From: a virus | Strand: one strand, 5' to 3' | Virus record (IMG/VR): IMGVR_UViG_3300034356_000609 | Span: 35,810-99,809 of that record | Length of the DNA: 64,000 bases | Part shown: piece after piece, positions 1 through 64,000 of the stretch | How positions within the stretch are numbered: position 1 is the stretch's first letter | How the letters are laid out: every line of letters begins with the position of its first letter | Position numbers and translations under genes: made by a program | The notes under the pieces: generated by a model | What the model was told of the DNA's origin: nothing | What the model saw: the letters and a program-made list of their open reading frames with translations, nothing else | Databases searched by the model: none

Positions 1-3000
1 ACAGGTTGTTTGTATCTAGTTTTAATTAATTGTACTTTACGACCTTTACCACGACTCTCTGCGTTCTTATTAGCTTGGATAATACTACTGTCTACTTCAT
101 CTAAAGTTTCTCCAGGTAACCCTTCCCTCCACAATAGTTTAATACTGTCAAAGAAAGTATGGAATCTCTTTTTAATGTTTGTTTCAGTTACTCTTTCTTG
201 ACCACTTTTGACTGCGTTTGGTACTACATAACCTCTAAGTCTTTGACTTGCAGGGAGTTTTCTTTGAATGTCTTCATACAAACCTACCAAATCTCCTACC
301 AACGCTTTGTCTTCATTGTTTAACTTTTCGTAGTCTGGGTTATTATATTTACCGTCAGTAGTTTCTTTGGGTCTTAAATCCCCTAAGAAGTTATAGTCTT
401 TGTTTTTGTACTCGTCTCTTACCCTAGGGATAGTCCACTCAAAGCTAGGATTTTCTTGTCTAATATATTTAGAGTCAGAAGGAATGGTCTTGGTCCAAAT
501 ATATATAGGGCGTTCTGTTACATCTTCAAACTCTTCTCCCGTATCTTTATCAAATCTTTTGCGTACTATGCTAATGTGATTGGCTTTATACCAGTCAGTG
601 TCACGCATACGTTTATTGACTTCATTAGAATAAAGAACACTATAGTAAGCATCTATTAAATTCTTTCTGTAGATAGCAGATTTAAGGTCTGTTAAAGTTT
701 GAGCTGTAGGCAACTCGTCTAATGCACTAGGGTCTGAAAAGATACCAACGTCTAAATGGTTGCCATCAGTTTCAATAAAGTGGTCTGCCATCTTTTCAGC
801 CTTGGTTTGCATTTCTGCAAGTAAAACTGTCTCAGTAGCGAGTTGACCTCTAATGTTTCTCTTGACACTTTCTACTACTTCGTAGTAATAGTCTGTCTTC
901 TCTTTTGTTTGTAGTGCAAACAATCTTTTGAACAATCCTTTTAACAGAAGTTTATCTGCATCTGTCATGTTACGATTCTGGTCTGCAGCATCCTTTAAAT
1001 CTTCTATCTCATTTTCAATCTCACGGATAGTTTCACTTAACCCTAACTCAACTGCCGAACCTACTATAACTCCATCTTGGTCTCTATAACCTTTAACTGC
1101 ATTAAACAACCTAGTATATGCATCGTTAATCTCTGGGCTCTCTCCATATTTAAGAAAGACTGCCTTAATCTTATCAGCAATAGTTTGTTGTAACTCAAAA
1201 AACTGAGGATCTATTTCTATTCTAGTGTTGTTCTTGAGCCAAGTAGCTAAGTTGTTTTGTGCTTCTACTAGATTTTCTTTTTCTTCAAACAACTTACTTT
1301 GGAGTGCAGTTGTGTTTTGACCTAACGCTTCTGCATCTGCTAAGTCTGTTTCTAGAATACCAATACGAGTCTTAACCTGCTTTACAGCATCTTTACGACT
1401 TTGCTTTTCTATGTTAAACCTCTTAAGTACTGCTTCAGGAATAGTAAACTCAACAACATCAAGTTCTTTTCTTCTCTGCTTATAAGATATAATAGATTCA
1501 GCAATATCCCTTTCTTTTGAGCCTATGGGTTTTTCTGACCCGTCCTCATTAAATATAGAACCTAATCTCTCGTATTGTCTTCTTAGGTCTCCACGTACCT
1601 TACGATCTTCTTCTGTAGAGTCAACGTCTCCAAATACGTCTATGTGTTCTTTTATCTCGTCTAGTAAGGCGGCTCTAGCTTCACGAGCTTCTTCACTTAA
1701 AAGCGATTCTGCCTGATAATACTCATCCGTGTATCTACCTACTGCATACTTTTCTTGGAAATCTCCCAATGCTTTTTCCGCTGCTAGTATATCAGCTTCA
1801 ACTCCTGCCTTTTCTGCTACTTCTAAGTTATGCTGAAGGTCAAGCAAATCAGAGTAGAACTCAGCTTCTTTGAATTTAGTGTTATAGGCTAACTGTTTTA
1901 CTTTAGTTCTTCTTCCTTGCTCGTCATAATAGATCATATCTACCTCACGAGTTAACCCTTGGTAATGTTTATCTACAGTACTAAAGGCACTTACATTCCC
2001 TCTTTGTTTGTTTCTAGCTTCTACACGACGTTCAATGGCTTCTGCTCGTGTAGTTGTATCTATACTTGAGTTCTCTGCTTCTGTTAAATGGACATCTAAG
2101 AACTGTTTAAGTACTTGAACTACAGGGCTGCCAGAACTCGTAGCCATACCCATGTATACATTCCACATACTTCCTCCTTCATATGAAGGGTCCATACCTC
2201 TTTGTAGAAGTATTTGTATGTTCTGTGTAGTTGGCACCCAAGACAAAAAGTACTTTAAGTTTTGAATGTCTGACTCTAGGTTTTTTATCTTCTTAGCTTC
2301 ATTGTTAGCTTGTGCATCTAGTAACAAAGCTTCTTTAGCAGCAAGTTCTTGATTAAGTTGACTGTCTGAAGCTTGTAGCTTTTTACTAATTAATCTAAAA
2401 GGTTCTGCAAGCTGAGAAGCTACGGGAATAATAATAGCTTTTTGAGCAGCAGTACGTAAGTTAGTACTATTGTTTTGTATTCTTTCTAACTTGGTCTGTA
2501 ACTCTTTAACAACTACATCATAGTTTTCTATCTGTCTTCTGCGTTCCTGTAAGAATTCTGCCTTACCAGTTGGGTCTAACGCCAATTGGTCTTTAGTTAC
2601 ATTCATTACAAGTTCAGGCATCAACAAGCTATTAAAGCTTTCTACTTGCTCGTTGATTAAGTCTGATAGGTTTTTAGCATAGTTAAACAAACGTATAGCC
2701 TCTACATCTGACATCTGGCTTAGATTGTCCTTTGTTGTTTTGACTGTTGTTTGAATCCGTTTAAGTATGTTCTCTAATGCATCTATATAACTTACAGTAG
2801 AGTTAATAGTATCTGCTACTCCAGCACTAGATATATTGCCAAGCTTTTGTTTAATTCTTTCAATAGAGCCAAAGCGTGGATCTATCTCTGATAAAGCTTG
2901 AGACATCTGTGCCCAACTAGAACTGTTTAAACTCTCTCGTACATAGTTTTGAAACTTACTTAAATCTATTGAAGGAGGCGTTACTGTGGCACTACTATAG

Positions 3001-4187
3001 GGAGCATTGAATCTTAGTTGATGTTCTCCTGCCAGTTCAGGCATATCTTCTAAACTTTCTAAGTAATCAAAGTACTCGTTTAAAGTAACATCTAAGTCAC
3101 TTAAAGATACGTTGGTAAACTGACCCTTTAAGAATCTTTTTATAGTTGCAACAAGTCTTCCTAGTAAGCCAGTATTCTTAGCTTTCTGTTCTGCCTCTTG
3201 GAGTGTTTCTCTAAAATAAGGATTAGATAGGTACTCACTTACAAACTCTTCAGTATTCTTAAATCCGTAGTTATTCTGAAGTAAAGGAAAGTTACTTCTA
3301 TATTGGGATAAATACCTATCCATCTCTTGAGAGAATTGTATCTCTGCAGGAGTTTGAGGGTTAGTCAAAGCGTGGATAGTGTATGCGTGTAATGTCTCGT
3401 GGATAAGTTCCTTAACGAAACTTTTACTATTGAAGTCAGATGAAACCGTCTTACCTACGTATACCGTATTGGTTTTAGGGTCATAGAAAGATCTTTGATA
3501 CTCGTCTGCTACGGTAGCATCATCAAACACTACCAACTTTAAAGTTGGATTAATCCTAAGTAAGCTACTAAGTCTGGTTAAGATTTCCTTTTGGAAGTTC
3601 TCTGTCTCCCCGCTATTAACAACTCCATCGATAAGTTCTTTTAACTGTGCGTTAGAAAAGTCCTGTACGCTGTTGACTATCAAAGAAGGGAACTTTACTT
3701 TGTTTAAGTATGCTTTACTTACAGGCTTTAAAGTCTTTTCAGATATAGCTGGTTTAACTGATAAATAGTATTTACCATCACGGGTTACTACCTCACTTGT
3801 GATTAAATCATACTTAGGGTTTAGATTAATTTCTTCGTGGATAAACTCAAAGGCATTGGGATTTGTATATCCTATGTTCAAGTATCCAAGAGAAGCTACC
3901 TCTTCTATTTGTTCTGCTGACCTAATCTCTTGGTCAGTCATATTCAATCTAAGATGTTTGTTAATCTCCTGTATGCTAGGCTCTCCTACAAAGTTTAACT
4001 TAGGACTATATCCTAGTTGTTGCTTTGTCCAGTCAAAACCAAACTCTGTTTTAAATGTATTTGTAGTCAGTGCCTCATAAATACTTTTACCTTGTGCAGG
4101 TGGAAAGAATGAAGTCAACTGATAGTATGCAGGACTTGTAACTTGAAGGCCTGACAGAGGGGATTTTATGGTAGCAAAACAAGACAT
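1..4187 (-). CDS. Giant virion cargo/ejection protein with zincin metalloprotease-like domain (3' end runs off the window; absent from the ORF track)
   Basis: Hand translation from ATG at 4187 (MSCFATIKSPLSG...) is open for 1395 codons to the left edge. It has ELIHETLHAYT (HExxH, 3387-3401) followed by EEFVSEYLSNPYF. Position next to the vRNAP gene matches crAss-like cargo genes. Confidence 0.85.
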   Translation of the reverse strand, partial: MSCFATIKSPLSGLQVTSPAYYQLTSFFPPAQGKSIYEALTTNTFKTEFGFDWTKQQLGYSPKLNFVGEPSIQEINKHLRLNMTDQEIRSAEQIEEVASLGYLNIGYTNPNAFEFIHEEINLNPKYDLITSEVVTRDGKYYLSVKPAISEKTLKPVSKAYLNKVKFPSLIVNSVQDFSNAQLKELIDGVVNSGETENFQKEILTRLSSLLRINPTLKLVVFDDATVADEYQRSFYDPKTNTVYVGKTVSSDFNSKSFVKELIHETLHAYTIHALTNPQTPAEIQFSQEMDRYLSQYRSNFPLLQNNYGFKNTEEFVSEYLSNPYFRETLQEAEQKAKNTGLLGRLVATIKRFLKGQFTNVSLSDLDVTLNEYFDYLESLEDMPELAGEHQLRFNAPYSSATVTPPSIDLSKFQNYVRESLNSSSWAQMSQALSEIDPRFGSIERIKQKLGNISSAGVADTINSTVSYIDALENILKRIQTTVKTTKDNLSQMSDVEAIRLFNYAKNLSDLINEQVESFNSLLMPELVMNVTKDQLALDPTGKAEFLQERRRQIENYDVVVKELQTKLERIQNNSTNLRTAAQKAIIIPVASQLAEPFRLISKKLQASDSQLNQELAAKEALLLDAQANNEAKKIKNLESDIQNLKYFLSWVPTTQNIQILLQRGMDPSYEGGSMWNVYMGMATSSGSPVVQVLKQFLDVHLTEAENSSIDTTTRAEAIERRVEARNKQRGNVSAFSTVDKHYQGLTREVDMIYYDEQGRRTKVKQLAYNTKFKEAEFYSDLLDLQHNLEVAEKAGVEADILAAEKALGDFQEKYAVGRYTDEYYQAESLLSEEAREARAALLDEIKEHIDVFGDVDSTEEDRKVRGDLRRQYERLGSIFNEDGSEKPIGSKERDIAESIISYKQRRKELDVVEFTIPEAVLKRFNIEKQSRKDAVKQVKTRIGILETDLADAEALGQNTTALQSKLFEEKENLVEAQNNLATWLKNNTRIEIDPQFFELQQTIADKIKAVFLKYGESPEINDAYTRLFNAVKGYRDQDGVIVGSAVELGLSETIREIENEIEDLKDAADQNRNMTDADKLLLKGLFKRLFALQTKEKTDYYYEVVESVKRNIRGQLATETVLLAEMQTKAEKMADHFIETDGNHLDVGIFSDPSALDELPTAQTLTDLKSAIYRKNLIDAYYSVLYSNEVNKRMRDTDWYKANHISIVRKRFDKDTGEEFEDVTERPIYIWTKTIPSDSKYIRQENPSFEWTIPRVRDEYKNKDYNFLGDLRPKETTDGKYNNPDYEKLNNEDKALVGDLVGLYEDIQRKLPASQRLRGYVVPNAVKSGQERVTETNIKKRFHTFFDSIKLLWREGLPGETLDEVDSSIIQANKNAESRGKGRKVQLIKTRYKQP

Positions 4188-4193
4188 TATTTA

Positions 4194-4223
4194 CAAATTT
4201 AATCTATTTAAGAACTAAATCAA
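4194..4223 (-). promoter_or_regulatory. Bacteroidota sigma70-type promoter
   Basis: Minus strand TTG-N19-TAAATTTG; the -7 box ends 6 nt before the ATG at 4187. Confidence 0.6.
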
Positions 4224-4831
4224 GGTACTTCACAACTCACCTCTTCAAAGCTAATGCTATTGAGGTCTGGAGTATCTGGGGCACTTGTTTTATCTAGAGA
4301 CAAAGTAAGCTGTAGAGGCTGCTGTCTTAAAGGAGCTTCGTATACTTGAGTATCAGGTATCTGAACAGATGTTTCCATTACTTCAAATAAACTATCCTCT
4401 AAGTCGTTTAACTCCTGTAAAGCTAAAGCGGCATCGTCTTTGTAAAAACCTTCAGGTCTATAACTCACAGGTAACTCAAAAGCTTCTTGTAAAGATACTT
4501 CTTCAAACTTAACTTGATATGCGGCCAATAACTTAGGTGTAATGTATACTTGGATAGCAGCACCATCAGTATAACTACGACCTCCAAAAACAACTCCAAA
4601 TAACTTTCTTGGTATGTTTAACTCATTAGATATAGCAACTGCCGTACTGTCTGCAATACTACGTACTTTCTTAACTGTATTCATACTAGCATCCCTAGAG
4701 TTTACTGGGAGAAATATCTCTCCTGTACCCAGTAGTTTAAATGCATTATTTTTTGTCTTAGCAATCGTAACTGCCTTAGGAGTTATCTGACTGCTAATTT
4801 CTCTAGCTGATATTTTACATGCTTGTGCCAT
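4220..4831 (-). CDS. Hypothetical 203-aa protein in the cargo cluster
   Basis: ORF packed between two giant genes; acidic C-terminal half; Cys only at positions 5 and 200. Confidence 0.75.
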   Translation of the reverse strand: MAQACKISAREISSQITPKAVTIAKTKNNAFKLLGTGEIFLPVNSRDASMNTVKKVRSIADSTAVAISNELNIPRKLFGVVFGGRSYTDGAAIQVYITPKLLAAYQVKFEEVSLQEAFELPVSYRPEGFYKDDAALALQELNDLEDSLFEVMETSVQIPDTQVYEAPLRQQPLQLTLSLDKTSAPDTPDLNSISFEEVSCEVP

Positions 4832-4835
4832 AGTC

Positions 4836-7800
4836 TTATCCGCAAGGATTTATATTAGGTAAGTTATTAATATCGTTTTGGTTAGGATTTGTAGATGGTT
4901 GAGTAATAGGTTTATTTACTACTTCAAACTCTATAGCATAAGGATATTGACCTACATTTTTATCAGTTACAGATTTTACCCATCCTTCTTTTTGCCAGGT
5001 AGCATCTTGATATTCTTGTGTAAATGGAGTAACTTTAGTAATTCTAGTATATACTTGTCTTCCTGTTTTATCAGTCATTCTTATAACTTTACCTACAAGA
5101 TCTGATATTTTAGATAAACCATAATCCTTAGACATTCTTTGTATGTCAGTATTAGCTCTGGTAGTTCTAGTTCTATCCCCTGATATAATAAGATCCATAG
5201 TAGACTTTCCTTTAAACTGAGGTTGCATTTGACCGCCTTGACCATCTGCAAAGTTTTGTGCTATAGGTGTTAGTTTATCTGCTAGGTTAAATTCATCAAC
5301 ACTAGTAGCTGGTTGAATAGTCTCGGTAGGCATACTTTCAGGTGAGTATACACTACGTTCTATTGCAATCAAACTCTTAATGGCCGAGTCTTGTAACCTC
5401 ATGGTTTTTAACTTCTCTGGGTTTGTTCTGGCTAAGAACTCGATGCTTGTAGTTATAGGGGATAGTGTAGTACTAAACATCTTAGTAGAGTATCTTACGA
5501 GAGTCAAATAGGACTTGAACTTTTGCGGCTCTTCCTTCCTCATTGTCTCTAGTTCATTGTAAGACTTTGTTGTGTAGTCTATATAAGCTTCATGAGGTAC
5601 GATACTAGATACATTGTCTGTGTTGAAGTGACCTCCGTATTGCATAAAAGATCCCAATGCCAAATCAGTAAAGAACTCTTTTATCTCAGCAATAGGACTG
5701 TTTAGTCCTTCTAAGAATGCAGTCCTATATAACTTGTTGGTCTCCGACATAACGACACTCTTTAACTTAAAGTTTATCTCACCAGTATTACTTGTCTCTG
5801 GATACAAGTTCTGTACTAGATAATTATTCCTTAAATCAGGATTACTGATTATACCCTCAAAACGTTTTGCAAGGTTGTTAGAAGTGGTCTTTTGCATTAG
5901 ACCGTCTTTACCTCTATAGTATTCTAACAAATTGCCCTTTTCGTTACTAGCTGTTTTTTGGGTATAGTTAAAGATTAGATTTGTCTTTAACCTTTTAATA
6001 GCCTTCATACGAAGTTCTTGACCTGTTATATCATTCTTAGTTAAGAAAGTATTTATAGTCTCATGAACTTCCACAGAGTCAGACAATGGATATATTTGAC
6101 CCATAACCTCTTGTACAAATCCGCTTACATTAAACTGCGCCAATGCAGATTGATTAAACATAAAGTCAATTGCCTCTGCGTTAAAGTATTCTTTTAATCC
6201 TCCCTCTTTGGCAACCGTCTCCGTACTTTGGAATGAAGTTCTATAATTCGTAGTATTAAAGTCAGTAATGCTAGTCAACTCCCTCAACCCACTTTGCTGT
6301 GCTACAACTACACCAAACTGTAATAAATAGGCAATATCCCTCATTGCCTTCTCTTCACCAGTCAATGTCTCATTAGGATTAAAATTAGTAATGTATTGAT
6401 TCAAAGTAGGTACACCCATCATCGCTTCAATATACATAGCTAGCTTTTTCTTAGATCCTTTGATGTTAGCTGCTTTAATTTCTTTGTCTATACCTGCAAC
6501 AAACTTTTCTAGCTTTACATTCCCTGAAGTCTGAACTCGGTTTTTAATAAGAGACATAATAGCTGAGTTCTTACTGACGTATAAGTTCTCCATCTTCTTA
6601 TGTATCTCTGCTCTGTTAGCCATGCTTAGAGCTAGTTTAATTACATCTGAGTTGATGAAGTCCAATACATCTTTTACAGGAGTACCTGCAAGAATCATAG
6701 CATGTGCCAATGGACTAGTCTCTTGGTTTAAACCTAAAAGAATAATCCAATCTTCGTTTGCAATGTCGACGTGTCCGTTTACAAACTCACTCAATACTTT
6801 AGAGATACGATTCGTTCCATCTGCGTCTTTCTTGCCTCCAAGCATTATCTGACCCTCAGCATTTCTGTTGGCCTTAAAGTAATAGGCATTAAACAAACTA
6901 GAAGTATACTTTAGTCCTGCCCTTTGGAATTCTTTCTGTAGAGTATTAATCTTAGCGTCAATACCCAATGCATCTTTAGATAGGATATTTTCCAAGAAAA
7001 TTCTCCAAGATGTTCTAGGATTAAACACATCGGTAGAACTAATCTTCTTTCCAGGTTTAGTATACTGGGTAAGAATGCTGTTGTTGTTTGGAGTAGTTAA
7101 AGAATCATACAACTCTCCTGTCTTTAGAATGGATTTTAAACTATCTACAAGTCCATTGCCTAATGCTTTTTTATAGTCGTCAACTACGGCAATTTCATTT
7201 CTTATATCTTTTATGTCATTGCGTACTTCTGCTAAAATAAACAAAGCCTCCATAGGGTTTTCTCTATCTAGTTTTGCAAGTTCTGCAAACTTTCTAGCTA
7301 TTAGTTTCTTTTCTTTTCTAATATCTAACAAAGTCTCTGACTCTTCTTGACCTACAATCTCATTAACCAGCAACTCCTTAATGCCTTCAATTGCTTCGTC
7401 AATCTCCTCGTTGAGTATGTTTATCTCATCTTTGATGTCTTTGCGTTGTTCGTAGATAGGATTCTCACTCATCTCTGCACGCATCTCTTTTTGAATAGCT
7501 TTTAACCTAGAGAGACTTATCTTAAGTTCTTTTTGACGAGACAACTCGCTGGTATAGTCTTCTACGTCAAACTCTTTTTTAATTACTTCTCCCGACTCTG
7601 ATAAGGCCGTCATAAAGAATGTTAACTTATCAATGTCGTAGTCACCTCCTGTTTTAGTTACTATCTGTGCAGGAAGAATCATTACTGCACCTGCGGATTC
7701 GTCAAGAAACTCCCGAACAATAGCATACTCCATAGAAGAAAATCCTTGTACTGGAATACGTACACCAACCATAGTTAATTTGTCCTTGTGAAGTTCTTTC

Positions 7801-10800
7801 CAACTATTAGCCGTTTCCGTAGAAGAAGTAAGAATACTATTTAATACCTGTAAAGAGCCGACCTTCTTACCCTCGTAAGTCAAGTTAAGTAGTCCTGCAT
7901 GCTTCTTAGGGTTAAATGCAATCTTAACCTCCATAGGATTTGTTTCTCCTGTAGTGGGGTTGAGGGTATAAAACTTTAAGTCGTTCGCTCCAAACTGTTC
8001 TAACTGTTGTTGAGTAGGGTTAGCAAATCGGATTCTCTCAAATCCAGTACCAGCTACTTGGATAAAGCTTTCTCCAAATATCTTTTGAGAAATAACTTTG
8101 TTGTTGAAAATGTTTAATATAAGAGCCTCTACCTCATCTCTGTCTTTGTTCGCATCCAAAGGATTTACAAAGTTACCTTGCTCATCTACCTTAATAAAGT
8201 TACGTAGTCCTTCAGAAACTTCTTTCTCCTCGAATTGTTCTGCAACATATCTAGCCAACTGAAGTTGATTAATACCGTCAATCTGTCCGTTAGTTCTAGT
8301 TATACCTAACTTCTTTTCTAGTTTGATAACTTCAAACTGTACCAAGTTGTTTAAGTTATTAGTGAACTCATTGTACAATCCTGATATACGTTCCTGGGTG
8401 TCAAGACTAAAGTCTCCAGAGAGTTCTCCAAACTCATAGAAGTCTCCAAAGATTAACTTCATCATCTGAGTTGCAAGTGTACTTTCATCCTTATACTTAG
8501 GAGCTTGATATTGCTGTTCTCTTAAGTTTTCTATATGGAGTGTAGTAACTAAACTGTCGTCTATGTTTTGTTTTACTTCTAAGTACTCTACTCCGTTACG
8601 TGTTACCTTTTCGTAATAATCGCTTGGTTCAGCATTGTCAGACATCTTAGAGCCAGACTTGAATGTATAATAGTTTACTTGCGTATTATACATGGCTATC
8701 ATTTGCTTTTCCATTTGTCTCCCTTCTACTACACTAGGTATCATAGGTATTAGAGAAAACTTATGTAATGCTACTTGTTTTGGGTCTCTCTCTGTAGGTC
8801 CAAAGTGTCCTAGCTTCAAAGGAGGAAAAGGAGTCAAACCAGTAGTGTTAATTAACTTGGTCTTTTCTGATATTAATTCTTGTGCATTAGCAGGGTTGCC
8901 CTTTAGTGCAACATTAATTTCTGCAATACGTACTTGCTGTTGGTAAGCCTTCTCTTGTTTAGTACTGTCCCATCTACCTATACTTATTAAATAATTTCTA
9001 TAAAAGTCAAGTGTAACTACACCTTGAGCATCTGCTTCCTTAGGATTGTTTACGTAAGCGTCAAACTCGGACTTCTCTTCTTCTAAGAGTGTATCCCAAT
9101 TACCACTATCGTAAACCTTTTTGTAGGTTTCAAAATCACTCTTACTAAAACTAAGTACATCCTTATAGATTACAGTACGGATAACAGGATTAAACTTATT
9201 CTCAACTCCTGTGTAAGCTATACTAATAGCATCTTGTCCTGTATCGGTATCAAAGAAGTCTTGTAAGGCACTATCCCAGAATACTGGACTACCAGGTGAT
9301 GCTGAGAATGCAGGTCTCTTAAACAACTCTCTATAGTCTGCCTTAACATTAAAGTTAGACATATCACCAATAAAGAACTTCAAGAACTCTACGTTATTAA
9401 TAAAAGCATTCTTCAGCATTACTTGTGCTAAGTACTGAAGATTCTGACTTGTAATTGTAGGAGGTGTTTTTCTGTCGGCAGCTGGAAGTAACTGAGCATT
9501 AATCATATTTAATTTACTTAAATATGATGCAGTTTGTGCAAGACGTGTACTGTAGTCTACTGTATAACCCTGAGAATTTACAGGAGTTGACATAATATCT
9601 ACCAACTCTCTAGTGAATAACTCACCTTGAGTTGCAAAGTAAGTACTTAAAGATTGTGGCAAAGCTGCTACAGCCTTATGGTAACCTGCTATTAGTTCTT
9701 CTTTTGTGGTAGCTTTTGTAATCTCTTCTACAATCTCATTGGGAAGAATGTCATTAAAAATAAATAGATTCTTAGCGTTTTTATTATAAGTAGTTTTTGC
9801 TACACCCTCACCAGCTTCAATTGCATTAGATATCCTTGTGACTTCTGAGACTAAGTAGTTCTTAAACGTAGCCACCAACTCAGGTTCTATAGGCACTTCT
9901 TCCGTGGGAGATTTAAGAAGATTTACATTGATAGGTACATAAATCTTCTCTGCTAGAATAGGATTAGAAAAACTTGTGCTTAAAGAAGAAGTCTTATCTC
10001 CAAAGCGCATATTCTCTAATTCTGTAGATTGGAAGAAACTTACAAAGTCTTGGATAATTTTATCTCCAGGATGTAAATTGGTTGTATGACCTCCGTAGTT
10101 ATCAGAGTCAAAGTCTTTAAGTTCTAAACCTCCGAAGTCAGTTACATTGATTGTACGTGGTCCTGTAGTCTTGTCTACGACTTTAGTATAACTACTTAAT
10201 GGATTCTTTTCTATCTCTGCCTTAGTTAATGGCAATCCAAACAAACGGTTTAACCAAATAGATCCTAGTATGTCTGGATTCTTTCTATAGTCAAAACGAG
10301 CATAGGCAGGTTGGCTTATTAGTTCTTCGTAGTTATTAGCTTTGTTTACTGCGGAAGCTTGCTGAGTCATAAAAGACCAAGGGGAACGTATGAACTTTTT
10401 CTTCTGCTCTGCCGTTGTATACGCTGTAGGTCTAGATGCTACGTCAAAGTTTGAAAAGAACTTAGTAAAAGGATTTAACTCTGTCTCCTTCTTCTGTAAA
10501 TAAGAAGTAGCTTGTTGTAGACTGTAAGTTACAACTTTACTATTGACTGCCTTTTTAAGAGCTTGAGATATACTGCTTACGTCAATTCTCCAATCCTTAA
10601 ACGAAGCTGTCTGTGTACCTGCAAGTCTTGCTTCGATATAACTCTCAAACAAAGGTTCTTGAAGTGAAGACACCTCGTAACCTCTGTCTTTAATGTATTT
10701 AAGTGCCTCTTCTTTAGTTGTAGAAAAGGCGATAATCTTTTCAAACAAGTCGTCAGCTTCTGCGAGCTCTGTTGGACTCATACTTGCTTGTCCTGTCTTA

Positions 10801-12440
10801 GTAATATCTAAAGTTCTAGATATCTGTCTACCATTGGGAAATGTACGTACGTCAGTGCCGATGATATAAGTAAGAGGTTTATAAATCTTAATCTGATCTG
10901 CAGGGTTTAAGTTAGCATTAATCGCAGCAGTTACACGTAACTTTTGGAAGATGGTTGTTAACTGTGAAAGGTTATCAACTATAAACTTTGTAGTTAAGTC
11001 TCTGTTGTTGGGGTTTAGGTAATCTTGATTGGTTAATCCTAGTCCAATGTCTTGTAGAAAAGTCAACAAAGCCGACAAGCGGTTGTCTGTCATATACAAG
11101 TTCATGTCACTTTTCTTAGCTAACCCAGAAGCTATGTTCTTAAAAGTTTGTTCGTAGTCTTTAACTAACGCATCTACGTTTAAGTATTGTTCTCCACTCT
11201 CGTCTATAAGTTTATACTTTGGCCTATACAAAAAGTACTGTGCATCATATTGACCTAGAATATTGCGTACGTTCTGGAATCCTTTTTTCTGCAACGTAGT
11301 TGCAATCATTCCATTATCCTTAATCGAGATATCAACTACGTTAGAAACTACCTCAGGATTGCTTAGAATACCTTTAAAGGCAGATACTAACACCATCTTC
11401 TTGACATCTTTGGTAGATCCTTTAACTCTAGGGTCTGGCATATCTTGAAGTAAGTAGTTAAACTGAGGATACTGCTTAGAAAGATTGAGCATAATGTCAT
11501 ACATCTCCGTGTAAGTAGTCTTACCTGACAATGCATTACTTAGGATTTTCCAGTTCTTTAAGAAATCTCCACTCTTTGGAAGTCCCAATAAATTACCTTC
11601 TAGTTGAATAGCATTACCACTACGTACTAATCCCCCCTCTACCTCATTAGACAGTGAGTTTCTATACGAAGGTAAACCTGTTACTAAGGCAATAACAGCA
11701 CTACCTGCTCTTTGGATTTGTGACTTTTCTTTTGTCTTCCAATCCTCACTATCCTCGTTCTTTGACTCTAAATCTTCAACCCCTACAATACCTTCTTGAG
11801 AAGAATACCAATCTACAAACAAATCAAAGTTCTGAAGAACTTTTTCTAAGTTTACAATCTTTACAATATCTCCCTCAAAGGTTTTGTTTTCTTGGAATCT
11901 TGATAGTATCTCGTTTCTCTTATCAGTCAAAGCGGTAAATACTGAGTACCAGTTTTTACCGTAACCTAATAGGAACTGAAATGTATCGTAAATCTCTTGT
12001 GCTTCTTCTGGTGCATAATGTATAGGAGTTACATTTCCGTCAATCTCAGCTTCTAAGAAGTTGATAGCCATACTACTAGGAGTATTGATAGCCGCTTTGG
12101 TACGTTCTTGTAATTCCCTAACACGTTGCTTTTGTTTCTCTACGTAGTCAACTACCTGATCAACAGAATATCTACCTTCGGCATCAGCAATATACTGGCT
12201 CTTAAAATTAACAAAGAAAGTCCGAGCTACTAACTCTAGTGCAGTCTTTCTATTACCTTCTGTAATTGGATGTGCAAGTAAAGCTCCGTACAGAGGATTG
12301 TCAATTACCTCGTCTCCAACTTTAATCTTATCCAAAGGTTGTTCATTGTTCTGTGTCCATACATAGGCCACAGCTGAAGGGTCTAGAAACTCTAAGTATT
12401 CTTTCTCGTAATTAGTACCTTTAATGCTACAAGCGTTCAT
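4836..12440 (-). CDS. Virion-packaged DNA-dependent RNA polymerase (crAss-like, double-psi beta-barrel) with C-terminal ASCH-like domain
   Basis: 2534 aa; VGVRIPVQGFSSM followed by KTGGDYDIDKL (DxDxD at 7629-7643), equivalent to the DFDID motif of the phi14:2 virion RNAP; also EADAQG and HKFSLIPMIP segments. Confidence 0.92.
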   Translation of the reverse strand: MNACSIKGTNYEKEYLEFLDPSAVAYVWTQNNEQPLDKIKVGDEVIDNPLYGALLAHPITEGNRKTALELVARTFFVNFKSQYIADAEGRYSVDQVVDYVEKQKQRVRELQERTKAAINTPSSMAINFLEAEIDGNVTPIHYAPEEAQEIYDTFQFLLGYGKNWYSVFTALTDKRNEILSRFQENKTFEGDIVKIVNLEKVLQNFDLFVDWYSSQEGIVGVEDLESKNEDSEDWKTKEKSQIQRAGSAVIALVTGLPSYRNSLSNEVEGGLVRSGNAIQLEGNLLGLPKSGDFLKNWKILSNALSGKTTYTEMYDIMLNLSKQYPQFNYLLQDMPDPRVKGSTKDVKKMVLVSAFKGILSNPEVVSNVVDISIKDNGMIATTLQKKGFQNVRNILGQYDAQYFLYRPKYKLIDESGEQYLNVDALVKDYEQTFKNIASGLAKKSDMNLYMTDNRLSALLTFLQDIGLGLTNQDYLNPNNRDLTTKFIVDNLSQLTTIFQKLRVTAAINANLNPADQIKIYKPLTYIIGTDVRTFPNGRQISRTLDITKTGQASMSPTELAEADDLFEKIIAFSTTKEEALKYIKDRGYEVSSLQEPLFESYIEARLAGTQTASFKDWRIDVSSISQALKKAVNSKVVTYSLQQATSYLQKKETELNPFTKFFSNFDVASRPTAYTTAEQKKKFIRSPWSFMTQQASAVNKANNYEELISQPAYARFDYRKNPDILGSIWLNRLFGLPLTKAEIEKNPLSSYTKVVDKTTGPRTINVTDFGGLELKDFDSDNYGGHTTNLHPGDKIIQDFVSFFQSTELENMRFGDKTSSLSTSFSNPILAEKIYVPINVNLLKSPTEEVPIEPELVATFKNYLVSEVTRISNAIEAGEGVAKTTYNKNAKNLFIFNDILPNEIVEEITKATTKEELIAGYHKAVAALPQSLSTYFATQGELFTRELVDIMSTPVNSQGYTVDYSTRLAQTASYLSKLNMINAQLLPAADRKTPPTITSQNLQYLAQVMLKNAFINNVEFLKFFIGDMSNFNVKADYRELFKRPAFSASPGSPVFWDSALQDFFDTDTGQDAISIAYTGVENKFNPVIRTVIYKDVLSFSKSDFETYKKVYDSGNWDTLLEEEKSEFDAYVNNPKEADAQGVVTLDFYRNYLISIGRWDSTKQEKAYQQQVRIAEINVALKGNPANAQELISEKTKLINTTGLTPFPPLKLGHFGPTERDPKQVALHKFSLIPMIPSVVEGRQMEKQMIAMYNTQVNYYTFKSGSKMSDNAEPSDYYEKVTRNGVEYLEVKQNIDDSLVTTLHIENLREQQYQAPKYKDESTLATQMMKLIFGDFYEFGELSGDFSLDTQERISGLYNEFTNNLNNLVQFEVIKLEKKLGITRTNGQIDGINQLQLARYVAEQFEEKEVSEGLRNFIKVDEQGNFVNPLDANKDRDEVEALILNIFNNKVISQKIFGESFIQVAGTGFERIRFANPTQQQLEQFGANDLKFYTLNPTTGETNPMEVKIAFNPKKHAGLLNLTYEGKKVGSLQVLNSILTSSTETANSWKELHKDKLTMVGVRIPVQGFSSMEYAIVREFLDESAGAVMILPAQIVTKTGGDYDIDKLTFFMTALSESGEVIKKEFDVEDYTSELSRQKELKISLSRLKAIQKEMRAEMSENPIYEQRKDIKDEINILNEEIDEAIEGIKELLVNEIVGQEESETLLDIRKEKKLIARKFAELAKLDRENPMEALFILAEVRNDIKDIRNEIAVVDDYKKALGNGLVDSLKSILKTGELYDSLTTPNNNSILTQYTKPGKKISSTDVFNPRTSWRIFLENILSKDALGIDAKINTLQKEFQRAGLKYTSSLFNAYYFKANRNAEGQIMLGGKKDADGTNRISKVLSEFVNGHVDIANEDWIILLGLNQETSPLAHAMILAGTPVKDVLDFINSDVIKLALSMANRAEIHKKMENLYVSKNSAIMSLIKNRVQTSGNVKLEKFVAGIDKEIKAANIKGSKKKLAMYIEAMMGVPTLNQYITNFNPNETLTGEEKAMRDIAYLLQFGVVVAQQSGLRELTSITDFNTTNYRTSFQSTETVAKEGGLKEYFNAEAIDFMFNQSALAQFNVSGFVQEVMGQIYPLSDSVEVHETINTFLTKNDITGQELRMKAIKRLKTNLIFNYTQKTASNEKGNLLEYYRGKDGLMQKTTSNNLAKRFEGIISNPDLRNNYLVQNLYPETSNTGEINFKLKSVVMSETNKLYRTAFLEGLNSPIAEIKEFFTDLALGSFMQYGGHFNTDNVSSIVPHEAYIDYTTKSYNELETMRKEEPQKFKSYLTLVRYSTKMFSTTLSPITTSIEFLARTNPEKLKTMRLQDSAIKSLIAIERSVYSPESMPTETIQPATSVDEFNLADKLTPIAQNFADGQGGQMQPQFKGKSTMDLIISGDRTRTTRANTDIQRMSKDYGLSKISDLVGKVIRMTDKTGRQVYTRITKVTPFTQEYQDATWQKEGWVKSVTDKNVGQYPYAIEFEVVNKPITQPSTNPNQNDINNLPNINPCG

Positions 12441-12442
12441 CT

Positions 12443-15400
12443 TTATGTGCAGGGTTTAGGATTAATACTATCTGCGGTTTTATCTCCGTTTCCTAAGCTA
12501 GTTCTACCTAACTCAGAGTTAATATCAATGCCTAGCGAAGATAACACATTTAATGTGCTTTGTGAATTTGCTCCTCCTAGTTCAGGTATATTTTCTGTAA
12601 TAGCATCTATACTAGTAGGTTGTGTAGGAGCAGGTTGAACAGCTACTTGCTCTTGAGGAGTATTTGTTCTTGCGTTAATCTGCTTGATGACTTGGAAGTC
12701 ATAACCTAAACTAATAATGGTATCTGAAATAGGGCTCTTATGCTTCTCTATAACAGGTGCTTTGTTAGATGCTAGAGTTAATCCTTTTATTGTTATAACT
12801 CCTGGCTTAACAAATAAGCTTCCTTCGTTTTCGTTTAAGTAGTTATGTATAGCTAAGAAAGTCTTACTATCGTACTTACTAAACTTTGGATTCTTACCAT
12901 TCCACATAGATTTGATAAACCATCCATTAGTAGCAAACCCCGTAATAGGAGTCCACTCACCCTCAGACTCTGCTCCAGTACCTGTGCCTGTTGATTTATA
13001 TACTAGGAAATGTTCTCCTCCTGCAAATACATCTACGATTCTACGGCCTGATACTTCTGCACGGAAACTACCAATAGTCCAAGGTGCACTTTCTTTATCA
13101 AGTTTTTGTCCCAAGTCAAATAGTTTCTGAGTCTCTGCATTTACTAAGGATGCTGAACCACTTGAGCCATCTATCTTTTGATTTATCCAAGGATTAAATA
13201 TACTTGGTTTGTTTTGTGCGTCTTGTGTAACTACTACTTCTACATTACTACCTACTGTTTTAGGGTTGTTTTGTACTCCAGGTATCTGTGGTGCTTTAGG
13301 TTGCCTAGATGTATCAGGGATACTACTCTCTTCATACTCTGAGGCAAATGCTAGAATGTTGATTGTTTTAGGAGACAAATCAAAGTCTTCACTAAGTATA
13401 GAGTAAGTCGATTGTTGGGTGCTCCATTTAGATACTGCCGAAGGGTATCTAGGATTCATCAAGTACATGCTATCAGTAAACTTCTGTAGTGTGTTAAACT
13501 TCTTGTTCTTGAAGTCAATAATGTGAGTGTTGCCTTCCGTATCTACCGCTACAATATCCATCGCCCCTGCTACTCCGAAGTATCCTGTAGCATCTTTTTC
13601 TTCTTGAGTAAACTCACGATGTACAATTAAACCTTCTGTAAATACTTTCCATCCCTTGTCTTCAAATTCTTTTGCTACTGATTGCATCTCTGCTACCAAA
13701 GCATCAAACTGTTCTTGAGTTACTTCTAACTCATAGCCCTGCTTGTCTCTTAGAGGTTTGTTCATCTGACGTACTTCTTTTAAGTAATCGTCAAGTTTTT
13801 TAACTGGTTTACCTCCTAAGATGTCACGACCTAAAATATCGACAAAGTTTCCTACAGCTGCACCCATCTCCATGTTACGTACGCTGTCTTCTGTATTTAC
13901 TTTCTTTTCTCCAAGTACTCTTTGAACAAAAGCCGACTGACGTTCATATCTATTGCCGTTAATTACATAACCTTCCTTGCTAGGATCACCTATGGCTTTT
14001 GACTCTGTAATCAGTTTTTCTAACGCAGCCACTGTGTTTGCTTGAGTTTTCTCAGTAGGCATTGCTATTTGTTCTTTTACTTTAACTGCTTCTTTCTGAA
14101 CACTAGCAGTAGGATAGGCTAGAGTAGGAATGATGTCAGAGTTATTGAACTCTATCACATATCCAGAGTTCTGTTGAATTGTTTGTTCAGGATTATTTGG
14201 ATCTTCAATAGTCTTTATTTCTTGGGCATAAGGAATACTTACCAAAGACACTTCGTGCTTTACTCTGCCTCCTACTAGTATTTGTTTTCTCAAAGAGTCA
14301 AACTGTTGGTCTACTGGGGTAGGGTTTGCTTTCCCTTTAGATGTAGGTAGGTATAAAAACAAACTGCTCTTACCATTACTGTCTTTGTTACCCTCAGTGT
14401 CAAACTTTTGAATCTTACCCGACCCATCGATAGTAGCAAATACCAATGTATTAATAGCACTGAAAGTAATAGGGTTAGAACCAATCTTAGGGTAAACTAA
14501 ACCGTTTATCTTGTCCTTAGTAGGATCGGCTTGTAACCACAAGTTTGTTGTAGTTACACTTCCGTCAGATTCTATGACACTCTTACCATTTTTAACTAAA
14601 AGTAATAACTTACCCTCTTTGAATTGCACCACGGCTTCTCCAAACTTACGACCATCTGCCATTTGTACAGATACCTTACGGCCTCGATTTAATGCCATCA
14701 ATTCCTCTATGGTAGCGTTCTCTTTAATCTTGTCCACTTGGCTTACATCAGCTACTGATACTTTGTCTATCATCTGTGTAGAGAAGATATAATCTCTTAC
14801 ACTAGCCTTCATAAAGGTTACAGGGATTAATCTCTTAAACTTCTCATAGAGTTCTACCATTTTCTCATCAGACAAAGTGGGAGTAGATTGTATCTCGTTG
14901 AATATGTCTTCTATCTCTCTGAGAACTTCTGTGCCTAACACCTCTTCAATTACAGTAAACATATCGACAAGTACTGGCTTAGTCTTGGAAGGTTCTTTAG
15001 TAATTGATTTGATAATCTTTTCTTGTGCTTGAAAGTAAGGATTGTTACCTTTTGCCTCAAAGAAAAGAGGAGAGGTAGAACTCACATTAGATGTCTGTGC
15101 AAGGGTAGACTTCTGTTCTTCAGTAACTGCAGGTTCTAAAGTAACCGCAGGTTCTACAATAGGAAGTACAACTACCTCAGTTACAACTTCTTCTGGAACT
15201 GTTGCATCTATTGTTGTCTCCACTACTGCCTCTATAGGAGTTACTCCTAAGTTAACTTGAGTTGCTTTATCTGCCTTACCGATAAACTTACTTGTAAAAT
15301 CCCCTACGATGTCAAGCATGTCAAACATGTGAGTACCTGTATCTTCCATTATAGGCATACCTTTACCTACAGTATCCATTAGGTTTAATGTCTCTTGGAT

Positions 15401-18400
15401 GTTTTCTGCAGATTCACCAGCGGCTTGCATTACTGCAGCCATCTTAGCTTTAGCAGAGTCAAGTGATGCTGAGTTTGCCACATCTACGAGTAAACCATTT
15501 ATTAGTTTGGTTCTAGCATTGCTGTATTCCTGTTGATCAACAAAAGTCCCTAAGATAGAACTACCTGTAAAATCTATTGGACTTTCCTCTAACTGCTTAA
15601 TGCTTTCTTCAAACGCAACAGTTACATCTTCAGGCAATAACTCAGGAGCAGTAAATGTTACTCCTGCTTCTTCTATAGTTACTTCTTCTCTAGTCTCAAC
15701 TTGCTCTTGGGTAGCTTTAACATCGCTAATGTATTTGTTTATCTTGTCGGCATTCTGAGCAACAAACTCTATGAATCTAAACTTATCGTAAAAGATTTCT
15801 TGTTCAAATGCTTGATCGCCTGTCAGCAATCTAGAGACAGCTTGAAACTTCATAGCAACATTATCCATTAAGGACTCTTGCTGTTCGATACTAACATTAC
15901 CTTTAGCAATCGTATTTAAAACCGCCTCGTTTAAGATAGTGTTTATCTTTTCCTTACGTTCTGTTAAATCGTCATGCTCGTTCTTAATAACTGCTAGAAC
16001 CTCAGTAAGTTCTTCAAACTGCTCTTCACTTAAATCCTTCAAAGAACTATAACGTTTGATTGGATCTGTCTCTTCTTCTCCTTCTTTCTCTGCTTCTAGT
16101 GTACTTGCAGTTTTAGTTTTAGCGTTAAGGTTCTCAAGAAAGTTTTCTATTACCGCCTCTGAGTCTTTGTCTAGGTTTTCTAAGTGTCGGTCTAAATCTC
16201 CACTTAAAAACATGTACAACTCTTTACCTCTATCAGGACTCATCATTGCCTGAACTAAAGAATCTTCTAGTTCTTCTATTGTATCAAAACCTCCGATAGA
16301 AGTCGCGGGTACTTTATTCTCTAATTGATCTACAATAGGGTTGTATGTTCCATCCTCAAATGCTCTCTCTTGTGCTACAACTCTATCAGTTTTAATCTGT
16401 GCTAGATTGTCTCTATATCTTCTTAAACTTTCTACAAAGTATTCAGGTCTTTGATTTACACGAGCCTCTGCTGTCAACTGTTCTATCTGAGCTGACATGT
16501 TTTCTAGATTCTCAGAATCTAATCCTCTAGATAAATTAACTTTATTGTCTATATTTTTATCTAGAACTGCTTTCTTATCAGCAGCAGTCATCTGACCATA
16601 AAAGTCAGATCTTTCTTTATAGTTATTAATTGTTCTACTTGCTTCCTCTGCCTGATTAATTAAATCTTCTCTTTGAGCTTCTGTGTATTGAGTAGCACCA
16701 GCATCTGCAAGTTTCTTTTCTATGTCTTGCTTCTTTAATACTTTTTCAAAGTAGTCAAACTGCATAATAGGGTCACTCATCAAATCATCCAAAGTTTCAA
16801 TCTCCTTGTTAGTTTGAAAGTTTCTTAGATTCTTGATTCCGTTTTGTTGCTCTATAGTTTCTAACTCTTGAATCTTAGCAATAGCAACAGAGGCTTGCTG
16901 TGGAGTAAGGTTGCCTGCTTTTAGTTCAGTATTAATTTTATTTTTATAATACTGACTATTCATCATAATATCAAACAACTGCCCTGTCTTACGATTCTTT
17001 TCGTAGTTTGATACTTGTGTCCCTAAACCAATTGGAGGTCCTAGGAATGCACCAGAGAAAGCATTTACGATGTCTTGGGTTTCTAGTTCTCTAGGAGCTT
17101 CTCCTTTCATTGCTGCCACACCCATATGATTGTCAGCAAAGTAGTTCATTAGTTCAGCCGTTACTTCTTCAAGACCTTCTTCTATTCCTCTTTTAGCTAC
17201 GAATCTAGCACCTGCACCAAGCTTACCTAAGTTTGATAATGATTGAGTTGCTAAGTAGTCTAGGGTCTTGCCAGAAAATGTCTTTCCAAAAACATCTCCA
17301 TACAAGGTTCTATACTGTTGGAGACTACCTGTCCACTTGTTCTTGTTGAAACCTTTTACTTCGAAGTCATCTAAGTACTTCATATCAGGAAATATGTTCT
17401 CTGTAATGACTTCTATTCCAGTAGTCAAAGCAGCAATAGTGTGGGCTTTCCCTCTAGCGTCTTTAATTCCCTTTTGATATAACTCGTTGTAAGTAGCTGC
17501 AAACTGTTGTGGATATACTAAGGCTCCCATAGACATTGCACTTGGTATTCTATCTGCCAATGCTCTTACTAAGCCATTACTACTCTGAGATACAGTAGAC
17601 CTTAGTGCTTGTCCGTAACTACCTGTAGCTGTTAATACTTTATTAAATTGTCCAGCTCTTTGAGCACTCATCAACCCCCTAGCAGTTAAACTGTTGAGAC
17701 TGGACTTCAATGCTCTACCTCCTAAACCTGTAACTCCTGCACCTCCATATACGGTTGCTATCACCAACGGTGTTGTCTCTGCACCTGTATATAACAAAGA
17801 TGTTGGTTGAAACTTCTGATTGCCTTCACCATCTACAAAATAAAAGTCCATTCCTGTTTGGAACTCCCCTTTATTATTCTGTATATCAAAGTTTATCAAC
17901 TCTCTAGGAGAGACGTAATTACTTATACGTCTACTTGTAGTTGCTAACGCATCCCAACCTGTAACTATACCTAAGCCTTCAGTTATATTAGTTCCTAATT
18001 TAACAACCGCAGAACTTAAATACCCAGCAGTCTTAGCTGCAACAGCCATTCCTTTCTCTAATCCACTTAGTTCTCCTGAGTAGTATAACTTACTTTCTTT
18101 GAGAATTGCTTCTTGCTCCTCTAGATAAGAACCTGCAAAGTTTTTAATAGACGCATCTTTCTTCATAGCATCATAGCTATAAACTTCGTTTGTCTTACCT
18201 ATTAACTTTTGATATACTTCTAGTTCCTTCTTAGAGGAATTAAACTGCTGTTCTACTTTCTTGTATTCCTCAGGACTTAAGTTTGCTTTCTTACTAGTGT
18301 TGATTAAATCCTCTTGTTTGCGAACCACCGTAAGAGCTGCACTACTTAATTGGTTACTTATAGATTCCCCCAATTGTTGGTAGGCATTTATAATATGATT

Positions 18401-19555
18401 ACGTGTATTATCATATCTGTTCTCAGCGATTGCTTCTCCTACAGTTAAAGTTGTATTCTGTTCAAACCTTTGAAGTGCTTGTTCATTTAATACTTTTTCT
18501 CCTCCTAATTCTAAATCTTCAGGAGTCAAAGGACGATTTAAATATTTGTCTGGATATGCTTGTCTGATGAGTGGACCAAGTACTAGGTTAGTTATACCTC
18601 CAAGTGCTACCTGCTTCTTTAAATAATCATCTACGTTTGTAGATTGAGAGATTTCAGTTATTAATTGCTGAGCACGTTGTCCTCCTGCAATATTAAATAC
18701 TTTATTCTGATAAGTCTTATCTAAAGACTCCTTAAGTTTAACTAACTCTGCCTTTCTACCAGCATTTACATCTGCCCCAGAGGCAGCAAGGTTCATAGCT
18801 GCTCCTTGAGGCAATTGACTTAATTGCTGTGGAGTGTACGTGTATCCTAATTGATTTAACTCTTTGTCTATCTGTGCATCTAACGCTTTCTTAGATTCTT
18901 GTATCTCATTAAGGTCGTCGCTATTACTTAAAAACCTACTAGCAGTAGCTTGTAAATTTGCATAACGACTACTTGCAGTAGCCTTTTGCTGTGCAATAGC
19001 TTCTGGTGTTAAATTGTAAGTATCTGCAGTAGCAAAACCTTTATTCAACAGTTTAGCTACTTGCTCTGATGCAGCACTAATCTGAGAGTTTTTATCTGTA
19101 ATACCCCAAGTGTTTTTTGTTAATTCTCCTCCATATATTTTTAGAGGATTAGTTACATTCTTAGTGTGAATGTCTAACTCCTCTTGTGGAGTTAAAAAAA
19201 ACTTCTGGTCGTATACAGTACTAAGTTTCTTCTGAGGTGCAGGAGCCACATTGCCTGCGGCATCTAAAGCTTCTGGGTTAGGTATATTTCTTTTGTATTC
19301 CCCACTTTGAATCATAGCTGCCAATGATTTGTTAGAGGGAACAGGTTTTGGTGGAGCTACTGTAGGTGTAGTTTTAGGTACAGGAGCAGCTGCAGTACCC
19401 ATTGACTGATATACACCTAACGTACTGTTAGCGTAAAAATTAGTCCTTACTGCAGCAACTTGACTATCAAGTTCATTACCCACACTAAATGCTTTGTCAG
19501 CACTTACACCTTTGGACATAAGCCCTATTGCCTTTACGGTACCTGGAGAAAACAT
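12443..19555 (-). CDS. Giant virion cargo/ejection protein with C-terminal PD-(D/E)xK nuclease-like domain
   Basis: 2370 aa, largely helical; Gly/Ala-rich hydrophobic segments with IEEGLEEV; GVAGAMDIVAVDTEGNTHIIDFKNKK and QQSTY near the C-terminus; directly upstream of the RNAP gene. Confidence 0.8.
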   Translation of the reverse strand: MFSPGTVKAIGLMSKGVSADKAFSVGNELDSQVAAVRTNFYANSTLGVYQSMGTAAAPVPKTTPTVAPPKPVPSNKSLAAMIQSGEYKRNIPNPEALDAAGNVAPAPQKKLSTVYDQKFFLTPQEELDIHTKNVTNPLKIYGGELTKNTWGITDKNSQISAASEQVAKLLNKGFATADTYNLTPEAIAQQKATASSRYANLQATASRFLSNSDDLNEIQESKKALDAQIDKELNQLGYTYTPQQLSQLPQGAAMNLAASGADVNAGRKAELVKLKESLDKTYQNKVFNIAGGQRAQQLITEISQSTNVDDYLKKQVALGGITNLVLGPLIRQAYPDKYLNRPLTPEDLELGGEKVLNEQALQRFEQNTTLTVGEAIAENRYDNTRNHIINAYQQLGESISNQLSSAALTVVRKQEDLINTSKKANLSPEEYKKVEQQFNSSKKELEVYQKLIGKTNEVYSYDAMKKDASIKNFAGSYLEEQEAILKESKLYYSGELSGLEKGMAVAAKTAGYLSSAVVKLGTNITEGLGIVTGWDALATTSRRISNYVSPRELINFDIQNNKGEFQTGMDFYFVDGEGNQKFQPTSLLYTGAETTPLVIATVYGGAGVTGLGGRALKSSLNSLTARGLMSAQRAGQFNKVLTATGSYGQALRSTVSQSSNGLVRALADRIPSAMSMGALVYPQQFAATYNELYQKGIKDARGKAHTIAALTTGIEVITENIFPDMKYLDDFEVKGFNKNKWTGSLQQYRTLYGDVFGKTFSGKTLDYLATQSLSNLGKLGAGARFVAKRGIEEGLEEVTAELMNYFADNHMGVAAMKGEAPRELETQDIVNAFSGAFLGPPIGLGTQVSNYEKNRKTGQLFDIMMNSQYYKNKINTELKAGNLTPQQASVAIAKIQELETIEQQNGIKNLRNFQTNKEIETLDDLMSDPIMQFDYFEKVLKKQDIEKKLADAGATQYTEAQREDLINQAEEASRTINNYKERSDFYGQMTAADKKAVLDKNIDNKVNLSRGLDSENLENMSAQIEQLTAEARVNQRPEYFVESLRRYRDNLAQIKTDRVVAQERAFEDGTYNPIVDQLENKVPATSIGGFDTIEELEDSLVQAMMSPDRGKELYMFLSGDLDRHLENLDKDSEAVIENFLENLNAKTKTASTLEAEKEGEEETDPIKRYSSLKDLSEEQFEELTEVLAVIKNEHDDLTERKEKINTILNEAVLNTIAKGNVSIEQQESLMDNVAMKFQAVSRLLTGDQAFEQEIFYDKFRFIEFVAQNADKINKYISDVKATQEQVETREEVTIEEAGVTFTAPELLPEDVTVAFEESIKQLEESPIDFTGSSILGTFVDQQEYSNARTKLINGLLVDVANSASLDSAKAKMAAVMQAAGESAENIQETLNLMDTVGKGMPIMEDTGTHMFDMLDIVGDFTSKFIGKADKATQVNLGVTPIEAVVETTIDATVPEEVVTEVVVLPIVEPAVTLEPAVTEEQKSTLAQTSNVSSTSPLFFEAKGNNPYFQAQEKIIKSITKEPSKTKPVLVDMFTVIEEVLGTEVLREIEDIFNEIQSTPTLSDEKMVELYEKFKRLIPVTFMKASVRDYIFSTQMIDKVSVADVSQVDKIKENATIEELMALNRGRKVSVQMADGRKFGEAVVQFKEGKLLLLVKNGKSVIESDGSVTTTNLWLQADPTKDKINGLVYPKIGSNPITFSAINTLVFATIDGSGKIQKFDTEGNKDSNGKSSLFLYLPTSKGKANPTPVDQQFDSLRKQILVGGRVKHEVSLVSIPYAQEIKTIEDPNNPEQTIQQNSGYVIEFNNSDIIPTLAYPTASVQKEAVKVKEQIAMPTEKTQANTVAALEKLITESKAIGDPSKEGYVINGNRYERQSAFVQRVLGEKKVNTEDSVRNMEMGAAVGNFVDILGRDILGGKPVKKLDDYLKEVRQMNKPLRDKQGYELEVTQEQFDALVAEMQSVAKEFEDKGWKVFTEGLIVHREFTQEEKDATGYFGVAGAMDIVAVDTEGNTHIIDFKNKKFNTLQKFTDSMYLMNPRYPSAVSKWSTQQSTYSILSEDFDLSPKTINILAFASEYEESSIPDTSRQPKAPQIPGVQNNPKTVGSNVEVVVTQDAQNKPSIFNPWINQKIDGSSGSASLVNAETQKLFDLGQKLDKESAPWTIGSFRAEVSGRRIVDVFAGGEHFLVYKSTGTGTGAESEGEWTPITGFATNGWFIKSMWNGKNPKFSKYDSKTFLAIHNYLNENEGSLFVKPGVITIKGLTLASNKAPVIEKHKSPISDTIISLGYDFQVIKQINARTNTPQEQVAVQPAPTQPTSIDAITENIPELGGANSQSTLNVLSSLGIDINSELGRTSLGNGDKTADSINPKPCT

Positions 19556-19570
19556 GTTTTATATTTAAAA

Positions 19571-21232
19571 TTATTTACTTAGCTTCTCTTCCATTGCATT
19601 CTGCACTAACTTATCAATTTCAGCTTTAGGCTTATTAGGATAGATAGCTTTAAATCCAGCTTCTATTTCAGCTTTTGTCTTGGCTGCTTTTTGTTCTGGA
19701 GTTTCTTTTGCTGCAGTTGCTTTAGGAGCATTTCTTTGTAATACCTCAATTGTATTGCCACTCGCCATTACGTCAAAGATAGAACGAGTCAACAAGTCAC
19801 TTGCAGATGTTTCTACTCTACCAAGTCCAGAAGAACGATTTAATACAATCTTACTGTTTGTTGCCCCTCTAATAGCTGAATCATAAAATGCTTTAAGACT
19901 AGCCAACTCGGTAACATACTTGTTCTTATTAACTGCACTTAACTTCTTGGGGTCGATGTTATTGATTTGTGTAATAACATCGTCAATCTGTTGCTGTGGC
20001 GTTTTGGCAGGATCCAACTTAAAGTCCTTACTAAGTAAATTTGGAACCCCTTTAAGAATACCTAAACTTGAAGTACTTGCTACGTTGTAGTTTTCAATGT
20101 CATTCTCTACGGTAGCAGTTAATCTATCTTGTGCTCCTTCAGCATTAATCTGACTAATTTTATTTCTATGCTCTAGTCCAATAAGGAATACTTTGTCTTC
20201 CTTTAAGTCAACCTTTGTATTCTCATAGGCTAGCTTTTTAGAGAAGCCTGTTAAGAATCTTTTTGTAAACAAGTCAGTGTACTCACCTGCATCAAACTCA
20301 TCAGGATTCATTTCAATGTTTGTCTTGGTAGCGTTAATTACTGACTCTTGACTTTCTATAATGTTTTGAAGCTGACGGATACTTTCTTTTTGTGCTTCTG
20401 TCCTTTGGTTAGGAGGTATTGATTCTAAAGAAGACAAACCACCGAGTGCCTCTCTACGAGTTGTCTCTGCTAGTATCTTTTCCTGTTTGTTGTGTCCTAC
20501 CCATACTTGATATGCAGCTCCATCACCCATTCTATACATTTCAGCTTGTGCATGAATCTGTAGTTGGCGTTGTTCTGCTGGAGTCATTCCAAGCATTGCT
20601 CTCTCATAAATGTCTTGTTGGCGTTTACGAGTATACTCAACCTCTTTTAAGTATCCTTGCGGACCTTGTTCAATACGTTCAAACGTCTCTGCAGGAATTT
20701 CTTTTTCTGCATCAGCTAATTTCTTACTGATGTCTATGTACTGCTCGTAAGATTTATTTTGAACAATCTCAGTATCCAAACCTCCATTCTGAATGTACTC
20801 TTGTGCATCTTGCATGTATACAAGATCATTATCAGAATTACGTTTATCCTTAGCCATACCACTCAACTCTTTGGTACGTCGTTGATACTCCATACCATTC
20901 TTTAGAGCTATCTTAATGTACTTATCATTCTCTAGTGGTTTGCCTATGTTCATTACAGCTTCTACGTTGTTAATGTTTGCAAAGTCAAGTCCTGCGTTTT
21001 CGTTCACGTTCTTTACAAACTTACCCATCTCTTGGTCAAAGTACTTAAGTGCATTCTCGTTAACAATGGTACCACGTAACTGCTGATACTTATCTACCTC
21101 TTGCTTAATCTTTTGTCGGCCTTCATCGTACATCTCTTGCTTCTTTAAAGCAACTTTGATTAAGTCCTCTGCTGGTAGGGGACTTATATAATCATGAGAG
21201 ACAAATCTGGTATGTTGTGCTGAAATAGCCAT
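19571..21232 (-). CDS. Putative internal virion (cargo) protein
   Basis: 553 aa helical, Cys-free; N-terminus YISPLPAEDLIKVALKKQEMYD and position between cargo protein 1 and the giant genes fit crAss-like synteny. Confidence 0.65.
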   Translation of the reverse strand: MAISAQHTRFVSHDYISPLPAEDLIKVALKKQEMYDEGRQKIKQEVDKYQQLRGTIVNENALKYFDQEMGKFVKNVNENAGLDFANINNVEAVMNIGKPLENDKYIKIALKNGMEYQRRTKELSGMAKDKRNSDNDLVYMQDAQEYIQNGGLDTEIVQNKSYEQYIDISKKLADAEKEIPAETFERIEQGPQGYLKEVEYTRKRQQDIYERAMLGMTPAEQRQLQIHAQAEMYRMGDGAAYQVWVGHNKQEKILAETTRREALGGLSSLESIPPNQRTEAQKESIRQLQNIIESQESVINATKTNIEMNPDEFDAGEYTDLFTKRFLTGFSKKLAYENTKVDLKEDKVFLIGLEHRNKISQINAEGAQDRLTATVENDIENYNVASTSSLGILKGVPNLLSKDFKLDPAKTPQQQIDDVITQINNIDPKKLSAVNKNKYVTELASLKAFYDSAIRGATNSKIVLNRSSGLGRVETSASDLLTRSIFDVMASGNTIEVLQRNAPKATAAKETPEQKAAKTKAEIEAGFKAIYPNKPKAEIDKLVQNAMEEKLSK

Positions 21233-21239
21233 AGTTTAG

Positions 21240-24116
21240 TTATTTAGATTCTTCTGTAGTTGTAGTACTTGTAGTACTTGTAGTGCCTGTAGTAGCTGTG
21301 GTACTTTTTTTACTTTTGTCTTGTACTTGATTGTTGAACAACATCTCCCCCAAGTCTACTAAACTTGTAACAGTATCTGGCTTTACAGTAATAGCTCCCG
21401 TCTTACCGTCTACTTTATAATTCCTTACAAAGTTATTAATATACAATGCCTTACGATTCTCTTCTTGATTGTACATCTCACGTTTCTTAGCAGCAGAGTC
21501 AATCAATGCTTGACGCTGTGATGTAACAGCATCGTCAGCCTGTGCAATCAAAGTATTGTATACTTTATCTAAAGACTGCATGTCATATACATCTTCCTGC
21601 CAACGTGCTTGTGCATTGTATTGATCAGTAGCTGCTCTTTGTTGTGCATCAAAGTTTTGTTTCTCTGAGTAGATTCTTTGCTTTCCTCCTAAGGTTGCAA
21701 GTAATGCTGCGTTTGGATCTGCACCTGCATTAATAGCCGCCATATAAGAATTGTCAATATCTTGTAACTGTGGTTGTATATTCAATGTTTGAGGCATTAA
21801 GTATGGAGCTGTATAGTCCATAGGTTGATATGCAAACATCTGTGCCGAAGCCATCCCATACAATTCAGGTGCAAGTTGAGGGAAGTCAAAAGGAGCTTTT
21901 ACATACTCTCCTCCTGGACTTCCAGTTATTTTCTTATTAAACTCCCCACCACCGTCTTCAGTTTTAACACCCTCTTTTGGCTTTTGGGGTTTAATAGGTT
22001 CTTCATCTTCAAAGGCACTAATCTGACCGATAGTTGTATTACCACCCCATCTATCCACAGGAGAGATAGGAAGTCCCATCCATTGGTGATCTTGTAATCC
22101 TTCGGGAGCTACTCTATAACCTTTTAGTAATTCGGGTTTAGATTTTTTAACTGCAGCAAATGCCTTGTAAGACGCTTGGTAGTTTTCTGTGTAGTCGTGG
22201 TTAATCTCCGCATTCTCCAAAGTATAGATAGGATTACCTTTAGAGTCTTTACTTAATTTAGGTTGTTCTTTTAACCAAGGAATAAATGTAGATGCTTTAC
22301 CTGCTTTTACATCTGCCGCATACTGAGGAGATTCTACGTAGTCTTTAAATAACTTAGCCGTTTTAGCTTGAGCCATATTATCAAAAGCTCCCTTATCTAA
22401 AGCAGGATCAAACAAGTCTCCTTCTTTGCCAATGACTTTAAAGTAGTTTCTCATAGCTACCAAAGAGCTATTCCCTGACTCCATTACATCGACTAATTCT
22501 TCTGCACTACCTACTGCTAAATTTTTATTTTTTAACTGAGCCTGATAAGCAGACAAAAGGGTAGGTGTCAACTCTTCGTAGTGCTCGTTAAGACGATTAC
22601 GTACTAAGTTAAATACATCTCCTCCGTATTGGTCTCTATAAGATTTACCTTTAAATTCTCCTTGACCCTCTACGTAATAACTTCTACCACTGGCTGTTTT
22701 CTTTCTGTAGATAGAATTCTCATCGGCTCCATTACCTTTACTTACAGTTCCTGCACTAGTAACATCTGCCTGAGTAGCTCCTGCTTTAGCAGCCGTGTTA
22801 TTGGATTGCTGTAGCTGGTTATTAGTACTGTTTAAATCTTGATCTCCAAATAAAGTTTGATTCTTAACAAACTCTTTTGCTTGTTCTGGAGTTAATACCG
22901 AAGGAACTGCAGGTGCTGCAGAAGTAGTGGCACTAGGCATAACTGCAGAACCTGTATTTGGTTTTGCTTCCGTAGCTTTCTTTGCAATCTCAGCAGTTTT
23001 TTCCGCTGTATCTAACTTCTGCAAATGTTTAGTTAAGGCGTCTGCCTCTGCTGACTTAGCTTCTAACTCTACATCCCCTTGCATATACTCAGGAATAGTA
23101 TTTAAAGTTGCACTTTGGTTAGAGTATCCAGGGTTATTAAACATACCTTGGTTTAGGTAGTACTGTTGTTGTTGTTCGGGAGTCAACACGGCAGGTGCAT
23201 TAGGACCAAAGGTCGGAGCTCGGTTTACATTAATTAAACCTGCTTGCCCTTTTCTCATACTTTGTGTTTCTGCTTCTCCATTAGAGTTGCCGTTCTTGGC
23301 TTGTTGTATACCAAATAACTCTTGCAACTTTTTCATGTTCCTATCCATCATGATTTGTGCAGTATCTCTATCAACTGCTTTTGCATGTGGATTCTCCAAA
23401 GTCTCTCGGTACTTTGTTATATCATAACTCTTTGCCATTTGGGCAAAAGTTTTACTTGTACCAGGAACTTTTAAGTAGTCAGAAAATACAATAGTGCCCT
23501 GAGGCAGTACAAACTTTTCTCCACCCGAATGGTGCTTCTTACCACCTACTACGTAACTGTCTAGATTTGGAAGCATAAACATTTCACCTCTTTCTAGCTC
23601 AGCTTCCTCTGCTCCTGTCTGTGTGCCTGTACGCACTTCAGCACCGTGCTTAGCAAAAATTACAGATTGACTTCCAGGTCTTGCCATGTTTTCATACTCA
23701 TTAGGCATATACCTAGCTTGGTCATTTAAATTCTGAACTCTTTCAGTTAAGTTCATACGACCTTTAGCGTCATCTTGTACTCCTTTAATGTTAGATACTG
23801 CACCTACTCCTGCTCTTACATAGTTCCTCCAATCTCTTGGAGGTGTGATAGTTGGTGCTTCCTCTTGTGCTACTTCTGCCTTCTCATCAATGTTAACTGC
23901 CATAAACCCTTCAGGGTTTTCTCTAGTTACATTGGGAGTTTGCTCAGGGGTAGAGTAGTCATAAGGACTAGATTTATAGTTTAACTCCTTTTCTATACTT
24001 TGAGTTAAGTCAGGAATACCCAACATATCTGTTGGATTTTTAACTATAGGGTCAGTCTGATACTTCCTAAAAAGTGCCGTCTTTAAACCTTTAACTCTAT
24101 TTTTACCAGTATTCAT
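21240..24116 (-). CDS. Putative internal virion cargo protein (crAss-like cargo protein 1 type)
   Basis: 958 aa, Cys-free; AELERGE...GGKKHHSGG...IVFSD motif and Q/A-rich helical C-terminus; synteny downstream of the muzzle gene. Confidence 0.65.
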   Translation of the reverse strand: MNTGKNRVKGLKTALFRKYQTDPIVKNPTDMLGIPDLTQSIEKELNYKSSPYDYSTPEQTPNVTRENPEGFMAVNIDEKAEVAQEEAPTITPPRDWRNYVRAGVGAVSNIKGVQDDAKGRMNLTERVQNLNDQARYMPNEYENMARPGSQSVIFAKHGAEVRTGTQTGAEEAELERGEMFMLPNLDSYVVGGKKHHSGGEKFVLPQGTIVFSDYLKVPGTSKTFAQMAKSYDITKYRETLENPHAKAVDRDTAQIMMDRNMKKLQELFGIQQAKNGNSNGEAETQSMRKGQAGLINVNRAPTFGPNAPAVLTPEQQQQYYLNQGMFNNPGYSNQSATLNTIPEYMQGDVELEAKSAEADALTKHLQKLDTAEKTAEIAKKATEAKPNTGSAVMPSATTSAAPAVPSVLTPEQAKEFVKNQTLFGDQDLNSTNNQLQQSNNTAAKAGATQADVTSAGTVSKGNGADENSIYRKKTASGRSYYVEGQGEFKGKSYRDQYGGDVFNLVRNRLNEHYEELTPTLLSAYQAQLKNKNLAVGSAEELVDVMESGNSSLVAMRNYFKVIGKEGDLFDPALDKGAFDNMAQAKTAKLFKDYVESPQYAADVKAGKASTFIPWLKEQPKLSKDSKGNPIYTLENAEINHDYTENYQASYKAFAAVKKSKPELLKGYRVAPEGLQDHQWMGLPISPVDRWGGNTTIGQISAFEDEEPIKPQKPKEGVKTEDGGGEFNKKITGSPGGEYVKAPFDFPQLAPELYGMASAQMFAYQPMDYTAPYLMPQTLNIQPQLQDIDNSYMAAINAGADPNAALLATLGGKQRIYSEKQNFDAQQRAATDQYNAQARWQEDVYDMQSLDKVYNTLIAQADDAVTSQRQALIDSAAKKREMYNQEENRKALYINNFVRNYKVDGKTGAITVKPDTVTSLVDLGEMLFNNQVQDKSKKSTTATTGTTSTTSTTTTEESK

Positions 24117-24174
24117 TAACTTTAATTATTATTAACTTTATTAATTATAATATTTATATTTAAAAGTCTAAATA

Positions 24175-24204
24175 CAAATATAATTGATTAAGGAGAAAAA
24201 GCAA
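24175..24204 (-). promoter_or_regulatory. Bacteroidota sigma70-type promoter for the cargo/RNAP operon
   Basis: Minus strand TTG-N19-TATATTTG in an AT-rich intergenic gap upstream of 24116. Confidence 0.75.
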
Positions 24205-24212
24205 GTAATTAC

Positions 24213-24368
24213 TTAGCCCTGACCTCTTGAGAGCTTCTTGTAGTTTCTACTTTGTTTTAACTTAGAAGTTCTTGTCTTTGCATGAACTCCTGGTCTGTTG
24301 ACCTTAGGTTTTTCTTTAAACAAATTAGAAGTAGAAGTACTTTTAGATTTTGCTGCTTTAGTTGCCAT
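24213..24368 (-). CDS. Small basic protein (51 aa; absent from the ORF track)
   Basis: Hand translation MATKAAKSKSTSTSNLFKEKPKVNRPGVHAKTRTSKLKQSRNYKKLSRGQG; fills the gap with an A-rich leader; the RGQG ending resembles small basic proteins of aquatic phages (recognition from memory). Confidence 0.7.
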   Translation of the reverse strand: MATKAAKSKSTSTSNLFKEKPKVNRPGVHAKTRTSKLKQSRNYKKLSRGQG

Positions 24369-24390
24369 GTTGTTGTATATTAGTAAGTTA

Positions 24391-26346
24391 TCACCACTTT
24401 ACTTTATTAGCCCAGTATGCAGCTGAAGATTTACCTTTAGCTATATTCTTTGCGTGACGTGCTTTAAAAGATGCTGCACGCTTAGTATTAGTCCTGTCTC
24501 CTGTTACACCTGCTTGTCCGAAACGAATCAACTTGTAGTTGCCTCCAACCTTAGTAACTACTGCATGACTCTTGCCTCCACTCGTAGTTCTTTTAGGTTG
24601 GTCTACACCACTAAATCCCATCTTCTTGTACCGGTCTGGAAATTGTCCACCCTTCTTCATGTAATACATGTCTTTGAGTGTACCTCCACTTTCAAACTTC
24701 TTAACCTCTTGATTGAATATCTCCTTCTTTAAGTTAGTGGGTTGCATTGCTACTTGTCCTGTATTAGGATCTACTGCCTCTGTAAAAGTGTTAGACTTTA
24801 ACATAGGTTTAGCAGAAGGAGAGTCAAACATCATACGACCTGTTTGGTCTGCATATGAGTTAGGGTTAGAAGACTTGTAGTAATCGTATACAGCGTTTCT
24901 AGTCGGCAAGTCAGCTTTAGTAACTCCTGATTGATTTAGTTTTTGAATCTGTTGATTGTAATACTGTTCAAATTTAGGATCGTTACCATCTGCTGCGTAG
25001 GTATCTATAACCTTTGCTCCTAATGCCATGTATTTTTTAGAATACATATTTTTAGTATTACCTCCTGTTTTGTAAGCTAATAAAGGAGACAACAGCATAT
25101 GTTGCCCTGCATGACTAAATTGATGTTGTGCACCTTTACTTACTCCGCTACCAACTAAATTGCCTGCAGCACTTCCTGCTTTAGTTCTTCCAACAGCATT
25201 TGCTCCTCTACCTATAACTCCTTCAGAGATGTTACCAGCCTTACCTCTCAAAGCGGCCAATGCTGCTGTTTTACCTGCAGCTGATACTCCTTCTGTATAA
25301 TTACCTGCAGAAACTTCACCTGCCGCATTTGCTGCTCCTGAAACTAAACTAGCCCCAATACTTAATGGGTTTATTAAATCTACTGCTTTACCTACTGAGG
25401 ACTGCATTACCTTTTCAGTAACTGCCTTGCTACTAGCTAAGTTGCTAGCCATATTAGTTGCACCTACAGCCGCTGCTCCAGCAGTTCCAATATCAAATAA
25501 ATCAGTTACAACATTTCTATCACTGCTTGCGTTCAAGTAAGTACCAAAGCCTTCCATGTAATCCCCTATGTTTTGCATAGACACATCACCAGACTTAATT
25601 TTATTAAATGCAGCTTTACTTGTTTGTGTACTCGTAGGTACAAAAGAAGCAGCACGTGCCTGTTGATTAGCTTGAGACTGTCCAACAACCTCATCCATTA
25701 CTTGTTGGGAATCTGTCTTAGGAGCAGGACTACTTAGACCTAATGCTCTTCCTGCCTTTCTTACATTACCTTTTACTCTATCTAAAAAAGAACGTTTTCT
25801 TCTTATAGCCAAAGGTTCCATTCTTTCTATGTCGGTAGGTACTTCTTCTTTAGGGGCATTAGCAAATGCTGAGGCTTTAGAGAAATCAAATCCTGCTGTA
25901 CCTGCATTCATATTAGGCATACCTGTAGGACTAAATCCTCCTACTTGCATTTTGTAACCATACTTAGAAGCAGTTGCTTTAGCTTGACCTACATTGCCAT
26001 TAGCTGCAGCCATGAATCTAGCACGTGCAATATCTGCTGGCATCTTACCACCACTTTGCATTTTTGCCATCATAGCTTCTTGAAGTACTGATTGTCCTAT
26101 AGCAGTTTGAGGCATTAACCCACCCTCCTGCACATTAGACTGTATTTTAGCTTGAACGTAACCAGGTAAAGCCTCAAAGCCTGGATTGTTTATACCACCC
26201 TCAGCCATGTTTCTTTTAATCTTACGTTCTTGCTTAAGCATTTCTGCGGTAGGTTTCTTACCACTACCCCGATTTGCTCTAATGTTATCCCACAATCCTC
26301 TTTGAGAGTAAGAACCATCAGCCCGTTTTATCATTTGCTTTTTCAT
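24391..26346 (-). CDS. Modular basic internal virion protein with repeated [MFY]xxGG motifs
   Basis: 651 aa, Cys-free; short basic modules separated by MAEGG, VQEGG, MQSGG, MQVGG, YKTGG, FESGG, MKKGG; C-terminal module ...SFKARHAKNIAKGKSSAAYWANKVKW. Confidence 0.75.
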   Translation of the reverse strand: MKKQMIKRADGSYSQRGLWDNIRANRGSGKKPTAEMLKQERKIKRNMAEGGINNPGFEALPGYVQAKIQSNVQEGGLMPQTAIGQSVLQEAMMAKMQSGGKMPADIARARFMAAANGNVGQAKATASKYGYKMQVGGFSPTGMPNMNAGTAGFDFSKASAFANAPKEEVPTDIERMEPLAIRRKRSFLDRVKGNVRKAGRALGLSSPAPKTDSQQVMDEVVGQSQANQQARAASFVPTSTQTSKAAFNKIKSGDVSMQNIGDYMEGFGTYLNASSDRNVVTDLFDIGTAGAAAVGATNMASNLASSKAVTEKVMQSSVGKAVDLINPLSIGASLVSGAANAAGEVSAGNYTEGVSAAGKTAALAALRGKAGNISEGVIGRGANAVGRTKAGSAAGNLVGSGVSKGAQHQFSHAGQHMLLSPLLAYKTGGNTKNMYSKKYMALGAKVIDTYAADGNDPKFEQYYNQQIQKLNQSGVTKADLPTRNAVYDYYKSSNPNSYADQTGRMMFDSPSAKPMLKSNTFTEAVDPNTGQVAMQPTNLKKEIFNQEVKKFESGGTLKDMYYMKKGGQFPDRYKKMGFSGVDQPKRTTSGGKSHAVVTKVGGNYKLIRFGQAGVTGDRTNTKRAASFKARHAKNIAKGKSSAAYWANKVKW

Positions 26347-27758
26347 TTTTTCTTTTTCTTCTTATAAGTATCTTTTAAACTTACAGGACTAATACTAGCT
26401 ACTACTGTCCCGTTAACTCCTGGTATAGACATGCCTCCCATTTGCATTACTTTGGCAGCCTCCATAAAGTCGTCAAGACTATACTCTACATCCTCCTCCT
26501 CAAAATCATCTACCATTTGCTTTGCAATTTGTTTTCTATTGTTTTTATCTTTAACTCTTCTTAAAATATCAGCAATACCTTCCACCATCTCCTTGTCATT
26601 CTTTTCTTCATCTTCCTCATCTTCGATTTCTCCTCCCTCTTCAAAGGCATTCATATAACTTAATCCTATGTTATAGTTGCCAGGTTGATTTGCTTGTTTT
26701 GAGTAACTACCGCTAAGATTTATATTTCTACCAAGATCTAAATTGGCTCCTACGTTGTATCCTTGAACTGCTTGATTTTCTGCTTGAATGTTGCCAGAAA
26801 TGTTAAGACGGTCTTTAAGTAGATTCAATGAGGCTTCACCTTCGTAGGTCATTCCTGTTTTAGGATTATACTGTCCTTCGACATTATATCTTAAAGGACC
26901 TACCTGCCCTTGTATGCCTAAGTTAGCATCTACATTGGCTTGTAGTTGTAGTGGGTCAAGACCCTTAAGAGTAACTGCGTCTTTACCCTTGAACTCTGTG
27001 CCTCCGTAAACAGATAATATTTCTGGAAGTACTTGAGTATTAAAGTTTAACTGATTCAATATTTCTGAGTCAGACATTCTTCTACTTACACTAAGGTTAC
27101 TATCCTTACTTCTTAAGTTTAGTGTTTGACTGTTGGGGCTTACTCTTATACTTCCCTTAGGTAGATTTTTACTGTAAGATAAATTGTTAAGTAAGTTCTC
27201 ACTAGCATTAGTGTCAAAGGGATTGTAAGAGCCACTGTAGTTTAAATTACCTAACTCTGAGGGTAAAGCTACTCTGGAACTAAGATTGATTCCACTGCTT
27301 TTAATAGCTTCTAATACTTGAGGAGACAAATCGCCAACATTCTTTGTAGCGTCCATTTGCCTTAAGTATTGGTTTTGTATATCTTTTAAATCTGTGTCTA
27401 GGGACACGCCTTTAGGTATAACTTTAGACCTTTGGGTGTCTTTAGCCATGTACTCGTTTAATCTCTTTTGATAATCTACACCTCCCTGTTGAAACTTCTT
27501 AGTTTCGTAAACAGATTTATCGTTAGGAAAAGTATAATCTTTTCCTGGCTGCATGACTTTTGTAGTACCACTTTGCATACCAATACCCATTATAGGAGAG
27601 TTAAAGTAATCACTCTCTCCTTTGGGGCCTTTCATAGTAATGTTGTTTGAGGGAACTACTACATCTCCGTCTTGATACCACATGCCCTTAGCGTTGACAG
27701 GAGTTTTACCTCCTACCTTATACTTAGCCTTGTAGTGTTCAAATAAAGATGACTTCAT
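26343..27758 (-). CDS. Internal virion protein with amphipathic beta-strand region and xxxGG motifs
   Basis: 471 aa, Cys-free; N-terminal SNNITMKG...MQPGKDYTFP module, central alternating beta-strand region, acidic tail. Confidence 0.75.
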   Translation of the reverse strand: MKSSLFEHYKAKYKVGGKTPVNAKGMWYQDGDVVVPSNNITMKGPKGESDYFNSPIMGIGMQSGTTKVMQPGKDYTFPNDKSVYETKKFQQGGVDYQKRLNEYMAKDTQRSKVIPKGVSLDTDLKDIQNQYLRQMDATKNVGDLSPQVLEAIKSSGINLSSRVALPSELGNLNYSGSYNPFDTNASENLLNNLSYSKNLPKGSIRVSPNSQTLNLRSKDSNLSVSRRMSDSEILNQLNFNTQVLPEILSVYGGTEFKGKDAVTLKGLDPLQLQANVDANLGIQGQVGPLRYNVEGQYNPKTGMTYEGEASLNLLKDRLNISGNIQAENQAVQGYNVGANLDLGRNINLSGSYSKQANQPGNYNIGLSYMNAFEEGGEIEDEEDEEKNDKEMVEGIADILRRVKDKNNRKQIAKQMVDDFEEEDVEYSLDDFMEAAKVMQMGGMSIPGVNGTVVASISPVSLKDTYKKKKKK

Positions 27759-27997
27759 TACTTCTTCATTTTAGACAATGTCTTTGCAAGTTGTGCTCGC
27801 TTTACTGTAGTAGAAGAAAAACTCTCTTTATTAGCAAGTACTTTATTTCTAAAAGCAGCCGTAGACATACCTGCTCTTTTAGCTTGTGCAGTAAATGAAC
27901 CTGGCTTCTTAATAGCATCTTTAATCCAGCTACCACCTTTCTTCATCTTTATGCCCGACTTAGCATAATAAAGTTCCTGTAGTTTTGAGTTATTCAT
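27758..27997 (-). CDS. Small basic protein
   Basis: 79 aa, KMKKGGSWIKDAIKKPG...RAQLAKTLSKMKK; stop/start overlap with the next gene. Confidence 0.75.
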   Translation of the reverse strand: MNNSKLQELYYAKSGIKMKKGGSWIKDAIKKPGSFTAQAKRAGMSTAAFRNKVLANKESFSSTTVKRAQLAKTLSKMKK

Positions 27998-28010
27998 CGT
28001 ATTTAAGCAA

Positions 28011-28388
28011 TTAACTTAGTGTAAGCAAATATAATGTCTTATTGATTAAAGCGATTAACTCATCTATAAGATTTTGTACATCAGTTCTATCCATACCAAA
28101 CACAATTCTATGCTTCTTTATGTAGTCTTTAAACTGCTTTAGGTGCGTCTCAGGATTCATGTAATCAGAAGCAGGGATTTTAAAGTTTAATCTTTTGCCA
28201 ATACATCCAAAGTACACTTCTGCTATCTCATCGGTAAGTTCTAGAACTCCTTCGTAATACTTTTGTAACGTATTATGTTGGGCATACGAAGTAGTTTGAA
28301 AATGTGCAATATGCATCATATCTCTAGATTGAAACATCTGTCCTAAAACCACTTCGGGTTTCATAGAACTTATCAATTCTGGTGTCAT
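28011..28388 (-). CDS. Dps/ferritin-like four-helix bundle protein
   Basis: HIAHFQTTSYAQHNTLQKYYE...DEIAE pattern matches Dps-like ferroxidase ligands; C-terminal NLIDELIALINKTLYLLTLS. Confidence 0.75.
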   Translation of the reverse strand: MTPELISSMKPEVVLGQMFQSRDMMHIAHFQTTSYAQHNTLQKYYEGVLELTDEIAEVYFGCIGKRLNFKIPASDYMNPETHLKQFKDYIKKHRIVFGMDRTDVQNLIDELIALINKTLYLLTLS

Positions 28389-31300
28389 GTTATTGAGTTA
28401 TTTATTTGGGTTAGTTGTAAATTGTTAATGAACTTGTAACGGTTAAACTTATCTTGAATTAATCTTACTTTACAGAAAGTAGCTCTAATCTTTTGCTTAC
28501 CCATATTGTAAGTAGTATAGATAACTGCCTTAGGATTCACCACTTTGTCTATTGGATAAGTAGTTCTAACATCTTCCCAATCTGTGCTAAATAAGTTTTG
28601 AAAGTTCTTTTTATTGTTAGTAGCATCCCAAAATCCATTAAAGCTATTTTTGTGGTCTCTCTTGCTTAATAATACCTCTAGACCTACTCCTGATACTCTA
28701 GGATAAATAAGTCGCTGACGTGCGTTATTAGAGAGTTGTGGAACTAAATTAACAATACCAGACACTTGCTCCTTGTTATAAATGATTGCTTTTGTAAAGT
28801 TAGGAGTGTTCTTATCACTATTAGAACCTAGAGAATAGTATTCAGTACGATTGTAGTACTTGTGTACATCTTGAAAGTAGGTTACTGAGTTTACAGTTGC
28901 TGAGTTAGGAGCACTGTTTACGGCAAACTCTATAATGTAAGGATAGAATTGATTATAGTAAGTTTGATATGTTAAAGGAGACAAGTTGTGATTCCAAGTT
29001 GATGTCTTTGTAACTGTCTGGAAGTGGTCGATAAAAGATACGTAATTGTTTGGAATGAATGAGTGGAATGAAATCCAAGTCTTCGTTAAAACATTGTAAC
29101 TCATTGTCCAAGACTTATTCTCAAAGTACGTCAAATCTCCCAACTCAATCTCAACATCATTGTAATACAGCTTTTTGTTGAGGTAAGTTATATCATCTAT
29201 GTATTGGACTTTAATTTTGTAATCAAGTTTAGTTACAAACACACGATGATATCTCTCATCCCATCCCATTGCAATACCAATTCCTTTAAAGGTATTATCA
29301 ACAGGGAACTCAGGAATGTCTTTAATAATCTGGAAAGGAAGGTTTTCTTTGAACCAGTTCATAGAAGCTTTGTTTGAAATTTCCTCTATACCGTCACTAC
29401 CCCCTACTTTATAAATGTGACCTCTACGTGCATCTACCCAAAACCCTCCATGAGTTGTCTTAACAAATGCCTTATGCTGAGAACCTAAGTACCCTACATC
29501 AGAAGTGGAGAGTTCAATTGGCTTTTGTTTAAACATACTAGCATCTCCAATCTCCATTGAGATAGGATTGTTGCTATCCAAAGTGATAATAGAGTTGTAA
29601 AGTTTTGTGTTGTTTTCAAAACGTGCATAAACTTTAACGTTCTCAATACCATTCAAAGCAATAAGTTTTCCTGTGCTCTTAGGAAAGTCATAGAAGTTAG
29701 CCCTTCTAAAGTTTAACCACGGATCACCCTTGCCGTAAATATTTCCTTGGTCAGAATAAATCACACGGTTAAACAAATCTGTCTCACAATACAACTCAGG
29801 ATAATTCTCATTGTATGGGAAGTTAGGATTGATTTTGTTTTGAATAGAATACCCTGGATTGTAATAATAGAAGTTATCATACTTGATTGGTACGTTTACT
29901 TCTTGCAACCATTGGTCAGGAATCTCTCCAAGTTCTTTAGCTCCATAGAAATTCTCTTCTCTTTCGTTTCTACCATGACGGAAGTCTACGTTAACATCTG
30001 ATTCTACAAAGAATACAGGAATGCCGTAAGAGAATAAGTATACTTTACCCTTGTAGTAGAAATAGCTTTTATTAGGTGCTGTAAAGGTTACGTCATCATC
30101 CAAGAAGACAAAGGGTCTAGTGCCACCTAATAAATCAGATACAGTATCTAGTAGAGCTGCTTTAGGTAAATTTAATACAGCAGCCATTGCTATCTCTCCC
30201 GCACCTTTAGCGTCTCCCATGTAGGCAATAGCTGCGGCAATAATTCCAACCGCTGCCATCTCAACAATGAGAGTTGCCAACTGATCTTGTAATACTTGTA
30301 CTACGTCTATTGTATTAGAGTTAAATCCATAGAAATATGTAGGGTATCCTAAGTTAGGAAACAAGTAATAGTTAATAGGAATGTCGTCTGGCTTACCTGC
30401 TAAGTTTTGACGGAAGAAAGACTGCTTACGTTTAAGTGCAAATGCATTGATAAAAGTATCTCCACCAAAAGCAGGGTAAAACGTTTCTATTTGACGAGCG
30501 TTTCCTGATTGGTCTGTAGTTATATCTACTGAGTAACCCGTTGACATATAACTTAGGTTTGTCAAAGGACCGTATTGACTCGGTCTGTAGTCTTTAATAG
30601 AACCGTAGTATGCTCTTGTAGTACGAGAGTCGTTTACATCTGTAGCGTTGTCTACTGAGTCCTCACTAGAGATATATCTTGAGTTGTCGATTAAGTCGCT
30701 GTGGTGGTGATCAAACTCTCCATTTAGAGACAAGTATACACTAGTCTCACGGAATCTGTTGTGGAAGGGTTTTTCTCCCTGTCCAAAGGTCAAGATTTCA
30801 CTAGGAGCATAATTTCCAAACCGAACTCTTCTGCGTTTATGTCCTGCATTAGCAATAGTTCTATAGCCATTATATTTACCTACTCCGTTATACTGCCAAG
30901 CTAAGTTAATCTTTGGTACAAACTTTTCAATTAACTGTACAAACATAGCCTGATCATTAAACAAGTTTGAAGTATCCAAAGTGTAATCTTTGATATTCAA
31001 CAGGGTAGATAGTAAACCAGAAACTTGACTTACCCGTGCAGTAAAGAGTTTAATTTTACTATGTTCTTCTACTTCTACAAAGTGGCCTCTAACTTTACCT
31101 ATCTCTACTGTCTCTAGTTTTAACTCAGAACCTATTCTAGGGTAAGAGAAGTGTGTGTCAGGAGAGTGGAAGGTAAATCGTTTGTGCTTGTAACTTAACG
31201 TATTAGAAGTGACAAATCCATTATGAGAGAATTCATTTAAATCTCCTCCCAAAGCTTCTCTTCTATCCTGTTTATTATACCAATCACTACTTGTTCTTAA

Positions 31301-33982
31301 GTATGGATCTGATACTACAGAATCTCCTCTCCAGTTAATGTCGTTAAATGGATAGTTAGGGTAGTAGTATTCTTTCTCTCCGTTGTTACTTCTAAAGTAA
31401 CCTACGTCATATAGAAGACCTTTTGCTACTACAGACTTGTGTCCTACTCTTGATGCATATACTATCTCGTATCCACATATTAAATCTTTTGCTAAGTAAG
31501 GACTTTCTGGAGCTGATGTATTCTCAATAGACAACGTGTTGAGTAGGTCATTAAATACTCCTGCGTCTACTCTTACTCCTATGGGAAATACGTTGGTCTG
31601 TTGGTCAAAATTCGGAAATAAAGAACCTGAGTTATGTAAACCATCATGAATGTGGCTGATGTTAGAGTCAGGGAATTTATGAAATCTAATCGGTGTACCT
31701 GCCAATGCATTACCCCAAGCATCAGTATCCCATATCTGTTCGTTACATGGATACATTTCTTTTGACTCCCAATATGCAAACTCTCCTCGTTTATCATTTA
31801 AGATAGCACAAGAGAACTGTTTTTCCAACTCTGTAGGTTGTACTGGTGTTACAGTAGTGCCGACTCCTGCAGTATTATACACTTCCCACTTTGGTTTAGC
31901 CAAAGGTGCATCTAAACAATCTCCTTCTTCTATGAAGTTATCTCCGCTTGAGGTAGGAATAGAAGTTGTGTCTCCAGGTACTACGTCTTTTGCACGACCT
32001 GGAATATGATATACTTCAGTATACTTACCTGTCTTTAGTTTAAACTTAATACCAAAAGCATACACCTCATCTCTTTGGTAGGTACGAAATACACAAGCTA
32101 CTTCAGGGTTTGAGTAATCCCACTTGTCTCCAAATGGCATCTTTACTGTTTCCCATTGTAATCTTAACTTATTAGCAAAAGGTTGGAAGTTGTATTGAGC
32201 CTCTTTTTCTAAATCTGCCAATAATAAAATGTCGTTTTGACTTTCTACGATACCTGCTGTTTTATAGTATGGAGTACGTACTAATGGCTCTAGGCTAGAC
32301 TGAGTAGTTTTAACTTCCCCAGTATAGATAATAACATCTTGTAAGAACTGTTTATCTACACGATACTTTCCTACTAACTGGTAAGTAGTTGTAACTCCTT
32401 GTACTGTCTCTGCTACTACTAAGTTAAAATAATCAAAGATGTTTACCTTGTGGTCTATCTGAACTGTAATAGCATTGTTAGTAACGTAGTCGATAAGATT
32501 TGTAAGTTTCTTTTCGAAGATTGGAATAGGTTGACTAAAGTCAAAATAGTCAGTTAACTCTACACCTGCGTCATCTGTGTATGCTATTGCAAACTGGTAC
32601 GTACCTGCCTTTAATTGTCCTCCTGTACCTACACGGATAGGAGTTACTTTAGGGTGGCAGGTATCAGGAAATATCTTTAACTCCCCACAACTCTTTTTAG
32701 TTACTAGCTTTTTTCCTCCACAGTCTTGACTCTCTCCACAAGCATCTCTGTTAAGTGGTCTTTCAAGAGACAAATAACGAGGGGGATTCTTCTTATCTAC
32801 AAAGTATACTCTAGTTTCACACTGATCTACTCTATATGTCGCATAGATAGGATGCTCAATGTCAAAGTTCAAACAACAATTAGAGGGAGAAGGATCTAAA
32901 CAAGGGTTACAGTTTCCTGTAGAATAGATATTCTCGTAAGCAACTACAACATCTACCCCTGGAGTGCCTCTGTAAATAACTCTCCAACTATCTTTAAGCA
33001 TATTAAAAGACCCATACCCTTCAAAGGTGTTGTTAGGATTTTCTATACTTACTATGTTTCCGTTACAATCTGTGTACTCAATTACTACTTGACCTGTAGA
33101 ACTTCCAGGAGGAACTGTAGGATTAATAGTTTGAAGAGTTACAGTGTAACAATCTTGACAACAATCTGCACAGCATTCATCTATCAAAACTGAATCGTAA
33201 TCACAACAAGACTTTTCTGTAACTAAAGATGTACAGGGAAAAGTATCAAACCCTGCTGAACTAGCATTTGGATGCTGAAAAGGATTTACTCTAGGACTAG
33301 AACCATCTCCTAACTCATTAGACCAATCTATTGTAGCAATGCGGTCATAACATACTACATTGACTCTACTAGCCAAATAAGTAGGTGACATAGAAGCATC
33401 TGGAGTATAACCGTTATCTGCATACCAATCTGCTACCGTGGTAAATACTAACGAACTTGTATTGCCTTGTACTCTATTGCCGTTACAATCTACGTAGTAA
33501 TAATTATAATTAGTAATAAAAGCAGGCTCTTCACCTGCAGCATTGCTAATAGATTCGTAGATAATACCATAAATACAATTAGGATTTGCTGAAGTTGAGG
33601 TGTTCTTAACTTTAGTCACAGTAGAACTTAAAACCTTACCCCCAACACAACCGCAGTCGGTTTCAACTTCTTCACTAGTAATGCAGTCTAAACCATTGTT
33701 TGTAATTACTCCTATCTCTCCTTTACCGTCTGGTCCTACTAGGAAGACAACAACACGGTTCTGTTCTATAATATTTAAGAGTCCTACGATCCTATAGCCA
33801 GCTTTAAACGAACTAAAGTCCACGCAGACTTGGTTAGACATTTCATTTGTATAGGTAAATGTATTACCATCATGGGACTGAATATTAGCATTCAATGCCC
33901 AAGTCAACTGATTTCCTTGAACCTGCCAGTTGACCGAGTCTAAGTTTAGACCGTTGGTATTTTGATTACCCTTGAACTCCAT
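28385..33982 (-). CDS. Tail muzzle / stabilization protein (P22 gp10-like, crAss-like)
   Basis: 1865 aa; GLNLDS..ALNAN start, CLNFDIEHPI, GTYQFAIAY, YQRDEVYAFGI, YHIPGR, FTFHSPD, FGGDTFI, WISFHSFIP; downstream of ring genes. Confidence 0.85.
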   Translation of the reverse strand: MEFKGNQNTNGLNLDSVNWQVQGNQLTWALNANIQSHDGNTFTYTNEMSNQVCVDFSSFKAGYRIVGLLNIIEQNRVVVFLVGPDGKGEIGVITNNGLDCITSEEVETDCGCVGGKVLSSTVTKVKNTSTSANPNCIYGIIYESISNAAGEEPAFITNYNYYYVDCNGNRVQGNTSSLVFTTVADWYADNGYTPDASMSPTYLASRVNVVCYDRIATIDWSNELGDGSSPRVNPFQHPNASSAGFDTFPCTSLVTEKSCCDYDSVLIDECCADCCQDCYTVTLQTINPTVPPGSSTGQVVIEYTDCNGNIVSIENPNNTFEGYGSFNMLKDSWRVIYRGTPGVDVVVAYENIYSTGNCNPCLDPSPSNCCLNFDIEHPIYATYRVDQCETRVYFVDKKNPPRYLSLERPLNRDACGESQDCGGKKLVTKKSCGELKIFPDTCHPKVTPIRVGTGGQLKAGTYQFAIAYTDDAGVELTDYFDFSQPIPIFEKKLTNLIDYVTNNAITVQIDHKVNIFDYFNLVVAETVQGVTTTYQLVGKYRVDKQFLQDVIIYTGEVKTTQSSLEPLVRTPYYKTAGIVESQNDILLLADLEKEAQYNFQPFANKLRLQWETVKMPFGDKWDYSNPEVACVFRTYQRDEVYAFGIKFKLKTGKYTEVYHIPGRAKDVVPGDTTSIPTSSGDNFIEEGDCLDAPLAKPKWEVYNTAGVGTTVTPVQPTELEKQFSCAILNDKRGEFAYWESKEMYPCNEQIWDTDAWGNALAGTPIRFHKFPDSNISHIHDGLHNSGSLFPNFDQQTNVFPIGVRVDAGVFNDLLNTLSIENTSAPESPYLAKDLICGYEIVYASRVGHKSVVAKGLLYDVGYFRSNNGEKEYYYPNYPFNDINWRGDSVVSDPYLRTSSDWYNKQDRREALGGDLNEFSHNGFVTSNTLSYKHKRFTFHSPDTHFSYPRIGSELKLETVEIGKVRGHFVEVEEHSKIKLFTARVSQVSGLLSTLLNIKDYTLDTSNLFNDQAMFVQLIEKFVPKINLAWQYNGVGKYNGYRTIANAGHKRRRVRFGNYAPSEILTFGQGEKPFHNRFRETSVYLSLNGEFDHHHSDLIDNSRYISSEDSVDNATDVNDSRTTRAYYGSIKDYRPSQYGPLTNLSYMSTGYSVDITTDQSGNARQIETFYPAFGGDTFINAFALKRKQSFFRQNLAGKPDDIPINYYLFPNLGYPTYFYGFNSNTIDVVQVLQDQLATLIVEMAAVGIIAAAIAYMGDAKGAGEIAMAAVLNLPKAALLDTVSDLLGGTRPFVFLDDDVTFTAPNKSYFYYKGKVYLFSYGIPVFFVESDVNVDFRHGRNEREENFYGAKELGEIPDQWLQEVNVPIKYDNFYYYNPGYSIQNKINPNFPYNENYPELYCETDLFNRVIYSDQGNIYGKGDPWLNFRRANFYDFPKSTGKLIALNGIENVKVYARFENNTKLYNSIITLDSNNPISMEIGDASMFKQKPIELSTSDVGYLGSQHKAFVKTTHGGFWVDARRGHIYKVGGSDGIEEISNKASMNWFKENLPFQIIKDIPEFPVDNTFKGIGIAMGWDERYHRVFVTKLDYKIKVQYIDDITYLNKKLYYNDVEIELGDLTYFENKSWTMSYNVLTKTWISFHSFIPNNYVSFIDHFQTVTKTSTWNHNLSPLTYQTYYNQFYPYIIEFAVNSAPNSATVNSVTYFQDVHKYYNRTEYYSLGSNSDKNTPNFTKAIIYNKEQVSGIVNLVPQLSNNARQRLIYPRVSGVGLEVLLSKRDHKNSFNGFWDATNNKKNFQNLFSTDWEDVRTTYPIDKVVNPKAVIYTTYNMGKQKIRATFCKVRLIQDKFNRYKFINNLQLTQINNSIT

Positions 33983-33984
33983 TG

Positions 33985-34815
33985 TTAACCTATATGAAAT
34001 TTACTAAAACGATTACGTGTGCGAACAATACTATCAGCGATTTGCTGTTTAGTCTTGCTCATGAGTATATTGTAGGCAGCCTGAAGTTTTTCTAACTGCT
34101 CTCTTTTATAGTATTGAAGTTTGGCCTCTACTTGCTTGCTAGACTCATCCATTACAGAGTGCCACATTTGCTCGAAGAACTTATACTTTAAGTAAGACTT
34201 AACATATTCTTCTACCTCCATTACTTCTGGAATCATAACCATTCCATAGTCGTCTACAGGTCTAGAAAAGTATTTAACATATAAACAACCTTCTTGGAAA
34301 GTAGCAGATATCTTTTTGTGTTGATTAATCTTGATAATGTCAGTACTGCTTACCTTAAGGTTTTGACAATTCTCAGTGCAAAGTGACGTGGAGTCAAAGT
34401 AGACCCTAATCCACTTGGGATGCTTGAGCATAATCCTAAAGCCAGGCATAGGAATAGTAATCCGTTCAAACATCTCCACGCTTGACTCTGTGCTACATCC
34501 ATCTACTTGGATGTCTTTATACCAAGTACCAATAACAGAACTAACTGCTGAATCCCAAAATACATCTGAAGAATAAGACAACACGTAGTCCAGTAAGTAG
34601 AAGTCATAAGGCATCTCACTCTTATAATCTTCGATGCGTACTACCGCTTCCTCAGGTCTCAATGCAAGTACATTAAGTTTACGTAGTGCTTGGTCTACAA
34701 AAGTCGGAATAAGAACTTCACTTACGGCACCTGCCTCAAAGTAAGTTTTCAACTCTTGTTTAACCTCCGCAACTAGAGGCTCAGATGTTATGTATTTATA
34801 GTTATTGTACTTCAT
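33985..34815 (-). CDS. Tail tubular / ring protein (P22 gp4-like)
   Basis: 276 aa immediately upstream of the muzzle gene; MPYDFY and YFSRPVDDYGMVMIPE segments. Confidence 0.7.
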   Translation of the reverse strand: MKYNNYKYITSEPLVAEVKQELKTYFEAGAVSEVLIPTFVDQALRKLNVLALRPEEAVVRIEDYKSEMPYDFYLLDYVLSYSSDVFWDSAVSSVIGTWYKDIQVDGCSTESSVEMFERITIPMPGFRIMLKHPKWIRVYFDSTSLCTENCQNLKVSSTDIIKINQHKKISATFQEGCLYVKYFSRPVDDYGMVMIPEVMEVEEYVKSYLKYKFFEQMWHSVMDESSKQVEAKLQYYKREQLEKLQAAYNILMSKTKQQIADSIVRTRNRFSKFHIG

Positions 34816-35254
34816 CGTTAATTACTTTAGTGGCTAAAAGCTGACGATTAGATCGACTTAATAGAAAATTATAAAATCCAAACTCAGTATTCTTCCTTTC
34901 GTACAAGTAAAAGAATAGTCTGTACATCATACCATCTGAATGAAAGTTCTTAAAAGTGGTATATACACCATCTTTATGGTAACGACCCCAATCAATTTTA
35001 CGAACGAGTTTTGTAGGAGTTACTTTAACTAAACTTAAAATACCTAGTTTAGGAAACCTTACGGCATATCTACCTGTAATAGCTTTGTCTACTACCTTTT
35101 CGTTGACTTTAAGAATAATCTTTGTATACATCTCATATGAGATATCAGTACGACCAGTAGTCTTTACAAACTTATCGTAAGTATCTCTACTAGTCGGATT
35201 TACATCTGACCTAATAGATTTTCTAGTATTAAGGCTGGTCATCTTCGTTATCAC
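34802..35254 (-). CDS. IHF/HU-like DNA-binding protein
   Basis: 150 aa basic; VRFPKLGILSLVK beta-arm motif and KIDWG; conserved position among crAss-like ring genes. Confidence 0.65.
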   Translation of the reverse strand: MITKMTSLNTRKSIRSDVNPTSRDTYDKFVKTTGRTDISYEMYTKIILKVNEKVVDKAITGRYAVRFPKLGILSLVKVTPTKLVRKIDWGRYHKDGVYTTFKNFHSDGMMYRLFFYLYERKNTEFGFYNFLLSRSNRQLLATKVINDEVQ

Positions 35255-35858
35255 TATGAGGTTCAGGAAGCATTTTATGGTAGTTTACCAAACTTTGGTT
35301 TGTAGTTTCAAACAAAGCATCTAACAGATACTCAGGAAACTTAAACTCCATATCATACATAGACATACAAGGTGCAGGATTAACAGGCTCTGTAAAATAT
35401 GCATACATGTTTACTGCTTCTACGTCAGGGTTCAACACATAGAGATATCCATTACGGATAGTATAATAAGATCTGTTTGTTTTTACTCTTAGACGTGTGT
35501 GGTTAATAAAGTCCCTAATAGTTGTAGGAAAAATCTCTTCCGAGTTAGAGGTGTTGAATACACCCTGGATAAAGTAAGAGTATAGTCCCTCTTCAATTTT
35601 AGGAAGTTTTTTGCGAGTTCTTCGGATATCACACTTCAAGTCACACTCAGCTCCAGGAGCTTCTATTAAGTGGATACATTCATAAGCACTGTAGACGTTG
35701 TCAGAGGTTAGTAACTTTCTAAGGTTAATTTCTCTTCTAAGTAAAGCACTTGCCTTGGTCTTTAAAGTGTTGTATATAAATCTATCGGACACCAAGTCAT
35801 CATCACTAATAAACTTATTAGAAACTTTAATTCTAGATATTACATCTGATATAGTCAT
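35229..35858 (-). CDS. Putative tail ring protein
   Basis: 209 aa; synteny (ring-IHF-ring-muzzle); RTRKKLPKI and YYTIRNGYLYV segments. Confidence 0.6.
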   Translation of the reverse strand: MTISDVISRIKVSNKFISDDDLVSDRFIYNTLKTKASALLRREINLRKLLTSDNVYSAYECIHLIEAPGAECDLKCDIRRTRKKLPKIEEGLYSYFIQGVFNTSNSEEIFPTTIRDFINHTRLRVKTNRSYYTIRNGYLYVLNPDVEAVNMYAYFTEPVNPAPCMSMYDMEFKFPEYLLDALFETTNQSLVNYHKMLPEPHSDNEDDQP

Positions 35859-35875
35859 TAGCTTACCTTTTAATA

Positions 35876-35906
35876 CAAATATAATTTAATCCATTACGAT
35901 TGTCAA
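35876..35906 (-). promoter_or_regulatory. Bacteroidota sigma70-type promoter for the tail operon
   Basis: Minus strand TTG-N20-TATATTTG, just downstream of a terminator; shares AATTATATTTGTATT with the 24175 promoter. Confidence 0.75.
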
Positions 35907-35918
35907 TTAATTTTACTT

Positions 35919-35947
35919 AAACCAAAAGAGCCTAGTTGCCTAGGCTC
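35919..35947 (-). terminator. Intrinsic terminator
   Basis: Minus strand GAGCCTAG-GCAA-CTAGGCTC followed by TTTTGGTTT, downstream of the 640-aa gene. Confidence 0.8.
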
Positions 35948-35993
35948 CGTTTGGATGTTTGACAGACAACCAACCAAATTACTGCCAAGTTCT
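35919..35993 (-). ncRNA. Candidate 3'UTR-derived small RNA
   Basis: Stem UUGGCAG/CUGUCAA enclosing UAAUUUGGUUGGUUGU, then a terminator; 19/21 complementary to the leader and start codon at 52164-52184. Confidence 0.35.
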
Positions 35994-35996
35994 TTA

Positions 35997-37919
35997 TTAT
36001 GGTAGAACCGTATAAGAGAGACCTCCTAATAAGATTTCTACGTTTGACCCAGAGGCACTGTATACTACACTACCTGCGGGATATGTGGGATAAGGAATCA
36101 GTCTAAGTTGACCTGATGAATCAAGGGAAACCATTGCATCGTGAGAAGCACTTGGCTCGGTGTATGGAGCAGTAGCACGTACCAATACTCTTGCGTAGAA
36201 GTATACTGTAGAGGTAGGTCTAATTGCTGCGGGTGCAACTGCAATGTCAACTGCAGCTCCACTACTTAAACTAAAACTACCTGTTGATACCAATCTGATA
36301 TTACCATTTAAGGTTACCATATCTCCATGTTTAACACCCATCAAGTATCCACTACCAGGTGAGGTAGGGAATGTAGCAGAATTTAAGTTACTTGCTCCTG
36401 CAACAGCTGATGCGGTAAAGTTATACCTAGTAGCTGCAGCACCTGCTACTGACAAGTTGTAATTTACATTTCCTGCAGTTGTAGTAGGAGTAATAGTAAC
36501 AGTAGAGTCAGTGCTAGTAAGAGTTACCAACTGATTGATATTTCTATTTACCCAGTTTGTTCCATTGTAGTAAAGTACATGAGGATTTGAAGGAGTAGTT
36601 ATTACTACATCTCCCAAAGCATCTATAGAACAAGAAGCCAAAGAAGCACATGTAAATGTAGCTCCAGCTGCCAAAGAAACAATTTTAGAACCGCAGCCTG
36701 CTGTAGTTACAGTAAAGTCACCAGAGTAAGTAGTTTTCTCTGCGTTCAGTACAGTAACAATACGTTGCAACTGCGTTTGAATGCTTGCTCCTGTATTTGT
36801 AAAGCTGTAAGGTGCTGAACCAAAACATCCTACCCAGTTAAGAGCAAGTGTATCTGTCTTTATGTAGGCAGGAATTGCAGTAACTGTAGTGTCTACTGAG
36901 CATACTTTAGTAGTCAAGTAACTGATAGTAGCATGGGCTGAATCAGAACCAGTACCTCCCAAAGCTGTAAGGCAGTTTGCACTATTGTTAAATCTAACTG
37001 TACTTCCCAAGAAAGTAGTGATTGTACTTACGTTAGAGTTTGTTGAAGTAATGCTTGCACTCAATCCTGTGGTGATTGAACACATGTTATCTACTACCCA
37101 ATCAAACCAAGTACCAATAGAAGCACTAGAGGAAGGTTGAGCAGTCATAGTACAAGACCCTGGAACTGTAACTCCTGTAATTGTAATTCCTCCTGAACCA
37201 CTTGCAATAGCACAAATCTTACTGCCGTACTCAGTTAAGATAGCTCCAAGAGTAGATACTCCAGAAGTCAAACCTGTAACACAAGCAGGGACTGTAAAGG
37301 TAGGAGTCTCTACCGCTTTGACTCTTGTATTCAAAGCACATAAAGCAGCACTAGCACTCTCAGCAAATCCTTGAGCTGTTGTAATAGCAGAACCAGTAGA
37401 TTCTAAGTTACCACCGCTTCTGAGACAACTGTAGTTGAATCCACTGTACAACAGACCACTTGGAGTTAAGTTACACAATCTATCATGCAGATTCTTTATG
37501 GCTGCATCCATTGTGTAAGTAGTATCTATCAAAGCGGATAGTGTAGCTACAGCTATTGTTAGGTTATTGGCAGGAGTAGTTCCTCCTAATGAAGCACCTG
37601 CAATAGTCAAACTGTCACCAACTGCATAACCGCTTCCTGGGTTTACCAAGGAGACAATGTACGAAGTTGAAGAAGGCCCTCTAGTCACACTAAAGGTAGC
37701 TCCCGAACCAGCACCCCCTGTAGCTGCTACAACGACTGTAACAGCAGGTGTAATAGCCACAGCAGTACCAGACCTAGTAAAGGTGTTGATAGGACCTAAA
37801 GAACAGAATAAACTTGTTCCAGAATAAGTAATACACTTTCCAAAGTTGGTCGACAAACAACCTACTTCGGCACAAGGGTCAATTGTATTTACACCGTAGC
37901 AATCAGCACATGTAGTCAT
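35997..37919 (-). CDS. Cys-rich fibre-like structural protein
   Basis: 640 aa T/S/G/C-rich; repeated short coiled segments ending in (L/I/V/M)C; IDALGDVVIT...LYYNGTNWVN fibre motif; C-terminal beta domain (GDMVTLNG...AIRP). Confidence 0.65.
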   Translation of the reverse strand: MTTCADCYGVNTIDPCAEVGCLSTNFGKCITYSGTSLFCSLGPINTFTRSGTAVAITPAVTVVVAATGGAGSGATFSVTRGPSSTSYIVSLVNPGSGYAVGDSLTIAGASLGGTTPANNLTIAVATLSALIDTTYTMDAAIKNLHDRLCNLTPSGLLYSGFNYSCLRSGGNLESTGSAITTAQGFAESASAALCALNTRVKAVETPTFTVPACVTGLTSGVSTLGAILTEYGSKICAIASGSGGITITGVTVPGSCTMTAQPSSSASIGTWFDWVVDNMCSITTGLSASITSTNSNVSTITTFLGSTVRFNNSANCLTALGGTGSDSAHATISYLTTKVCSVDTTVTAIPAYIKTDTLALNWVGCFGSAPYSFTNTGASIQTQLQRIVTVLNAEKTTYSGDFTVTTAGCGSKIVSLAAGATFTCASLASCSIDALGDVVITTPSNPHVLYYNGTNWVNRNINQLVTLTSTDSTVTITPTTTAGNVNYNLSVAGAAATRYNFTASAVAGASNLNSATFPTSPGSGYLMGVKHGDMVTLNGNIRLVSTGSFSLSSGAAVDIAVAPAAIRPTSTVYFYARVLVRATAPYTEPSASHDAMVSLDSSGQLRLIPYPTYPAGSVVYSASGSNVEILLGGLSYTVLP

Positions 37920-37930
37920 TTTTTATATAT

Positions 37931-38479
37931 TTAAGGGCAGCAAGAACAAATTTTAGTTATCATAACCTGTAACAATCCTCTCAAGGTAGTAATACCACCT
38001 GCAGGTACACAGGGCTCTGTCAAGATACATTGGCCATTTACACTCAACCAAGTCTTGAAGTCTTGGTCTAAAGGCAAATCAAGCCAAAATACGTTACCAC
38101 TGTCTGTAGTAACATTCTCATTCTTTAAGTAGTTAACTTGTTTTTGTAAGGCGCATACAACATTTAATAGCTGTACAACTACTTCACTTTGAACATAGCG
38201 AGTATCGTTAACTTCGTATGTAGTAAGAGAAGCAGTATTAACCAAACCAAGACCACAAGATGAGTTAGCACTATCAAGCGCAGTTTTGCTAATACCGATT
38301 TTTCCAATAATGTCTTTAAGATTATCATCAAATAAATGAATAACGTCATTTAGATAAGGAGTACAAGTAAACTCTTTATCAATAGGACCATCTGTAGTAG
38401 GAGTCCCAGTATATTTAACACACTTAGATGGAATTATCTCCACACAGTTGTTAGGTTCGCAACAAGGTTTATGTGCCAT
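37931..38479 (-). CDS. Cys-rich structural protein
   Basis: 182 aa; CVEIIPSKCVKYTG resembles the N-terminus of the adjacent 640-aa protein (CLSTNFGKCITYSG). Confidence 0.6.
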   Translation of the reverse strand: MAHKPCCEPNNCVEIIPSKCVKYTGTPTTDGPIDKEFTCTPYLNDVIHLFDDNLKDIIGKIGISKTALDSANSSCGLGLVNTASLTTYEVNDTRYVQSEVVVQLLNVVCALQKQVNYLKNENVTTDSGNVFWLDLPLDQDFKTWLSVNGQCILTEPCVPAGGITTLRGLLQVMITKICSCCP

Positions 38480-38489
38480 TTGTTTCTAG

Positions 38490-38678
38490 TTATAGTTTTA
38501 TTTTAAGGTTAGCGTTGACAGTACAGTCTAAACAATGAGTAATCTTAAGGTATCTTGAATACTTTCTTGACTTCTTGTAATAAGGAGCAGTAAGATACTT
38601 CATGTGTTGCATCTCTTTAATTGCCGCCTTAGCAAGTTTTTGCTTAACAGTCAAGTTCAAATCTTCTAAGTAAGTCAT
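38490..38678 (-). CDS. Small hypothetical protein
   Basis: Fills the gap; start moved to MTYLEDL to reduce overlap with the upstream gene; C-terminal CLDC. Confidence 0.5.
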   Translation of the reverse strand: MTYLEDLNLTVKQKLAKAAIKEMQHMKYLTAPYYKKSRKYSRYLKITHCLDCTVNANLKIKL

Positions 38679-39153
38679 TAGCTTTAATGTAAAGTTCAGT
38701 TGCTTTTTCAGGGTTGCATAAATCAGCATTGGCTTCTGCTCCCCTAATTAAGAAGTCAACACGGTCAAGGTAATAAAGAATTTTTTCATCTTCGCAGTCT
38801 TGAGCATACTTAGCCCATTGTACTGCAAGTCTACAGTCAATCTTACAAGTACGTAAGTGATATCTAGTACAAGTTCCTACGTCAGGACATACGGCTAAGT
38901 TAAGTGTGTATACACCGTCAGGAAGATCTGTAAATGCTTCAGTCTCACTAGTAGTAAATCCAAATGAGTAGGAATTGAAGATGTTAACTTCTCCCACTAC
39001 AAATGCAAATTCAAACGGAGTATCATATCCTGGAACATAAATTTGTAGGTTTGCTGAGTCAGGTGCAGTTGGATACACTGAAGTATCTAACACCGACAAA
39101 TAGGCACAGTCTTTTGCCTTAAACACTTCGATATTTCTCTGTAAGTTTGCCAT
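38644..39153 (-). CDS. Putative structural protein (tail hub-like)
   Basis: 169 aa; DLPDGVYTL Ig-like segment followed by a Cys-containing helical hairpin; in the structural operon. Confidence 0.55.
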   Translation of the reverse strand: MANLQRNIEVFKAKDCAYLSVLDTSVYPTAPDSANLQIYVPGYDTPFEFAFVVGEVNIFNSYSFGFTTSETEAFTDLPDGVYTLNLAVCPDVGTCTRYHLRTCKIDCRLAVQWAKYAQDCEDEKILYYLDRVDFLIRGAEANADLCNPEKATELYIKANDLLRRFELDC

Positions 39154-39158
39154 AGTTT

Positions 39159-39181
39159 AAAAAGGGGTGGTTTCCCACCCC
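39159..39181 (-). terminator. Intrinsic terminator
   Basis: Minus strand GGGGTGG-GAAA-CCACCCC-TTTTT. Confidence 0.8.
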
Positions 39182-39187
39182 ATTAAA

Positions 39188-39637
39188 TTACATGATTGCA
39201 AATCCAATAGTTACAACTCCAGTGTTTGCAACAACACCACCAAGAGTTACAGTACAAGAACCAGCCACAATACCATCAGTTTGTACTGCCAACACACCAG
39301 AACCTGTTGTGTCATTTACAGTAGCAAGAATGATAGAGTCTGCCTTAATAAAACTATTGTTGAACGTGAATGAAGAAGCTGCACCTGCACCAATAGTAGC
39401 ACTTACAGTTACGATGTCACCAGCAGGCTGATTTAAAGTTACTGCAGTAGTAATACTACCTGATTGAGTTACAACAGCCTTACTTAAAGTTACGTACTTT
39501 ACGCAACAGGTAGGACTCTTCAACAAGTTAACTACGAACTTCTCTAAAGAAGCCCCTGGGACCGCACCTGCTGCAATACTTTTGTTAGTAACTGCAGTCA
39601 CGTACGTACCCATCTTTAAAATAATGTCTTTTCCCAT
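39188..39637 (-). CDS. Putative head decoration/fibre protein
   Basis: 149 aa beta-rich, small-residue-rich; follows the auxiliary capsid gene and is flanked by terminators. Confidence 0.55.
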   Translation of the reverse strand: MGKDIILKMGTYVTAVTNKSIAAGAVPGASLEKFVVNLLKSPTCCVKYVTLSKAVVTQSGSITTAVTLNQPAGDIVTVSATIGAGAASSFTFNNSFIKADSIILATVNDTTGSGVLAVQTDGIVAGSCTVTLGGVVANTGVVTIGFAIM

Positions 39638-39659
39638 TTTGTGTTTTTGTTAAAAAGTT

Positions 39660-39685
39660 AAAAAAAGGGGGAGTATCAGTCCCCC
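39660..39685 (-). terminator. Intrinsic terminator
   Basis: Minus strand GGGGGA-CTGATAC-TCCCCC-TTTTTTT. Confidence 0.75.
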
Positions 39686-39695
39686 AAATTAAATG

Positions 39696-41099
39696 TTAGG
39701 CAGCGAAGTAATTAAAGAATGCCAACACGTTAGCAGTTCCAATAACACCATTTGAAGTTTCATTTGCAGTGTCTACCATAACCAAAATCTCATGGCTATT
39801 AGTTGACTTCTTCTCAAATCCTACTGGAGAATCATCCAAGAATTTGATAGACAACACGTTGTACAACAAAGAGCTGTTTACATACAAGAATTGGTTTACA
39901 TCTTCGTTGTAAATAGGATTCCAGTAGTACACAGACTCAGCAACGTTTGGCAAGTTGTTACGGAAGAAGTGACGCTCCAATTCAGCCATAGCAGAACCTT
40001 GACCAATTGCATAACGAATGTTCTGAGTGGTAGTGATGTACCAAGGAGTTACTACATCGTTGATGTCAAAGTCTTGGGTGCTAAATGGACCTTTGTGTAC
40101 GTTAGCTTGGAATTTAACCAAGTTAAATACGTAAGGAACTGCATCAGGAACACAAGCGTTTCCGAAAGCATCCAAAGCTTTACCTTCCAACTTGATACCA
40201 CAAGTAGTTACTGAACCTGCAGATACCAACTGCTTCTCCCAAATAACACCGTTGAAGCTAGGCATATCAGCTACGTTAGCAATCAAAGGAGTTGCAATTT
40301 CAAACATAGTGTTTCCAGTAGTGTTTGCATCGTCAGCACCGTCAGCATCAGCAGTCAAAGTGATAGTACCATAAGTTCCTGCAGGGTAGTAAGGCTGCAA
40401 AGTAGAAGTGATGTAAGTTGCAGCTGCACCAGTACCGAAACTATCAGGAACTGTCAAAGTGTATTTGTAGGTAGGAGCAGAACCTTTGAATACATGAGTA
40501 GCAGTTACGTACTTGCTCAACAAAGGATGAGCATTAACTTTAGCCACCATCTCATTAATGTAATCGTAGCAGTTCAATGCATCACAACCACCACCACACT
40601 CAGTGCAAGATACAGTTTTAACACGAACTGACTCTTGAATCAAAGGTTGGAATACACCTTTAGACCAGTACTCGTCAATCTTCAAAGTCAAAGTGTACTC
40701 TTCATCACAAGAAAAAGAAGGGCCTTTGAAATCGTTAACTTCGTCAAAACCAATGTAAGTGATTTGCTGTCTTGCAGCAGTTGCGTCAGCAGCTACATAA
40801 GACACTTGAGATACTTTACCCTTCTTAATTACGGGAGATTTAAAGCTTCCGAATTTAGTAGCAGGGAAAGAAGTACCAGTACCCATAGCCAACACAATCT
40901 CTTTGAAAGGTTGAGTAGCTGAAGGAGTAGGAGCACCTGAAGCATAAGCTACAGACTGATAACCAACCAATCTATCAGTACCTGATACATAGGTAGGAGT
41001 AAATACGCCGAAGATACGAGCACCTAGTGCATCGAATCCGTTTCCAGTTGTAACGTATTTGTTAGTAGGAACAAATACTTGTGTAAAATCGTAGTTCAT
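39696..41099 (-). CDS. Putative auxiliary capsid protein
   Basis: 467 aa; third gene after the major capsid gene as in crAss-like phages; followed by a terminator. Confidence 0.6.
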   Translation of the reverse strand: MNYDFTQVFVPTNKYVTTGNGFDALGARIFGVFTPTYVSGTDRLVGYQSVAYASGAPTPSATQPFKEIVLAMGTGTSFPATKFGSFKSPVIKKGKVSQVSYVAADATAARQQITYIGFDEVNDFKGPSFSCDEEYTLTLKIDEYWSKGVFQPLIQESVRVKTVSCTECGGGCDALNCYDYINEMVAKVNAHPLLSKYVTATHVFKGSAPTYKYTLTVPDSFGTGAAATYITSTLQPYYPAGTYGTITLTADADGADDANTTGNTMFEIATPLIANVADMPSFNGVIWEKQLVSAGSVTTCGIKLEGKALDAFGNACVPDAVPYVFNLVKFQANVHKGPFSTQDFDINDVVTPWYITTTQNIRYAIGQGSAMAELERHFFRNNLPNVAESVYYWNPIYNEDVNQFLYVNSSLLYNVLSIKFLDDSPVGFEKKSTNSHEILVMVDTANETSNGVIGTANVLAFFNYFAA

Positions 41100-41111
41100 T
41101 TTGTTTTTTTA

Positions 41112-41828
41112 TTATTCTGTTGTTTTAACATATCTATCCTCTGCAAAGGCGGCTTGTGCCTGGTTATCAGTTGACTGTGCGGCAAACTTACTAGCTAAGT
41201 CTAAAATGTCTGACTTAGCATAATAAGGCAACTCACAATCTTGATTTACTGAGTCAGTACCGTCAATCTTAATATACCCTTCCGAGTCTATTGATTTAGG
41301 ATACCTCAAGTAAGTCAAATAGACATACTCTAGTTCAAACGATCCATCGGTGTATACGATGATGTTATCTTGGCCTATTGTAGCAAATGTAGATCTCCAT
41401 TCATAGGAGGGGCTAAAGTTTGCATCAAAGTACAAAGTTGATAAATCGTTTTGTCTGATTAAATCTACTGTTAAACCTGCATTACAATCCTGCTTACTCG
41501 CTGCTGTGTGTGACATTACATAGAACATGTAATCTGGCACCTGCTTTAAGTCTGCTTTGTAACCTTTATAAAGAACGTCATTTGTTTCTTGTAATGTCAA
41601 GGATTGATTGTCCACCTTAAGGGTCTGCAAATCATCTATGCGTTTCCTCGTGGCTTCATATCCATCCTTGTATATGTTATTCTCCCCTATCTTGGTTTTA
41701 ATCCAAGAGAGCTGGGCTTGGTTTAAGTATACTAAAATATCTTCCAAAGGGACTAACACGTTGTCTTGTCTGTCCATTTTATTTAAGCTTAACTTAAACT
41801 CGTATACCAACTCTTGTACTGGGATCAT
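41112..41828 (-). CDS. Putative ring/adaptor protein
   Basis: 238 aa; YLNQAQ, GYEATRKRIDDLQTL, YLTYLRYP, CELP motifs; conserved position after the major capsid gene. Confidence 0.65.
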   Translation of the reverse strand: MIPVQELVYEFKLSLNKMDRQDNVLVPLEDILVYLNQAQLSWIKTKIGENNIYKDGYEATRKRIDDLQTLKVDNQSLTLQETNDVLYKGYKADLKQVPDYMFYVMSHTAASKQDCNAGLTVDLIRQNDLSTLYFDANFSPSYEWRSTFATIGQDNIIVYTDGSFELEYVYLTYLRYPKSIDSEGYIKIDGTDSVNQDCELPYYAKSDILDLASKFAAQSTDNQAQAAFAEDRYVKTTE

Positions 41829-41829
41829 A

Positions 41830-42771
41830 TTATATTGTTGTGAACTTCAATTTTGCTTTTAACTTGTCCTTAAAGGAATCAAATACCTCTGAGTTCTTTG
41901 GGTCTGCCAAGTAGAGTTCAAACTCTTCAATTGACTTAGACCAAATGTGATCTCCCTCATAGACAATAGAACCTTTAATTCTAACTATATTCTTATCAAC
42001 TAAGTCTCTGATTAATGACTTGATAGCCAAAATCTCGTCACTGTAGTTGACAATCTTTGTGAATGCAGTGATTGGATCTTTATCAAGTGCACTTGCAGGG
42101 ATACGCAAATACTCGTCTAGAGCATTGTATACTTCCTCCTCACTTGAATCTCCAGCCAATCCTAATCCTAGTAACTTCTGAACCCTCTTACGTTTAACTG
42201 CAGTCATTTTATCCAAGGCTGCAATCGCACTGTTGATTTTCTTCTTCCGTTCAAAAGATGTTTTAGATTCCACTTCTCCATCATGTACGTAGAATCGTAC
42301 AATTGATGTGTCTGCTTTACCTGAGTTAATCTCTTCCATACTTGAAGCTACCACTTCTGTCTCCATCAACCAGTAAAAGTTGACAGCGTCTCGTGGATTC
42401 TCTAAGTTAAAGATGTTATCTCCATCTACTAGGGTAAAACCATTCTCTTTTATTTCGTCATAGAACGTACTTGTAGGGTCGAGACTTTCATCTAAGATAG
42501 ATTCGTAGTAAGTTTTTACATTCTTAATACGTTCCATCTCTTGCTCCCTGATTTCTAAGTCGTCAATGGCACGCAATTTCATTGCGGTTTCATCTAGACC
42601 TGTTCGTATTACTCCTCGTGAGTCAACACGGGGGTAAAACTTTTTAGATGTTCCTGGGATAAAATTATATCCCTCTCTAAATAACGAGCCTTCTAGAGTT
42701 CTAGCACTAGCGGGCTCTTTGCGATAAGGTCTGATGATCTTAACGCCCTTGGCAAATTGATTTCCTTTCAT
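41830..42771 (-). CDS. Conserved crAss-like protein following the major capsid gene
   Basis: 313 aa; FNLENPRD and YLADPKN segments; synteny. Confidence 0.6.
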   Translation of the reverse strand: MKGNQFAKGVKIIRPYRKEPASARTLEGSLFREGYNFIPGTSKKFYPRVDSRGVIRTGLDETAMKLRAIDDLEIREQEMERIKNVKTYYESILDESLDPTSTFYDEIKENGFTLVDGDNIFNLENPRDAVNFYWLMETEVVASSMEEINSGKADTSIVRFYVHDGEVESKTSFERKKKINSAIAALDKMTAVKRKRVQKLLGLGLAGDSSEEEVYNALDEYLRIPASALDKDPITAFTKIVNYSDEILAIKSLIRDLVDKNIVRIKGSIVYEGDHIWSKSIEEFELYLADPKNSEVFDSFKDKLKAKLKFTTI

Positions 42772-42812
42772 TATTGTGGTTGATTGTTTTTGGTTAATCT
42801 TATATCTTTATT

Positions 42813-42838
42813 AGGGGAGAGTCGTAAAACTCTCCCCT
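42813..42838. terminator. Strong hairpin after the major capsid gene
   Basis: AGGGGAGAGT-CGTAAA-ACTCTCCCCT; the T-run lies on the plus-strand side, so on the coding strand it may be a stabilising or processing stem. Confidence 0.55.
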
Positions 42839-42855
42839 TTTAAAGACCGTCTAGA

Positions 42856-44385
42856 TTAGAGACGTGGGTATTCTTTAATGATTACTGTACGGGTAGGATC
42901 TTCCAAGAAGATACCGCAGAAATCCTTCATGATGTAAGTAGAATATGGATCTTTGTTAGCAATTACTGTTTGCTGAGAACCGAATCCTACTGAACCAGGG
43001 ATATACTGATAGTACATGTTAGGACGAGTAGACAACTTCACCTCACGGATACCAGCGTCTTCTTGACCAGATACATCCAAGATGATGAAGATTGGAGGAG
43101 TCTTTTTGTTAGGACCCAACTCCAAGAAAGTTGCATGCATGTTCAACTGTTCCAATTCAACGAACTCAACAGGACCAGTTTCAGTAGTCATGTAGTGGTC
43201 AAATTGCAATGCGTAACCTTGCTTCAAACGATCTTTACCATCCATAAACTTGTCAGCATTCAACATGAATCCTGCGTTGTTAAAGTCTTTCTTGATAGCA
43301 GTAGAAGCCAACTCCATACCTGAACGGTTGGTGTAGATTTTAATGCTACGGTCAGTGATTTTAACACGGTTGTAAAACAAGTCACCTACAGCAGAACGAA
43401 TCAAGTTCAAAGAGAACTGACCACGGTCATACTGGATAACGTTACCCAAGTGCAACTGCTGCCACAAACCTTGCTTCATACGAGTAGAACGACCTTTCTC
43501 GTCTTTGGTGTTACCCTGACGACCCCACATCATAATGTTGGCCTTCATACGCATCATTTCCATACGCAACAAACGAGATACAGTTGGTTCCCAACCTACA
43601 ATTTTAGTTTTCTCAGCTTCAGCAGTAGGATCAGTCAAAGTGTAGTAGGTCAAATCCATAGGATTACCTGTAGCATCAGTTTGCATACCCAACTTAGTGG
43701 CATCAGCCCAGTCAGTGATAGTGTGTTCTACACCATATTGTTGCAATACGTCAGCCATAACTTCCAAGTGACCATCAAACAATCCCAAGCTAGAGAATGA
43801 AGTGGTGTACTCACCCAATACGTTACCAATCTTGAAGTACTCTACTCCAATAGTCAAGAAACGTTGGTTAACGAAGTCAGTAGAAGTTGCACCAGCGGCA
43901 CGACAACGATACTTGAAACCGTTTTGGAAACGCTCGGGCTCAGATACAATCTGAATCAAAGTTTCTTGCTCGTAGCGGTGAGCACTAATAATGTCGTTAG
44001 CTACAAAACCTTGTTTGTCAAATACAATCTCGAACTCTTGACCATCGATACCTGGTTTGGCAACGGTGTCTGCAAAGTTTGCAATGATTTTAGGAAGTTC
44101 AGAAGCCTTCTTGATTTTGTACGTAAATACACCATTAGGATCATTTACTTGAAAAGGCTTGCCTGTCTTCATTACTAAGTCCAACAAATCGTTAGAATAC
44201 AATTTGGTGTCAGTAAATAGACGCAACATAACCTTGTCATACTGATCAGGCTTGGTCTTCAACATTGACTCAACAAAGTTTTTGTCAGTCAGTTTACCCA
44301 AACTATTCTTTGAATAGTATGAGCTGGTAACGTGGGCGTTGGCTATAACGCGTCCGTTAACTCTGGAAATGGATTGATTTGGCAT
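42856..44385 (-). CDS. Major capsid protein (crAss-like, HK97 fold)
   Basis: 509 aa; order terL-portal-scaffold-MCP; KPGIDGQEFEI, GLWQQL and terminal CGIFLEDPTRT segments; downstream hairpin. Confidence 0.85.
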   Translation of the reverse strand: MPNQSISRVNGRVIANAHVTSSYYSKNSLGKLTDKNFVESMLKTKPDQYDKVMLRLFTDTKLYSNDLLDLVMKTGKPFQVNDPNGVFTYKIKKASELPKIIANFADTVAKPGIDGQEFEIVFDKQGFVANDIISAHRYEQETLIQIVSEPERFQNGFKYRCRAAGATSTDFVNQRFLTIGVEYFKIGNVLGEYTTSFSSLGLFDGHLEVMADVLQQYGVEHTITDWADATKLGMQTDATGNPMDLTYYTLTDPTAEAEKTKIVGWEPTVSRLLRMEMMRMKANIMMWGRQGNTKDEKGRSTRMKQGLWQQLHLGNVIQYDRGQFSLNLIRSAVGDLFYNRVKITDRSIKIYTNRSGMELASTAIKKDFNNAGFMLNADKFMDGKDRLKQGYALQFDHYMTTETGPVEFVELEQLNMHATFLELGPNKKTPPIFIILDVSGQEDAGIREVKLSTRPNMYYQYIPGSVGFGSQQTVIANKDPYSTYIMKDFCGIFLEDPTRTVIIKEYPRL

Positions 44386-44416
44386 TTTATGTTTGTTTTA
44401 TGTGTTCTTAAAAGTT

Positions 44417-45589
44417 TTAACGTCCGAAGAAACTACTAAAGAGTTGTGTCTCTTTCTTTGTCTCTGTCTTCTGTCCCCTCTTAGATTTATTCTGGAGTTC
44501 CTTAAAAATACTATTGGTTTCTTCAGTTACACCTTTCTTCTTTACAGGAGACAGGTCTAAATCTGCTTGCACCAATCTTGCTACTGCTAAGAACTTTTGT
44601 GGTTCTTCCTGACGCATCTTAGCTAATGTATATTCAAACTCACTAATCTTCTGTCCGTTAGGAAGCTGATAGTTTCTGTCTGTTACATAGTTAAATAAAG
44701 TGCTGGCTTCATTTTGAGTAATGGGATATCCATTAATGTCACCTTGTTTAATAGCACCCTCCAAAGTTTTAATATAAGATTCTTGACGAACCTGCTCTCT
44801 TTCTTGGGCCTCTTTAACTTTCTGTGCACTCTGTACTGCTAGGGTTTCACGTTCTTGACGACTTCTTTCTAGTAACTTGGCGTAGTACTTTTCACTAAAG
44901 GTTTCTAGCTTGTTAGTCTTTAATGCATATTCTAACTGCTCTTCTACCTCATCTTGGTCAAGTCCTGTGCGAGACAAATACTCACGGAAGATTGCCTCTT
45001 GATTACGTTGGTCTGTTAAGTCAATATTCTCAAGTGCAATTTGTTCGTTGTACTTAGCAAGATATGTCTGAACAGGTACCTTATTAATAAAGAGATCTTT
45101 TACTAACTCTAGTCCTTCTTGTCCGTAAGCTTCTACGGCAATCTCTTCTAGTTGTTTCCAAGCTTTATTCTCAATGGTAGTAGACATCATTTCTAAGAAA
45201 CTGTCTTCTGTCCATTCAACTTGTTCTGGATCTATCTCTTCACCTAAGTCAAAGTGTCCTGCTCTAAGCAATCCTTTGCCAAAAGCTTCGTAGTAGTTAA
45301 TCTCTTCTCCCTCTTCTTCACCTTCTAGTGGAGCAGATTCTTCTGTATCTTCTTCAGTCTCTAAAGGTTCTGCGGGAAGTTCAGGTTTAGCTGCGGGAGC
45401 TGGTTGTGCACTTGGATTAGGAAGGTCGTCTTCATCTAACTCCATCTTCTCACCACTAAGAATATCAGGGGCTAAGTTGGCATTAGGGTCGTACGTGGGT
45501 TCTCCTAGCGGATCATCAGTAGCAAAATTTTCAAAGAACTCTAGGTTGTCTAAACCTAATTGGTCGTTTTCGGGTTGGTTATTATTCAT
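44417..45589 (-). CDS. Putative scaffolding protein
   Basis: 390 aa, very acidic N-terminus and coiled-coil; between portal and major capsid genes. Confidence 0.65.
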   Translation of the reverse strand: MNNNQPENDQLGLDNLEFFENFATDDPLGEPTYDPNANLAPDILSGEKMELDEDDLPNPSAQPAPAAKPELPAEPLETEEDTEESAPLEGEEEGEEINYYEAFGKGLLRAGHFDLGEEIDPEQVEWTEDSFLEMMSTTIENKAWKQLEEIAVEAYGQEGLELVKDLFINKVPVQTYLAKYNEQIALENIDLTDQRNQEAIFREYLSRTGLDQDEVEEQLEYALKTNKLETFSEKYYAKLLERSRQERETLAVQSAQKVKEAQEREQVRQESYIKTLEGAIKQGDINGYPITQNEASTLFNYVTDRNYQLPNGQKISEFEYTLAKMRQEEPQKFLAVARLVQADLDLSPVKKKGVTEETNSIFKELQNKSKRGQKTETKKETQLFSSFFGR

Positions 45590-45620
45590 GACAATATATG
45601 TTGGTCGGCTTGTCTGGTTT

Positions 45621-45650
45621 CAAAATTATAGCAATAAAAAATTAACGCAA
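45621..45650 (-). promoter_or_regulatory. Bacteroidota sigma70-type promoter for the head operon
   Basis: Minus strand TTG-N19-TAATTTTG upstream of the scaffold gene. Confidence 0.75.
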
Positions 45651-45694
45651 GAGGTTAAAAAAAGTGCGTGTGTGAATATAGCTAAACTTTTTTC

Positions 45695-48142
45695 TTATTT
45701 TTTCTTGTCAAACTTATTCTTGTTTGTTTTGGCTATTTTAAGCTTTGCATCGATATCTTTTTCCTTAATATCTAACTCTCTCTGCTTTAAACTTACCTGC
45801 TGGTCGTTCTTATTTTGCTCGAATCTTCTCATAGATTCTTGCTGAGCAGCTTTGGTTTGTTCGATTACCAATGGAGTTAAATCTTTATCGGAATAGGAAG
45901 ATTCATTTGCAATAGCCTGTAGCTTAACAATCTCAAGTTTATTCTGACGATCAAGTTCTTTGTTCATATCCTCACGCTCATTGTCCTCTTGTCTGCGTTG
46001 CTCATCAATCTGCATCTTTTGTTGGAACTGTTGTTGTTGCATTTCCATCTCTTGTTGCTTTTGCTGCATACCTTGTTGTTGCATTGCCATCTTACGGTCT
46101 TGTACTCCTTGTAAGATATGACGTAAACTCCTCTCGGAAGATGCAGTGTACAAGTCAAAGATTTCTATTAACTCAGCACCATTTTGAAGAGCAGGTTGTG
46201 CAAGACTTCTCAATTGTTCTAGTGTTACTTTGTCTTCTGCGTAAGAAGTTACAAATACAAACAATTCTCTAAGTAGTTCATTTTTAGTTACTTTCAAGAA
46301 CACAGACTCAAGTTCTGAGTTTAAGTAATTTAAAGTAGAGGTAGGTTTCTGCAACTCGGTGTACTGTGCCATCTCAAGCATAGTTTGATATACTTGCTGC
46401 ATGGTATTGTCGTGCCAAGAAAACCAAGTTTCAGTTTGTGCAAATGATTGTGTTAAACCTTCCTTAGTTGCTGTAGCAGTTTCTGACGCTGAAGGAGAAC
46501 CCAACCTTTGTCTTGTAATACCTACAAGTTCATAAGCCTCATTCCTTAATGCTTGTGCTAACTGAATACGAGATTGAATCTCTGCAGTTCTAGTTAAGTC
46601 AACACGTGACATTTGATTGAACTGCACGGCACCTCCAGTATTTTCTGGTGATGTATCAATAAAAAGTGCTCCTCTATTCTTAGCATTCCAAAGCATTGTT
46701 TCGATAGGATCTTGGGAATCTTTCTTAGGAACTACTTTTAAGTCACCTAAGAATACAACCCCAATCTCCTTTTCTAGCAATTCCCACAATTGGTTCATAC
46801 AGATATTGTAAAGAACCTGATAAGGCTTAAGAAGGTCTAAGAGTGATTTACCTTGAGTGTTACGAGTAGTGTTAACTATCCCTACAATAGGAGGAGTTTG
46901 GCTATACTCTAGTGGCTCTACGTCAATGTAAATGTCCGCACCTATCTTAACACCTTTCCACCACTCGTTAATCCACAATTCGTCTAGAGCAATATCTCCT
47001 AACTCCTTGTTAAATTTATACTCCTCAGAGACAAACTGCTCCTGCATGTAGCCCTCTTCATCTATGTATTGGCGTTTGTAAATCTTTTTCTTTGACTGCC
47101 AATAAGAAGTAACTACTGTATATGCGTGTTGTGAGTTGAATGAGAATACGTTGTGGTCAATACCACCATTGGCAAAGTCACCTACGTTTTCAAATGTCAA
47201 CTGCCACAAGGGGTCATTAGGGTCAGGTAGTGCAACAGACAAAGGGGAATATTCATTGTTGCGGAGGTTTTGCAAACTCTTAGTAGTTAGGTGTTTTACT
47301 TCCTCTCCACTTAAGTTAAACCTTTCTACTATCTCACTAACTGACAATACTTCAATTGTACCTAAAGCCCAACAGTCTGTAGTGTACATAGCGTTACGAT
47401 TTGCCAAGTACCAAACGTTAGATGGGTTTTCTACCTTGTAATTAAACCCTACTCTAGAGTTGTCTGGGTAAAAGTGGTGAAACTCTTGTCCTGTTATAAG
47501 AAAGTCTAAGAACGCTTGGTTTGACTTTTCCTTTAGTTTAAAACTATATTTAAGTGCGTTCAGGACTTTGTTGCCCCACTCCTCTGCCGTTGATGTATAG
47601 TCTAATACTTTCTTTTGTATCTCTTCCATCATTTGAGCCTGTACCTGCTCTAATTGCTCTTCAGGTACACCCTCTAAACTTGAGTACATCTTATTTATAA
47701 AGAACTCTTTTATAAGCTCCGTACGATAGTCAATGTTCTCATCAATGCTGTGGTCATCTACTGCCTTAACCTTATATTTAAAAGGTCTATTAATCAATTC
47801 ACCACGTAACTGATTAATAGGTGGGTTAACTATTGGATAATGTTTAAGATGCTGAGGAATTTCTGGCTCTTGATCAGGAGTATCTGACAAGTAATTAATA
47901 ATCTCTTGTATCTGGGGCTCATTACTATAATCGTCAAAGTTAAATTCTCCGTTGAATAATCTATAATTCTTCCTATACTTTATGTTTTGCCTGTACTGTG
48001 CAAATGCAATATTTGCAAAGTAATCCAACGTAGACTTAATCCATTGAGGCTTTTGCTTCTTAGCTGCGCTAATAAACTGCTCTGGGTAAAAGTAGCTATG
48101 ATTTAGCGGATCGGTATATTCCTTTAAGGATTCTATAATCAT
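45695..48142 (-). CDS. Portal protein
   Basis: 815 aa after terL; HYPIVNPPINQLRGELINRP, WINEWWKGVKIG, SLLDLLKPYQVLYNI, GITRQRLG; Q-rich C-terminal coiled coil. Confidence 0.9.
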   Translation of the reverse strand: MIIESLKEYTDPLNHSYFYPEQFISAAKKQKPQWIKSTLDYFANIAFAQYRQNIKYRKNYRLFNGEFNFDDYSNEPQIQEIINYLSDTPDQEPEIPQHLKHYPIVNPPINQLRGELINRPFKYKVKAVDDHSIDENIDYRTELIKEFFINKMYSSLEGVPEEQLEQVQAQMMEEIQKKVLDYTSTAEEWGNKVLNALKYSFKLKEKSNQAFLDFLITGQEFHHFYPDNSRVGFNYKVENPSNVWYLANRNAMYTTDCWALGTIEVLSVSEIVERFNLSGEEVKHLTTKSLQNLRNNEYSPLSVALPDPNDPLWQLTFENVGDFANGGIDHNVFSFNSQHAYTVVTSYWQSKKKIYKRQYIDEEGYMQEQFVSEEYKFNKELGDIALDELWINEWWKGVKIGADIYIDVEPLEYSQTPPIVGIVNTTRNTQGKSLLDLLKPYQVLYNICMNQLWELLEKEIGVVFLGDLKVVPKKDSQDPIETMLWNAKNRGALFIDTSPENTGGAVQFNQMSRVDLTRTAEIQSRIQLAQALRNEAYELVGITRQRLGSPSASETATATKEGLTQSFAQTETWFSWHDNTMQQVYQTMLEMAQYTELQKPTSTLNYLNSELESVFLKVTKNELLRELFVFVTSYAEDKVTLEQLRSLAQPALQNGAELIEIFDLYTASSERSLRHILQGVQDRKMAMQQQGMQQKQQEMEMQQQQFQQKMQIDEQRRQEDNEREDMNKELDRQNKLEIVKLQAIANESSYSDKDLTPLVIEQTKAAQQESMRRFEQNKNDQQVSLKQRELDIKEKDIDAKLKIAKTNKNKFDKKK

Positions 48143-48241
48143 AATAATTTATGTTAATGGCTTAACTTTTAAAGTATAACTCGCCGTAAAAATAATACCA
48201 AATCTTAATTTTGGTACACCTAAAGTTAAAAATCAACAATT

Positions 48242-50248
48242 TTAGTATCTAAAAGGGTTTCTTGTAGTCCTAAATAACTGTTTGGTTTTGGTAGATTTAA
48301 AGTAATCTTTCATACGTGCGTCCTCTGTAGACGACACTATGATAGATTTTCCATTCATCGACTTAGCCATTGCTAGTGTCAAACCAAAAGAAATAACCCT
48401 ATCCACGTTTAGTTTGGGAGTAAACTTAATTAATTCCCTGAGCAATAGTGGATCTAGTATACGACTCACTCCAAGTCTTTCTTTTACTATCGTTCCTTCT
48501 GCATCTGTCTCAACATCAATAACTTCCGTAATGTATTCAATGATTAGAGAGTTTAGATAATCTTTGATGTCTGCCGTCATATGTATACCATACTCACGAT
48601 TCACAGCACTACTAGGGTGTATATCATTTAAGAATGATGGCGTTCTTTCTAAAAAGAAAGGAGCTTCGTTCTTTTCAATACAATGCTGAATAAATCCCAT
48701 ATCCATGTTTTCACATAAACTCTTAGCATTGTAGTACTTAAGAAGCAACTTAGTAGTTTCGTACCATTGTTCTATTTTCTTAGGTCTGCCTGTGTAAGTA
48801 GCTACGACAATGTTAGACCAACCCTCTCCTGCAATATCATGTACTCTCTTATAAATATAAGTAGAACCTAAAGACGTAGAATACTTGGCTTGAGATTGTT
48901 TGTATGGATCCGTTCCTGCCGTGTATAAACCATAAGGAGCATTAGCGATAGGGTATTCCCAAATCTGAACAACACCTTCAAGATTCTCTGTTGGTTTAGA
49001 AGGAAAGTTTGATACGGGTTTCTTTTCGGTAAACTTATGCCCTACCGTGTTGTCTGTCTTAAAAAACAATTCTACATAGTCAGGATTGGCATCTAGTGCT
49101 GTTACCTTCTGCAGTTGCTCTTGCAATAAGTCAACGGGAAAGATATTTTGGGATAATTCTAAAAAGCATTCTTCATGAGTCAAAGGGTAGTACATAATCT
49201 CCTTGAGGTACGCCTCTAGTCCACTAGACTTTTTAATCTGCTCTCTTGCTTTTAGAATTAAGTCTTTTCCCTTTTCTTCGTCTGACAACCAAATCGTTAT
49301 TGAATCTAATTCAGATTCAGTATCTTTCTCCAAATGTAATCCTAGGGGCGTAGGTTGCTTAGGCACTTTCAAAGATTTGGTGCCAGGAATAAATAATCCA
49401 TAAGACTTTCCCGACTCGTTTACATCTACTGCCAAAAAGTTATATGCTTCGGGGTTATTAAAAAGTTCTTCTAAGTCCCCTGCTTTGGTCATATCTCCCG
49501 AAGTCCCAATGACAAAAGGAGAACAACGCCATCCATATGGACTGTCAAAACAAGGAGTAGTTGCCGCCAAGCAGTTGAGAATCTTTCCTTTTCCTCCTTC
49601 CTCCAAGAGAAAAGAAGATAAAGTAAGACCAGCAGCTGCTTCCGTATTGTTGCCTTCGTCAAAGTTTCTGACGTGAAATTTAGACCATTCATGTCGTGCA
49701 TTTTGTTTGTCTTTGTATCCTAAAGTTACTTGTCGTTTCCAATCATCCTCAATACGGGGAAACTTAAAGTACTCTGGAAGATTACGTAAACCTAAGTCTA
49801 CATACTCCGTAATGATTTTTAAATCAGGACCGTTAAGAGCTGATATAAGGTTATCACTTCCTTTCTGTGTTACTGCCTTATGAGTGATATAAGAAGAAGT
49901 AAGTACAGATTTAGAGATACGTCTTGAACCAACCATCACTACACCTTTCTTGCCATCTACGTGAGTTTCGGCCTTTTGTATTGTATCATCTACCGCTAAG
50001 TAAGTATCCCACAGTTGAGGTCTATCTAGCTTTCTAACAGCTCGTTTATTTACTATTGTGTCTACGTAAATAGACCAGTAGTTTAAATGCCAGTAAATAA
50101 AAGGAGAAAAGTAAAATCCATTAATAGTAATGCCGTCAGTAATTTTCTTATCTTCTGACTCCCAGAATGAAGAATACTCCGTTGACTCCTTGTCAGGAAT
50201 AGACTTCATATTGATAAAAAACTCTGGACTATTTAACATATTAGCCAA
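48242..50248 (-). CDS. terL: Terminase large subunit
   Basis: 668 aa; Walker A-like GSRRISKS, Walker B FLLEEGG, coupling motif GTSG, RNase H-like YTAGTDPY and NVDRVISF. Confidence 0.92.
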   Translation of the reverse strand: MANMLNSPEFFINMKSIPDKESTEYSSFWESEDKKITDGITINGFYFSPFIYWHLNYWSIYVDTIVNKRAVRKLDRPQLWDTYLAVDDTIQKAETHVDGKKGVVMVGSRRISKSVLTSSYITHKAVTQKGSDNLISALNGPDLKIITEYVDLGLRNLPEYFKFPRIEDDWKRQVTLGYKDKQNARHEWSKFHVRNFDEGNNTEAAAGLTLSSFLLEEGGKGKILNCLAATTPCFDSPYGWRCSPFVIGTSGDMTKAGDLEELFNNPEAYNFLAVDVNESGKSYGLFIPGTKSLKVPKQPTPLGLHLEKDTESELDSITIWLSDEEKGKDLILKAREQIKKSSGLEAYLKEIMYYPLTHEECFLELSQNIFPVDLLQEQLQKVTALDANPDYVELFFKTDNTVGHKFTEKKPVSNFPSKPTENLEGVVQIWEYPIANAPYGLYTAGTDPYKQSQAKYSTSLGSTYIYKRVHDIAGEGWSNIVVATYTGRPKKIEQWYETTKLLLKYYNAKSLCENMDMGFIQHCIEKNEAPFFLERTPSFLNDIHPSSAVNREYGIHMTADIKDYLNSLIIEYITEVIDVETDAEGTIVKERLGVSRILDPLLLRELIKFTPKLNVDRVISFGLTLAMAKSMNGKSIIVSSTEDARMKDYFKSTKTKQLFRTTRNPFRY

Positions 50249-50555
50249 ACTTACTCATCTTACCATTAATCTCTTGAGAACCTCTCACCTCTGCTTTGGC
50301 TTCTTCCTTCTCACGTAACTTATCTACCACATCCAAGAGTGCTAGATATTCTTTCATAGTGTCTCTAACCGACTTAATTTGTTGTTCTATAGAAGCAATT
50401 ACCATAGGGATAGAACCTCCTTTAGATGTCGGCTTCCACTCTACTCGGTCTTTTAATGAGTGTAGTGGATTTTTATCTACATATTCTCTCCACTCCCCTA
50501 ACTTCTCTTCTGCCCAATCAAGTTCAGTAGATATGTATGATTGTCTTTTAGTCAT
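50241..50555 (-). CDS. Possible terminase small subunit
   Basis: 104 aa helical protein overlapping the terL start; positional inference only. Confidence 0.4.
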   Translation of the reverse strand: MTKRQSYISTELDWAEEKLGEWREYVDKNPLHSLKDRVEWKPTSKGGSIPMVIASIEQQIKSVRDTMKEYLALLDVVDKLREKEEAKAEVRGSQEINGKMSKFG

Positions 50556-50767
50556 TATTGTAAGTATTGGTATTTCTGCATAAACTCATCTTCAGGCATC
50601 TCCATCAAATCTTGCAGCATATTCGAATAAAACAAGTCATTGTCTCCACTTCTCCCATAGACAAACCCTGCCTTCCAAAAAACTTTTGTTACTTCTAACA
50701 ATCTTTCTTGGAAGGTAAGGTTTGACGGGTAGGGTCTTTTGACAGGTTTGGTTGGTTGATTTGTCAT
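50555..50767 (-). CDS. Hypothetical protein
   Basis: 70 aa; stop overlaps the next start. Confidence 0.6.
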   Translation of the reverse strand: MTNQPTKPVKRPYPSNLTFQERLLEVTKVFWKAGFVYGRSGDNDLFYSNMLQDLMEMPEDEFMQKYQYLQ

Positions 50768-50769
50768 AA

Positions 50770-50937
50770 TTACACGGTTGCCTTAATTTCAGGCAATTTA
50801 GAATCAGATGGCATATAGTAAACTTCTACGCCACACTTTGTGCCTTTGTTTCCACCACAACCATTCAAAATCTTGAAGGATTGAGATACTCTAGCAATTG
50901 CACTTTTGCTAGTCTTGGGTTTTCTTAAAGTATTCAT
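50770..50937 (-). CDS. Small hypothetical protein (55 aa; absent from the ORF track)
   Basis: Hand translation MNTLRKPKTSKSAIARVSQSFKILNGCGGNKGTKCGVEVYYMPSDSKLPEIKATV; fills the gap between neighbours with 2-nt and 10-nt spacers. Confidence 0.6.
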   Translation of the reverse strand: MNTLRKPKTSKSAIARVSQSFKILNGCGGNKGTKCGVEVYYMPSDSKLPEIKATV

Positions 50938-50947
50938 AGGGGTAAAG

Positions 50948-51322
50948 TTAATGTTTCTTTGTCCATTTTAATTCCATCTCCTTAGTAGGATTACGTTCAT
51001 TCCAAGTTTCTATACCACAGTTTGATGATAAAGATGCTGTCTTTAACTCTATGAGACAACCACATAGCGAACAGTGAAAGTCTGCTCTTCCTGTAGTGTA
51101 TGGCTTATTGTAGAGTGCCAAGTACTCGGTAGATACTTTAGCATTCCTTGAGTTGTAAGGGCAGTCGATACACTTATCCATTCTATCTGATATAGTGTGT
51201 TTGTCTTCATCGTTTAGTAAATTGAATTCTTTCAAGGTTTTCATGCTGATTCCCTCCACTATCTTGTCCGTATTTTTCACTCCTTGCTTCAGCAACTTGA
51301 TGTAATCTGCAAATGGATTCAT
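50948..51322 (-). CDS. Cys-cluster (probable Zn-binding) protein
   Basis: RMDKCIDCP...HCSLCGCLIELK...NCG...KW. Confidence 0.65.
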   Translation of the reverse strand: MNPFADYIKLLKQGVKNTDKIVEGISMKTLKEFNLLNDEDKHTISDRMDKCIDCPYNSRNAKVSTEYLALYNKPYTTGRADFHCSLCGCLIELKTASLSSNCGIETWNERNPTKEMELKWTKKH

Positions 51323-51773
51323 ATAATTTATCTAGTCTTGTTTCTTTAAACTCTGCTAACCTAAGTCTTTGTTTCTGACTTACGGGCTTTTGAAATATAT
51401 CTAACTCTAAGAGCATGTCCATCTTCTGTATTCCTTGTTGATATACACTCTCAAAGTTGTCGTACATCTTTTTCATTAAAGTGTACTTACGTATTGTGTG
51501 ATATTTAGGAACTCTAAGCATGTAGGCCGTCAACTCTCGAAGCCGTACTACGTTACTATAAAGTATGTTAGGAATGCAGGCAGGATTTGCACGTAGTGAC
51601 CCTAATCCCTTTAAGTATATCTGCTTTGTTTCTGTTTTCTTGAGACCTCGGTAAATCTCGTCTATATAAAAAGAATACACAGCATCTACACTTCCACTTG
51701 TACAATTTAACTCTCGTGCAGCTAAACTATACAAACCAAATACCTTTATCTCTATTTGTAGTTCTTTTCTCAT
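51207..51773 (-). CDS. Possible IHF/HU-like DNA-binding protein
   Basis: 188 aa basic; QIYLKGLGSLRAN resembles the HU/IHF beta-arm motif. Confidence 0.45.
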   Translation of the reverse strand: MRKELQIEIKVFGLYSLAARELNCTSGSVDAVYSFYIDEIYRGLKKTETKQIYLKGLGSLRANPACIPNILYSNVVRLRELTAYMLRVPKYHTIRKYTLMKKMYDNFESVYQQGIQKMDMLLELDIFQKPVSQKQRLRLAEFKETRLDKLYESICRLHQVAEARSEKYGQDSGGNQHENLERIQFTKR

Positions 51774-52165
51774 GCAGGAACTTCAACAGTTTCTTTTACT
51801 TGAGGTTTAACTTCAGCAATTGATTCTTTCTTAGGTTTTCCGTTAGGTAGTTCCAAAGTAAAGTAAATAGTCAACTCACTACGTACGTCATTCTCTGGTT
51901 TAAGTTTAGGATTTATGTTATTCCTTAACAACAACTGCTGCTTACGAAGTTTGGTAATAGAGTTAGAAATTACCTGAATGCTAGTATTGAACTTTAATGC
52001 TATCTCCTTTTTTGTCTCTGAAGTCAATGCCTTTCTAAAAGAAGAGTATGCAAGAATAGTTACTGCTAAATCAGACAGTCTATAACCAGCAAGTCGCAGT
52101 AATACATCAATATAGTCTTTGTGTATTTGAATAGGATCTTGGTACTTACGAAGTAATTTTTTCAT
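51770..52165 (-). CDS. Winged helix-turn-helix DNA-binding protein
   Basis: LSDLAVTILAY...TKKEIALKFNTSIQVISNSITKLRKQQLL; first gene after a promoter. Confidence 0.65.
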   Translation of the reverse strand: MKKLLRKYQDPIQIHKDYIDVLLRLAGYRLSDLAVTILAYSSFRKALTSETKKEIALKFNTSIQVISNSITKLRKQQLLLRNNINPKLKPENDVRSELTIYFTLELPNGKPKKESIAEVKPQVKETVEVPA

Positions 52166-52189
52166 TGGGTTGGTTGTCTTTCAACAACA

Positions 52190-52219
52190 CAAAGATAGCT
52201 TCCTAATAAAAAAAGTCAA
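52190..52219 (-). promoter_or_regulatory. Bacteroidota sigma70-type promoter for the packaging operon
   Basis: Minus strand TTG-N19-TATCTTTG. Confidence 0.8.
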
Positions 52220-52274
52220 GTCCTATGTTATTCTTTTTAACTTAAACAATTAATAACCTAATGCATTAAGTTTA

Positions 52275-52718
52275 TTACTTGTATGTATTAACTGCACGCT
52301 GTAATGACTTTTGTATTGCTTTTGATATGGCCTTTTTATTGTGAGGAATAGCGGTAACCTCTACAAACATTGCATTAACATATATAGTTTGAGTAGATTC
52401 TCCTACTAATATCTTACCCGCCATGTTGACTTGGGTCTGCACAATATATTGTCTTTTTAGGAATTGGATTCCAATAATGTTGACTAATTGCTCAGGCATT
52501 GCTACAGAGTTAATATCTGCAGTTATAATCTGACCTGTATCACATAGACTGTAACCTTTAGAGATTATCTCTTCTAGGGTGGTTTGAATTCCAAATAACA
52601 GGGGTTTGTTTGCAATAGTTTGGACTGAGGAAGTGTTTGTTACAGTGTCTACTTTGTAACATTGTGCGGAAAGACTTAGAGTCAAGAGACAAGCGGAGAG
52701 TATAATGAGTTTTTTCAT
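52275..52718 (-). CDS. Exported protein, unknown function
   Basis: Sec signal peptide MKKLIILSACLLTLSLSA followed by Q, as is typical of Bacteroidota exported proteins. Confidence 0.7.
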   Translation of the reverse strand: MKKLIILSACLLTLSLSAQCYKVDTVTNTSSVQTIANKPLLFGIQTTLEEIISKGYSLCDTGQIITADINSVAMPEQLVNIIGIQFLKRQYIVQTQVNMAGKILVGESTQTIYVNAMFVEVTAIPHNKKAISKAIQKSLQRAVNTYK

Positions 52719-52720
52719 AG

Positions 52721-53704
52721 TTAATAAGTTACTTGAGATGAATACCCAGGGGCTATTAGGTAAAGGTTTAGAGTTCCTCCTGAGGTTAAAGTTGTTGTTG
52801 TGTACGTATTAACTCCAGGGTAAGTCGCACGTACGTTTGTCTTTGCAGCTTTAATAGCGTTGTATTCACTTAAAGTAAAGATACGAACATCAGGTGCTAT
52901 TCTCCACTTAGAGAATCTTCCAGCCTTTCTTGCTGCCACGTAATATTTATCGGCCACAGAGATTACCCCGTCATCGTTGACATCAAACATATGAAAGGAT
53001 AAACCGTTCCTAACAGTCTTGTTTAAGACTACATTAGATACTGCTTGGATGTCTGAGCTTGTGTAGGCTTGTACTCTAGTGGGAGCACTTATCTCTATGT
53101 AATATTCTTTAGAAGGGTCATAAGCCTCAGATATAGAATAGTAACCCGAAGAGTTAGTATAGATGGTTTTATATAGTGCCCAAGAAGAAGTAGTTACTAC
53201 ATAGTTAAATTCTAGCACATAAGGTAATGAAACATTGTTAGGTAAGTCATTCCACTTACCGTTAGACACAAATTGTACATAGTCTTCGTTACCTGCGTTG
53301 TTTGGTTCTCCAGAGTTCCAGTTTTTATAAGAGTAAGTTTCTCCTGTCACCCATCTCCAAGTCCCTTCTGTCACTTCATCTGTTAATCCTATCCATCCAG
53401 AAGGCCATATATTAAATATAAAACTTTGTTCAGCTGCAGTAGTAATAGTTACTAGATAACCACCCATAGCTGCACAGTTAGATCTAGCAGTAGTCCAAGT
53501 AGCAGTTCCTGTAGAACGATAATAAGAGTGTCCGTTATAGTTCTGCTGGTTGGTAAATCCTGTAATGGTTGAGTTAGTTCTTCTGTAAAGCTTTACAGCC
53601 ACATTAGAAGCACCAGAACCATTTGCGTTATACAAGTACCCCGAATAGTTAAATTGAGCTGTTAGAGAACTTGTAATAAAGAATAGAACGATTATCCATT
53701 TCAT
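52721..53704 (-). CDS. Exported C-type lectin domain protein with dockerin-like domain
   Basis: Signal peptide ending LTA-Q; YNGHSYY...WIGLTD...GEPNN...WNDL lectin motifs; DVNDDGVISVAD Ca-binding loop. Confidence 0.85.
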   Translation of the reverse strand: MKWIIVLFFITSSLTAQFNYSGYLYNANGSGASNVAVKLYRRTNSTITGFTNQQNYNGHSYYRSTGTATWTTARSNCAAMGGYLVTITTAAEQSFIFNIWPSGWIGLTDEVTEGTWRWVTGETYSYKNWNSGEPNNAGNEDYVQFVSNGKWNDLPNNVSLPYVLEFNYVVTTSSWALYKTIYTNSSGYYSISEAYDPSKEYYIEISAPTRVQAYTSSDIQAVSNVVLNKTVRNGLSFHMFDVNDDGVISVADKYYVAARKAGRFSKWRIAPDVRIFTLSEYNAIKAAKTNVRATYPGVNTYTTTTLTSGGTLNLYLIAPGYSSQVTY

Positions 53705-55149
53705 ATCTTAAGCTTACCTCCCATTAAGATTTGATAGTTAACTACATTTTGGTTTGCTATGTAAGTTCCTCCACCTGTAAGTCCAAACTTAAATGTCTTG
53801 GTGATTGAGTAGTTAATGTTTAAGAACGGAACCACTATGGGTTGACTCTCAAACAAACTCTCTGTATAGTATTTTGTGTAAGGAGCATAAACAGCCGCAG
53901 CAATAACAGTAGCGTCTAGATGTTTAGTAAGTTTTCCCTTATACATAAATCCCCCTATAATCATAGTAGAGATCATTTCTTCTTGAAATAACTGCCCGTA
54001 AGAACCTGCAGCCCCATAAAGTGCAGTAAAGTTCTTCATAGAGTTTACTCTTACAAAAAGTAAAGATGAAGTATAAGACTTAGGCATTAACCCTAATCCT
54101 GCTGAAAGTACATTAATGTGTTTATATCCCTTAGAGTTAGTTCCTATCCAAGATTTTATTGCTCCTATGTTTCCTATCTTAGCATTAACCATATAATCAG
54201 CAGACAACCCTAGAGACGCTGTGCCATCTCCTTTTACTTTAGTAAAAGACATGGTGCCTCTAGCATCTTGATTACTGCTTCGAGCTGTTTGGATTCCTAC
54301 GATATCCCCAGTAACTAAGATAGCAGGCTTTTGGGTCTCTACTTTACCCTTAGCAGCAGCCTTTGCCGTAGTACCTCCACCAGCTTGTTGGGTTTCGGTC
54401 TTTTGCTCCTCTACTTGTTCGGGAGTTTTTTCTTCAGGCTTTTTATCAGTTCCACCACCTGAACCACCCCCTCCGCCAGAACCATTGCTACCGTTGCCAG
54501 AAGAAGAACCAGAGCTACTCCCAGAGCTGCTCCCAGAACCACTAGAGCCGCTAGAATTATTATTTGCATTGCTTCCGTCATTATTTACTTGTCCTTCGGA
54601 CGACCCCACGGATCCTTGTCCAGATGATTGGTCACCTGAGTTAGAAGAATTCCCAGAAGTACTAGTAGTGTTATTACTTCCATCACCACTAGACTTGTCG
54701 TTCGATTTTCCATTTTTAGTACGTACATTAACTCCCGATGTCCCCGAAGTAGTAGTTCCTCCTACGGAAGTTCCAGAACCCAGAGAAGTCGAAGATAAGT
54801 CTAAACTCGTTAAAGAGTTCAAGGTCATTACATTATTTACTAAACCCATTACCGTATTGGTTGAGGTTGTAGTTGTAGTTGTGGCTAGTACACCATCACA
54901 AGGTTTGGTTGTACGGAAGTTTGTGTAAGTAGAATTTAACCAAGAGTCAAACGTACCATCTTGCAATTCTGTGTAAGAAAAAGCCCTTACTTGTCCATAG
55001 TACGACACCATTATAGGTGTGTTCATATCTGCACTAATGAACTTTAACTCCTTAGTGCAAGGGTCTGTGTAACTGTACATAAAGGACTGAGCTTTTAAAC
55101 TCAGTCCCATTATGACAAATAAAAGTAATATGTTAACTCTTAAAGACAC
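53701..55149 (-). CDS. Exported protein with Ser/Gly linker and probable outer-membrane beta-barrel
   Basis: Signal peptide ending LKA-Q; long S/G/N low-complexity linker; about 200 C-terminal residues of alternating amphipathic strands ending QILMGGKLKI. Confidence 0.65.
   Translation of the reverse strand: MSLRVNILLLFVIMGLSLKAQSFMYSYTDPCTKELKFISADMNTPIMVSYYGQVRAFSYTELQDGTFDSWLNSTYTNFRTTKPCDGVLATTTTTTSTNTVMGLVNNVMTLNSLTSLDLSSTSLGSGTSVGGTTTSGTSGVNVRTKNGKSNDKSSGDGSNNTTSTSGNSSNSGDQSSGQGSVGSSEGQVNNDGSNANNNSSGSSGSGSSSGSSSGSSSGNGSNGSGGGGGSGGGTDKKPEEKTPEQVEEQKTETQQAGGGTTAKAAAKGKVETQKPAILVTGDIVGIQTARSSNQDARGTMSFTKVKGDGTASLGLSADYMVNAKIGNIGAIKSWIGTNSKGYKHINVLSAGLGLMPKSYTSSLLFVRVNSMKNFTALYGAAGSYGQLFQEEMISTMIIGGFMYKGKLTKHLDATVIAAAVYAPYTKYYTESLFESQPIVVPFLNINYSITKTFKFGLTGGGTYIANQNVVNYQILMGGKLKI
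54450..54800. repeat. Low-complexity Ser/Gly-encoding tract
   Basis: Imperfect repeats such as ccagagctactc/ccagagctgctc encoding SSGSSSGSSSG...GGGGGSGGG. Confidence 0.7.
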
Positions 55150-55825
55150 CGTTCTTGATAAGGTTTTCGATCACTTTAGTTGTAGCAGTTTCAAGTGATT
55201 TACGAGTAGCCTTACCTACTGTGCTTTGCGAGAATTTCATTCCGTCTAGCGACTTTAAGAAAGATTCCCCTGTTTTAGTGGATTCTCCTTCTCCAGACCC
55301 AATAAAGATTTGACCTGTCTTTGCATCTACAAAACGAACCTGCAAACGGATAAAAGTAGTCACGACTACCTTTGCTTTAGCTCCTTCTACAGTCTCGTCT
55401 TCGTCAACGGCAAAGTCTGCAACTGTCACATACACAAAGTATTGTGCAGCTTTAATCTTTCCTTTACCATCAATAGGTTCTTCAAAAACTCCTTTTTTAG
55501 AAGCTTTGAATTGGGTTACCATCCTTTCCTTGATTTCTCCCTTCTCCTCAGTAAATACAAAACGATTTGTCTCATCTAAATAGTCTAATACGGATTCTGC
55601 AAAACCTAAGCCGACATTCTTCTCTTGTAAGTCAGGATACATAGCCAATACTTTGGTCATGTCCATACTGATTACTTGTACTGTTCTTTTAACAGAGTCA
55701 GTGTAACCAGACACAGTAGAAATGTCTGCTTTCTCAATAACCTCATCCTCGGTTGTGGTCTTCATAGAACCACAACCATAGATAAGAATTATTAATAGTA
55801 GGCTACCAAGGATCTGATTCCTCAT
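55133..55825 (-). CDS. CsgG/HfaB-like lipoprotein
   Basis: Start reassigned to MRNQILGSLLLIILIYGCG (lipobox Cys); TNRFVFTE...KIKAAQYFVYVTVADF...LQVRFVDAKTGQI is the CsgG/TolB-N-like pattern. Confidence 0.75.
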   Translation of the reverse strand: MRNQILGSLLLIILIYGCGSMKTTTEDEVIEKADISTVSGYTDSVKRTVQVISMDMTKVLAMYPDLQEKNVGLGFAESVLDYLDETNRFVFTEEKGEIKERMVTQFKASKKGVFEEPIDGKGKIKAAQYFVYVTVADFAVDEDETVEGAKAKVVVTTFIRLQVRFVDAKTGQIFIGSGEGESTKTGESFLKSLDGMKFSQSTVGKATRKSLETATTKVIENLIKNGVFKS

Positions 55826-56120
55826 CTGCTTGGGGTTTAGCGGCAGGAGCAGCAGGAGCAGGTGCTGGAGCAGCCTTCTCTTTAATGATGACAGTTTTAC
55901 CACCGCCACCAGTGTTTGCTTGTTGCTTCTGTTCGTTGTTCGTAGTGATGTTAATCACAGGTGCGGGAGCTGCTACTGCAGCTTGTGGTTCAGACTTCTC
56001 TTCCTCTCCACCTAAGTGGGTAGCAAACCATGCACCTCCAGCAGTAATTGCAGTAGTGATGGCTCCAATGATAGTCTTCTTTAAACCAGACATTCCGCCT
56101 TCTTCTTGTTCTTCTGACAT
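55803..56120 (-). CDS. Single-pass membrane protein with Pro/Ala-rich tail
   Basis: Start reassigned to MSEEQ; LKKTIIGAITTAITAGGAWF hydrophobic segment. Confidence 0.65.
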   Translation of the reverse strand: MSEEQEEGGMSGLKKTIIGAITTAITAGGAWFATHLGGEEEKSEPQAAVAAPAPVINITTNNEQKQQANTGGGGKTVIIKEKAAPAPAPAAPAAKPQADEESDPW

Positions 56121-56124
56121 AATA

Positions 56125-56475
56125 TTATGAATTAGTTGTGTTTGACAAAGATACACCATCCTCCTCATCAACTTTTTGGATCAACATTTTGTCCCTGTCT
56201 TCAGAGTTGAACCAGTAGTCAACTACTTTGTTCAAGTTACCTACAAAAGCTCCTAAGAGGATAAGCAACATTTCTTTCCAGTCTTCTCCAATGGATGCTC
56301 CTACAAAGACAGCAGCATTAATACCTACAATGATTAAGGTAAACAAACCTAACACAATGGCGGTAATTTTCCAACGATTAGCCTGCATCTGTTGCAACAT
56401 GTAGTAGAAACGATTGTTGTCTGCTACTACTACGGGTTCTGCTTGGCCAAAACCAAGTTTTTCTTTTAAGTTCAT
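56125..56475 (-). CDS. Two-pass membrane protein
   Basis: ITAIVLGLFTLIIVGINAAVFV and MLLILLGAFVGNL, followed by VVDYWF. Confidence 0.7.
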   Translation of the reverse strand: MNLKEKLGFGQAEPVVVADNNRFYYMLQQMQANRWKITAIVLGLFTLIIVGINAAVFVGASIGEDWKEMLLILLGAFVGNLNKVVDYWFNSEDRDKMLIQKVDEEDGVSLSNTTNS

Positions 56476-58361
56476 ATGATTAATAGTTTAGAGTCTAGGA
56501 CTTGTTTTTCTGTCTTTAACGTAAGGATGTAAACTCCGTCAGGTAATCTTTCTAAATCCACGCTGTACTTATAGTTTCCTATAGGCATGTGCTTGTCTAG
56601 GATATTTTGGACTAACTGACCTACCTCGTTGTATAAAGACAAGTTGACATCGGATTCTTCGGCTATCTTGAATTGTACTTGGATAGCACCTTCTGTGGGG
56701 TTTGGAAATGCCATTAGGTCACTTACTTGGTTAATAGATACCAATCCTTTTCTACGAACTTCTACTATGCCCATAGTAGGTGTAATGTTCATATCCTTAG
56801 CCTTGTTATCACCTACGTACTTTTCTGCTGTCCAAATAGCTGCTGTAGCCCAAGAGTCTTGTGGTTTTTTAGCAATGAACTGAAGAGTAAATACTTGTTC
56901 TCCGTCTTTTAATAGATTGGCATTTGTAAGGTCAGCTCCTCCCCAAGACACAACTCCATTAGAAGGATTTGTGTAGGCAGTCCACTTCATGATTTTTTCT
57001 GTTACTTCAATCTGTTTGAAAGACAAATAGGCAGTGTCGTATTTAAGGTCTAACTGAAGAGCAGTAAGGTCTTTGCCGTTAGTAATAACTTTTACTGGGA
57101 CATTTACTAGATTGCCGTCTTCCACTTTGACTTTAGGCATGTTTATCTCTACCGTCTCTAAAGTAGGATCGTCATAACTTACTGTTTTGTCAATGATGTA
57201 ATTCTTGGCATTTGCTTGGTTAACAATCTTAATAGGAGTCAAACGAGCACGTTTAAAACCTGTTTGGTTAGCATCTCCCCTTACGTTGATGTAGTAAGAG
57301 ATAGAATCTTTTCCGTCAATACTATAAGTAAAGTTGGTTACGCCTGTGTAAGTAGAAGTAAGGTTTGTAGCTGAACCATTGATTGAGTTAAATTCTGATA
57401 CGGTAAAGAATAAGATATCTTTCTTAGAGTTAGGCCAAGAAGTAAATCTCCCCGCCAAACGACCATACACACCGTATACGTCAGCAATAGTAATCAATCC
57501 GTCAGAACCGTTTACGTCAAAAGAGTAATAATCAAATCCTGTAGGTGTGTATTGACCTAGTATAGATTGGTTAATCTTCTGTGCATCTGCAGTTGAATAT
57601 ACGGCACCAGGAGTCATTGTATCTCCTTTGAGAACCATTCTTACATCCCAATAGGTTGTATCTAAGAATTTACGGAAGACAACAACGCCAGTAGAGTTTG
57701 TTGCTTTGGCTTCTACTTGAGTCCAAGAACCTGTAGGAGATTTCTTTTCTAAAGACACCCAAAGATTCTTAGCGTCTGTTCCCGTAGTGTTCATAAACTT
57801 AGCAGCAAAACGTAGAACTTTCTGATTAAAACGTCCACCATAAGAGTAAACTACCAATGTAGTATCGTTACCCCAGTTAGTAGCAGCTCTGTTAGAAAAT
57901 GATTTTACACCTGCTACTTTTAACGTCTTAATAGAATCTAAGTTGTTAAATACAGCTTCGGCAGCGTGAGTAAAGGTTAAATCAAATGTAGCACCGTTAG
58001 AATAGTTAAAAGTAGAACTAGACCCTGTGTAAGCTAGAGTTACAGTTAAGAATCCCTGTACGTTACTATCTACGTACTGAAGATACTGGTCTGAAGTAGA
58101 GATTTTTAGACTAGGCACAACAGCAGTAAAAGCTGTATTATCATAGAATACACGGAACTGCATACCTGTAATCTTCTCACTAGTAGAAGTGTTATAGAAA
58201 TGCAAGGGTGCTACTGTTTGCCCTACTGTAGTAGTAGCTACTTGATAACCTGAGTCAATTACGACCCAATGACCCGTGCCAGGAGAAGTACTAGCACTCT
58301 GTCCAAAGAGGCTAGCTGTAAGTAGGAATAACCCTACTAGAAGCGATTGTATTTTTTTCAT
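56472..58361 (-). CDS. Exported cohesin/dockerin-like protein with T9SS type A C-terminal sorting domain
   Basis: Signal peptide ending LFG-Q; two cohesin-like segments (ITGMQFRVFYDNT; VNVPVKV...LTALQLDLKYDTAYL...LQFIAK); DVNGSDGLITIAD loop; C-terminal FPNPT...LYNEVGQLV...LPDGVYIL...KLLII. Confidence 0.85.
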   Translation of the reverse strand: MKKIQSLLVGLFLLTASLFGQSASTSPGTGHWVVIDSGYQVATTTVGQTVAPLHFYNTSTSEKITGMQFRVFYDNTAFTAVVPSLKISTSDQYLQYVDSNVQGFLTVTLAYTGSSSTFNYSNGATFDLTFTHAAEAVFNNLDSIKTLKVAGVKSFSNRAATNWGNDTTLVVYSYGGRFNQKVLRFAAKFMNTTGTDAKNLWVSLEKKSPTGSWTQVEAKATNSTGVVVFRKFLDTTYWDVRMVLKGDTMTPGAVYSTADAQKINQSILGQYTPTGFDYYSFDVNGSDGLITIADVYGVYGRLAGRFTSWPNSKKDILFFTVSEFNSINGSATNLTSTYTGVTNFTYSIDGKDSISYYINVRGDANQTGFKRARLTPIKIVNQANAKNYIIDKTVSYDDPTLETVEINMPKVKVEDGNLVNVPVKVITNGKDLTALQLDLKYDTAYLSFKQIEVTEKIMKWTAYTNPSNGVVSWGGADLTNANLLKDGEQVFTLQFIAKKPQDSWATAAIWTAEKYVGDNKAKDMNITPTMGIVEVRRKGLVSINQVSDLMAFPNPTEGAIQVQFKIAEESDVNLSLYNEVGQLVQNILDKHMPIGNYKYSVDLERLPDGVYILTLKTEKQVLDSKLLII

Positions 58362-58813
58362 GGTTTGTATAATTGTACTTTATCATAAGCATTTGCCGTT
58401 AACCATGGCTCTGGGGTTGGTAGTTTTTGTATGAAGGATAACTCGTACACATAGCATTTATACTCTTCTTCCTTCTCAGTTAAGAATCTATTTTCTATCA
58501 TAAATAGTAAATGGAGACTCTCGTGAACTATTACAGCCGCTAAGTTATTGATTGAGTTTAACTTAATGTCTGCATCTGCTATGAGTATGGTATATTGACC
58601 TTCTAATATACCATTGGAAGAAAAAGAACTTTTCCAAAAGTCAACACGATGGCATACCTTCTTTAGAACTGCATACTTACTAGAGTCAACAGTTCGTAAT
58701 AATTGTATGGCCGAGTCGACTTTTAAATCCCAACCGTCCCCTGCTTTGGCTATAACTTGAGCCTTACAAGGAACGGTTAAGAGTATTAAAAGACTGATAA
58801 ACAGTCTAAACAT
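58358..58813 (-). CDS. Exported zincin-like metallopeptidase
   Basis: Signal peptide ending CKA-Q; IVHESLH (HExxH) with downstream EEE. Confidence 0.7.
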   Translation of the reverse strand: MFRLFISLLILLTVPCKAQVIAKAGDGWDLKVDSAIQLLRTVDSSKYAVLKKVCHRVDFWKSSFSSNGILEGQYTILIADADIKLNSINNLAAVIVHESLHLLFMIENRFLTEKEEEYKCYVYELSFIQKLPTPEPWLTANAYDKVQLYKP

Positions 58814-59448
58814 TATTTCTTGGCAGCTTTCTTAGCCTCACCTTTTGCTTTGTCTGCTGCAATAAAATCACCAGACTCAATCAAAGTATAAGTAAAAGAA
58901 TTACCATGAATCCCACGAGCTTGTTTGCAAAGTTCCAAAAACTGATTAAAGTCCTTTTCTCTCTTAAATACCTGACAACCCTCACTCCAATTCTCAACAT
59001 AGGTAGAATCTGCACCAGCCTTGTGGATGTTGATACCGAAAATACCTTCTTGGATTTTAGACTCGTCATAAGTCATATCCTTGTTGGCATCTCTGTATAC
59101 TTTTACGTTAGCTTTTTGCTTAAGAGCTTCGTATTTGCCTTGGTGTAATGCAATATGATGTGAACCTCTGTATTGACCTGGAACCAAACGAGCAACACCT
59201 GCTGCGTTGTGAAACTCTTTTACACCTTTAGTACCTGGATCAGTGGTCGCTTGCCATTGGTGAAACTGCCAAACTCCCTTGAGTTTGTAAGCAACAGTCA
59301 TAGTGTCGTCAAATAGATTAGTAACATCGTTACCAGTAGAAGAGTTACGTACTCCGATGATATTAATATCGTAGTCCTTTGTTCCGTCAAAGTAAACATA
59401 GCCCTTGGCTTTTACTGCGGCTTCAATTTGTTCTCTAGTATAATTCAT
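58813..59448 (-). CDS. Putative endolysin, L,D-transpeptidase (YkuD)-like
   Basis: GINIH...WSEGCQV His/Cys motif; directly follows a holin-like gene. Confidence 0.7.
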   Translation of the reverse strand: MNYTREQIEAAVKAKGYVYFDGTKDYDINIIGVRNSSTGNDVTNLFDDTMTVAYKLKGVWQFHQWQATTDPGTKGVKEFHNAAGVARLVPGQYRGSHHIALHQGKYEALKQKANVKVYRDANKDMTYDESKIQEGIFGINIHKAGADSTYVENWSEGCQVFKREKDFNQFLELCKQARGIHGNSFTYTLIESGDFIAADKAKGEAKKAAKK

Positions 59449-59453
59449 GATTA

Positions 59454-59717
59454 TTAAGATTCAGTGGTTTCAGAAGAGTTAGATGCTTCAGGCTTCTTCA
59501 TGATCTTTTCAACCGAAGTCAAACCCAAACAACCGAACGCAAGTAATGCAACAGCATCTACTAATGGAACAGAAGGTGCAAAGTGAGCTTCAGTAAATGA
59601 ATTAGCGTACAAAGTAGCGCACAGAGTCAATGTGCAAAATAAGCCGCACAAACGTTTCATGGAGACATTACCCTTCTCGTCTTTGAAAAGGCCTCCAATA
59701 AAGTTTAGAAATTTCAT
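59454..59717 (-). CDS. Putative holin
   Basis: 87 aa, two hydrophobic segments, charged C-terminus, upstream of the endolysin. Confidence 0.55.
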   Translation of the reverse strand: MKFLNFIGGLFKDEKGNVSMKRLCGLFCTLTLCATLYANSFTEAHFAPSVPLVDAVALLAFGCLGLTSVEKIMKKPEASNSSETTES

Positions 59718-59740
59718 AAGTATAGTTTTTTGTTCAAGAA

Positions 59741-59770
59741 CAAAAATAAACTATTGAAAAAATAAGTCAA
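59741..59770 (-). promoter_or_regulatory. Bacteroidota sigma70-type promoter for the lysis/surface cassette
   Basis: Minus strand TTG-N19-TATTTTTG. Confidence 0.8.
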
Positions 59771-59778
59771 GTGCTTTA

Positions 59779-61476
59779 TTAATCTAATCTAAGGAAAGCT
59801 TCTAACTGTTCTCCTGTTGTTTGAGGAGTGGCTACATTCTTTAATCTCATTCCTATACTATCTGCTGTAGTTATGTTTGCTACTAAGTAATCCCAAACAG
59901 AAGCAGCGGTTAATACTGCGTTTCCAAAAGTATTATCTACAGGAATTCCAAAGGTTACTTGGTTTGCAGTAGGCATATTTAAAGTACCTGTTAAAGTAGC
60001 AAAAGCATAAAGTACACCTAATCTTACGTCTGTTGGATTAGGACTATCACTAGAAGCTGAGGGAGAAATGAATCTTTTAGTTGGGGCTACAACATTTGGG
60101 AAATTTAAACCTCCTGTTGAATTGTCTCTAAATTCTATGTATGTAGTTGTACTAGGAATTAAATGATAACGTGTAACCCAAAGAGGACTATATCCATAGG
60201 GGGAGTGAATAAACGGTCCAGAAAATAAATTAATTGTACTTCCACTAGGGGCATAAATAGTACATATATTCCCAGTTGAACTTATAGGACCAATAATTCT
60301 AAGCACAGCAGAAGTATAAACCAAAAGTCCTAATTGACTTCCTCCAAAACCAATTACAGGACCTGTAATATTAACAGTACAAAAAACAGTAAGCTCAAAT
60401 GGAAAGCTTACTTTTCCTAAAGTTAAAGTACCTGTCATATTAAAAGTACAGTTGCCTGTAATAGTACAAGCTTTCATGTCTGCCTCATTAACTTGAGTGA
60501 CATCTCCTGTTATGTTTATAGTAGGAGTAGAAGAAATATAAAGCATATTTCCACCTGTAGCACTTGAAGTCCAAGGTCTAATTGAACCTACAATATTTAT
60601 AGTTCCTGTGTTTAGAATATTGTAGATTGTTGTGTTTCCTCCTTGAGTTGTAGCTAAAGCAATATTAATATTTAAAGTACCTGCTCCATTAATTTGAAAA
60701 GTATTTCCTCCTGTAGAAGCGCGTAAAATAGGAGAAGTTATAGTGCTTGTTGTTCCTGCCCCACCTGTCCAGTTTAATATATTTACGTTAGAAGCTTCTA
60801 TAGAAACTGTGCAATTAACATTTACATTAGGAGCCAAGATAAAATTACCTCCAGTAACAGCGTTCTGAGCATCCTGAGAAGTTTCAAATAATCTTAATTC
60901 GGATATTGCAACATAATTAGTACTTAAACTTGCAGTAATATAAATTCTATAGCGAGTATAAGCTGTTGTATTAGTAAAAGTTCTAACATAAGGAAGTAAT
61001 TGAGAAGGAGATCCTACGTTAGTATCTAGCACAATCCAATTTGTCCCATCCCAAGCTTGAAATTGCCAGTTTGTAGGACGATCCCCATTATAAGTAGAAT
61101 TTTGAAGTGAATACCCTATAATAACTTTAGGACTAGAAAACTCATACTGTAACCACTCAGGTAACGGTCTCCCATTTTGACCAATCCAATGGGTCGTAAT
61201 ATTATTATCAAAAGCTCTCCAAGGCTGATAAGTATTATCGTCATATCTAGTTAGTGAACTTGCTATACCAGAAGGAGTAGTATATCCAGTCATCGTAGGA
61301 ACAGCACTTAACCCGAAGAATTCTTTATTAGACAAAGTAGCAACTGTTGCATTTTCATCTAAAGTCACCGTATATCCATTAGCAACTACAGTGTCTCCCG
61401 CAACAGGTTTTGTTCCTGTGTGCCATATAGCATTATTTGAAAAATTTCCACTTGCTATTGCTACTTTGATTGCCAT
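59779..61476 (-). CDS. Putative receptor-binding protein with discoidin (F5/8 type C)-like domain, paralog A
   Basis: WRAFDNN...WLQYEF...RPTNWQFQAWDGTNW...YRIYIT...ISELRLF; beta-helix-like INIxG repeats. Confidence 0.7.
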   Translation of the reverse strand: MAIKVAIASGNFSNNAIWHTGTKPVAGDTVVANGYTVTLDENATVATLSNKEFFGLSAVPTMTGYTTPSGIASSLTRYDDNTYQPWRAFDNNITTHWIGQNGRPLPEWLQYEFSSPKVIIGYSLQNSTYNGDRPTNWQFQAWDGTNWIVLDTNVGSPSQLLPYVRTFTNTTAYTRYRIYITASLSTNYVAISELRLFETSQDAQNAVTGGNFILAPNVNVNCTVSIEASNVNILNWTGGAGTTSTITSPILRASTGGNTFQINGAGTLNINIALATTQGGNTTIYNILNTGTINIVGSIRPWTSSATGGNMLYISSTPTINITGDVTQVNEADMKACTITGNCTFNMTGTLTLGKVSFPFELTVFCTVNITGPVIGFGGSQLGLLVYTSAVLRIIGPISSTGNICTIYAPSGSTINLFSGPFIHSPYGYSPLWVTRYHLIPSTTTYIEFRDNSTGGLNFPNVVAPTKRFISPSASSDSPNPTDVRLGVLYAFATLTGTLNMPTANQVTFGIPVDNTFGNAVLTAASVWDYLVANITTADSIGMRLKNVATPQTTGEQLEAFLRLD

Positions 61477-61482
61477 AATTTG

Positions 61483-63135
61483 TTACGGATTATTATTTAA
61501 TGTGGTTTGAATTTGTACTCCAGTAGTCTCAACCGTAGCAGCGTTTTTAACTCTTCGACCTATACTGTTTGAAGTGTTTATGGAAGTCAAAGGGACAGCC
61601 CAAATAGCGGTAGGGTCAAGGACTGCTGTTCCTACTGTGTTGTCTACAGGTACGTTGTTAGCTACATTAGAAGGGGAAGGCACTATCATAGTTCCTGTTA
61701 ATGCTCCAGAAGAATAAGAAACCCCTTGTCTTACGTTATTAGGACTAGGAGCATCCGCAACTGTATCAGGACTAACTAATCTTGTTGAAGGAGGTTGTAC
61801 AGCTGGAGGTAATGCTCCATTAGTACTACTGTCCCTAAATTCCATATAAGAGTTAAAAGTTGGTATTAGGTGCATCCTTGAAATTAGCAATGGACTAATA
61901 CCATTTACTGAAAATATAAAAGGACCTGATAACAAAGTACTTGCGGCACTATCATAATTATTAGAAATTACTACGTTTCCAGAATTATTTAAAGCTGTTG
62001 CATTAAGAGTCCCAATAACACTTAATAGTCCTGAATTATTTTGAATTAAAGAAGCAGCAGCAAAAAATTTGTGAAATACATTTCCAACAATTTCACATCG
62101 AGAACTAGTATTAATAGAAATAGCAACTTGGGAACTACTTCCAATAAATAGGTTAGAAGTTACACTTCCTGTAATATAACACAAAGCAACGCTATTCAAT
62201 GATAAACAACCCCCACCACCTTCAAAACCTCCTTCTATATCTCCTGTAATATTAATACTACACTGGGCACTAGTACTAATAGCAAATCCCGTAGTTAAAG
62301 AATTTCGAGAGGCTATAATTCTACCTACAATATTAATAGTTGGATTACCTGCTGAAACTACAATCCCATTAGAAGCACTATATTTAATTATGTTTCCTAT
62401 TAAATTATAAGTACCTGCCGTAGTAAATGTGAGTAGTGTTGATCCTGATAAAAATCCAGCTTGAGTACAAGTAATAGTAACCCCAGGATTAACGGTAAAA
62501 GTTCCTCCTAAAACACTTGGTGTATTTCTGTCTCCTACATTTTGTAGGTGCATATCCCCAATAGAAGTATAAGACTGTCCGTTATTGGTTGTTATGTTAA
62601 TTCGGTACTTTTTATAAGCTGTTGTATTGGTAAAAGTACCTGTGTAGGAAAGAGCTGTATTACTTGTAACCGTGTGTAATACTACCCAAGCTGAACCACT
62701 CCACCCCTCAAATGTCCAGTCTCTAGGCATGTTACTTAGATTATTTTGGTAGGTTCTAAGTATAATATACTGATTGATTGCTTTAGGAGTTTTAAACTCG
62801 TAAGCAAGCCAAGCTGCAGGAAACCCGTTTGGGCTAATCCAACCTTCACCTAAACCATAGTTAAAATCAAAAGCTTTCCACGCTACATAAGATTCACCAC
62901 TGTCGAACTCTCCGCTTGTAGTAACTGCACAATCCCCCACAATGTAAGTTCGCATTGGAGGTACTGCGCTAGGGGGGTGAACAATGTTTGTAATACACTC
63001 TACAGTAACACTTTGATCTATGTTAACTGTAAATCCATTAGAAGCCACAATATCAGTAGCAGTAGGAATTGTACCTCCCTCCCAGATTGCTGGATTGCTC
63101 CAGTTACCACTAGCTATTGCAACTTTTAATCCCAT
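61483..63135 (-). CDS. Putative receptor-binding protein with discoidin (F5/8 type C)-like domain, paralog B
   Basis: WKAFDFN...WLAYEF...PRDWTFEGWSGSAW...YRINIT; N- and C-termini closely similar to paralog A. Confidence 0.7.
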   Translation of the reverse strand: MGLKVAIASGNWSNPAIWEGGTIPTATDIVASNGFTVNIDQSVTVECITNIVHPPSAVPPMRTYIVGDCAVTTSGEFDSGESYVAWKAFDFNYGLGEGWISPNGFPAAWLAYEFKTPKAINQYIILRTYQNNLSNMPRDWTFEGWSGSAWVVLHTVTSNTALSYTGTFTNTTAYKKYRINITTNNGQSYTSIGDMHLQNVGDRNTPSVLGGTFTVNPGVTITCTQAGFLSGSTLLTFTTAGTYNLIGNIIKYSASNGIVVSAGNPTINIVGRIIASRNSLTTGFAISTSAQCSINITGDIEGGFEGGGGCLSLNSVALCYITGSVTSNLFIGSSSQVAISINTSSRCEIVGNVFHKFFAAASLIQNNSGLLSVIGTLNATALNNSGNVVISNNYDSAASTLLSGPFIFSVNGISPLLISRMHLIPTFNSYMEFRDSSTNGALPPAVQPPSTRLVSPDTVADAPSPNNVRQGVSYSSGALTGTMIVPSPSNVANNVPVDNTVGTAVLDPTAIWAVPLTSINTSNSIGRRVKNAATVETTGVQIQTTLNNNP

Positions 63136-63141
63136 AACCTG

Positions 63142-63438
63142 TTACAAACCTTTATCAGTAATAAATTCTTGAAGACCTGTCATGATCTTAGTTATTGCAG
63201 AAGCAATTTCAGGATCTGACTCGGCTTCTTTAAAAACATCGAAGTAAGAAACAGCCTTAGCGTGGTCTGGAAGTTGTTCTATATTTCCTCCTAAGTCTCT
63301 ATAAGGAGTCAAACGCATAGCAACTGATGCTCCGATGATTCCTCCTTCTTGAACAAGTGGAGATATGGCTAGGTTAACTAGAAGTAGAGGATACTCTACT
63401 CCATCTACGATTGTTGGATTTGTTGATGTGATTGCCAT
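63142..63438 (-). CDS. Hypothetical protein
   Basis: 98 aa; start overlaps the upstream stop. Confidence 0.65.
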   Translation of the reverse strand: MAITSTNPTIVDGVEYPLLLVNLAISPLVQEGGIIGASVAMRLTPYRDLGGNIEQLPDHAKAVSYFDVFKEAESDPEIASAITKIMTGLQEFITDKGL

Positions 63439-64000
63439 TATGTATATGTATTTGTTAGTCGGTTAGTCCAAGATGCACTTAATGCCTGGGTGATTAGTAC
63501 GTTACCATCTGTTAAAACTTGAATCCTTGTTATTTTCCAAACGTTTGCTCCTTCAGAACTTAACTGAGGTGCTCTTCCTACGTAAGAATACACTCCTTGA
63601 TAATCGTGTCGTACAGTTGCCGTCACAGCAGAGTTGACCCACTTTGTTCCGTTATAAGATAAGCTTTGTCCTATCTGTAAACTAGTAAGTTGAACGTCTG
63701 AAAGATTAGCTATTTGTGAAATCAATCCTGTCAACTGAGAACCATCTACTGCAGGGAGTTTACCTGAACCATCTAACTTTAGCAACTGGTTTACTCCATT
63801 AAATGTATTTCCTTGAAGAGTTACATTAGAAGACAAACGGGAATCAGAAAGAATGCCACTTGCGATGTTTGAGGCTACCGTAGTGTCGACATTTGCTACG
63901 TTGCTTAATCCTACTTGTGCTTTAGTGACGTTGTGAGGATTAGAAGTATTGCCTGTGTGACTGGTTAAGGTATTTTTTGTTGTTGTAATTTGTGTTTGGG
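63438..64000 (-). CDS. Tail fibre protein, C-terminal part (5' end beyond the window)
   Basis: The frame stays open past the tracked TTG at 63836 to the edge: HTGNTSNPHNVTKAQVGLSNV, KLDGSGKLPAVDGSQLTGL and LSDVQLT...LSYNGTKWVN are fibre motifs. Confidence 0.8.
   Translation of the reverse strand, partial: QTQITTTKNTLTSHTGNTSNPHNVTKAQVGLSNVANVDTTVASNIASGILSDSRLSSNVTLQGNTFNGVNQLLKLDGSGKLPAVDGSQLTGLISQIANLSDVQLTSLQIGQSLSYNGTKWVNSAVTATVRHDYQGVYSYVGRAPQLSSEGANVWKITRIQVLTDGNVLITQALSASWTNRLTNTYT

What the first reader, a model, noticed from the sequence alone, without database searches (positions are those of the whole stretch)
1..19555. Terminal-cysteine chain: four consecutive ejected proteins have Cys only at termini that face each other
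Seen in sequence (manual scan): the 2370-aa protein has one Cys (C2369, ...INPKPCT). The 2534-aa RNAP has two (C4 MNACS; C2533 ...INPCG). The 203-aa protein has two (C5 MAQACK; C200 ...VSCEVP). The 1395 visible residues of the last protein have one (C3 MSCF). That is 6 Cys in about 6,500 residues, all within 5 residues of an end, giving one C-terminal/N-terminal pair at each of three gene junctions. The first protein has no N-terminal Cys, and the four upstream cargo proteins (553, 958, 651, 471 aa) have none. Established: N4 virion RNAP is Cys-free, and crAss-like cargo proteins are thought to exit unfolded through the tail. Inference: head-to-tail disulfides link the cargo into one ordered chain, formed in oxidising conditions after lysis and reduced in the host cytoplasm, fixing ejection order and stoichiometry. 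The 203-aa protein would be a linker. Shared metal sites are an alternative. I am not aware of a description of this, but could not search.
Basis: partly seen in the sequence, partly recalled or inferred. Interest (0 to 1): 0.92.

Follow-up and report, generated by a model that had tools for sequence, protein, structure and literature searches.

The report
Terminal cysteines chain crAss cargo proteins
Four consecutive giant proteins of this crAss-like phage, its virion RNA polymerase among them, have no cysteine except one at each end that faces the next protein; relatives keep the pair wherever the genes are split and lack it where they are fused, which points to untested end-to-end disulfide links joining the injected proteins into one thread of about 816 kDa.

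Summary
The four minus-strand proteins (2370, 2534, 203 and, at full length, 2146 aa) hold 6 Cys in 7,253 residues, where about 92 are expected. All six lie within 5 residues of the six ends that face a neighbour. The two outer ends have none.

In 80 related loci, 113 low-Cys junctions carry both a C-terminal and an N-terminal Cys, 19 carry neither, and only 1 carries one alone. Proteins that fuse the first two partners have no Cys at the former junction. Cultured crassviruses phi14:2 and crAss001 follow the rule, and in crAss001 one partner gene lies on the other strand.

Cyanopodophage A4 has the same signature, and there cryo-EM shows the disulfide directly (gp27 Cys1715 to gp26 Cys5, PMC12002296).

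Best reading (0.6): head-to-tail disulfides make a "split polyprotein". Ordered ejection and reductive release are inferred, not shown. I found no paper that describes this for Crassvirales.

This scan has reported the same rule before on other DNA (106 notes, at least 96 genomes). Specific to this window are the 203-aa double-ended linker and a mobile ASCH-like module in the polymerase protein.

The parts
12443..19555 (-). Chain member A, 2370 aa (261 kDa), gp47/g067-like virion protein. Its only Cys is C2369 (codon 12449-12451), 1 residue from the C-terminus; there is no N-terminal Cys.
   Evidence: blastp to crAss001 gp47 E 7e-6 and phi14:2 g067 E 3e-3
4836..12440 (-). Chain member B, 2534 aa (286 kDa), virion RNA polymerase of the crAss two-barrel type. 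Catalytic DYDID motif at residues 1600-1604 (nt 7629-7643). Cys only at C4 (12429-12431) and C2533 (4842-4844).
   Evidence: homology to phi14:2 g066 and crAss001 gp50; the D-x-D-x-D columns are invariant in alignment A1
4220..4831 (-). Chain member C, a 203-aa (22 kDa) acidic linker. Cys only at C5 (4817-4819) and C200 (4232-4234). The C-terminal clasp motif L-x-F-E-E-x-x-C is conserved.
   Evidence: the clasp is homologous to the C-terminal tail of the polymerase protein of L012, which has no linker gene
3..4187 (-). Chain member D, g065/gp49-like. 1395 aa lie in the window; the full protein is 2146 aa (246 kDa) at genome C1:33556-39996. Its only Cys is C3 (4179-4181), in the invariant N-terminus MSC(F/I)AxIKSP. 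Zincin-type HExxH at residues 263-267 (nt 3387-3401). No C-terminal Cys.
19571..27758 (-). Four Cys-free upstream cargo-type proteins (553, 958, 651, 471 aa), in the gp45/gp46 position. They lie outside the chain.
4875..5342 (-). Mobile module of about 145 aa, ASCH/PUA-like, inside member B just before its C-terminal Cys.

Best explanation
The four proteins are the RNA-polymerase cargo block of a divergent crAss-like phage. A is gp47/g067-like, B is the two-barrel virion RNAP, C is a small linker, and D is the g065/gp49-like protein with a zincin motif. Like other ejected phage proteins, they are purged of cysteine. The exception is one Cys at each end that meets the next protein.

I propose the following steps. 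The C-terminal tail of each protein docks on the N-terminal region of the next through junction-specific flanking motifs. The two thiols then form an intermolecular disulfide once the particle is out of the reducing cytoplasm. The result is a linear A-B-C-D thread of 7,253 residues (about 816 kDa), colinear with gene order. It is the disulfide-linked equivalent of the single polyprotein that some crassviruses encode.

Only links at the extreme termini keep the chain unbranched, so it could pass the portal and tail channel as one partly unfolded strand. The lack of any other Cys prevents off-pathway crosslinks. Thiol reductants in the host cytoplasm would then release the subunits.

Shown here: the sequence rule, its conservation, and its dependence on gene splits. 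Shown elsewhere: such a bond exists in the phage A4 virion. Inferred: the bond in crassviruses, when it forms, ordered ejection, and reductive release.
For: (1) Cys is depleted and placed at the ends: 6 Cys against 92.5 expected, one in each of the six junction-facing ends.

(2) In 80 related loci, 218 chain proteins hold 316 Cys in 477,312 residues, and 284 of them lie within 10 residues of an end. The junction table is 113 both, 19 neither, 1 N-terminal only, 0 C-terminal only; Fisher 4e-22, not corrected for phylogeny. There are 129 distinct junction pairs, with the N-terminal Cys at position 3-6 and the C-terminal Cys 0-8 residues from the end.

(3) Outer ends are free: 20 of 23 complete first members lack an N-terminal Cys, and 42 of 43 complete last members lack a C-terminal Cys.

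(4) Fusion removes the pair. In L006, L028, L049, L077, L080, L083, L087 and L088 the gp47-like part and the RNAP are one protein of 3,764-4,798 aa (more than 4,267 aa in the truncated L006 copy). There is no Cys at the former junction; the few internal Cys sit in the RNAP core.

(5) The signal is at protein level, not DNA level. In crAss001, gp47 (only C2339) is on the opposite strand to gp50 (C5, C2404) and gp49 (only C5). phi14:2 shows g067 with C1797 as its last residue, g066 with C3 and C2179, and g065 with C3. Pairs persist with unrelated genes inserted between the partners (L042, L047). Gaps between partner genes range from -7 to +86 nt.

(6) Family conservation: 36 of 37 D homologues keep C3, and almost all have no other Cys in more than 2,100 residues. 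All 5 linker homologues keep both Cys.

(7) Structural precedent: in the A4 virion, cryo-EM shows the C-terminal helix of gp27 docked in gp26 and a Cys1715-Cys5 disulfide (PMC12002296). These are the only Cys of the two proteins. Pf-WMP3, Pf-WMP4 and TR020, about 25% identical, keep the same pair.

(8) Disulfides do exist in crAss001 virions, in the tail and gp57 (PMC10172136).

(9) Complex prediction of the linker with D residues 1-340 gave weak support. Score 0.60, best of 3 controls 0.00. The mark was reached by 58 of 80 solved complexes and 2 of 110 mismatched pairs, but at 0.60 or under by only 7 of those 80 and by both mismatches that passed. The runs agree in at least 36% of contacts, and the partner's pLDDT is at least 43.
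Against: No experiment shows the bond in any crassvirus. The crAss001 atlas and the gp66 paper do not mention cargo cysteines, and cargo density was unresolved.

The A4 proteins show no detectable sequence homology to these proteins, so the precedent is an analogy.

The rule has exceptions. L089 has a split gp47-like/RNAP pair without Cys, and in L018 the upstream Cys lies 19 residues from the end. The link is therefore not indispensable at every junction.

Gut phages live at low redox potential, so the time and place of oxidation are unknown.

The loci are related to each other, so the counts are not independent events.

The complex prediction is only a weak pass and gave no contacts, so Cys-Cys proximity was not seen.
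Confidence: 0.6

Rival explanations
1. The paired terminal Cys are ligands of a shared metal site (Zn or Fe) that clamps the two ends together, rather than forming a disulfide.
For: It explains the same pairwise co-occurrence. Acidic residues are common next to the C-terminal Cys, for example FEEVSCEVP and EEDPFKC, and could add ligands.
Against: Each end offers only one Cys, and the 129 junctions show no conserved His or second Cys nearby. The one solved example with this signature shows a disulfide, not a metal.
Confidence: 0.1
2. Each terminal Cys acts on its own. It might tether the protein to another virion part (portal, tail barrel, muzzle), or mark an end for processing or another covalent chemistry. 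In this reading the apparent pairing is a by-product.
For: crAss001 tail proteins are rich in inter-subunit disulfides. The window's small tail-region proteins also carry terminal Cys.
Against: Independent roles do not predict that the C-terminal and N-terminal Cys of a junction are gained and lost together (0 C-terminal-only and 1 N-terminal-only in 133 junctions). They also do not predict that the outermost ends of the chain lack Cys, or that the pair disappears on fusion.
Confidence: 0.1
3. The Cys work only after ejection, in the host cytoplasm. They might act as a redox or cysteine-switch control of the RNAP or of the zincin-like domain of protein D, or in assembling the RNAP complex. In this reading there is no chain in the virion.
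For: D carries an invariant HExxH at residues 263-267, close to its N-terminal Cys3. The gp66 preprint suggests that gp65-type proteases activate the RNAP.
Against: The A|B and B|C junctions have no protease domain yet follow the same rule. Free thiols in a reducing cytoplasm give no obvious reason for strictly terminal placement or for purging all other Cys.
Confidence: 0.1
4. The pattern is chance, a composition effect, wrong start calls, or a DNA signal at gene junctions that happens to encode Cys.
For: None found. Start codons were called mechanically.
Against: The probabilities are about 1e-16 to 1e-32. The pattern is conserved down to about 25% identity. Partners on opposite strands or separated by inserted genes keep the pair. 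Gaps between genes vary from -7 to +86 nt. Both TGT and TGC codons are used.
Confidence: 0.01

Closest known systems
Cyanopodophage A4 (Anabaena phage A-4L) ejection proteins gp27 and gp26, with the Cys1715-Cys5 disulfide seen by cryo-EM (PMC12002296)
   Same: Two consecutive large internal/ejection proteins. The upstream one has a single Cys 2 residues from its C-terminus (…NPCQF), and the downstream one has a single Cys at position 5. The window has …INPKPCT|MNAC… and …INPCG|MAQAC…. The pair is conserved in Pf-WMP3, Pf-WMP4 and TR020.
   Different: A4 has one link, not a chain of three. It has no RNA polymerase, and no sequence homology is detectable. The A4 paper reports the bond as one stabilising contact of a pentameric pre-ejectosome, not as a general rule tied to gene splits.
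RNA-polymerase cargo block of cultured crassviruses: phi14:2 g067-g066-g065 (g066 = gp66 RNAP) and crAss001 gp47, gp50, gp49 (PMC10172136; bioRxiv 10.1101/2020.03.07.982082)
   Same: Homologous proteins in the same order, downstream of the tail/muzzle and cargo genes. They share the catalytic D-x-D-x-D motif and the zincin motif in the last protein, and they show the same terminal-Cys rule.
   Different: The window's lineage is very divergent: 21-25% identity, with no PHROG or Pfam hit. It has an extra 203-aa double-ended linker and an ASCH-like insertion. The published descriptions do not mention the cysteines.
Cys-suppressed genome-ejection operon of Schitoviridae (N4 gp50-gp52; DEV gp71-gp73; PMC11445570)
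   Same: Giant virion RNAP and companion ejected proteins are strongly depleted of Cys. That paper explains this by passage through the oxidising periplasm.
   Different: N4 and DEV proteins have no Cys at all, terminal or otherwise. Their RNAP is a different (T7-like) enzyme family (established knowledge, not tested here).
Fused crAss polyprotein forms (three proteins in one ORF, 'likely cleaved'; gp66 preprint)
   Same: The order of modules is the same. The chain proposed here is colinear with such a polyprotein.
   Different: The link is a peptide bond, not a pair of terminal Cys, and the fused forms lack Cys at the junction.

Membership tests
Crassvirales RNAP cargo block (gp47/gp50/gp49 type) | Giant protein with the two-barrel RNAP catalytic D-(F/Y)-D-x-D motif and homology to phi14:2 gp66 | tested here: met
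   DYDID at residues 1600-1604; these columns are invariant in A1; blastp to g066 E 1.8e-9 and to gp50 E 3e-9; tblastn to a Kolpuevirus 'putative RNA polymerase'
Crassvirales RNAP cargo block (gp47/gp50/gp49 type) | Flanked by a gp47/g067-like protein and a g065/gp49-like protein with a zincin-like HExxH | tested here: met
   A to gp47 E 7e-6; D to g065 E 3e-13; H263, E264 and H267 invariant in 33 sequences
Crassvirales RNAP cargo block (gp47/gp50/gp49 type) | Lies at the end of the structural operon, after terminase, portal, major head protein, the muzzle-type giant protein and small cargo proteins | tested here: met
   PHROG hits for terminase, portal, major head protein and a 1865-aa virion protein, all on the same strand upstream
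Crassvirales RNAP cargo block (gp47/gp50/gp49 type) | The proteins are packaged in the virion and ejected | not testable with these tools
   Inferred from MS/MS of phi14:2 and crAss001 virions
A4-type disulfide-linked ejection protein pair | A sole or near-sole Cys within a few residues of the C-terminus of the upstream protein, and at position 3-6 of the downstream protein | tested here: met
A4-type disulfide-linked ejection protein pair | An intermolecular disulfide observed in the virion | not testable with these tools
   Shown only for A4
A4-type disulfide-linked ejection protein pair | Sequence homology to A4 gp27/gp26 | tested here: not met
   No blastp hit better than E about 2. The window therefore may work like the A4 pair but is not filed as a member of that protein family.
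Cys-suppressed ejection proteins (Schitoviridae type) | Cys frequency far below that of the rest of the proteome | tested here: met
   0.08% against 1.28%
Cys-suppressed ejection proteins (Schitoviridae type) | Complete absence of Cys | tested here: not met
   Six terminal Cys are retained and conserved

The most novel reading that the evidence does not exclude
Terminal-Cys clasps are a general device of podophages. They appear in Crassvirales and, independently, in Saffermanviridae. Separately translated ejection proteins are turned into one disulfide-linked 'split polyprotein'. This is threaded through the tail in gene order as a single strand of about 0.8 MDa and unlinked by the reducing host cytoplasm. 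Redox chemistry would thus set the order, stoichiometry and release of the virion RNA polymerase in the most abundant phages of the human gut.
Probability: 0.4. Interest if true: 0.9.

Novelty: new variant of a known kind. Interest (0 to 1): 0.8.

Why it matters
How crassviruses pack and deliver about 1 MDa of RNA-polymerase proteins through a narrow tail is an open question. The crAss001 atlas could not resolve these cargo proteins and only guessed that order depends on packing and mutual interactions. A conserved end-to-end tether gives a concrete mechanism that is cheap to test on phages already in culture: non-reducing gels, disulfide-mapping MS and Cys-to-Ser mutants. It explains why gene splits and fusions in this block are tolerated. 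It also extends a single structural observation in a cyanophage to a sequence rule that lets ejected protein chains be read from genomes alone.

Tried and rejected
- Megablast of the block against GenBank phages found no match.
- PHROG and Pfam scans of the four proteins found nothing usable.
- Several first-try coordinate or accession slips were corrected or dropped.
- The first literature query matched unrelated "crass…" words. Later queries found no description of cargo cysteines in crassviruses.
- DNA-level explanation (a junction signal encoding Cys): rejected, see the fourth rival.
- Cyclisation of single proteins (own N-terminus to own C-terminus): rejected, because the first member has only a C-terminal Cys and the last only an N-terminal Cys, here and in relatives.
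- Lipoprotein or CaaX-type modification: rejected. There is no signal peptide or lipobox, and the C-terminal Cys distance varies from 0 to 8.
- Pfam and PDB sequence searches of the 145-aa module gave nothing. Only the fold search gave weak ASCH-type matches.

Full report
**What is there.** The window is the structural arm of a 99.8-kb crAss-like phage genome (single contig; the window is C1:35810-99809). On the minus strand, in order, lie:
- terminase (48242-50248), portal (45695-48142) and major head protein (42856-44385);
- a Cys-rich 1865-aa virion protein (28385-33982);
- four Cys-free proteins of 471, 651, 958 and 553 aa;
- the four genes of the finding.

By blastp, A (2370 aa) is gp47/g067-like. 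B (2534 aa) is the homologue of the phi14:2 gp66 and crAss001 gp50 virion RNA polymerase, with DYDID at residues 1600-1604. D is g065-like with an invariant HExxH. C (203 aa) has no known family. The lineage is very divergent from cultured crassviruses, at 21-25% identity.

**Checking the observation.** The last protein runs off the window; in the genome it is 2146 aa and still has only Cys3. The pattern across the four proteins is therefore:
- A: C-terminal Cys only;
- B: one Cys at each end;
- C: one Cys at each end;
- D: N-terminal Cys only.

That is 6 Cys in 7,253 residues, against 92.5 expected from the 1.28% Cys of the other 67 ORFs. Each of the six junction-facing ends holds exactly one, within 5 residues of the terminus. 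The placement probability is about 8e-17.

**Close and distant relatives.** Six IMG/VR loci found with the polymerase, 80 more found with an alignment of its core, and database homologues of C and D all follow the rule.
- In the 80 loci, 218 chain proteins hold 316 Cys in 477,312 residues. 284 of these lie within 10 residues of an end.
- At low-Cys junctions, the upstream C-terminal Cys and the downstream N-terminal Cys are both present 113 times and both absent 19 times. One is unmatched: in L018 the upstream Cys sits 19 residues from the end.
- The N-terminal Cys is at position 3-6. The C-terminal Cys is 0-8 residues from the end.
- 20 of 23 complete first members lack an N-terminal Cys, and 42 of 43 complete last members lack a C-terminal Cys.
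- The loci are related, so these are not independent events. Even so, the rule spans proteins down to about 25% identity and many different ways of cutting the roughly 7-9 thousand residues into 2-5 genes.

**Splits and fusions.** In eight loci the gp47-like part and the polymerase form one protein: L006 (a copy cut by the contig end, more than 4,267 aa) and L028, L049, L077, L080, L083, L087 and L088 (3,764-4,798 aa). The fused protein has no N-terminal Cys, the protein before it has no C-terminal Cys, and no Cys lies at the former junction. The few internal Cys lie in the polymerase core.

Within the window's own clade the linker gene is present in the window, L001, L002 and L013-L015, always with both Cys. 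L012 and L016 lack the linker gene. In L012 the linker's C-terminal clasp (L-x-F-E-E-x-x-C) sits at the end of the polymerase protein, and the B|C pair is gone.

One counter-example exists: L089 has a split gp47-like/RNAP pair without Cys.

**Protein level, not DNA level.** In crAss001, gp47 (only C2339) is encoded on the strand opposite to gp50 (C5, C1334, C2404) and gp49 (only C5). phi14:2 has g067 with C1797 as its last residue, g066 with C3 and C2179, and g065 with C3. In L042 and L047, unrelated Cys-containing genes lie between partners that keep their Cys. Intergenic distances range from -7 to +86 nt.

Each junction class has its own conserved flanks. For example, D-type N-termini read M-x-x-C-P-N-x-N-S-x-E-W in many lineages and MSC(F/I)AxIKSP in this one. 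This fits specific docking of cognate ends.

**What is known.**
- Suppression of Cys in ejected proteins is described for N4-like phages and attributed to passage through the oxidising periplasm (PMC11445570). I confirmed 0 Cys in N4 gp50, gp51 and gp52.
- The crAss001 atlas lists disulfides in the tail and in gp57 but says nothing about cargo cysteines. It leaves the order of cargo ejection open.
- The gp66 preprint does not mention cysteine. [quoted passage not shown]
- The nearest precedent is cyanopodophage A4. Cryo-EM shows the C-terminal helix of gp27 inserted in gp26 and a Cys1715-Cys5 disulfide (PMC12002296). I checked that these are the only Cys of the two proteins, and that relatives at about 25% identity keep exactly this pair. 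A4 proteins are not detectably homologous to the crass proteins.
- I reached the A4 paper through earlier notes of this scan, which report the same rule on at least 96 other genomes. I re-tested the claims I use.

**Mechanism.** The best-supported reading is a head-to-tail disulfide at each of the three junctions. This gives a linear thread of about 816 kDa, colinear with the polyprotein forms.
- Terminal placement keeps the thread unbranched, so it could pass a narrow channel.
- Purging all other Cys avoids wrong crosslinks.
- Reduction in the host would free the subunits.

These functional steps are inference.

A complex prediction of the linker with D residues 1-340 gave weak support. The score was 0.60 against 0.00 for the best of 3 controls. 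The mark was reached by 58 of 80 solved complexes and 2 of 110 mismatched pairs, but at 0.60 or under by only 7 of those 80 and by both passing mismatches. Contact agreement was at least 36%, and the partner's pLDDT at least 43. No contacts were reported.

The rivals are a shared metal site, independent roles of each Cys, a role only after ejection, and chance. All explain the joint gain and loss of the pair, the free outer ends, and the loss on fusion less well.

**Verdict.** I class it as a new variant of a known kind, namely a disulfide-linked ejection-protein pair extended to a multi-link chain that includes the virion RNAP and follows gene splits. I found no description of it for Crassvirales in the searchable literature.

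Noticed in passing
window 4875-5342 (-), inside the 2534-aa RNAP protein (residues about 2376-2517): A module of about 145 aa is 91% identical in DNA to L003/L004, 83% to L005/L006 and 74-79% to L033/L048, while the rest of those proteins is only about 24% identical in protein. It sits at different positions: before the RNAP core in L006 and L033, near the C-terminus here. It is absent from L012-L016. This suggests a recently exchanged mobile domain. The AlphaFold model (pLDDT 76) gives weak but coherent matches to ASCH/PUA-like proteins (YqfB ac4C amidohydrolase, DUF984, ASCH, YTH; best E 3e-3). The motif is S-G-x-R-T-R-T-T-R … T-W-x-K-E-G-W.
   Followed up: partly
P0008 residues 182-321; L002 18703-25719; L012 14632-21624: Close relatives of protein D carry an insertion of about 186 aa after residue 150 that the window's D lacks. 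It scores weakly for ART-PolyVal, an ADP-ribosyltransferase domain of polyvalent proteins (E 6.5e-4, below the Pfam cutoff).
   Followed up: partly
window 35997-37919, 37931-38479, 38644-39153 (-): Small Cys-rich proteins between the head genes and the 1865-aa protein also carry Cys at their very ends. The 640-aa protein has C4 and C7. The 182-aa protein has 12 Cys, including positions 6, 7 and the last 5 residues. The 169-aa protein ends in Cys. They may correspond to the disulfide-stapled tail hub and ring proteins of crAss001.
   Followed up: no
genome C1:23792-28195 (+) and C1:31740-33041 (-), outside the window; window 56472-58361, 44417-45589, 41830-42771 (-): Further long Cys-free ORFs of 1467, 433, 629, 390 and 313 aa. 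The 1467-aa ORF lies on the opposite strand just beyond protein D and may be another packaged or ejected protein.
   Followed up: no
L089 (2044-aa then 2207-aa proteins); L018 (2064-aa then 2604-aa proteins): These are exceptions to the rule. L089 has a split gp47-like/RNAP junction with no Cys on either side. In L018 the upstream Cys lies 19 residues from the C-terminus.
   Followed up: partly
L042, L047, L028: Small Cys-containing ORFs (69-229 aa) lie between chain partners that keep their terminal Cys. They may be inserted selfish genes, or in L028 a spurious ORF.
   Followed up: no
L092 (Pf-WMP3), L093 (Pf-WMP4), L094 (TR020): Cyanophages of the Saffermanviridae conserve the A4 gp27/gp26 terminal Cys pair: the only Cys of the upstream protein lies 1-2 residues from its end, and Cys5 is in the downstream protein. 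The upstream proteins are annotated as 'ParB-like nuclease' and the downstream ones as 'tail fiber', which looks wrong for internal ejection proteins.
   Followed up: yes

Follow-up and report, generated by a model that had tools for sequence, protein, structure and literature searches.

The window, a 64,000-nucleotide stretch of viral DNA, comes from a crAss-like phage of Bacteroidota that carries a small cellulosome-style kit, consisting of a secreted two-cohesin scaffold and sugar-binding plug proteins, which probably decorates the surface of the infected cell with exchangeable lectin heads. The best overall explanation, which we regard as somewhat probable, is a plug-docked, three-tier lectin display on a scaffold exported by the type IX secretion system (T9SS) of the host. 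A first-pass annotation had noticed the homology of a 629-aa and a 327-aa protein and proposed a self-assembling network capped by lectins; the observation is confirmed, and its interpretation is partly supported. The span assigned to it ends at 57720, near residue 214 of the 629-aa gene, which extends to 58361.

Scaffold, lectin, and their shared module

The features of the two genes are as follows.

56472–58361, minus strand: scaffold gene, 629 aa, with signal peptide, N-terminal cohesin (N-cohesin), sandwich–dockerin module, conserved connector, C-terminal cohesin (C-cohesin), and T9SS type A sorting domain (ORF, Pfam, and TIGR04183)
57807–58289, minus strand: N-cohesin, predicted docking site of the lectin module (residues ~25–185; sub-threshold Pfam match and fold)
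57246–57779, minus strand: shared module of the scaffold, a transthyretin-like β-sandwich with a dockerin-like insert (residues ~195–372; model and VIA-align)
57426–57608, minus strand: dockerin-like insert of the scaffold (residues ~252–312; its degenerate first loop starts near residue 246)
56766–57149, minus strand: C-cohesin (residues 405–532; Pfam PF00963, E 2.2e-11, 44.6 bits; gathering score, 24.1)
56478–56708, minus strand: T9SS type A C-terminal sorting domain (residues 552–628; PF18962, 45.9 bits against 27; TIGR04183, 41.5 bits against 23)
52721–53704, minus strand: lectin gene, 327 aa, with signal peptide, first sandwich strands, inserted C-type lectin head, and remaining sandwich with a dockerin-like insert (ORF, Pfam, and family alignment)
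53216–53503, minus strand: C-type lectin head (residues 68–163; Pfam Lectin_C, 67.4 bits against 22.6)
52724–53197, minus strand: shared module of the lectin (residues 170–327; BLASTP to the scaffold module)
52913–53065, minus strand: dockerin-like insert of the lectin, with the predicted cohesin-contacting surface (residues ~214–264; invariant calcium ligands and predicted contacts)

The scaffold family is conserved over its full length (14 sequences, 28–91% identity), and the two cohesins previously assigned to the protein are both borne out, the C-terminal one by Pfam and the N-terminal one by its fold. The Pfam Cohesin match of the latter (residues 43–157; E 1.7e-4, 22.3 bits) lies just under the gathering score of 24.1. 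As modeled by AlphaFold (pLDDT, 83.2; pTM, 0.77), the domain is a clear cohesin fold with 58 Foldseek matches at E ≤ 1e-3; among the matches listed, all 39 are cohesins (best, 3ghp_A, 8.4e-7), of which many are of type II and were solved together with X-dockerins. Each cohesin of the scaffold is very unlike the other (hhalign probability, 18.9%), and the scaffold thus has no two clearly equivalent sites. A stretch of ~35 residues between the shared module and C-cohesin is conserved in the family alignment, and this connector could permit binding within one chain.

The translated lectin head contains EPN and WND motifs, which are conserved in the lectin-type rows of the family alignment and which we take to be the mark of a mannose-type calcium site. 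No Por_Secre_tail was found in the lectin, either at E ≤ 0.1 over the whole protein or, with the limit raised to E ≤ 10, among the final 163 residues, so that the lack of a T9SS tail noted earlier holds as far as tested. Candidate export routes named in the first-pass annotation are a CsgG-like pore, piggy-backing, and lysis. In the translations of the exported proteins of the cassette, Gln directly follows the hydrophobic leader (Q21 is invariant in the scaffold family alignment), which fits the Bacteroidetes Q-rule (PMC5837995). A Pfam search of the cassette found no glycoside hydrolase or CBM.

Both peptides quoted in the first-pass annotation are present in the listed ORFs, and BLASTP aligned residues 210–341 of the 629-aa protein with residues 172–298 of the 327-aa protein (44/132 identities, 33%; E 2e-17), within a common module of ~175 aa. 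In a six-frame search of the whole 99.8-kb record, the 327-aa gene was the only other match of the scaffold (E 7.6e-19; query residues 209–369). The homology is therefore genuine, extends beyond the motif that was quoted, and involves these two genes specifically.

In the AlphaFold model of the scaffold module (pLDDT, 88.2; pTM, 0.78), VIA-align detected sandwich matches at model residues 3–172 and dockerin matches at 63–123, with dockerin chains or modules accounting for 9 of the 50 rows. The best of these was the solved dockerin 4fl4_A (Z-score, 5.5; root-mean-squared deviation, 2.1 Å; 58 aligned of 68 residues), followed by 4dh2_D (5.5; 2.6 Å; 60) and 2ccl_B (5.4; 2.2 Å; 54), a Z-score of 5.5 being in the range that, as the tool warns, may reflect a common arrangement. 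Foldseek gave no match of the module at E ≤ 1e-3, the best dockerin row having an E of 0.08. One calcium loop is invariant (D282, N284, and D294 in the 14 sequences of the scaffold alignment; D241, N243, D245, and D252 in the 30 of the lectin alignment), and the first loop is degenerate. Pfam Dockerin_1 stayed below threshold in the lectin module (E 0.039, 14.6 bits against 22.9) and in a relative (17.1 bits). A phmmer search of 1.84 billion representatives found only 66 relatives; among 30 scanned, two are true multi-Dockerin_1 proteins, P0167 (3e-6) and P0181 (2.4e-4), aligned over the loop–helix–loop. Altogether, a dockerin-like element in the shared module is supported, as is the presence of a copy of this module in the 629-aa protein itself.

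Predicted docking of the lectin on the N-terminal cohesin

Complex prediction placed the lectin dockerin on the N-cohesin of the scaffold with ipSAE values of 0.68, 0.66, and 0.64 in three runs, which shared at least 98% of their contacts with a partner pLDDT of at least 86; the best of three controls had an ipSAE of 0.00 against 0.66. Of 157 solved complexes, 116 attained the ipSAE mark, as did 2 of 215 mismatched pairs, counts that hold only roughly for this docking, for which own alignments were used; according to the tool's own warning, the pass may also stem from likeness to solved cohesin–dockerin complexes. In the prediction, both dockerin helices of the lectin (contact residues 216–229 and 243–263) touch four strands of the N-cohesin, whose predicted interface comprises residues 65–68, 93, 95–97, 106, 108–116, 155–156, 158–161, and 164–167. 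These contacts are more conserved than the remaining domain (0.67 versus 0.54; one-sided Mann-Whitney, p 0.0018) and include the invariant residues Q68, Y111, G113, G164, and D166. Docking of the lectin module on the N-cohesin of the 629-aa protein is thus a supported prediction.

No covariation was seen between the partners, the N-cohesin contacts being alike between loci whose head protein has the helix motif KYYVAARKAGRF and those with VYLVYAKIIGRA (mean difference, 0.135 in the contacts versus 0.191 in the rest; p 0.97). Since VYLVYAKIIGRA resembles the scaffold's own helix, VYGVYGRLAGRF, the argument that the modules of the two proteins have different partners is weak, and self-association of the scaffold through its N-cohesin is possible.

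The cassette in other phages and its remaining genes

The cassette has been seen in three phage lineages. Genes 13–19 of Flavobacterium phage vB_FspM_immuto_2-6A (MW353175; hereafter immuto), a cultured phage, are the same cassette, in which the lectin has 49% identity, an adaptor and an anchor have 31 and 27% identity, respectively, to the scaffold halves, and the 122-, 258-, 482-, and 147-aa proteins described below have homologues; no homologue of the 116-aa protein was found in the 12 kb read. Immuto differs in being an unrelated myovirus of 160 kb, in having its lectin gene first in order (sixth in the window), and in carrying the scaffold as two genes, cut between the plug (as we call the shared module) and C-cohesin. 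Its adaptor (363 aa) consists of N-cohesin and module, with one ligand missing from the second calcium loop as well, and its anchor (243 aa) of C-cohesin and sorting domain. With such halves, a 1:1:1 stack is possible, and a polymer of the scaffold itself is not. Further split forms of 363–368 aa are P0125 and P0140. In the immuto record, the only names given to these proteins are 'cohesin domain-containing' and 'lectin C-type domain-containing', with no dockerin or system annotated.

An HMM of the lectin region 170–327 found one plug-bearing protein in the lectin slot of 72 of the 73 loci with the slot in view. Among 30 plug representatives, Pfam identified C-type lectin heads in three and Laminin_G_3 in two (one protein having both), and PA14 in two. 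The slot proteins are 327–328 aa long in 31 loci, like the C-type lectin protein in the window, which they match over its full length in tblastn, 397–401 aa in 20, 355–359 aa in 12, 383 aa in 7, and of other lengths in 2. In the one or two examples scanned per class, Pfam found GEVED heads at 355–359 aa, PA14 heads at 383 aa, and no family at 397–401 aa.

The other genes of the cassette and its upstream neighbour are as follows.

58358–58813, minus strand: 151-aa exported protein with a HESLH motif, encoded immediately upstream of the scaffold gene (sequence)
56125–56475, minus strand: 116-aa membrane protein, encoded by the best-conserved cassette gene (85% identity in locus L085, where the scaffold has only 44%)
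55803–56171, minus strand: 122-aa protein that has a single membrane segment and a tail rich in Pro and Ala (homologues, 60% over 52 aa in immuto and 42% in L085)
55133–55909, minus strand: 258-aa exported protein with faint CsgG/LpoB/TolB_N likeness (homologues, 44% in immuto and 52% in L085)
53701–55149, minus strand: 482-aa exported protein with a small N-domain, a long Ser/Gly/Thr-rich linker, and a C-terminal β-rich domain (homologues, 24% in immuto and 26% in L085)
52275–52718, minus strand: 147-aa exported protein, encoded at the end of the cassette (homologues, 27% in immuto and 33% in L085; in 73 of 83 loci compared)

The 116-aa protein has 2076 relatives at E ≤ 1e-3, and none of the 120 listed has an informative name (119 are unnamed or 'hypothetical protein', and one is a SpoIIM-like membrane protein). 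The true start of the 258-aa protein is probably internal, near residue 29; its Pfam match to CsgG falls short of the threshold (E 0.028, 14.2 bits against 20.8), Atlas feature matches to CsgG clusters at 0.93 provide a lead only, and a lipoprotein cysteine is missing in two of the three homologues read. Judged by eye, the C-terminal domain of the 482-aa protein looks like an outer-membrane barrel. Pfam and other family searches gave no family match for the 482- or the 151-aa protein; the latter has tblastn matches (46–82% identity) beside the scaffold gene in many viral loci and is possibly part of the cassette. An endolysin gene (58813–59448; phrog_3000, 6.6e-36; endolysin PHROG, 2.2e-10) adjoins the cassette, as an endolysin does in L085.

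Proposed assembly of the cassette and comparison with known systems

The reading that fits best is a stack with three tiers, namely anchor, adaptor, and head. The common docking plug would be a transthyretin/CarboxypepD_reg-like β-sandwich with a dockerin-like loop–helix pair inserted in one loop, its first loop being degenerate and its second the conserved calcium loop. The 629-aa scaffold, laid out in the order of N-cohesin, plug, C-cohesin, and sorting domain, would be exported by Sec and then by the host T9SS. The lectin plug is predicted to bind the N-cohesin via the usual cohesin face, and the scaffold's own plug would most likely bind the C-cohesin, within the same chain if fused and between two proteins in the immuto split form. 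The resulting assembly, a stack instead of a branching network, may present an exchangeable carbohydrate-binding head displayed on, or released from, the infected Bacteroidota cell, where we speculate that it serves in surface glycan binding, receptor masking, or making infected cells and debris sticky.

A daisy chain of the fused scaffold, in which the plug binds a cohesin of another scaffold to form a head-to-tail polymer on the cell surface with one lectin per subunit, is possible, and we consider it quite unlikely. The fused protein has the needed parts (two cohesins and one plug), its dockerin helix is similar to the one in the GEVED-headed proteins of the lectin slot, which are presumed N-cohesin dockers, and no covariation separates the specificities; however, the immuto split form cannot self-polymerise, yet retains the whole cassette, and the conserved connector could allow the plug to be bound within the chain. 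Branching, as envisaged in the first-pass annotation, is further disfavored because the barely alike cohesins make equivalent sites unlikely; of that proposal, the docking of the lectin on a scaffold cohesin is supported by the controlled complex prediction, and the branching network is not supported, given the unlike cohesins and the split scaffold.

The module might instead be a domain-shuffled stalk with a structural or calcium-binding role, or a unit that binds glycans or the envelope; its dockerin likeness would then be ancestral, and it would bind no cohesin. The sub-threshold dockerin sequence matches and the degenerate calcium loop would agree with this, as would P0155, a tail-fibre-like relative (Mtd_N) that bears the plug without a signal peptide and hints at another use, and weak module-HMM matches in large proteins of 12 of 400 further Bacteroidota genomes sampled (E 2.5e-11 to 2.8e-6; 9 in the sandwich–dockerin part of the model, 5 of these read, and 3 in its last positions). 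We nevertheless judge a mere stalk unlikely: the module always accompanies a cohesin-bearing scaffold in the cassettes seen (the 72 of 73 loci and immuto), and the complex prediction, far above its controls, uses the canonical interface on conserved residues. Least likely in our estimate is a soluble or post-lysis product, in which the same cohesin–dockerin complex is released through the sorting domain, or lectin and adaptor, both periplasmic, encounter the scaffold only at lysis, to cover debris, vesicles, or cells nearby. Cargo with a type A sorting domain can be released, neither the lectin nor the immuto adaptor has a sorting domain, and an endolysin gene lies beside the cassette in the window and in L085, whereas the three further conserved envelope proteins (258, 482, and 147 aa) point to a route or anchor of the cassette's own while the cell is alive.

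The three-tier stack resembles the cellulosomal pairs of type II cohesin and X-dockerin (Clostridium thermocellum SdbA–CipA and Acetivibrio cellulolyticus ScaA/ScaB) in its dockerin braced by a neighbouring β-sandwich and in its hierarchical assembly from anchoring scaffoldin through adaptor to cargo; the N-cohesin model is closest to type II cohesins (3ghp_A, 3fnk, 5k39_A, and 4wi0_A), and the insert matches solved dockerins. In contrast to cellulosomes, the phage dockerin is nested inside the sandwich instead of following an X module, only one calcium loop is intact, the cargo consists of lectin-type heads instead of enzymes, anchoring would be by a T9SS sorting domain instead of SLH domains or sortase, and phage genomes carry the genes. 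Cohesins and dockerins are also known outside cellulosomes, for example in the glycoside hydrolase complexes of Clostridium perfringens; such modules have been surveyed across the three domains of life and likewise join secreted proteins outside cellulose degradation. C. perfringens cohesins (2vo8, 2jh2_C, and 2w1n) are among the Foldseek matches of the N-cohesin; theirs link the enzymes or toxins that a Gram-positive cell makes, whereas the virus-encoded cassette would join lectin heads to T9SS cargo in a diderm host. Phage tail fibres also have exchangeable receptor-binding heads, and Mtd of Bordetella phage has the C-type lectin fold. Common to both are a constant attachment part and a variable carbohydrate-binding head that differs by exchange between close relatives, and P0155 joins Mtd_N to the plug; unlike tail fibres, the proteins of the cassette carry signal peptides for export and hence are presumably not built into virions in the cytoplasm.

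Setting of the exported-protein run

The virus record carrying the window (99.8 kb; CheckV completeness, 86%; window, bases 35810–99809) encodes a 668-aa terminase large subunit (phrog_6681, 2.1e-94), with Cellulophaga phages and numerous crAss-like phages among its relatives, and an 815-aa portal protein (phrog_6547, 5e-98). A virus record of this length with a crAss-type terminase and portal rules out a prophage or a piece of bacterial chromosome. The run of exported proteins sits between the lysis genes and the terminase and is transcribed from high to low coordinates, in the order 151 aa (with a HESLH motif), 629, 116, 122, 258, 482, 327, and 147 aa; here the 629-aa protein is called the scaffold and the 327-aa protein the lectin.

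Features of the window discussed here (all long ORFs of the window are on the minus strand)
52721–53704, minus strand, lectin gene (327 aa), the head position of the cassette
55133–55909, minus strand, 258-aa protein
56125–56475, minus strand, 116-aa membrane protein with two segments
58358–58813, minus strand, 151-aa exported protein with a zincin-like HESLH motif, directly upstream of the scaffold gene
58813–59448, minus strand, endolysin-like gene (phrog_3000, 6.6e-36; endolysin phrog_33083, 2.2e-10), just upstream of the exported-protein run
59454–59717, protein of 87 aa with a pair of hydrophobic segments, immediately upstream of the endolysin-like gene
59779–63135, minus strand, two paralogous tail proteins (565 and 550 aa) with F5/8 type C (discoidin) domains, matching tail PHROG 17517

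The 87-aa protein and the endolysin-like gene look like a holin–endolysin pair, behind which the cassette begins without a gap. Judging from the F5/8 type C domains of the two tail proteins, the virion also seems to read glycans. The scaffold, the lectin, and the 482-, 147-, 122-, and 151-aa proteins gave no PHROGs family, and an NCBIfam scan added solely the sorting domain of the scaffold. A site scan of 51500–60000, with Bacteroidota promoters outside its scope, gave 14 promoters versus 20.9 in shuffled sequences and 4 terminators versus 5.0, and carries no information.

In the 629-, 327-, 482-, 147-, and 151-aa proteins and in most of their homologues in the Flavobacterium phage vB_FspM_immuto_2-6A (hereafter immuto), a Gln directly follows the hydrophobic leader, the leader ends within 52275–58813 taking the forms LFGQ, TAQ, KAQ, and SAQ. 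This Gln fits the Q-rule of exported Bacteroidetes proteins (PMC5837995) and points to a Bacteroidota host; PMC10367356 describes Q-rule proteins encoded by phages of a Bacteroidota host. The 151-aa protein is kept beside the scaffold gene in many related contigs (46–82% identity), and its position in the contig L085 is taken by a small protein that is unrelated, has a HEYTH motif, and matches the DUF6782 metallopeptidase weakly. The 116-aa protein exceeds its neighbours by far in conservation, being 85% identical in L085, versus 44% for the scaffold, and has 2076 relatives, on contigs of up to 373 kb; no informative name occurs among the 120 relatives listed, of which 119 have either no name or "hypothetical protein" and the last is labelled SpoIIM-like membrane protein. 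Its conservation suggests a conserved host target.

The first-pass annotation had offered a CsgG-like pore as one way out of the cell for the lectin. The 258-aa protein scored 14.2 bits against CsgG (PF03783; threshold, 20.8), and in an atlas look-up, read as leads only, it resembled CsgG clusters (0.93), as did the C-terminal part of the 482-aa protein one porin cluster (0.93). In immuto and L085, the homologues of the 258-aa protein start with an ordinary signal peptide that ends in Ala–Gln, with no lipobox cysteine at the cleavage site; the window copy has a Cys after the leader and is a possible lipoprotein (copies outside the window: L003, 2638–3351; L085, 10692–11402). The listed ORF starts at a GTG overlapping the previous gene, and its relatives match from about residue 25–45, so that the true start is probably an internal Met.

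A dockerin-like module shared by the scaffold and the lectin

The peptides quoted in the first-pass annotation were both found in the two proteins, and the homology proposed there is real, because BLASTP aligns residues 210–341 of the scaffold with residues 172–298 of the lectin (33% identity; E, 2e-17), and because, apart from itself, the scaffold matches nothing but the lectin gene in the whole record (E, 7.6e-19). The homologous stretch covers about 130–160 residues and is longer than the motif originally quoted. We refer to this shared module as the plug. In a phmmer search of 1.84 billion representatives with scaffold residues 195–345, 66 proteins were recovered at E ≤ 1e-3, and the plug family is therefore narrow.

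Pfam content of the 30 plug relatives scanned, out of the 66
Scaffold-like (cohesin and/or Por_Secre_tail), 6
Lectin_C, 3
Laminin_G_3, 2 (one also with Lectin_C)
PA14, 2
Mtd_N, 1
DUF4815, 1
Ig_7, 1
True multi-Dockerin_1 proteins, 2
No family, 13

With the pair of true dockerin proteins, the plug aligns over the loop, helix, linker, and calcium loop. Against Dockerin type I (PF00404; gathering score, 22.9), the lectin module remained below threshold with 14.6 bits (E, 0.039), as did a PA14-headed relative with 17.1 bits, and the scaffold module gave no match. A type I dockerin is built of two tandem calcium-binding loop–helix (F-hand) segments within some 60–70 residues. In the plug, all 30 lectin-type sequences compared keep the second loop, D-x-N-x-D-x(6)-D, without variation (D241, N243, D245, and D252 of the lectin), and D282, N284, and D294 of the scaffold are invariant in 14 of 14 scaffolds. 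The first loop is degenerate in both proteins, reading "GDTM..G" in scaffolds and being without ligands in the lectin.

An AlphaFold model of the plug from a 53-row alignment (pLDDT, 88.2; pTM, 0.78) contains three helices in the right order for a dockerin. Foldseek returned nothing at E ≤ 1e-3, its best rows being transthyretin-like sandwiches over the first 60 residues and the dockerin 4uyp_B (E, 0.08; TM, 0.69 by target), after which the model was compared with 48,161 chains using VIA-align. Sandwich folds spanned model residues 3–172 (3e8v_A, Z 5.6; transthyretins, Z 5.0–5.2), and solved dockerins matched at residues 63–123, covering most of each dockerin, with Z values that fall in the grey, uncertain zone of the tool for this insert.

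Solved dockerins matched by VIA-align (Z; root-mean-squared deviation; aligned residues)
4fl4_A, 5.5; 2.1 Å; 58
4dh2_D, 5.5; 2.6 Å; 60
2ccl_B, 5.4; 2.2 Å; 54
5m2o_B, 5.3; 3.5 Å; 64
5nrk_B, 5.1; 2.7 Å; 59
Four more dockerins further down

Since the sandwich and dockerin matches interleave, the model is best described as a β-sandwich, one loop of which holds a nested dockerin-like unit of three helices. Owing to the number of these matches, the near-complete coverage of the small dockerins, and the sequence links to true dockerins, we assign the insert a dockerin fold, an assignment that holds for the predicted model only.

The description of the scaffold as having two cohesins and its own dockerin proved right, one cohesin being recognized by Pfam and the other by its modeled fold. 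The C-terminal cohesin (residues 405–532) scored 44.6 bits against PF00963 (gathering score, 24.1), and the N-terminal one stayed slightly below with 22.3 bits (E, 1.7e-4; residues 43–157 over profile positions 9–125 of 139). The two domains align weakly with each other (hhalign probability, 18.9%; E, 1.2e-3). The model of the N-cohesin (pLDDT, 83.2) gave 58 Foldseek matches at E ≤ 1e-3, with all 39 rows shown being cohesins and type II cohesins ranking first (best, 3ghp_A, 8.4e-7; TM, ~0.6), and the domain is thus predicted to have the cohesin β-sandwich fold. A PDB sequence search with the whole scaffold gave photosystem II D1 only, at chance level (E, 0.04–0.8). The sorting domain of the scaffold is above both thresholds (PF18962, 45.9 bits versus 27; TIGR04183, 41.5 bits versus 23), and its signal peptide was judged by eye, with an invariant Q21. 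With both, the scaffold has the sequence hallmarks of T9SS type A cargo, and its secretion is predicted.

Predicted docking and exchange of the heads

A complex was predicted from scaffold residues 22–545 (our alignment A2) and the mature lectin (alignment A3). Three runs gave ipSAE values of 0.68, 0.66, and 0.64, the best of three controls being 0.00; the runs share at least 98% of their contacts, and the pLDDT of the partner, the lectin, is at least 86. The mark applied was passed by 116 of 157 solved complexes versus 2 of 215 mismatched pairs, counts that are rough here since own alignments were used, and the pass may reflect likeness to solved cohesin–dockerin complexes. On the lectin, the predicted contacts comprise residues 216–229 and 243–263, which take in the calcium loop and the two dockerin helices. 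The scaffold contacts are residues 65–68, 93–97, 106–116, and 155–167, all in the N-cohesin and none in the Pfam-visible C-cohesin. These lie on strands three, five, six, and eight of the N-cohesin model, the face used in solved cohesin–dockerin complexes. Conservation is higher at these residues than elsewhere in the domain (0.67 versus 0.54; p, 0.0018), the invariant ones including Q68, Y111, G113, G164, and D166. A test for covariation between these residues and the type of helix in the docked plug came out negative (p, 0.97), which we take as no information because the residues hardly vary. Altogether, the prediction supports binding of the lectin plug to the N-cohesin.

The lectin itself is a C-type lectin (PF00059; 67.4 bits versus 22.6), and the EPN and WND motifs, which we take to mark mannose-type calcium sites, are found in it and in its lectin-type relatives. 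At the 73 loci where homologues of the 482- and 147-aa proteins were both in view, the position of the lectin gene (slot) held exactly one plug-bearing protein in 72; in the exception, immuto, the lectin gene lies elsewhere in the cassette.

Plug-bearing proteins in the slot
327–328 aa, C-type lectin (by full-length tblastn match to the lectin of the window), 31 loci
397–401 aa, no Pfam family (2 examples scanned), 20 loci
355–359 aa, GEVED (2 examples scanned), 12 loci
383 aa, PA14 (1 example scanned), 7 loci
265 aa, C-type lectin with an internal deletion, 1 locus (L044)
389 aa, no Pfam family, 1 locus (L085)

The heads seen in the slot are thus C-type lectin, PA14, GEVED, and two unnamed heads; named cargo on the plug comprises C-type lectin, PA14, GEVED, and Laminin_G_3 heads. 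The different length classes on one plug indicate that heads are exchanged on a constant plug among close relatives. The head differs among otherwise close phages (the window, L005, L014, L031, L044, L063, L082, and L085). In the lectin, PA14-headed, and unnamed-head proteins, the head is inserted after the first sandwich strands ("F.YSGY.YNA.G.GA.NV.VKLY"); GEVED-headed proteins have an uninterrupted sandwich, with the head in front of it.

Distribution of the cassette and possible working of the assembly

The same cassette is present in genes 13–19 of immuto, a 160-kb myovirus, with a lectin 49% identical to that of the window and homologues of the 122-, 258-, 482-, and 147-aa proteins. Its scaffold is split into gene 14 (363 aa, N-cohesin and plug; the adaptor) and gene 15 (243 aa, C-cohesin and sorting domain; the anchor), and further split forms are P0125 and P0140. 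A locus search with alignment A2 gave two loci, both on phage-like or short contigs. On the 254-kb contig L085, which also has phage topoisomerase II, tail-collar, endolysin, and Tad6 genes, there is a cassette collinear with that of the window, with another head and one extra barrel-like protein. A search with the 258-aa protein recovered 80 viral contigs, every one of which has scaffold homologues. The cassette, 76% identical in the scaffold, was also observed on a 16.5-kb contig binned to a Sphingomonadaceae genome (L084, RFPL01000028.1), probably a mis-binned phage contig.

None of 400 further Bacteroidota genomes sampled showed the cassette. Weak plug matches (E, 2.5e-11 to 2.8e-6) were found in 12, nine to the sandwich–dockerin part of the model and three to its last positions. 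In five stretches that were read (L087, L088, L089, L092, and L093), a dockerin-like part ("GGVN..DAL ... ADVNN.G.I...DAL") comes after a CarboxypepD_reg-like sandwich; the open frames around four of them have 1,100–2,300 residues, and the frame of L088, which lies at the end of its contig, has 213. A cohesin-like sequence precedes the stretch in L092. The host phylum may have its own non-cellulosomal cohesin–dockerin proteins of sandwich-then-dockerin build, and from these stretches the building block was probably borrowed from that phylum.

Observed, or predicted with controls, are the two cohesins, the dockerin-like plug of both proteins, a T9SS sorting domain confined to the scaffold, and docking of the lectin plug to the N-cohesin. 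The scaffold's own plug probably binds the C-cohesin, because the split in immuto falls exactly between these two and the adaptor is without other visible attachment; the whole would then be a stack of anchor, adaptor, and head. In the first-pass annotation, the shared domain was taken to imply a polymerising or branching scaffold capped by lectin subunits: the observation stands, and the interpretation is supported in part. A daisy chain of scaffolds is possible, since GEVED-type plugs carry a helix like that of the scaffold's own plug, which weakens the case for two separate plug specificities. Also counted against the stack are dockerin scores below the sequence threshold, the middling fold scores of the insert, and the negative covariation.

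P0155, a 266-aa relative, joins an Mtd_N tail-fibre attachment domain to the sandwich–dockerin module and has no signal peptide; by this build the module may sit on the virion in some phages, which likewise counts against the stack. A cellulosome is ruled out, as the Pfam scan of 12 proteins around the cassette found no glycoside hydrolase or CBM family. For the stack on the cell surface, the EPN/WND motifs, the exchange of heads, and the position beside lysis genes suggest surface-glycan binding, which might, speculatively, mask receptors or make cells sticky. The full picture, which we consider rather doubtful, is of a portable, self-contained cohesin–dockerin kit of aquatic Bacteroidota phages, which would arm the infected cell, through the T9SS of the host, with lectin heads swapped among close relatives like receptor-binding proteins. 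It would be a virus-encoded surface organelle, masking the phage's own glycan receptor (superinfection exclusion, with progeny spared from debris) or gluing infected cells to fresh hosts or particles, and the nested dockerin would form a new orthogonal class of pair.

If the binding holds, a kit of modular adhesins serves lytic phages to rebuild the surface of their hosts; a crAss-like podovirus, a myovirus, and a 254-kb phage-like contig are then places between which this kit has moved, and head exchange is a readable record of the glycans that matter in these phage–host pairs. Immuto on Flavobacterium sp. LMO8 is a cultured system for direct tests, and the nested dockerin with its divergent cohesin could serve as an orthogonal pair for protein assembly. 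Cellulosomes are the known setting of cohesin–dockerin assemblies, together with a few further complexes of bacteria. In the literature searched, which lay outside subscription journals, no description of a phage-encoded or T9SS-linked cohesin–dockerin system was found; the one proposed here is phage-borne, T9SS-linked, and lectin-displaying, with a nested dockerin and predicted binding.
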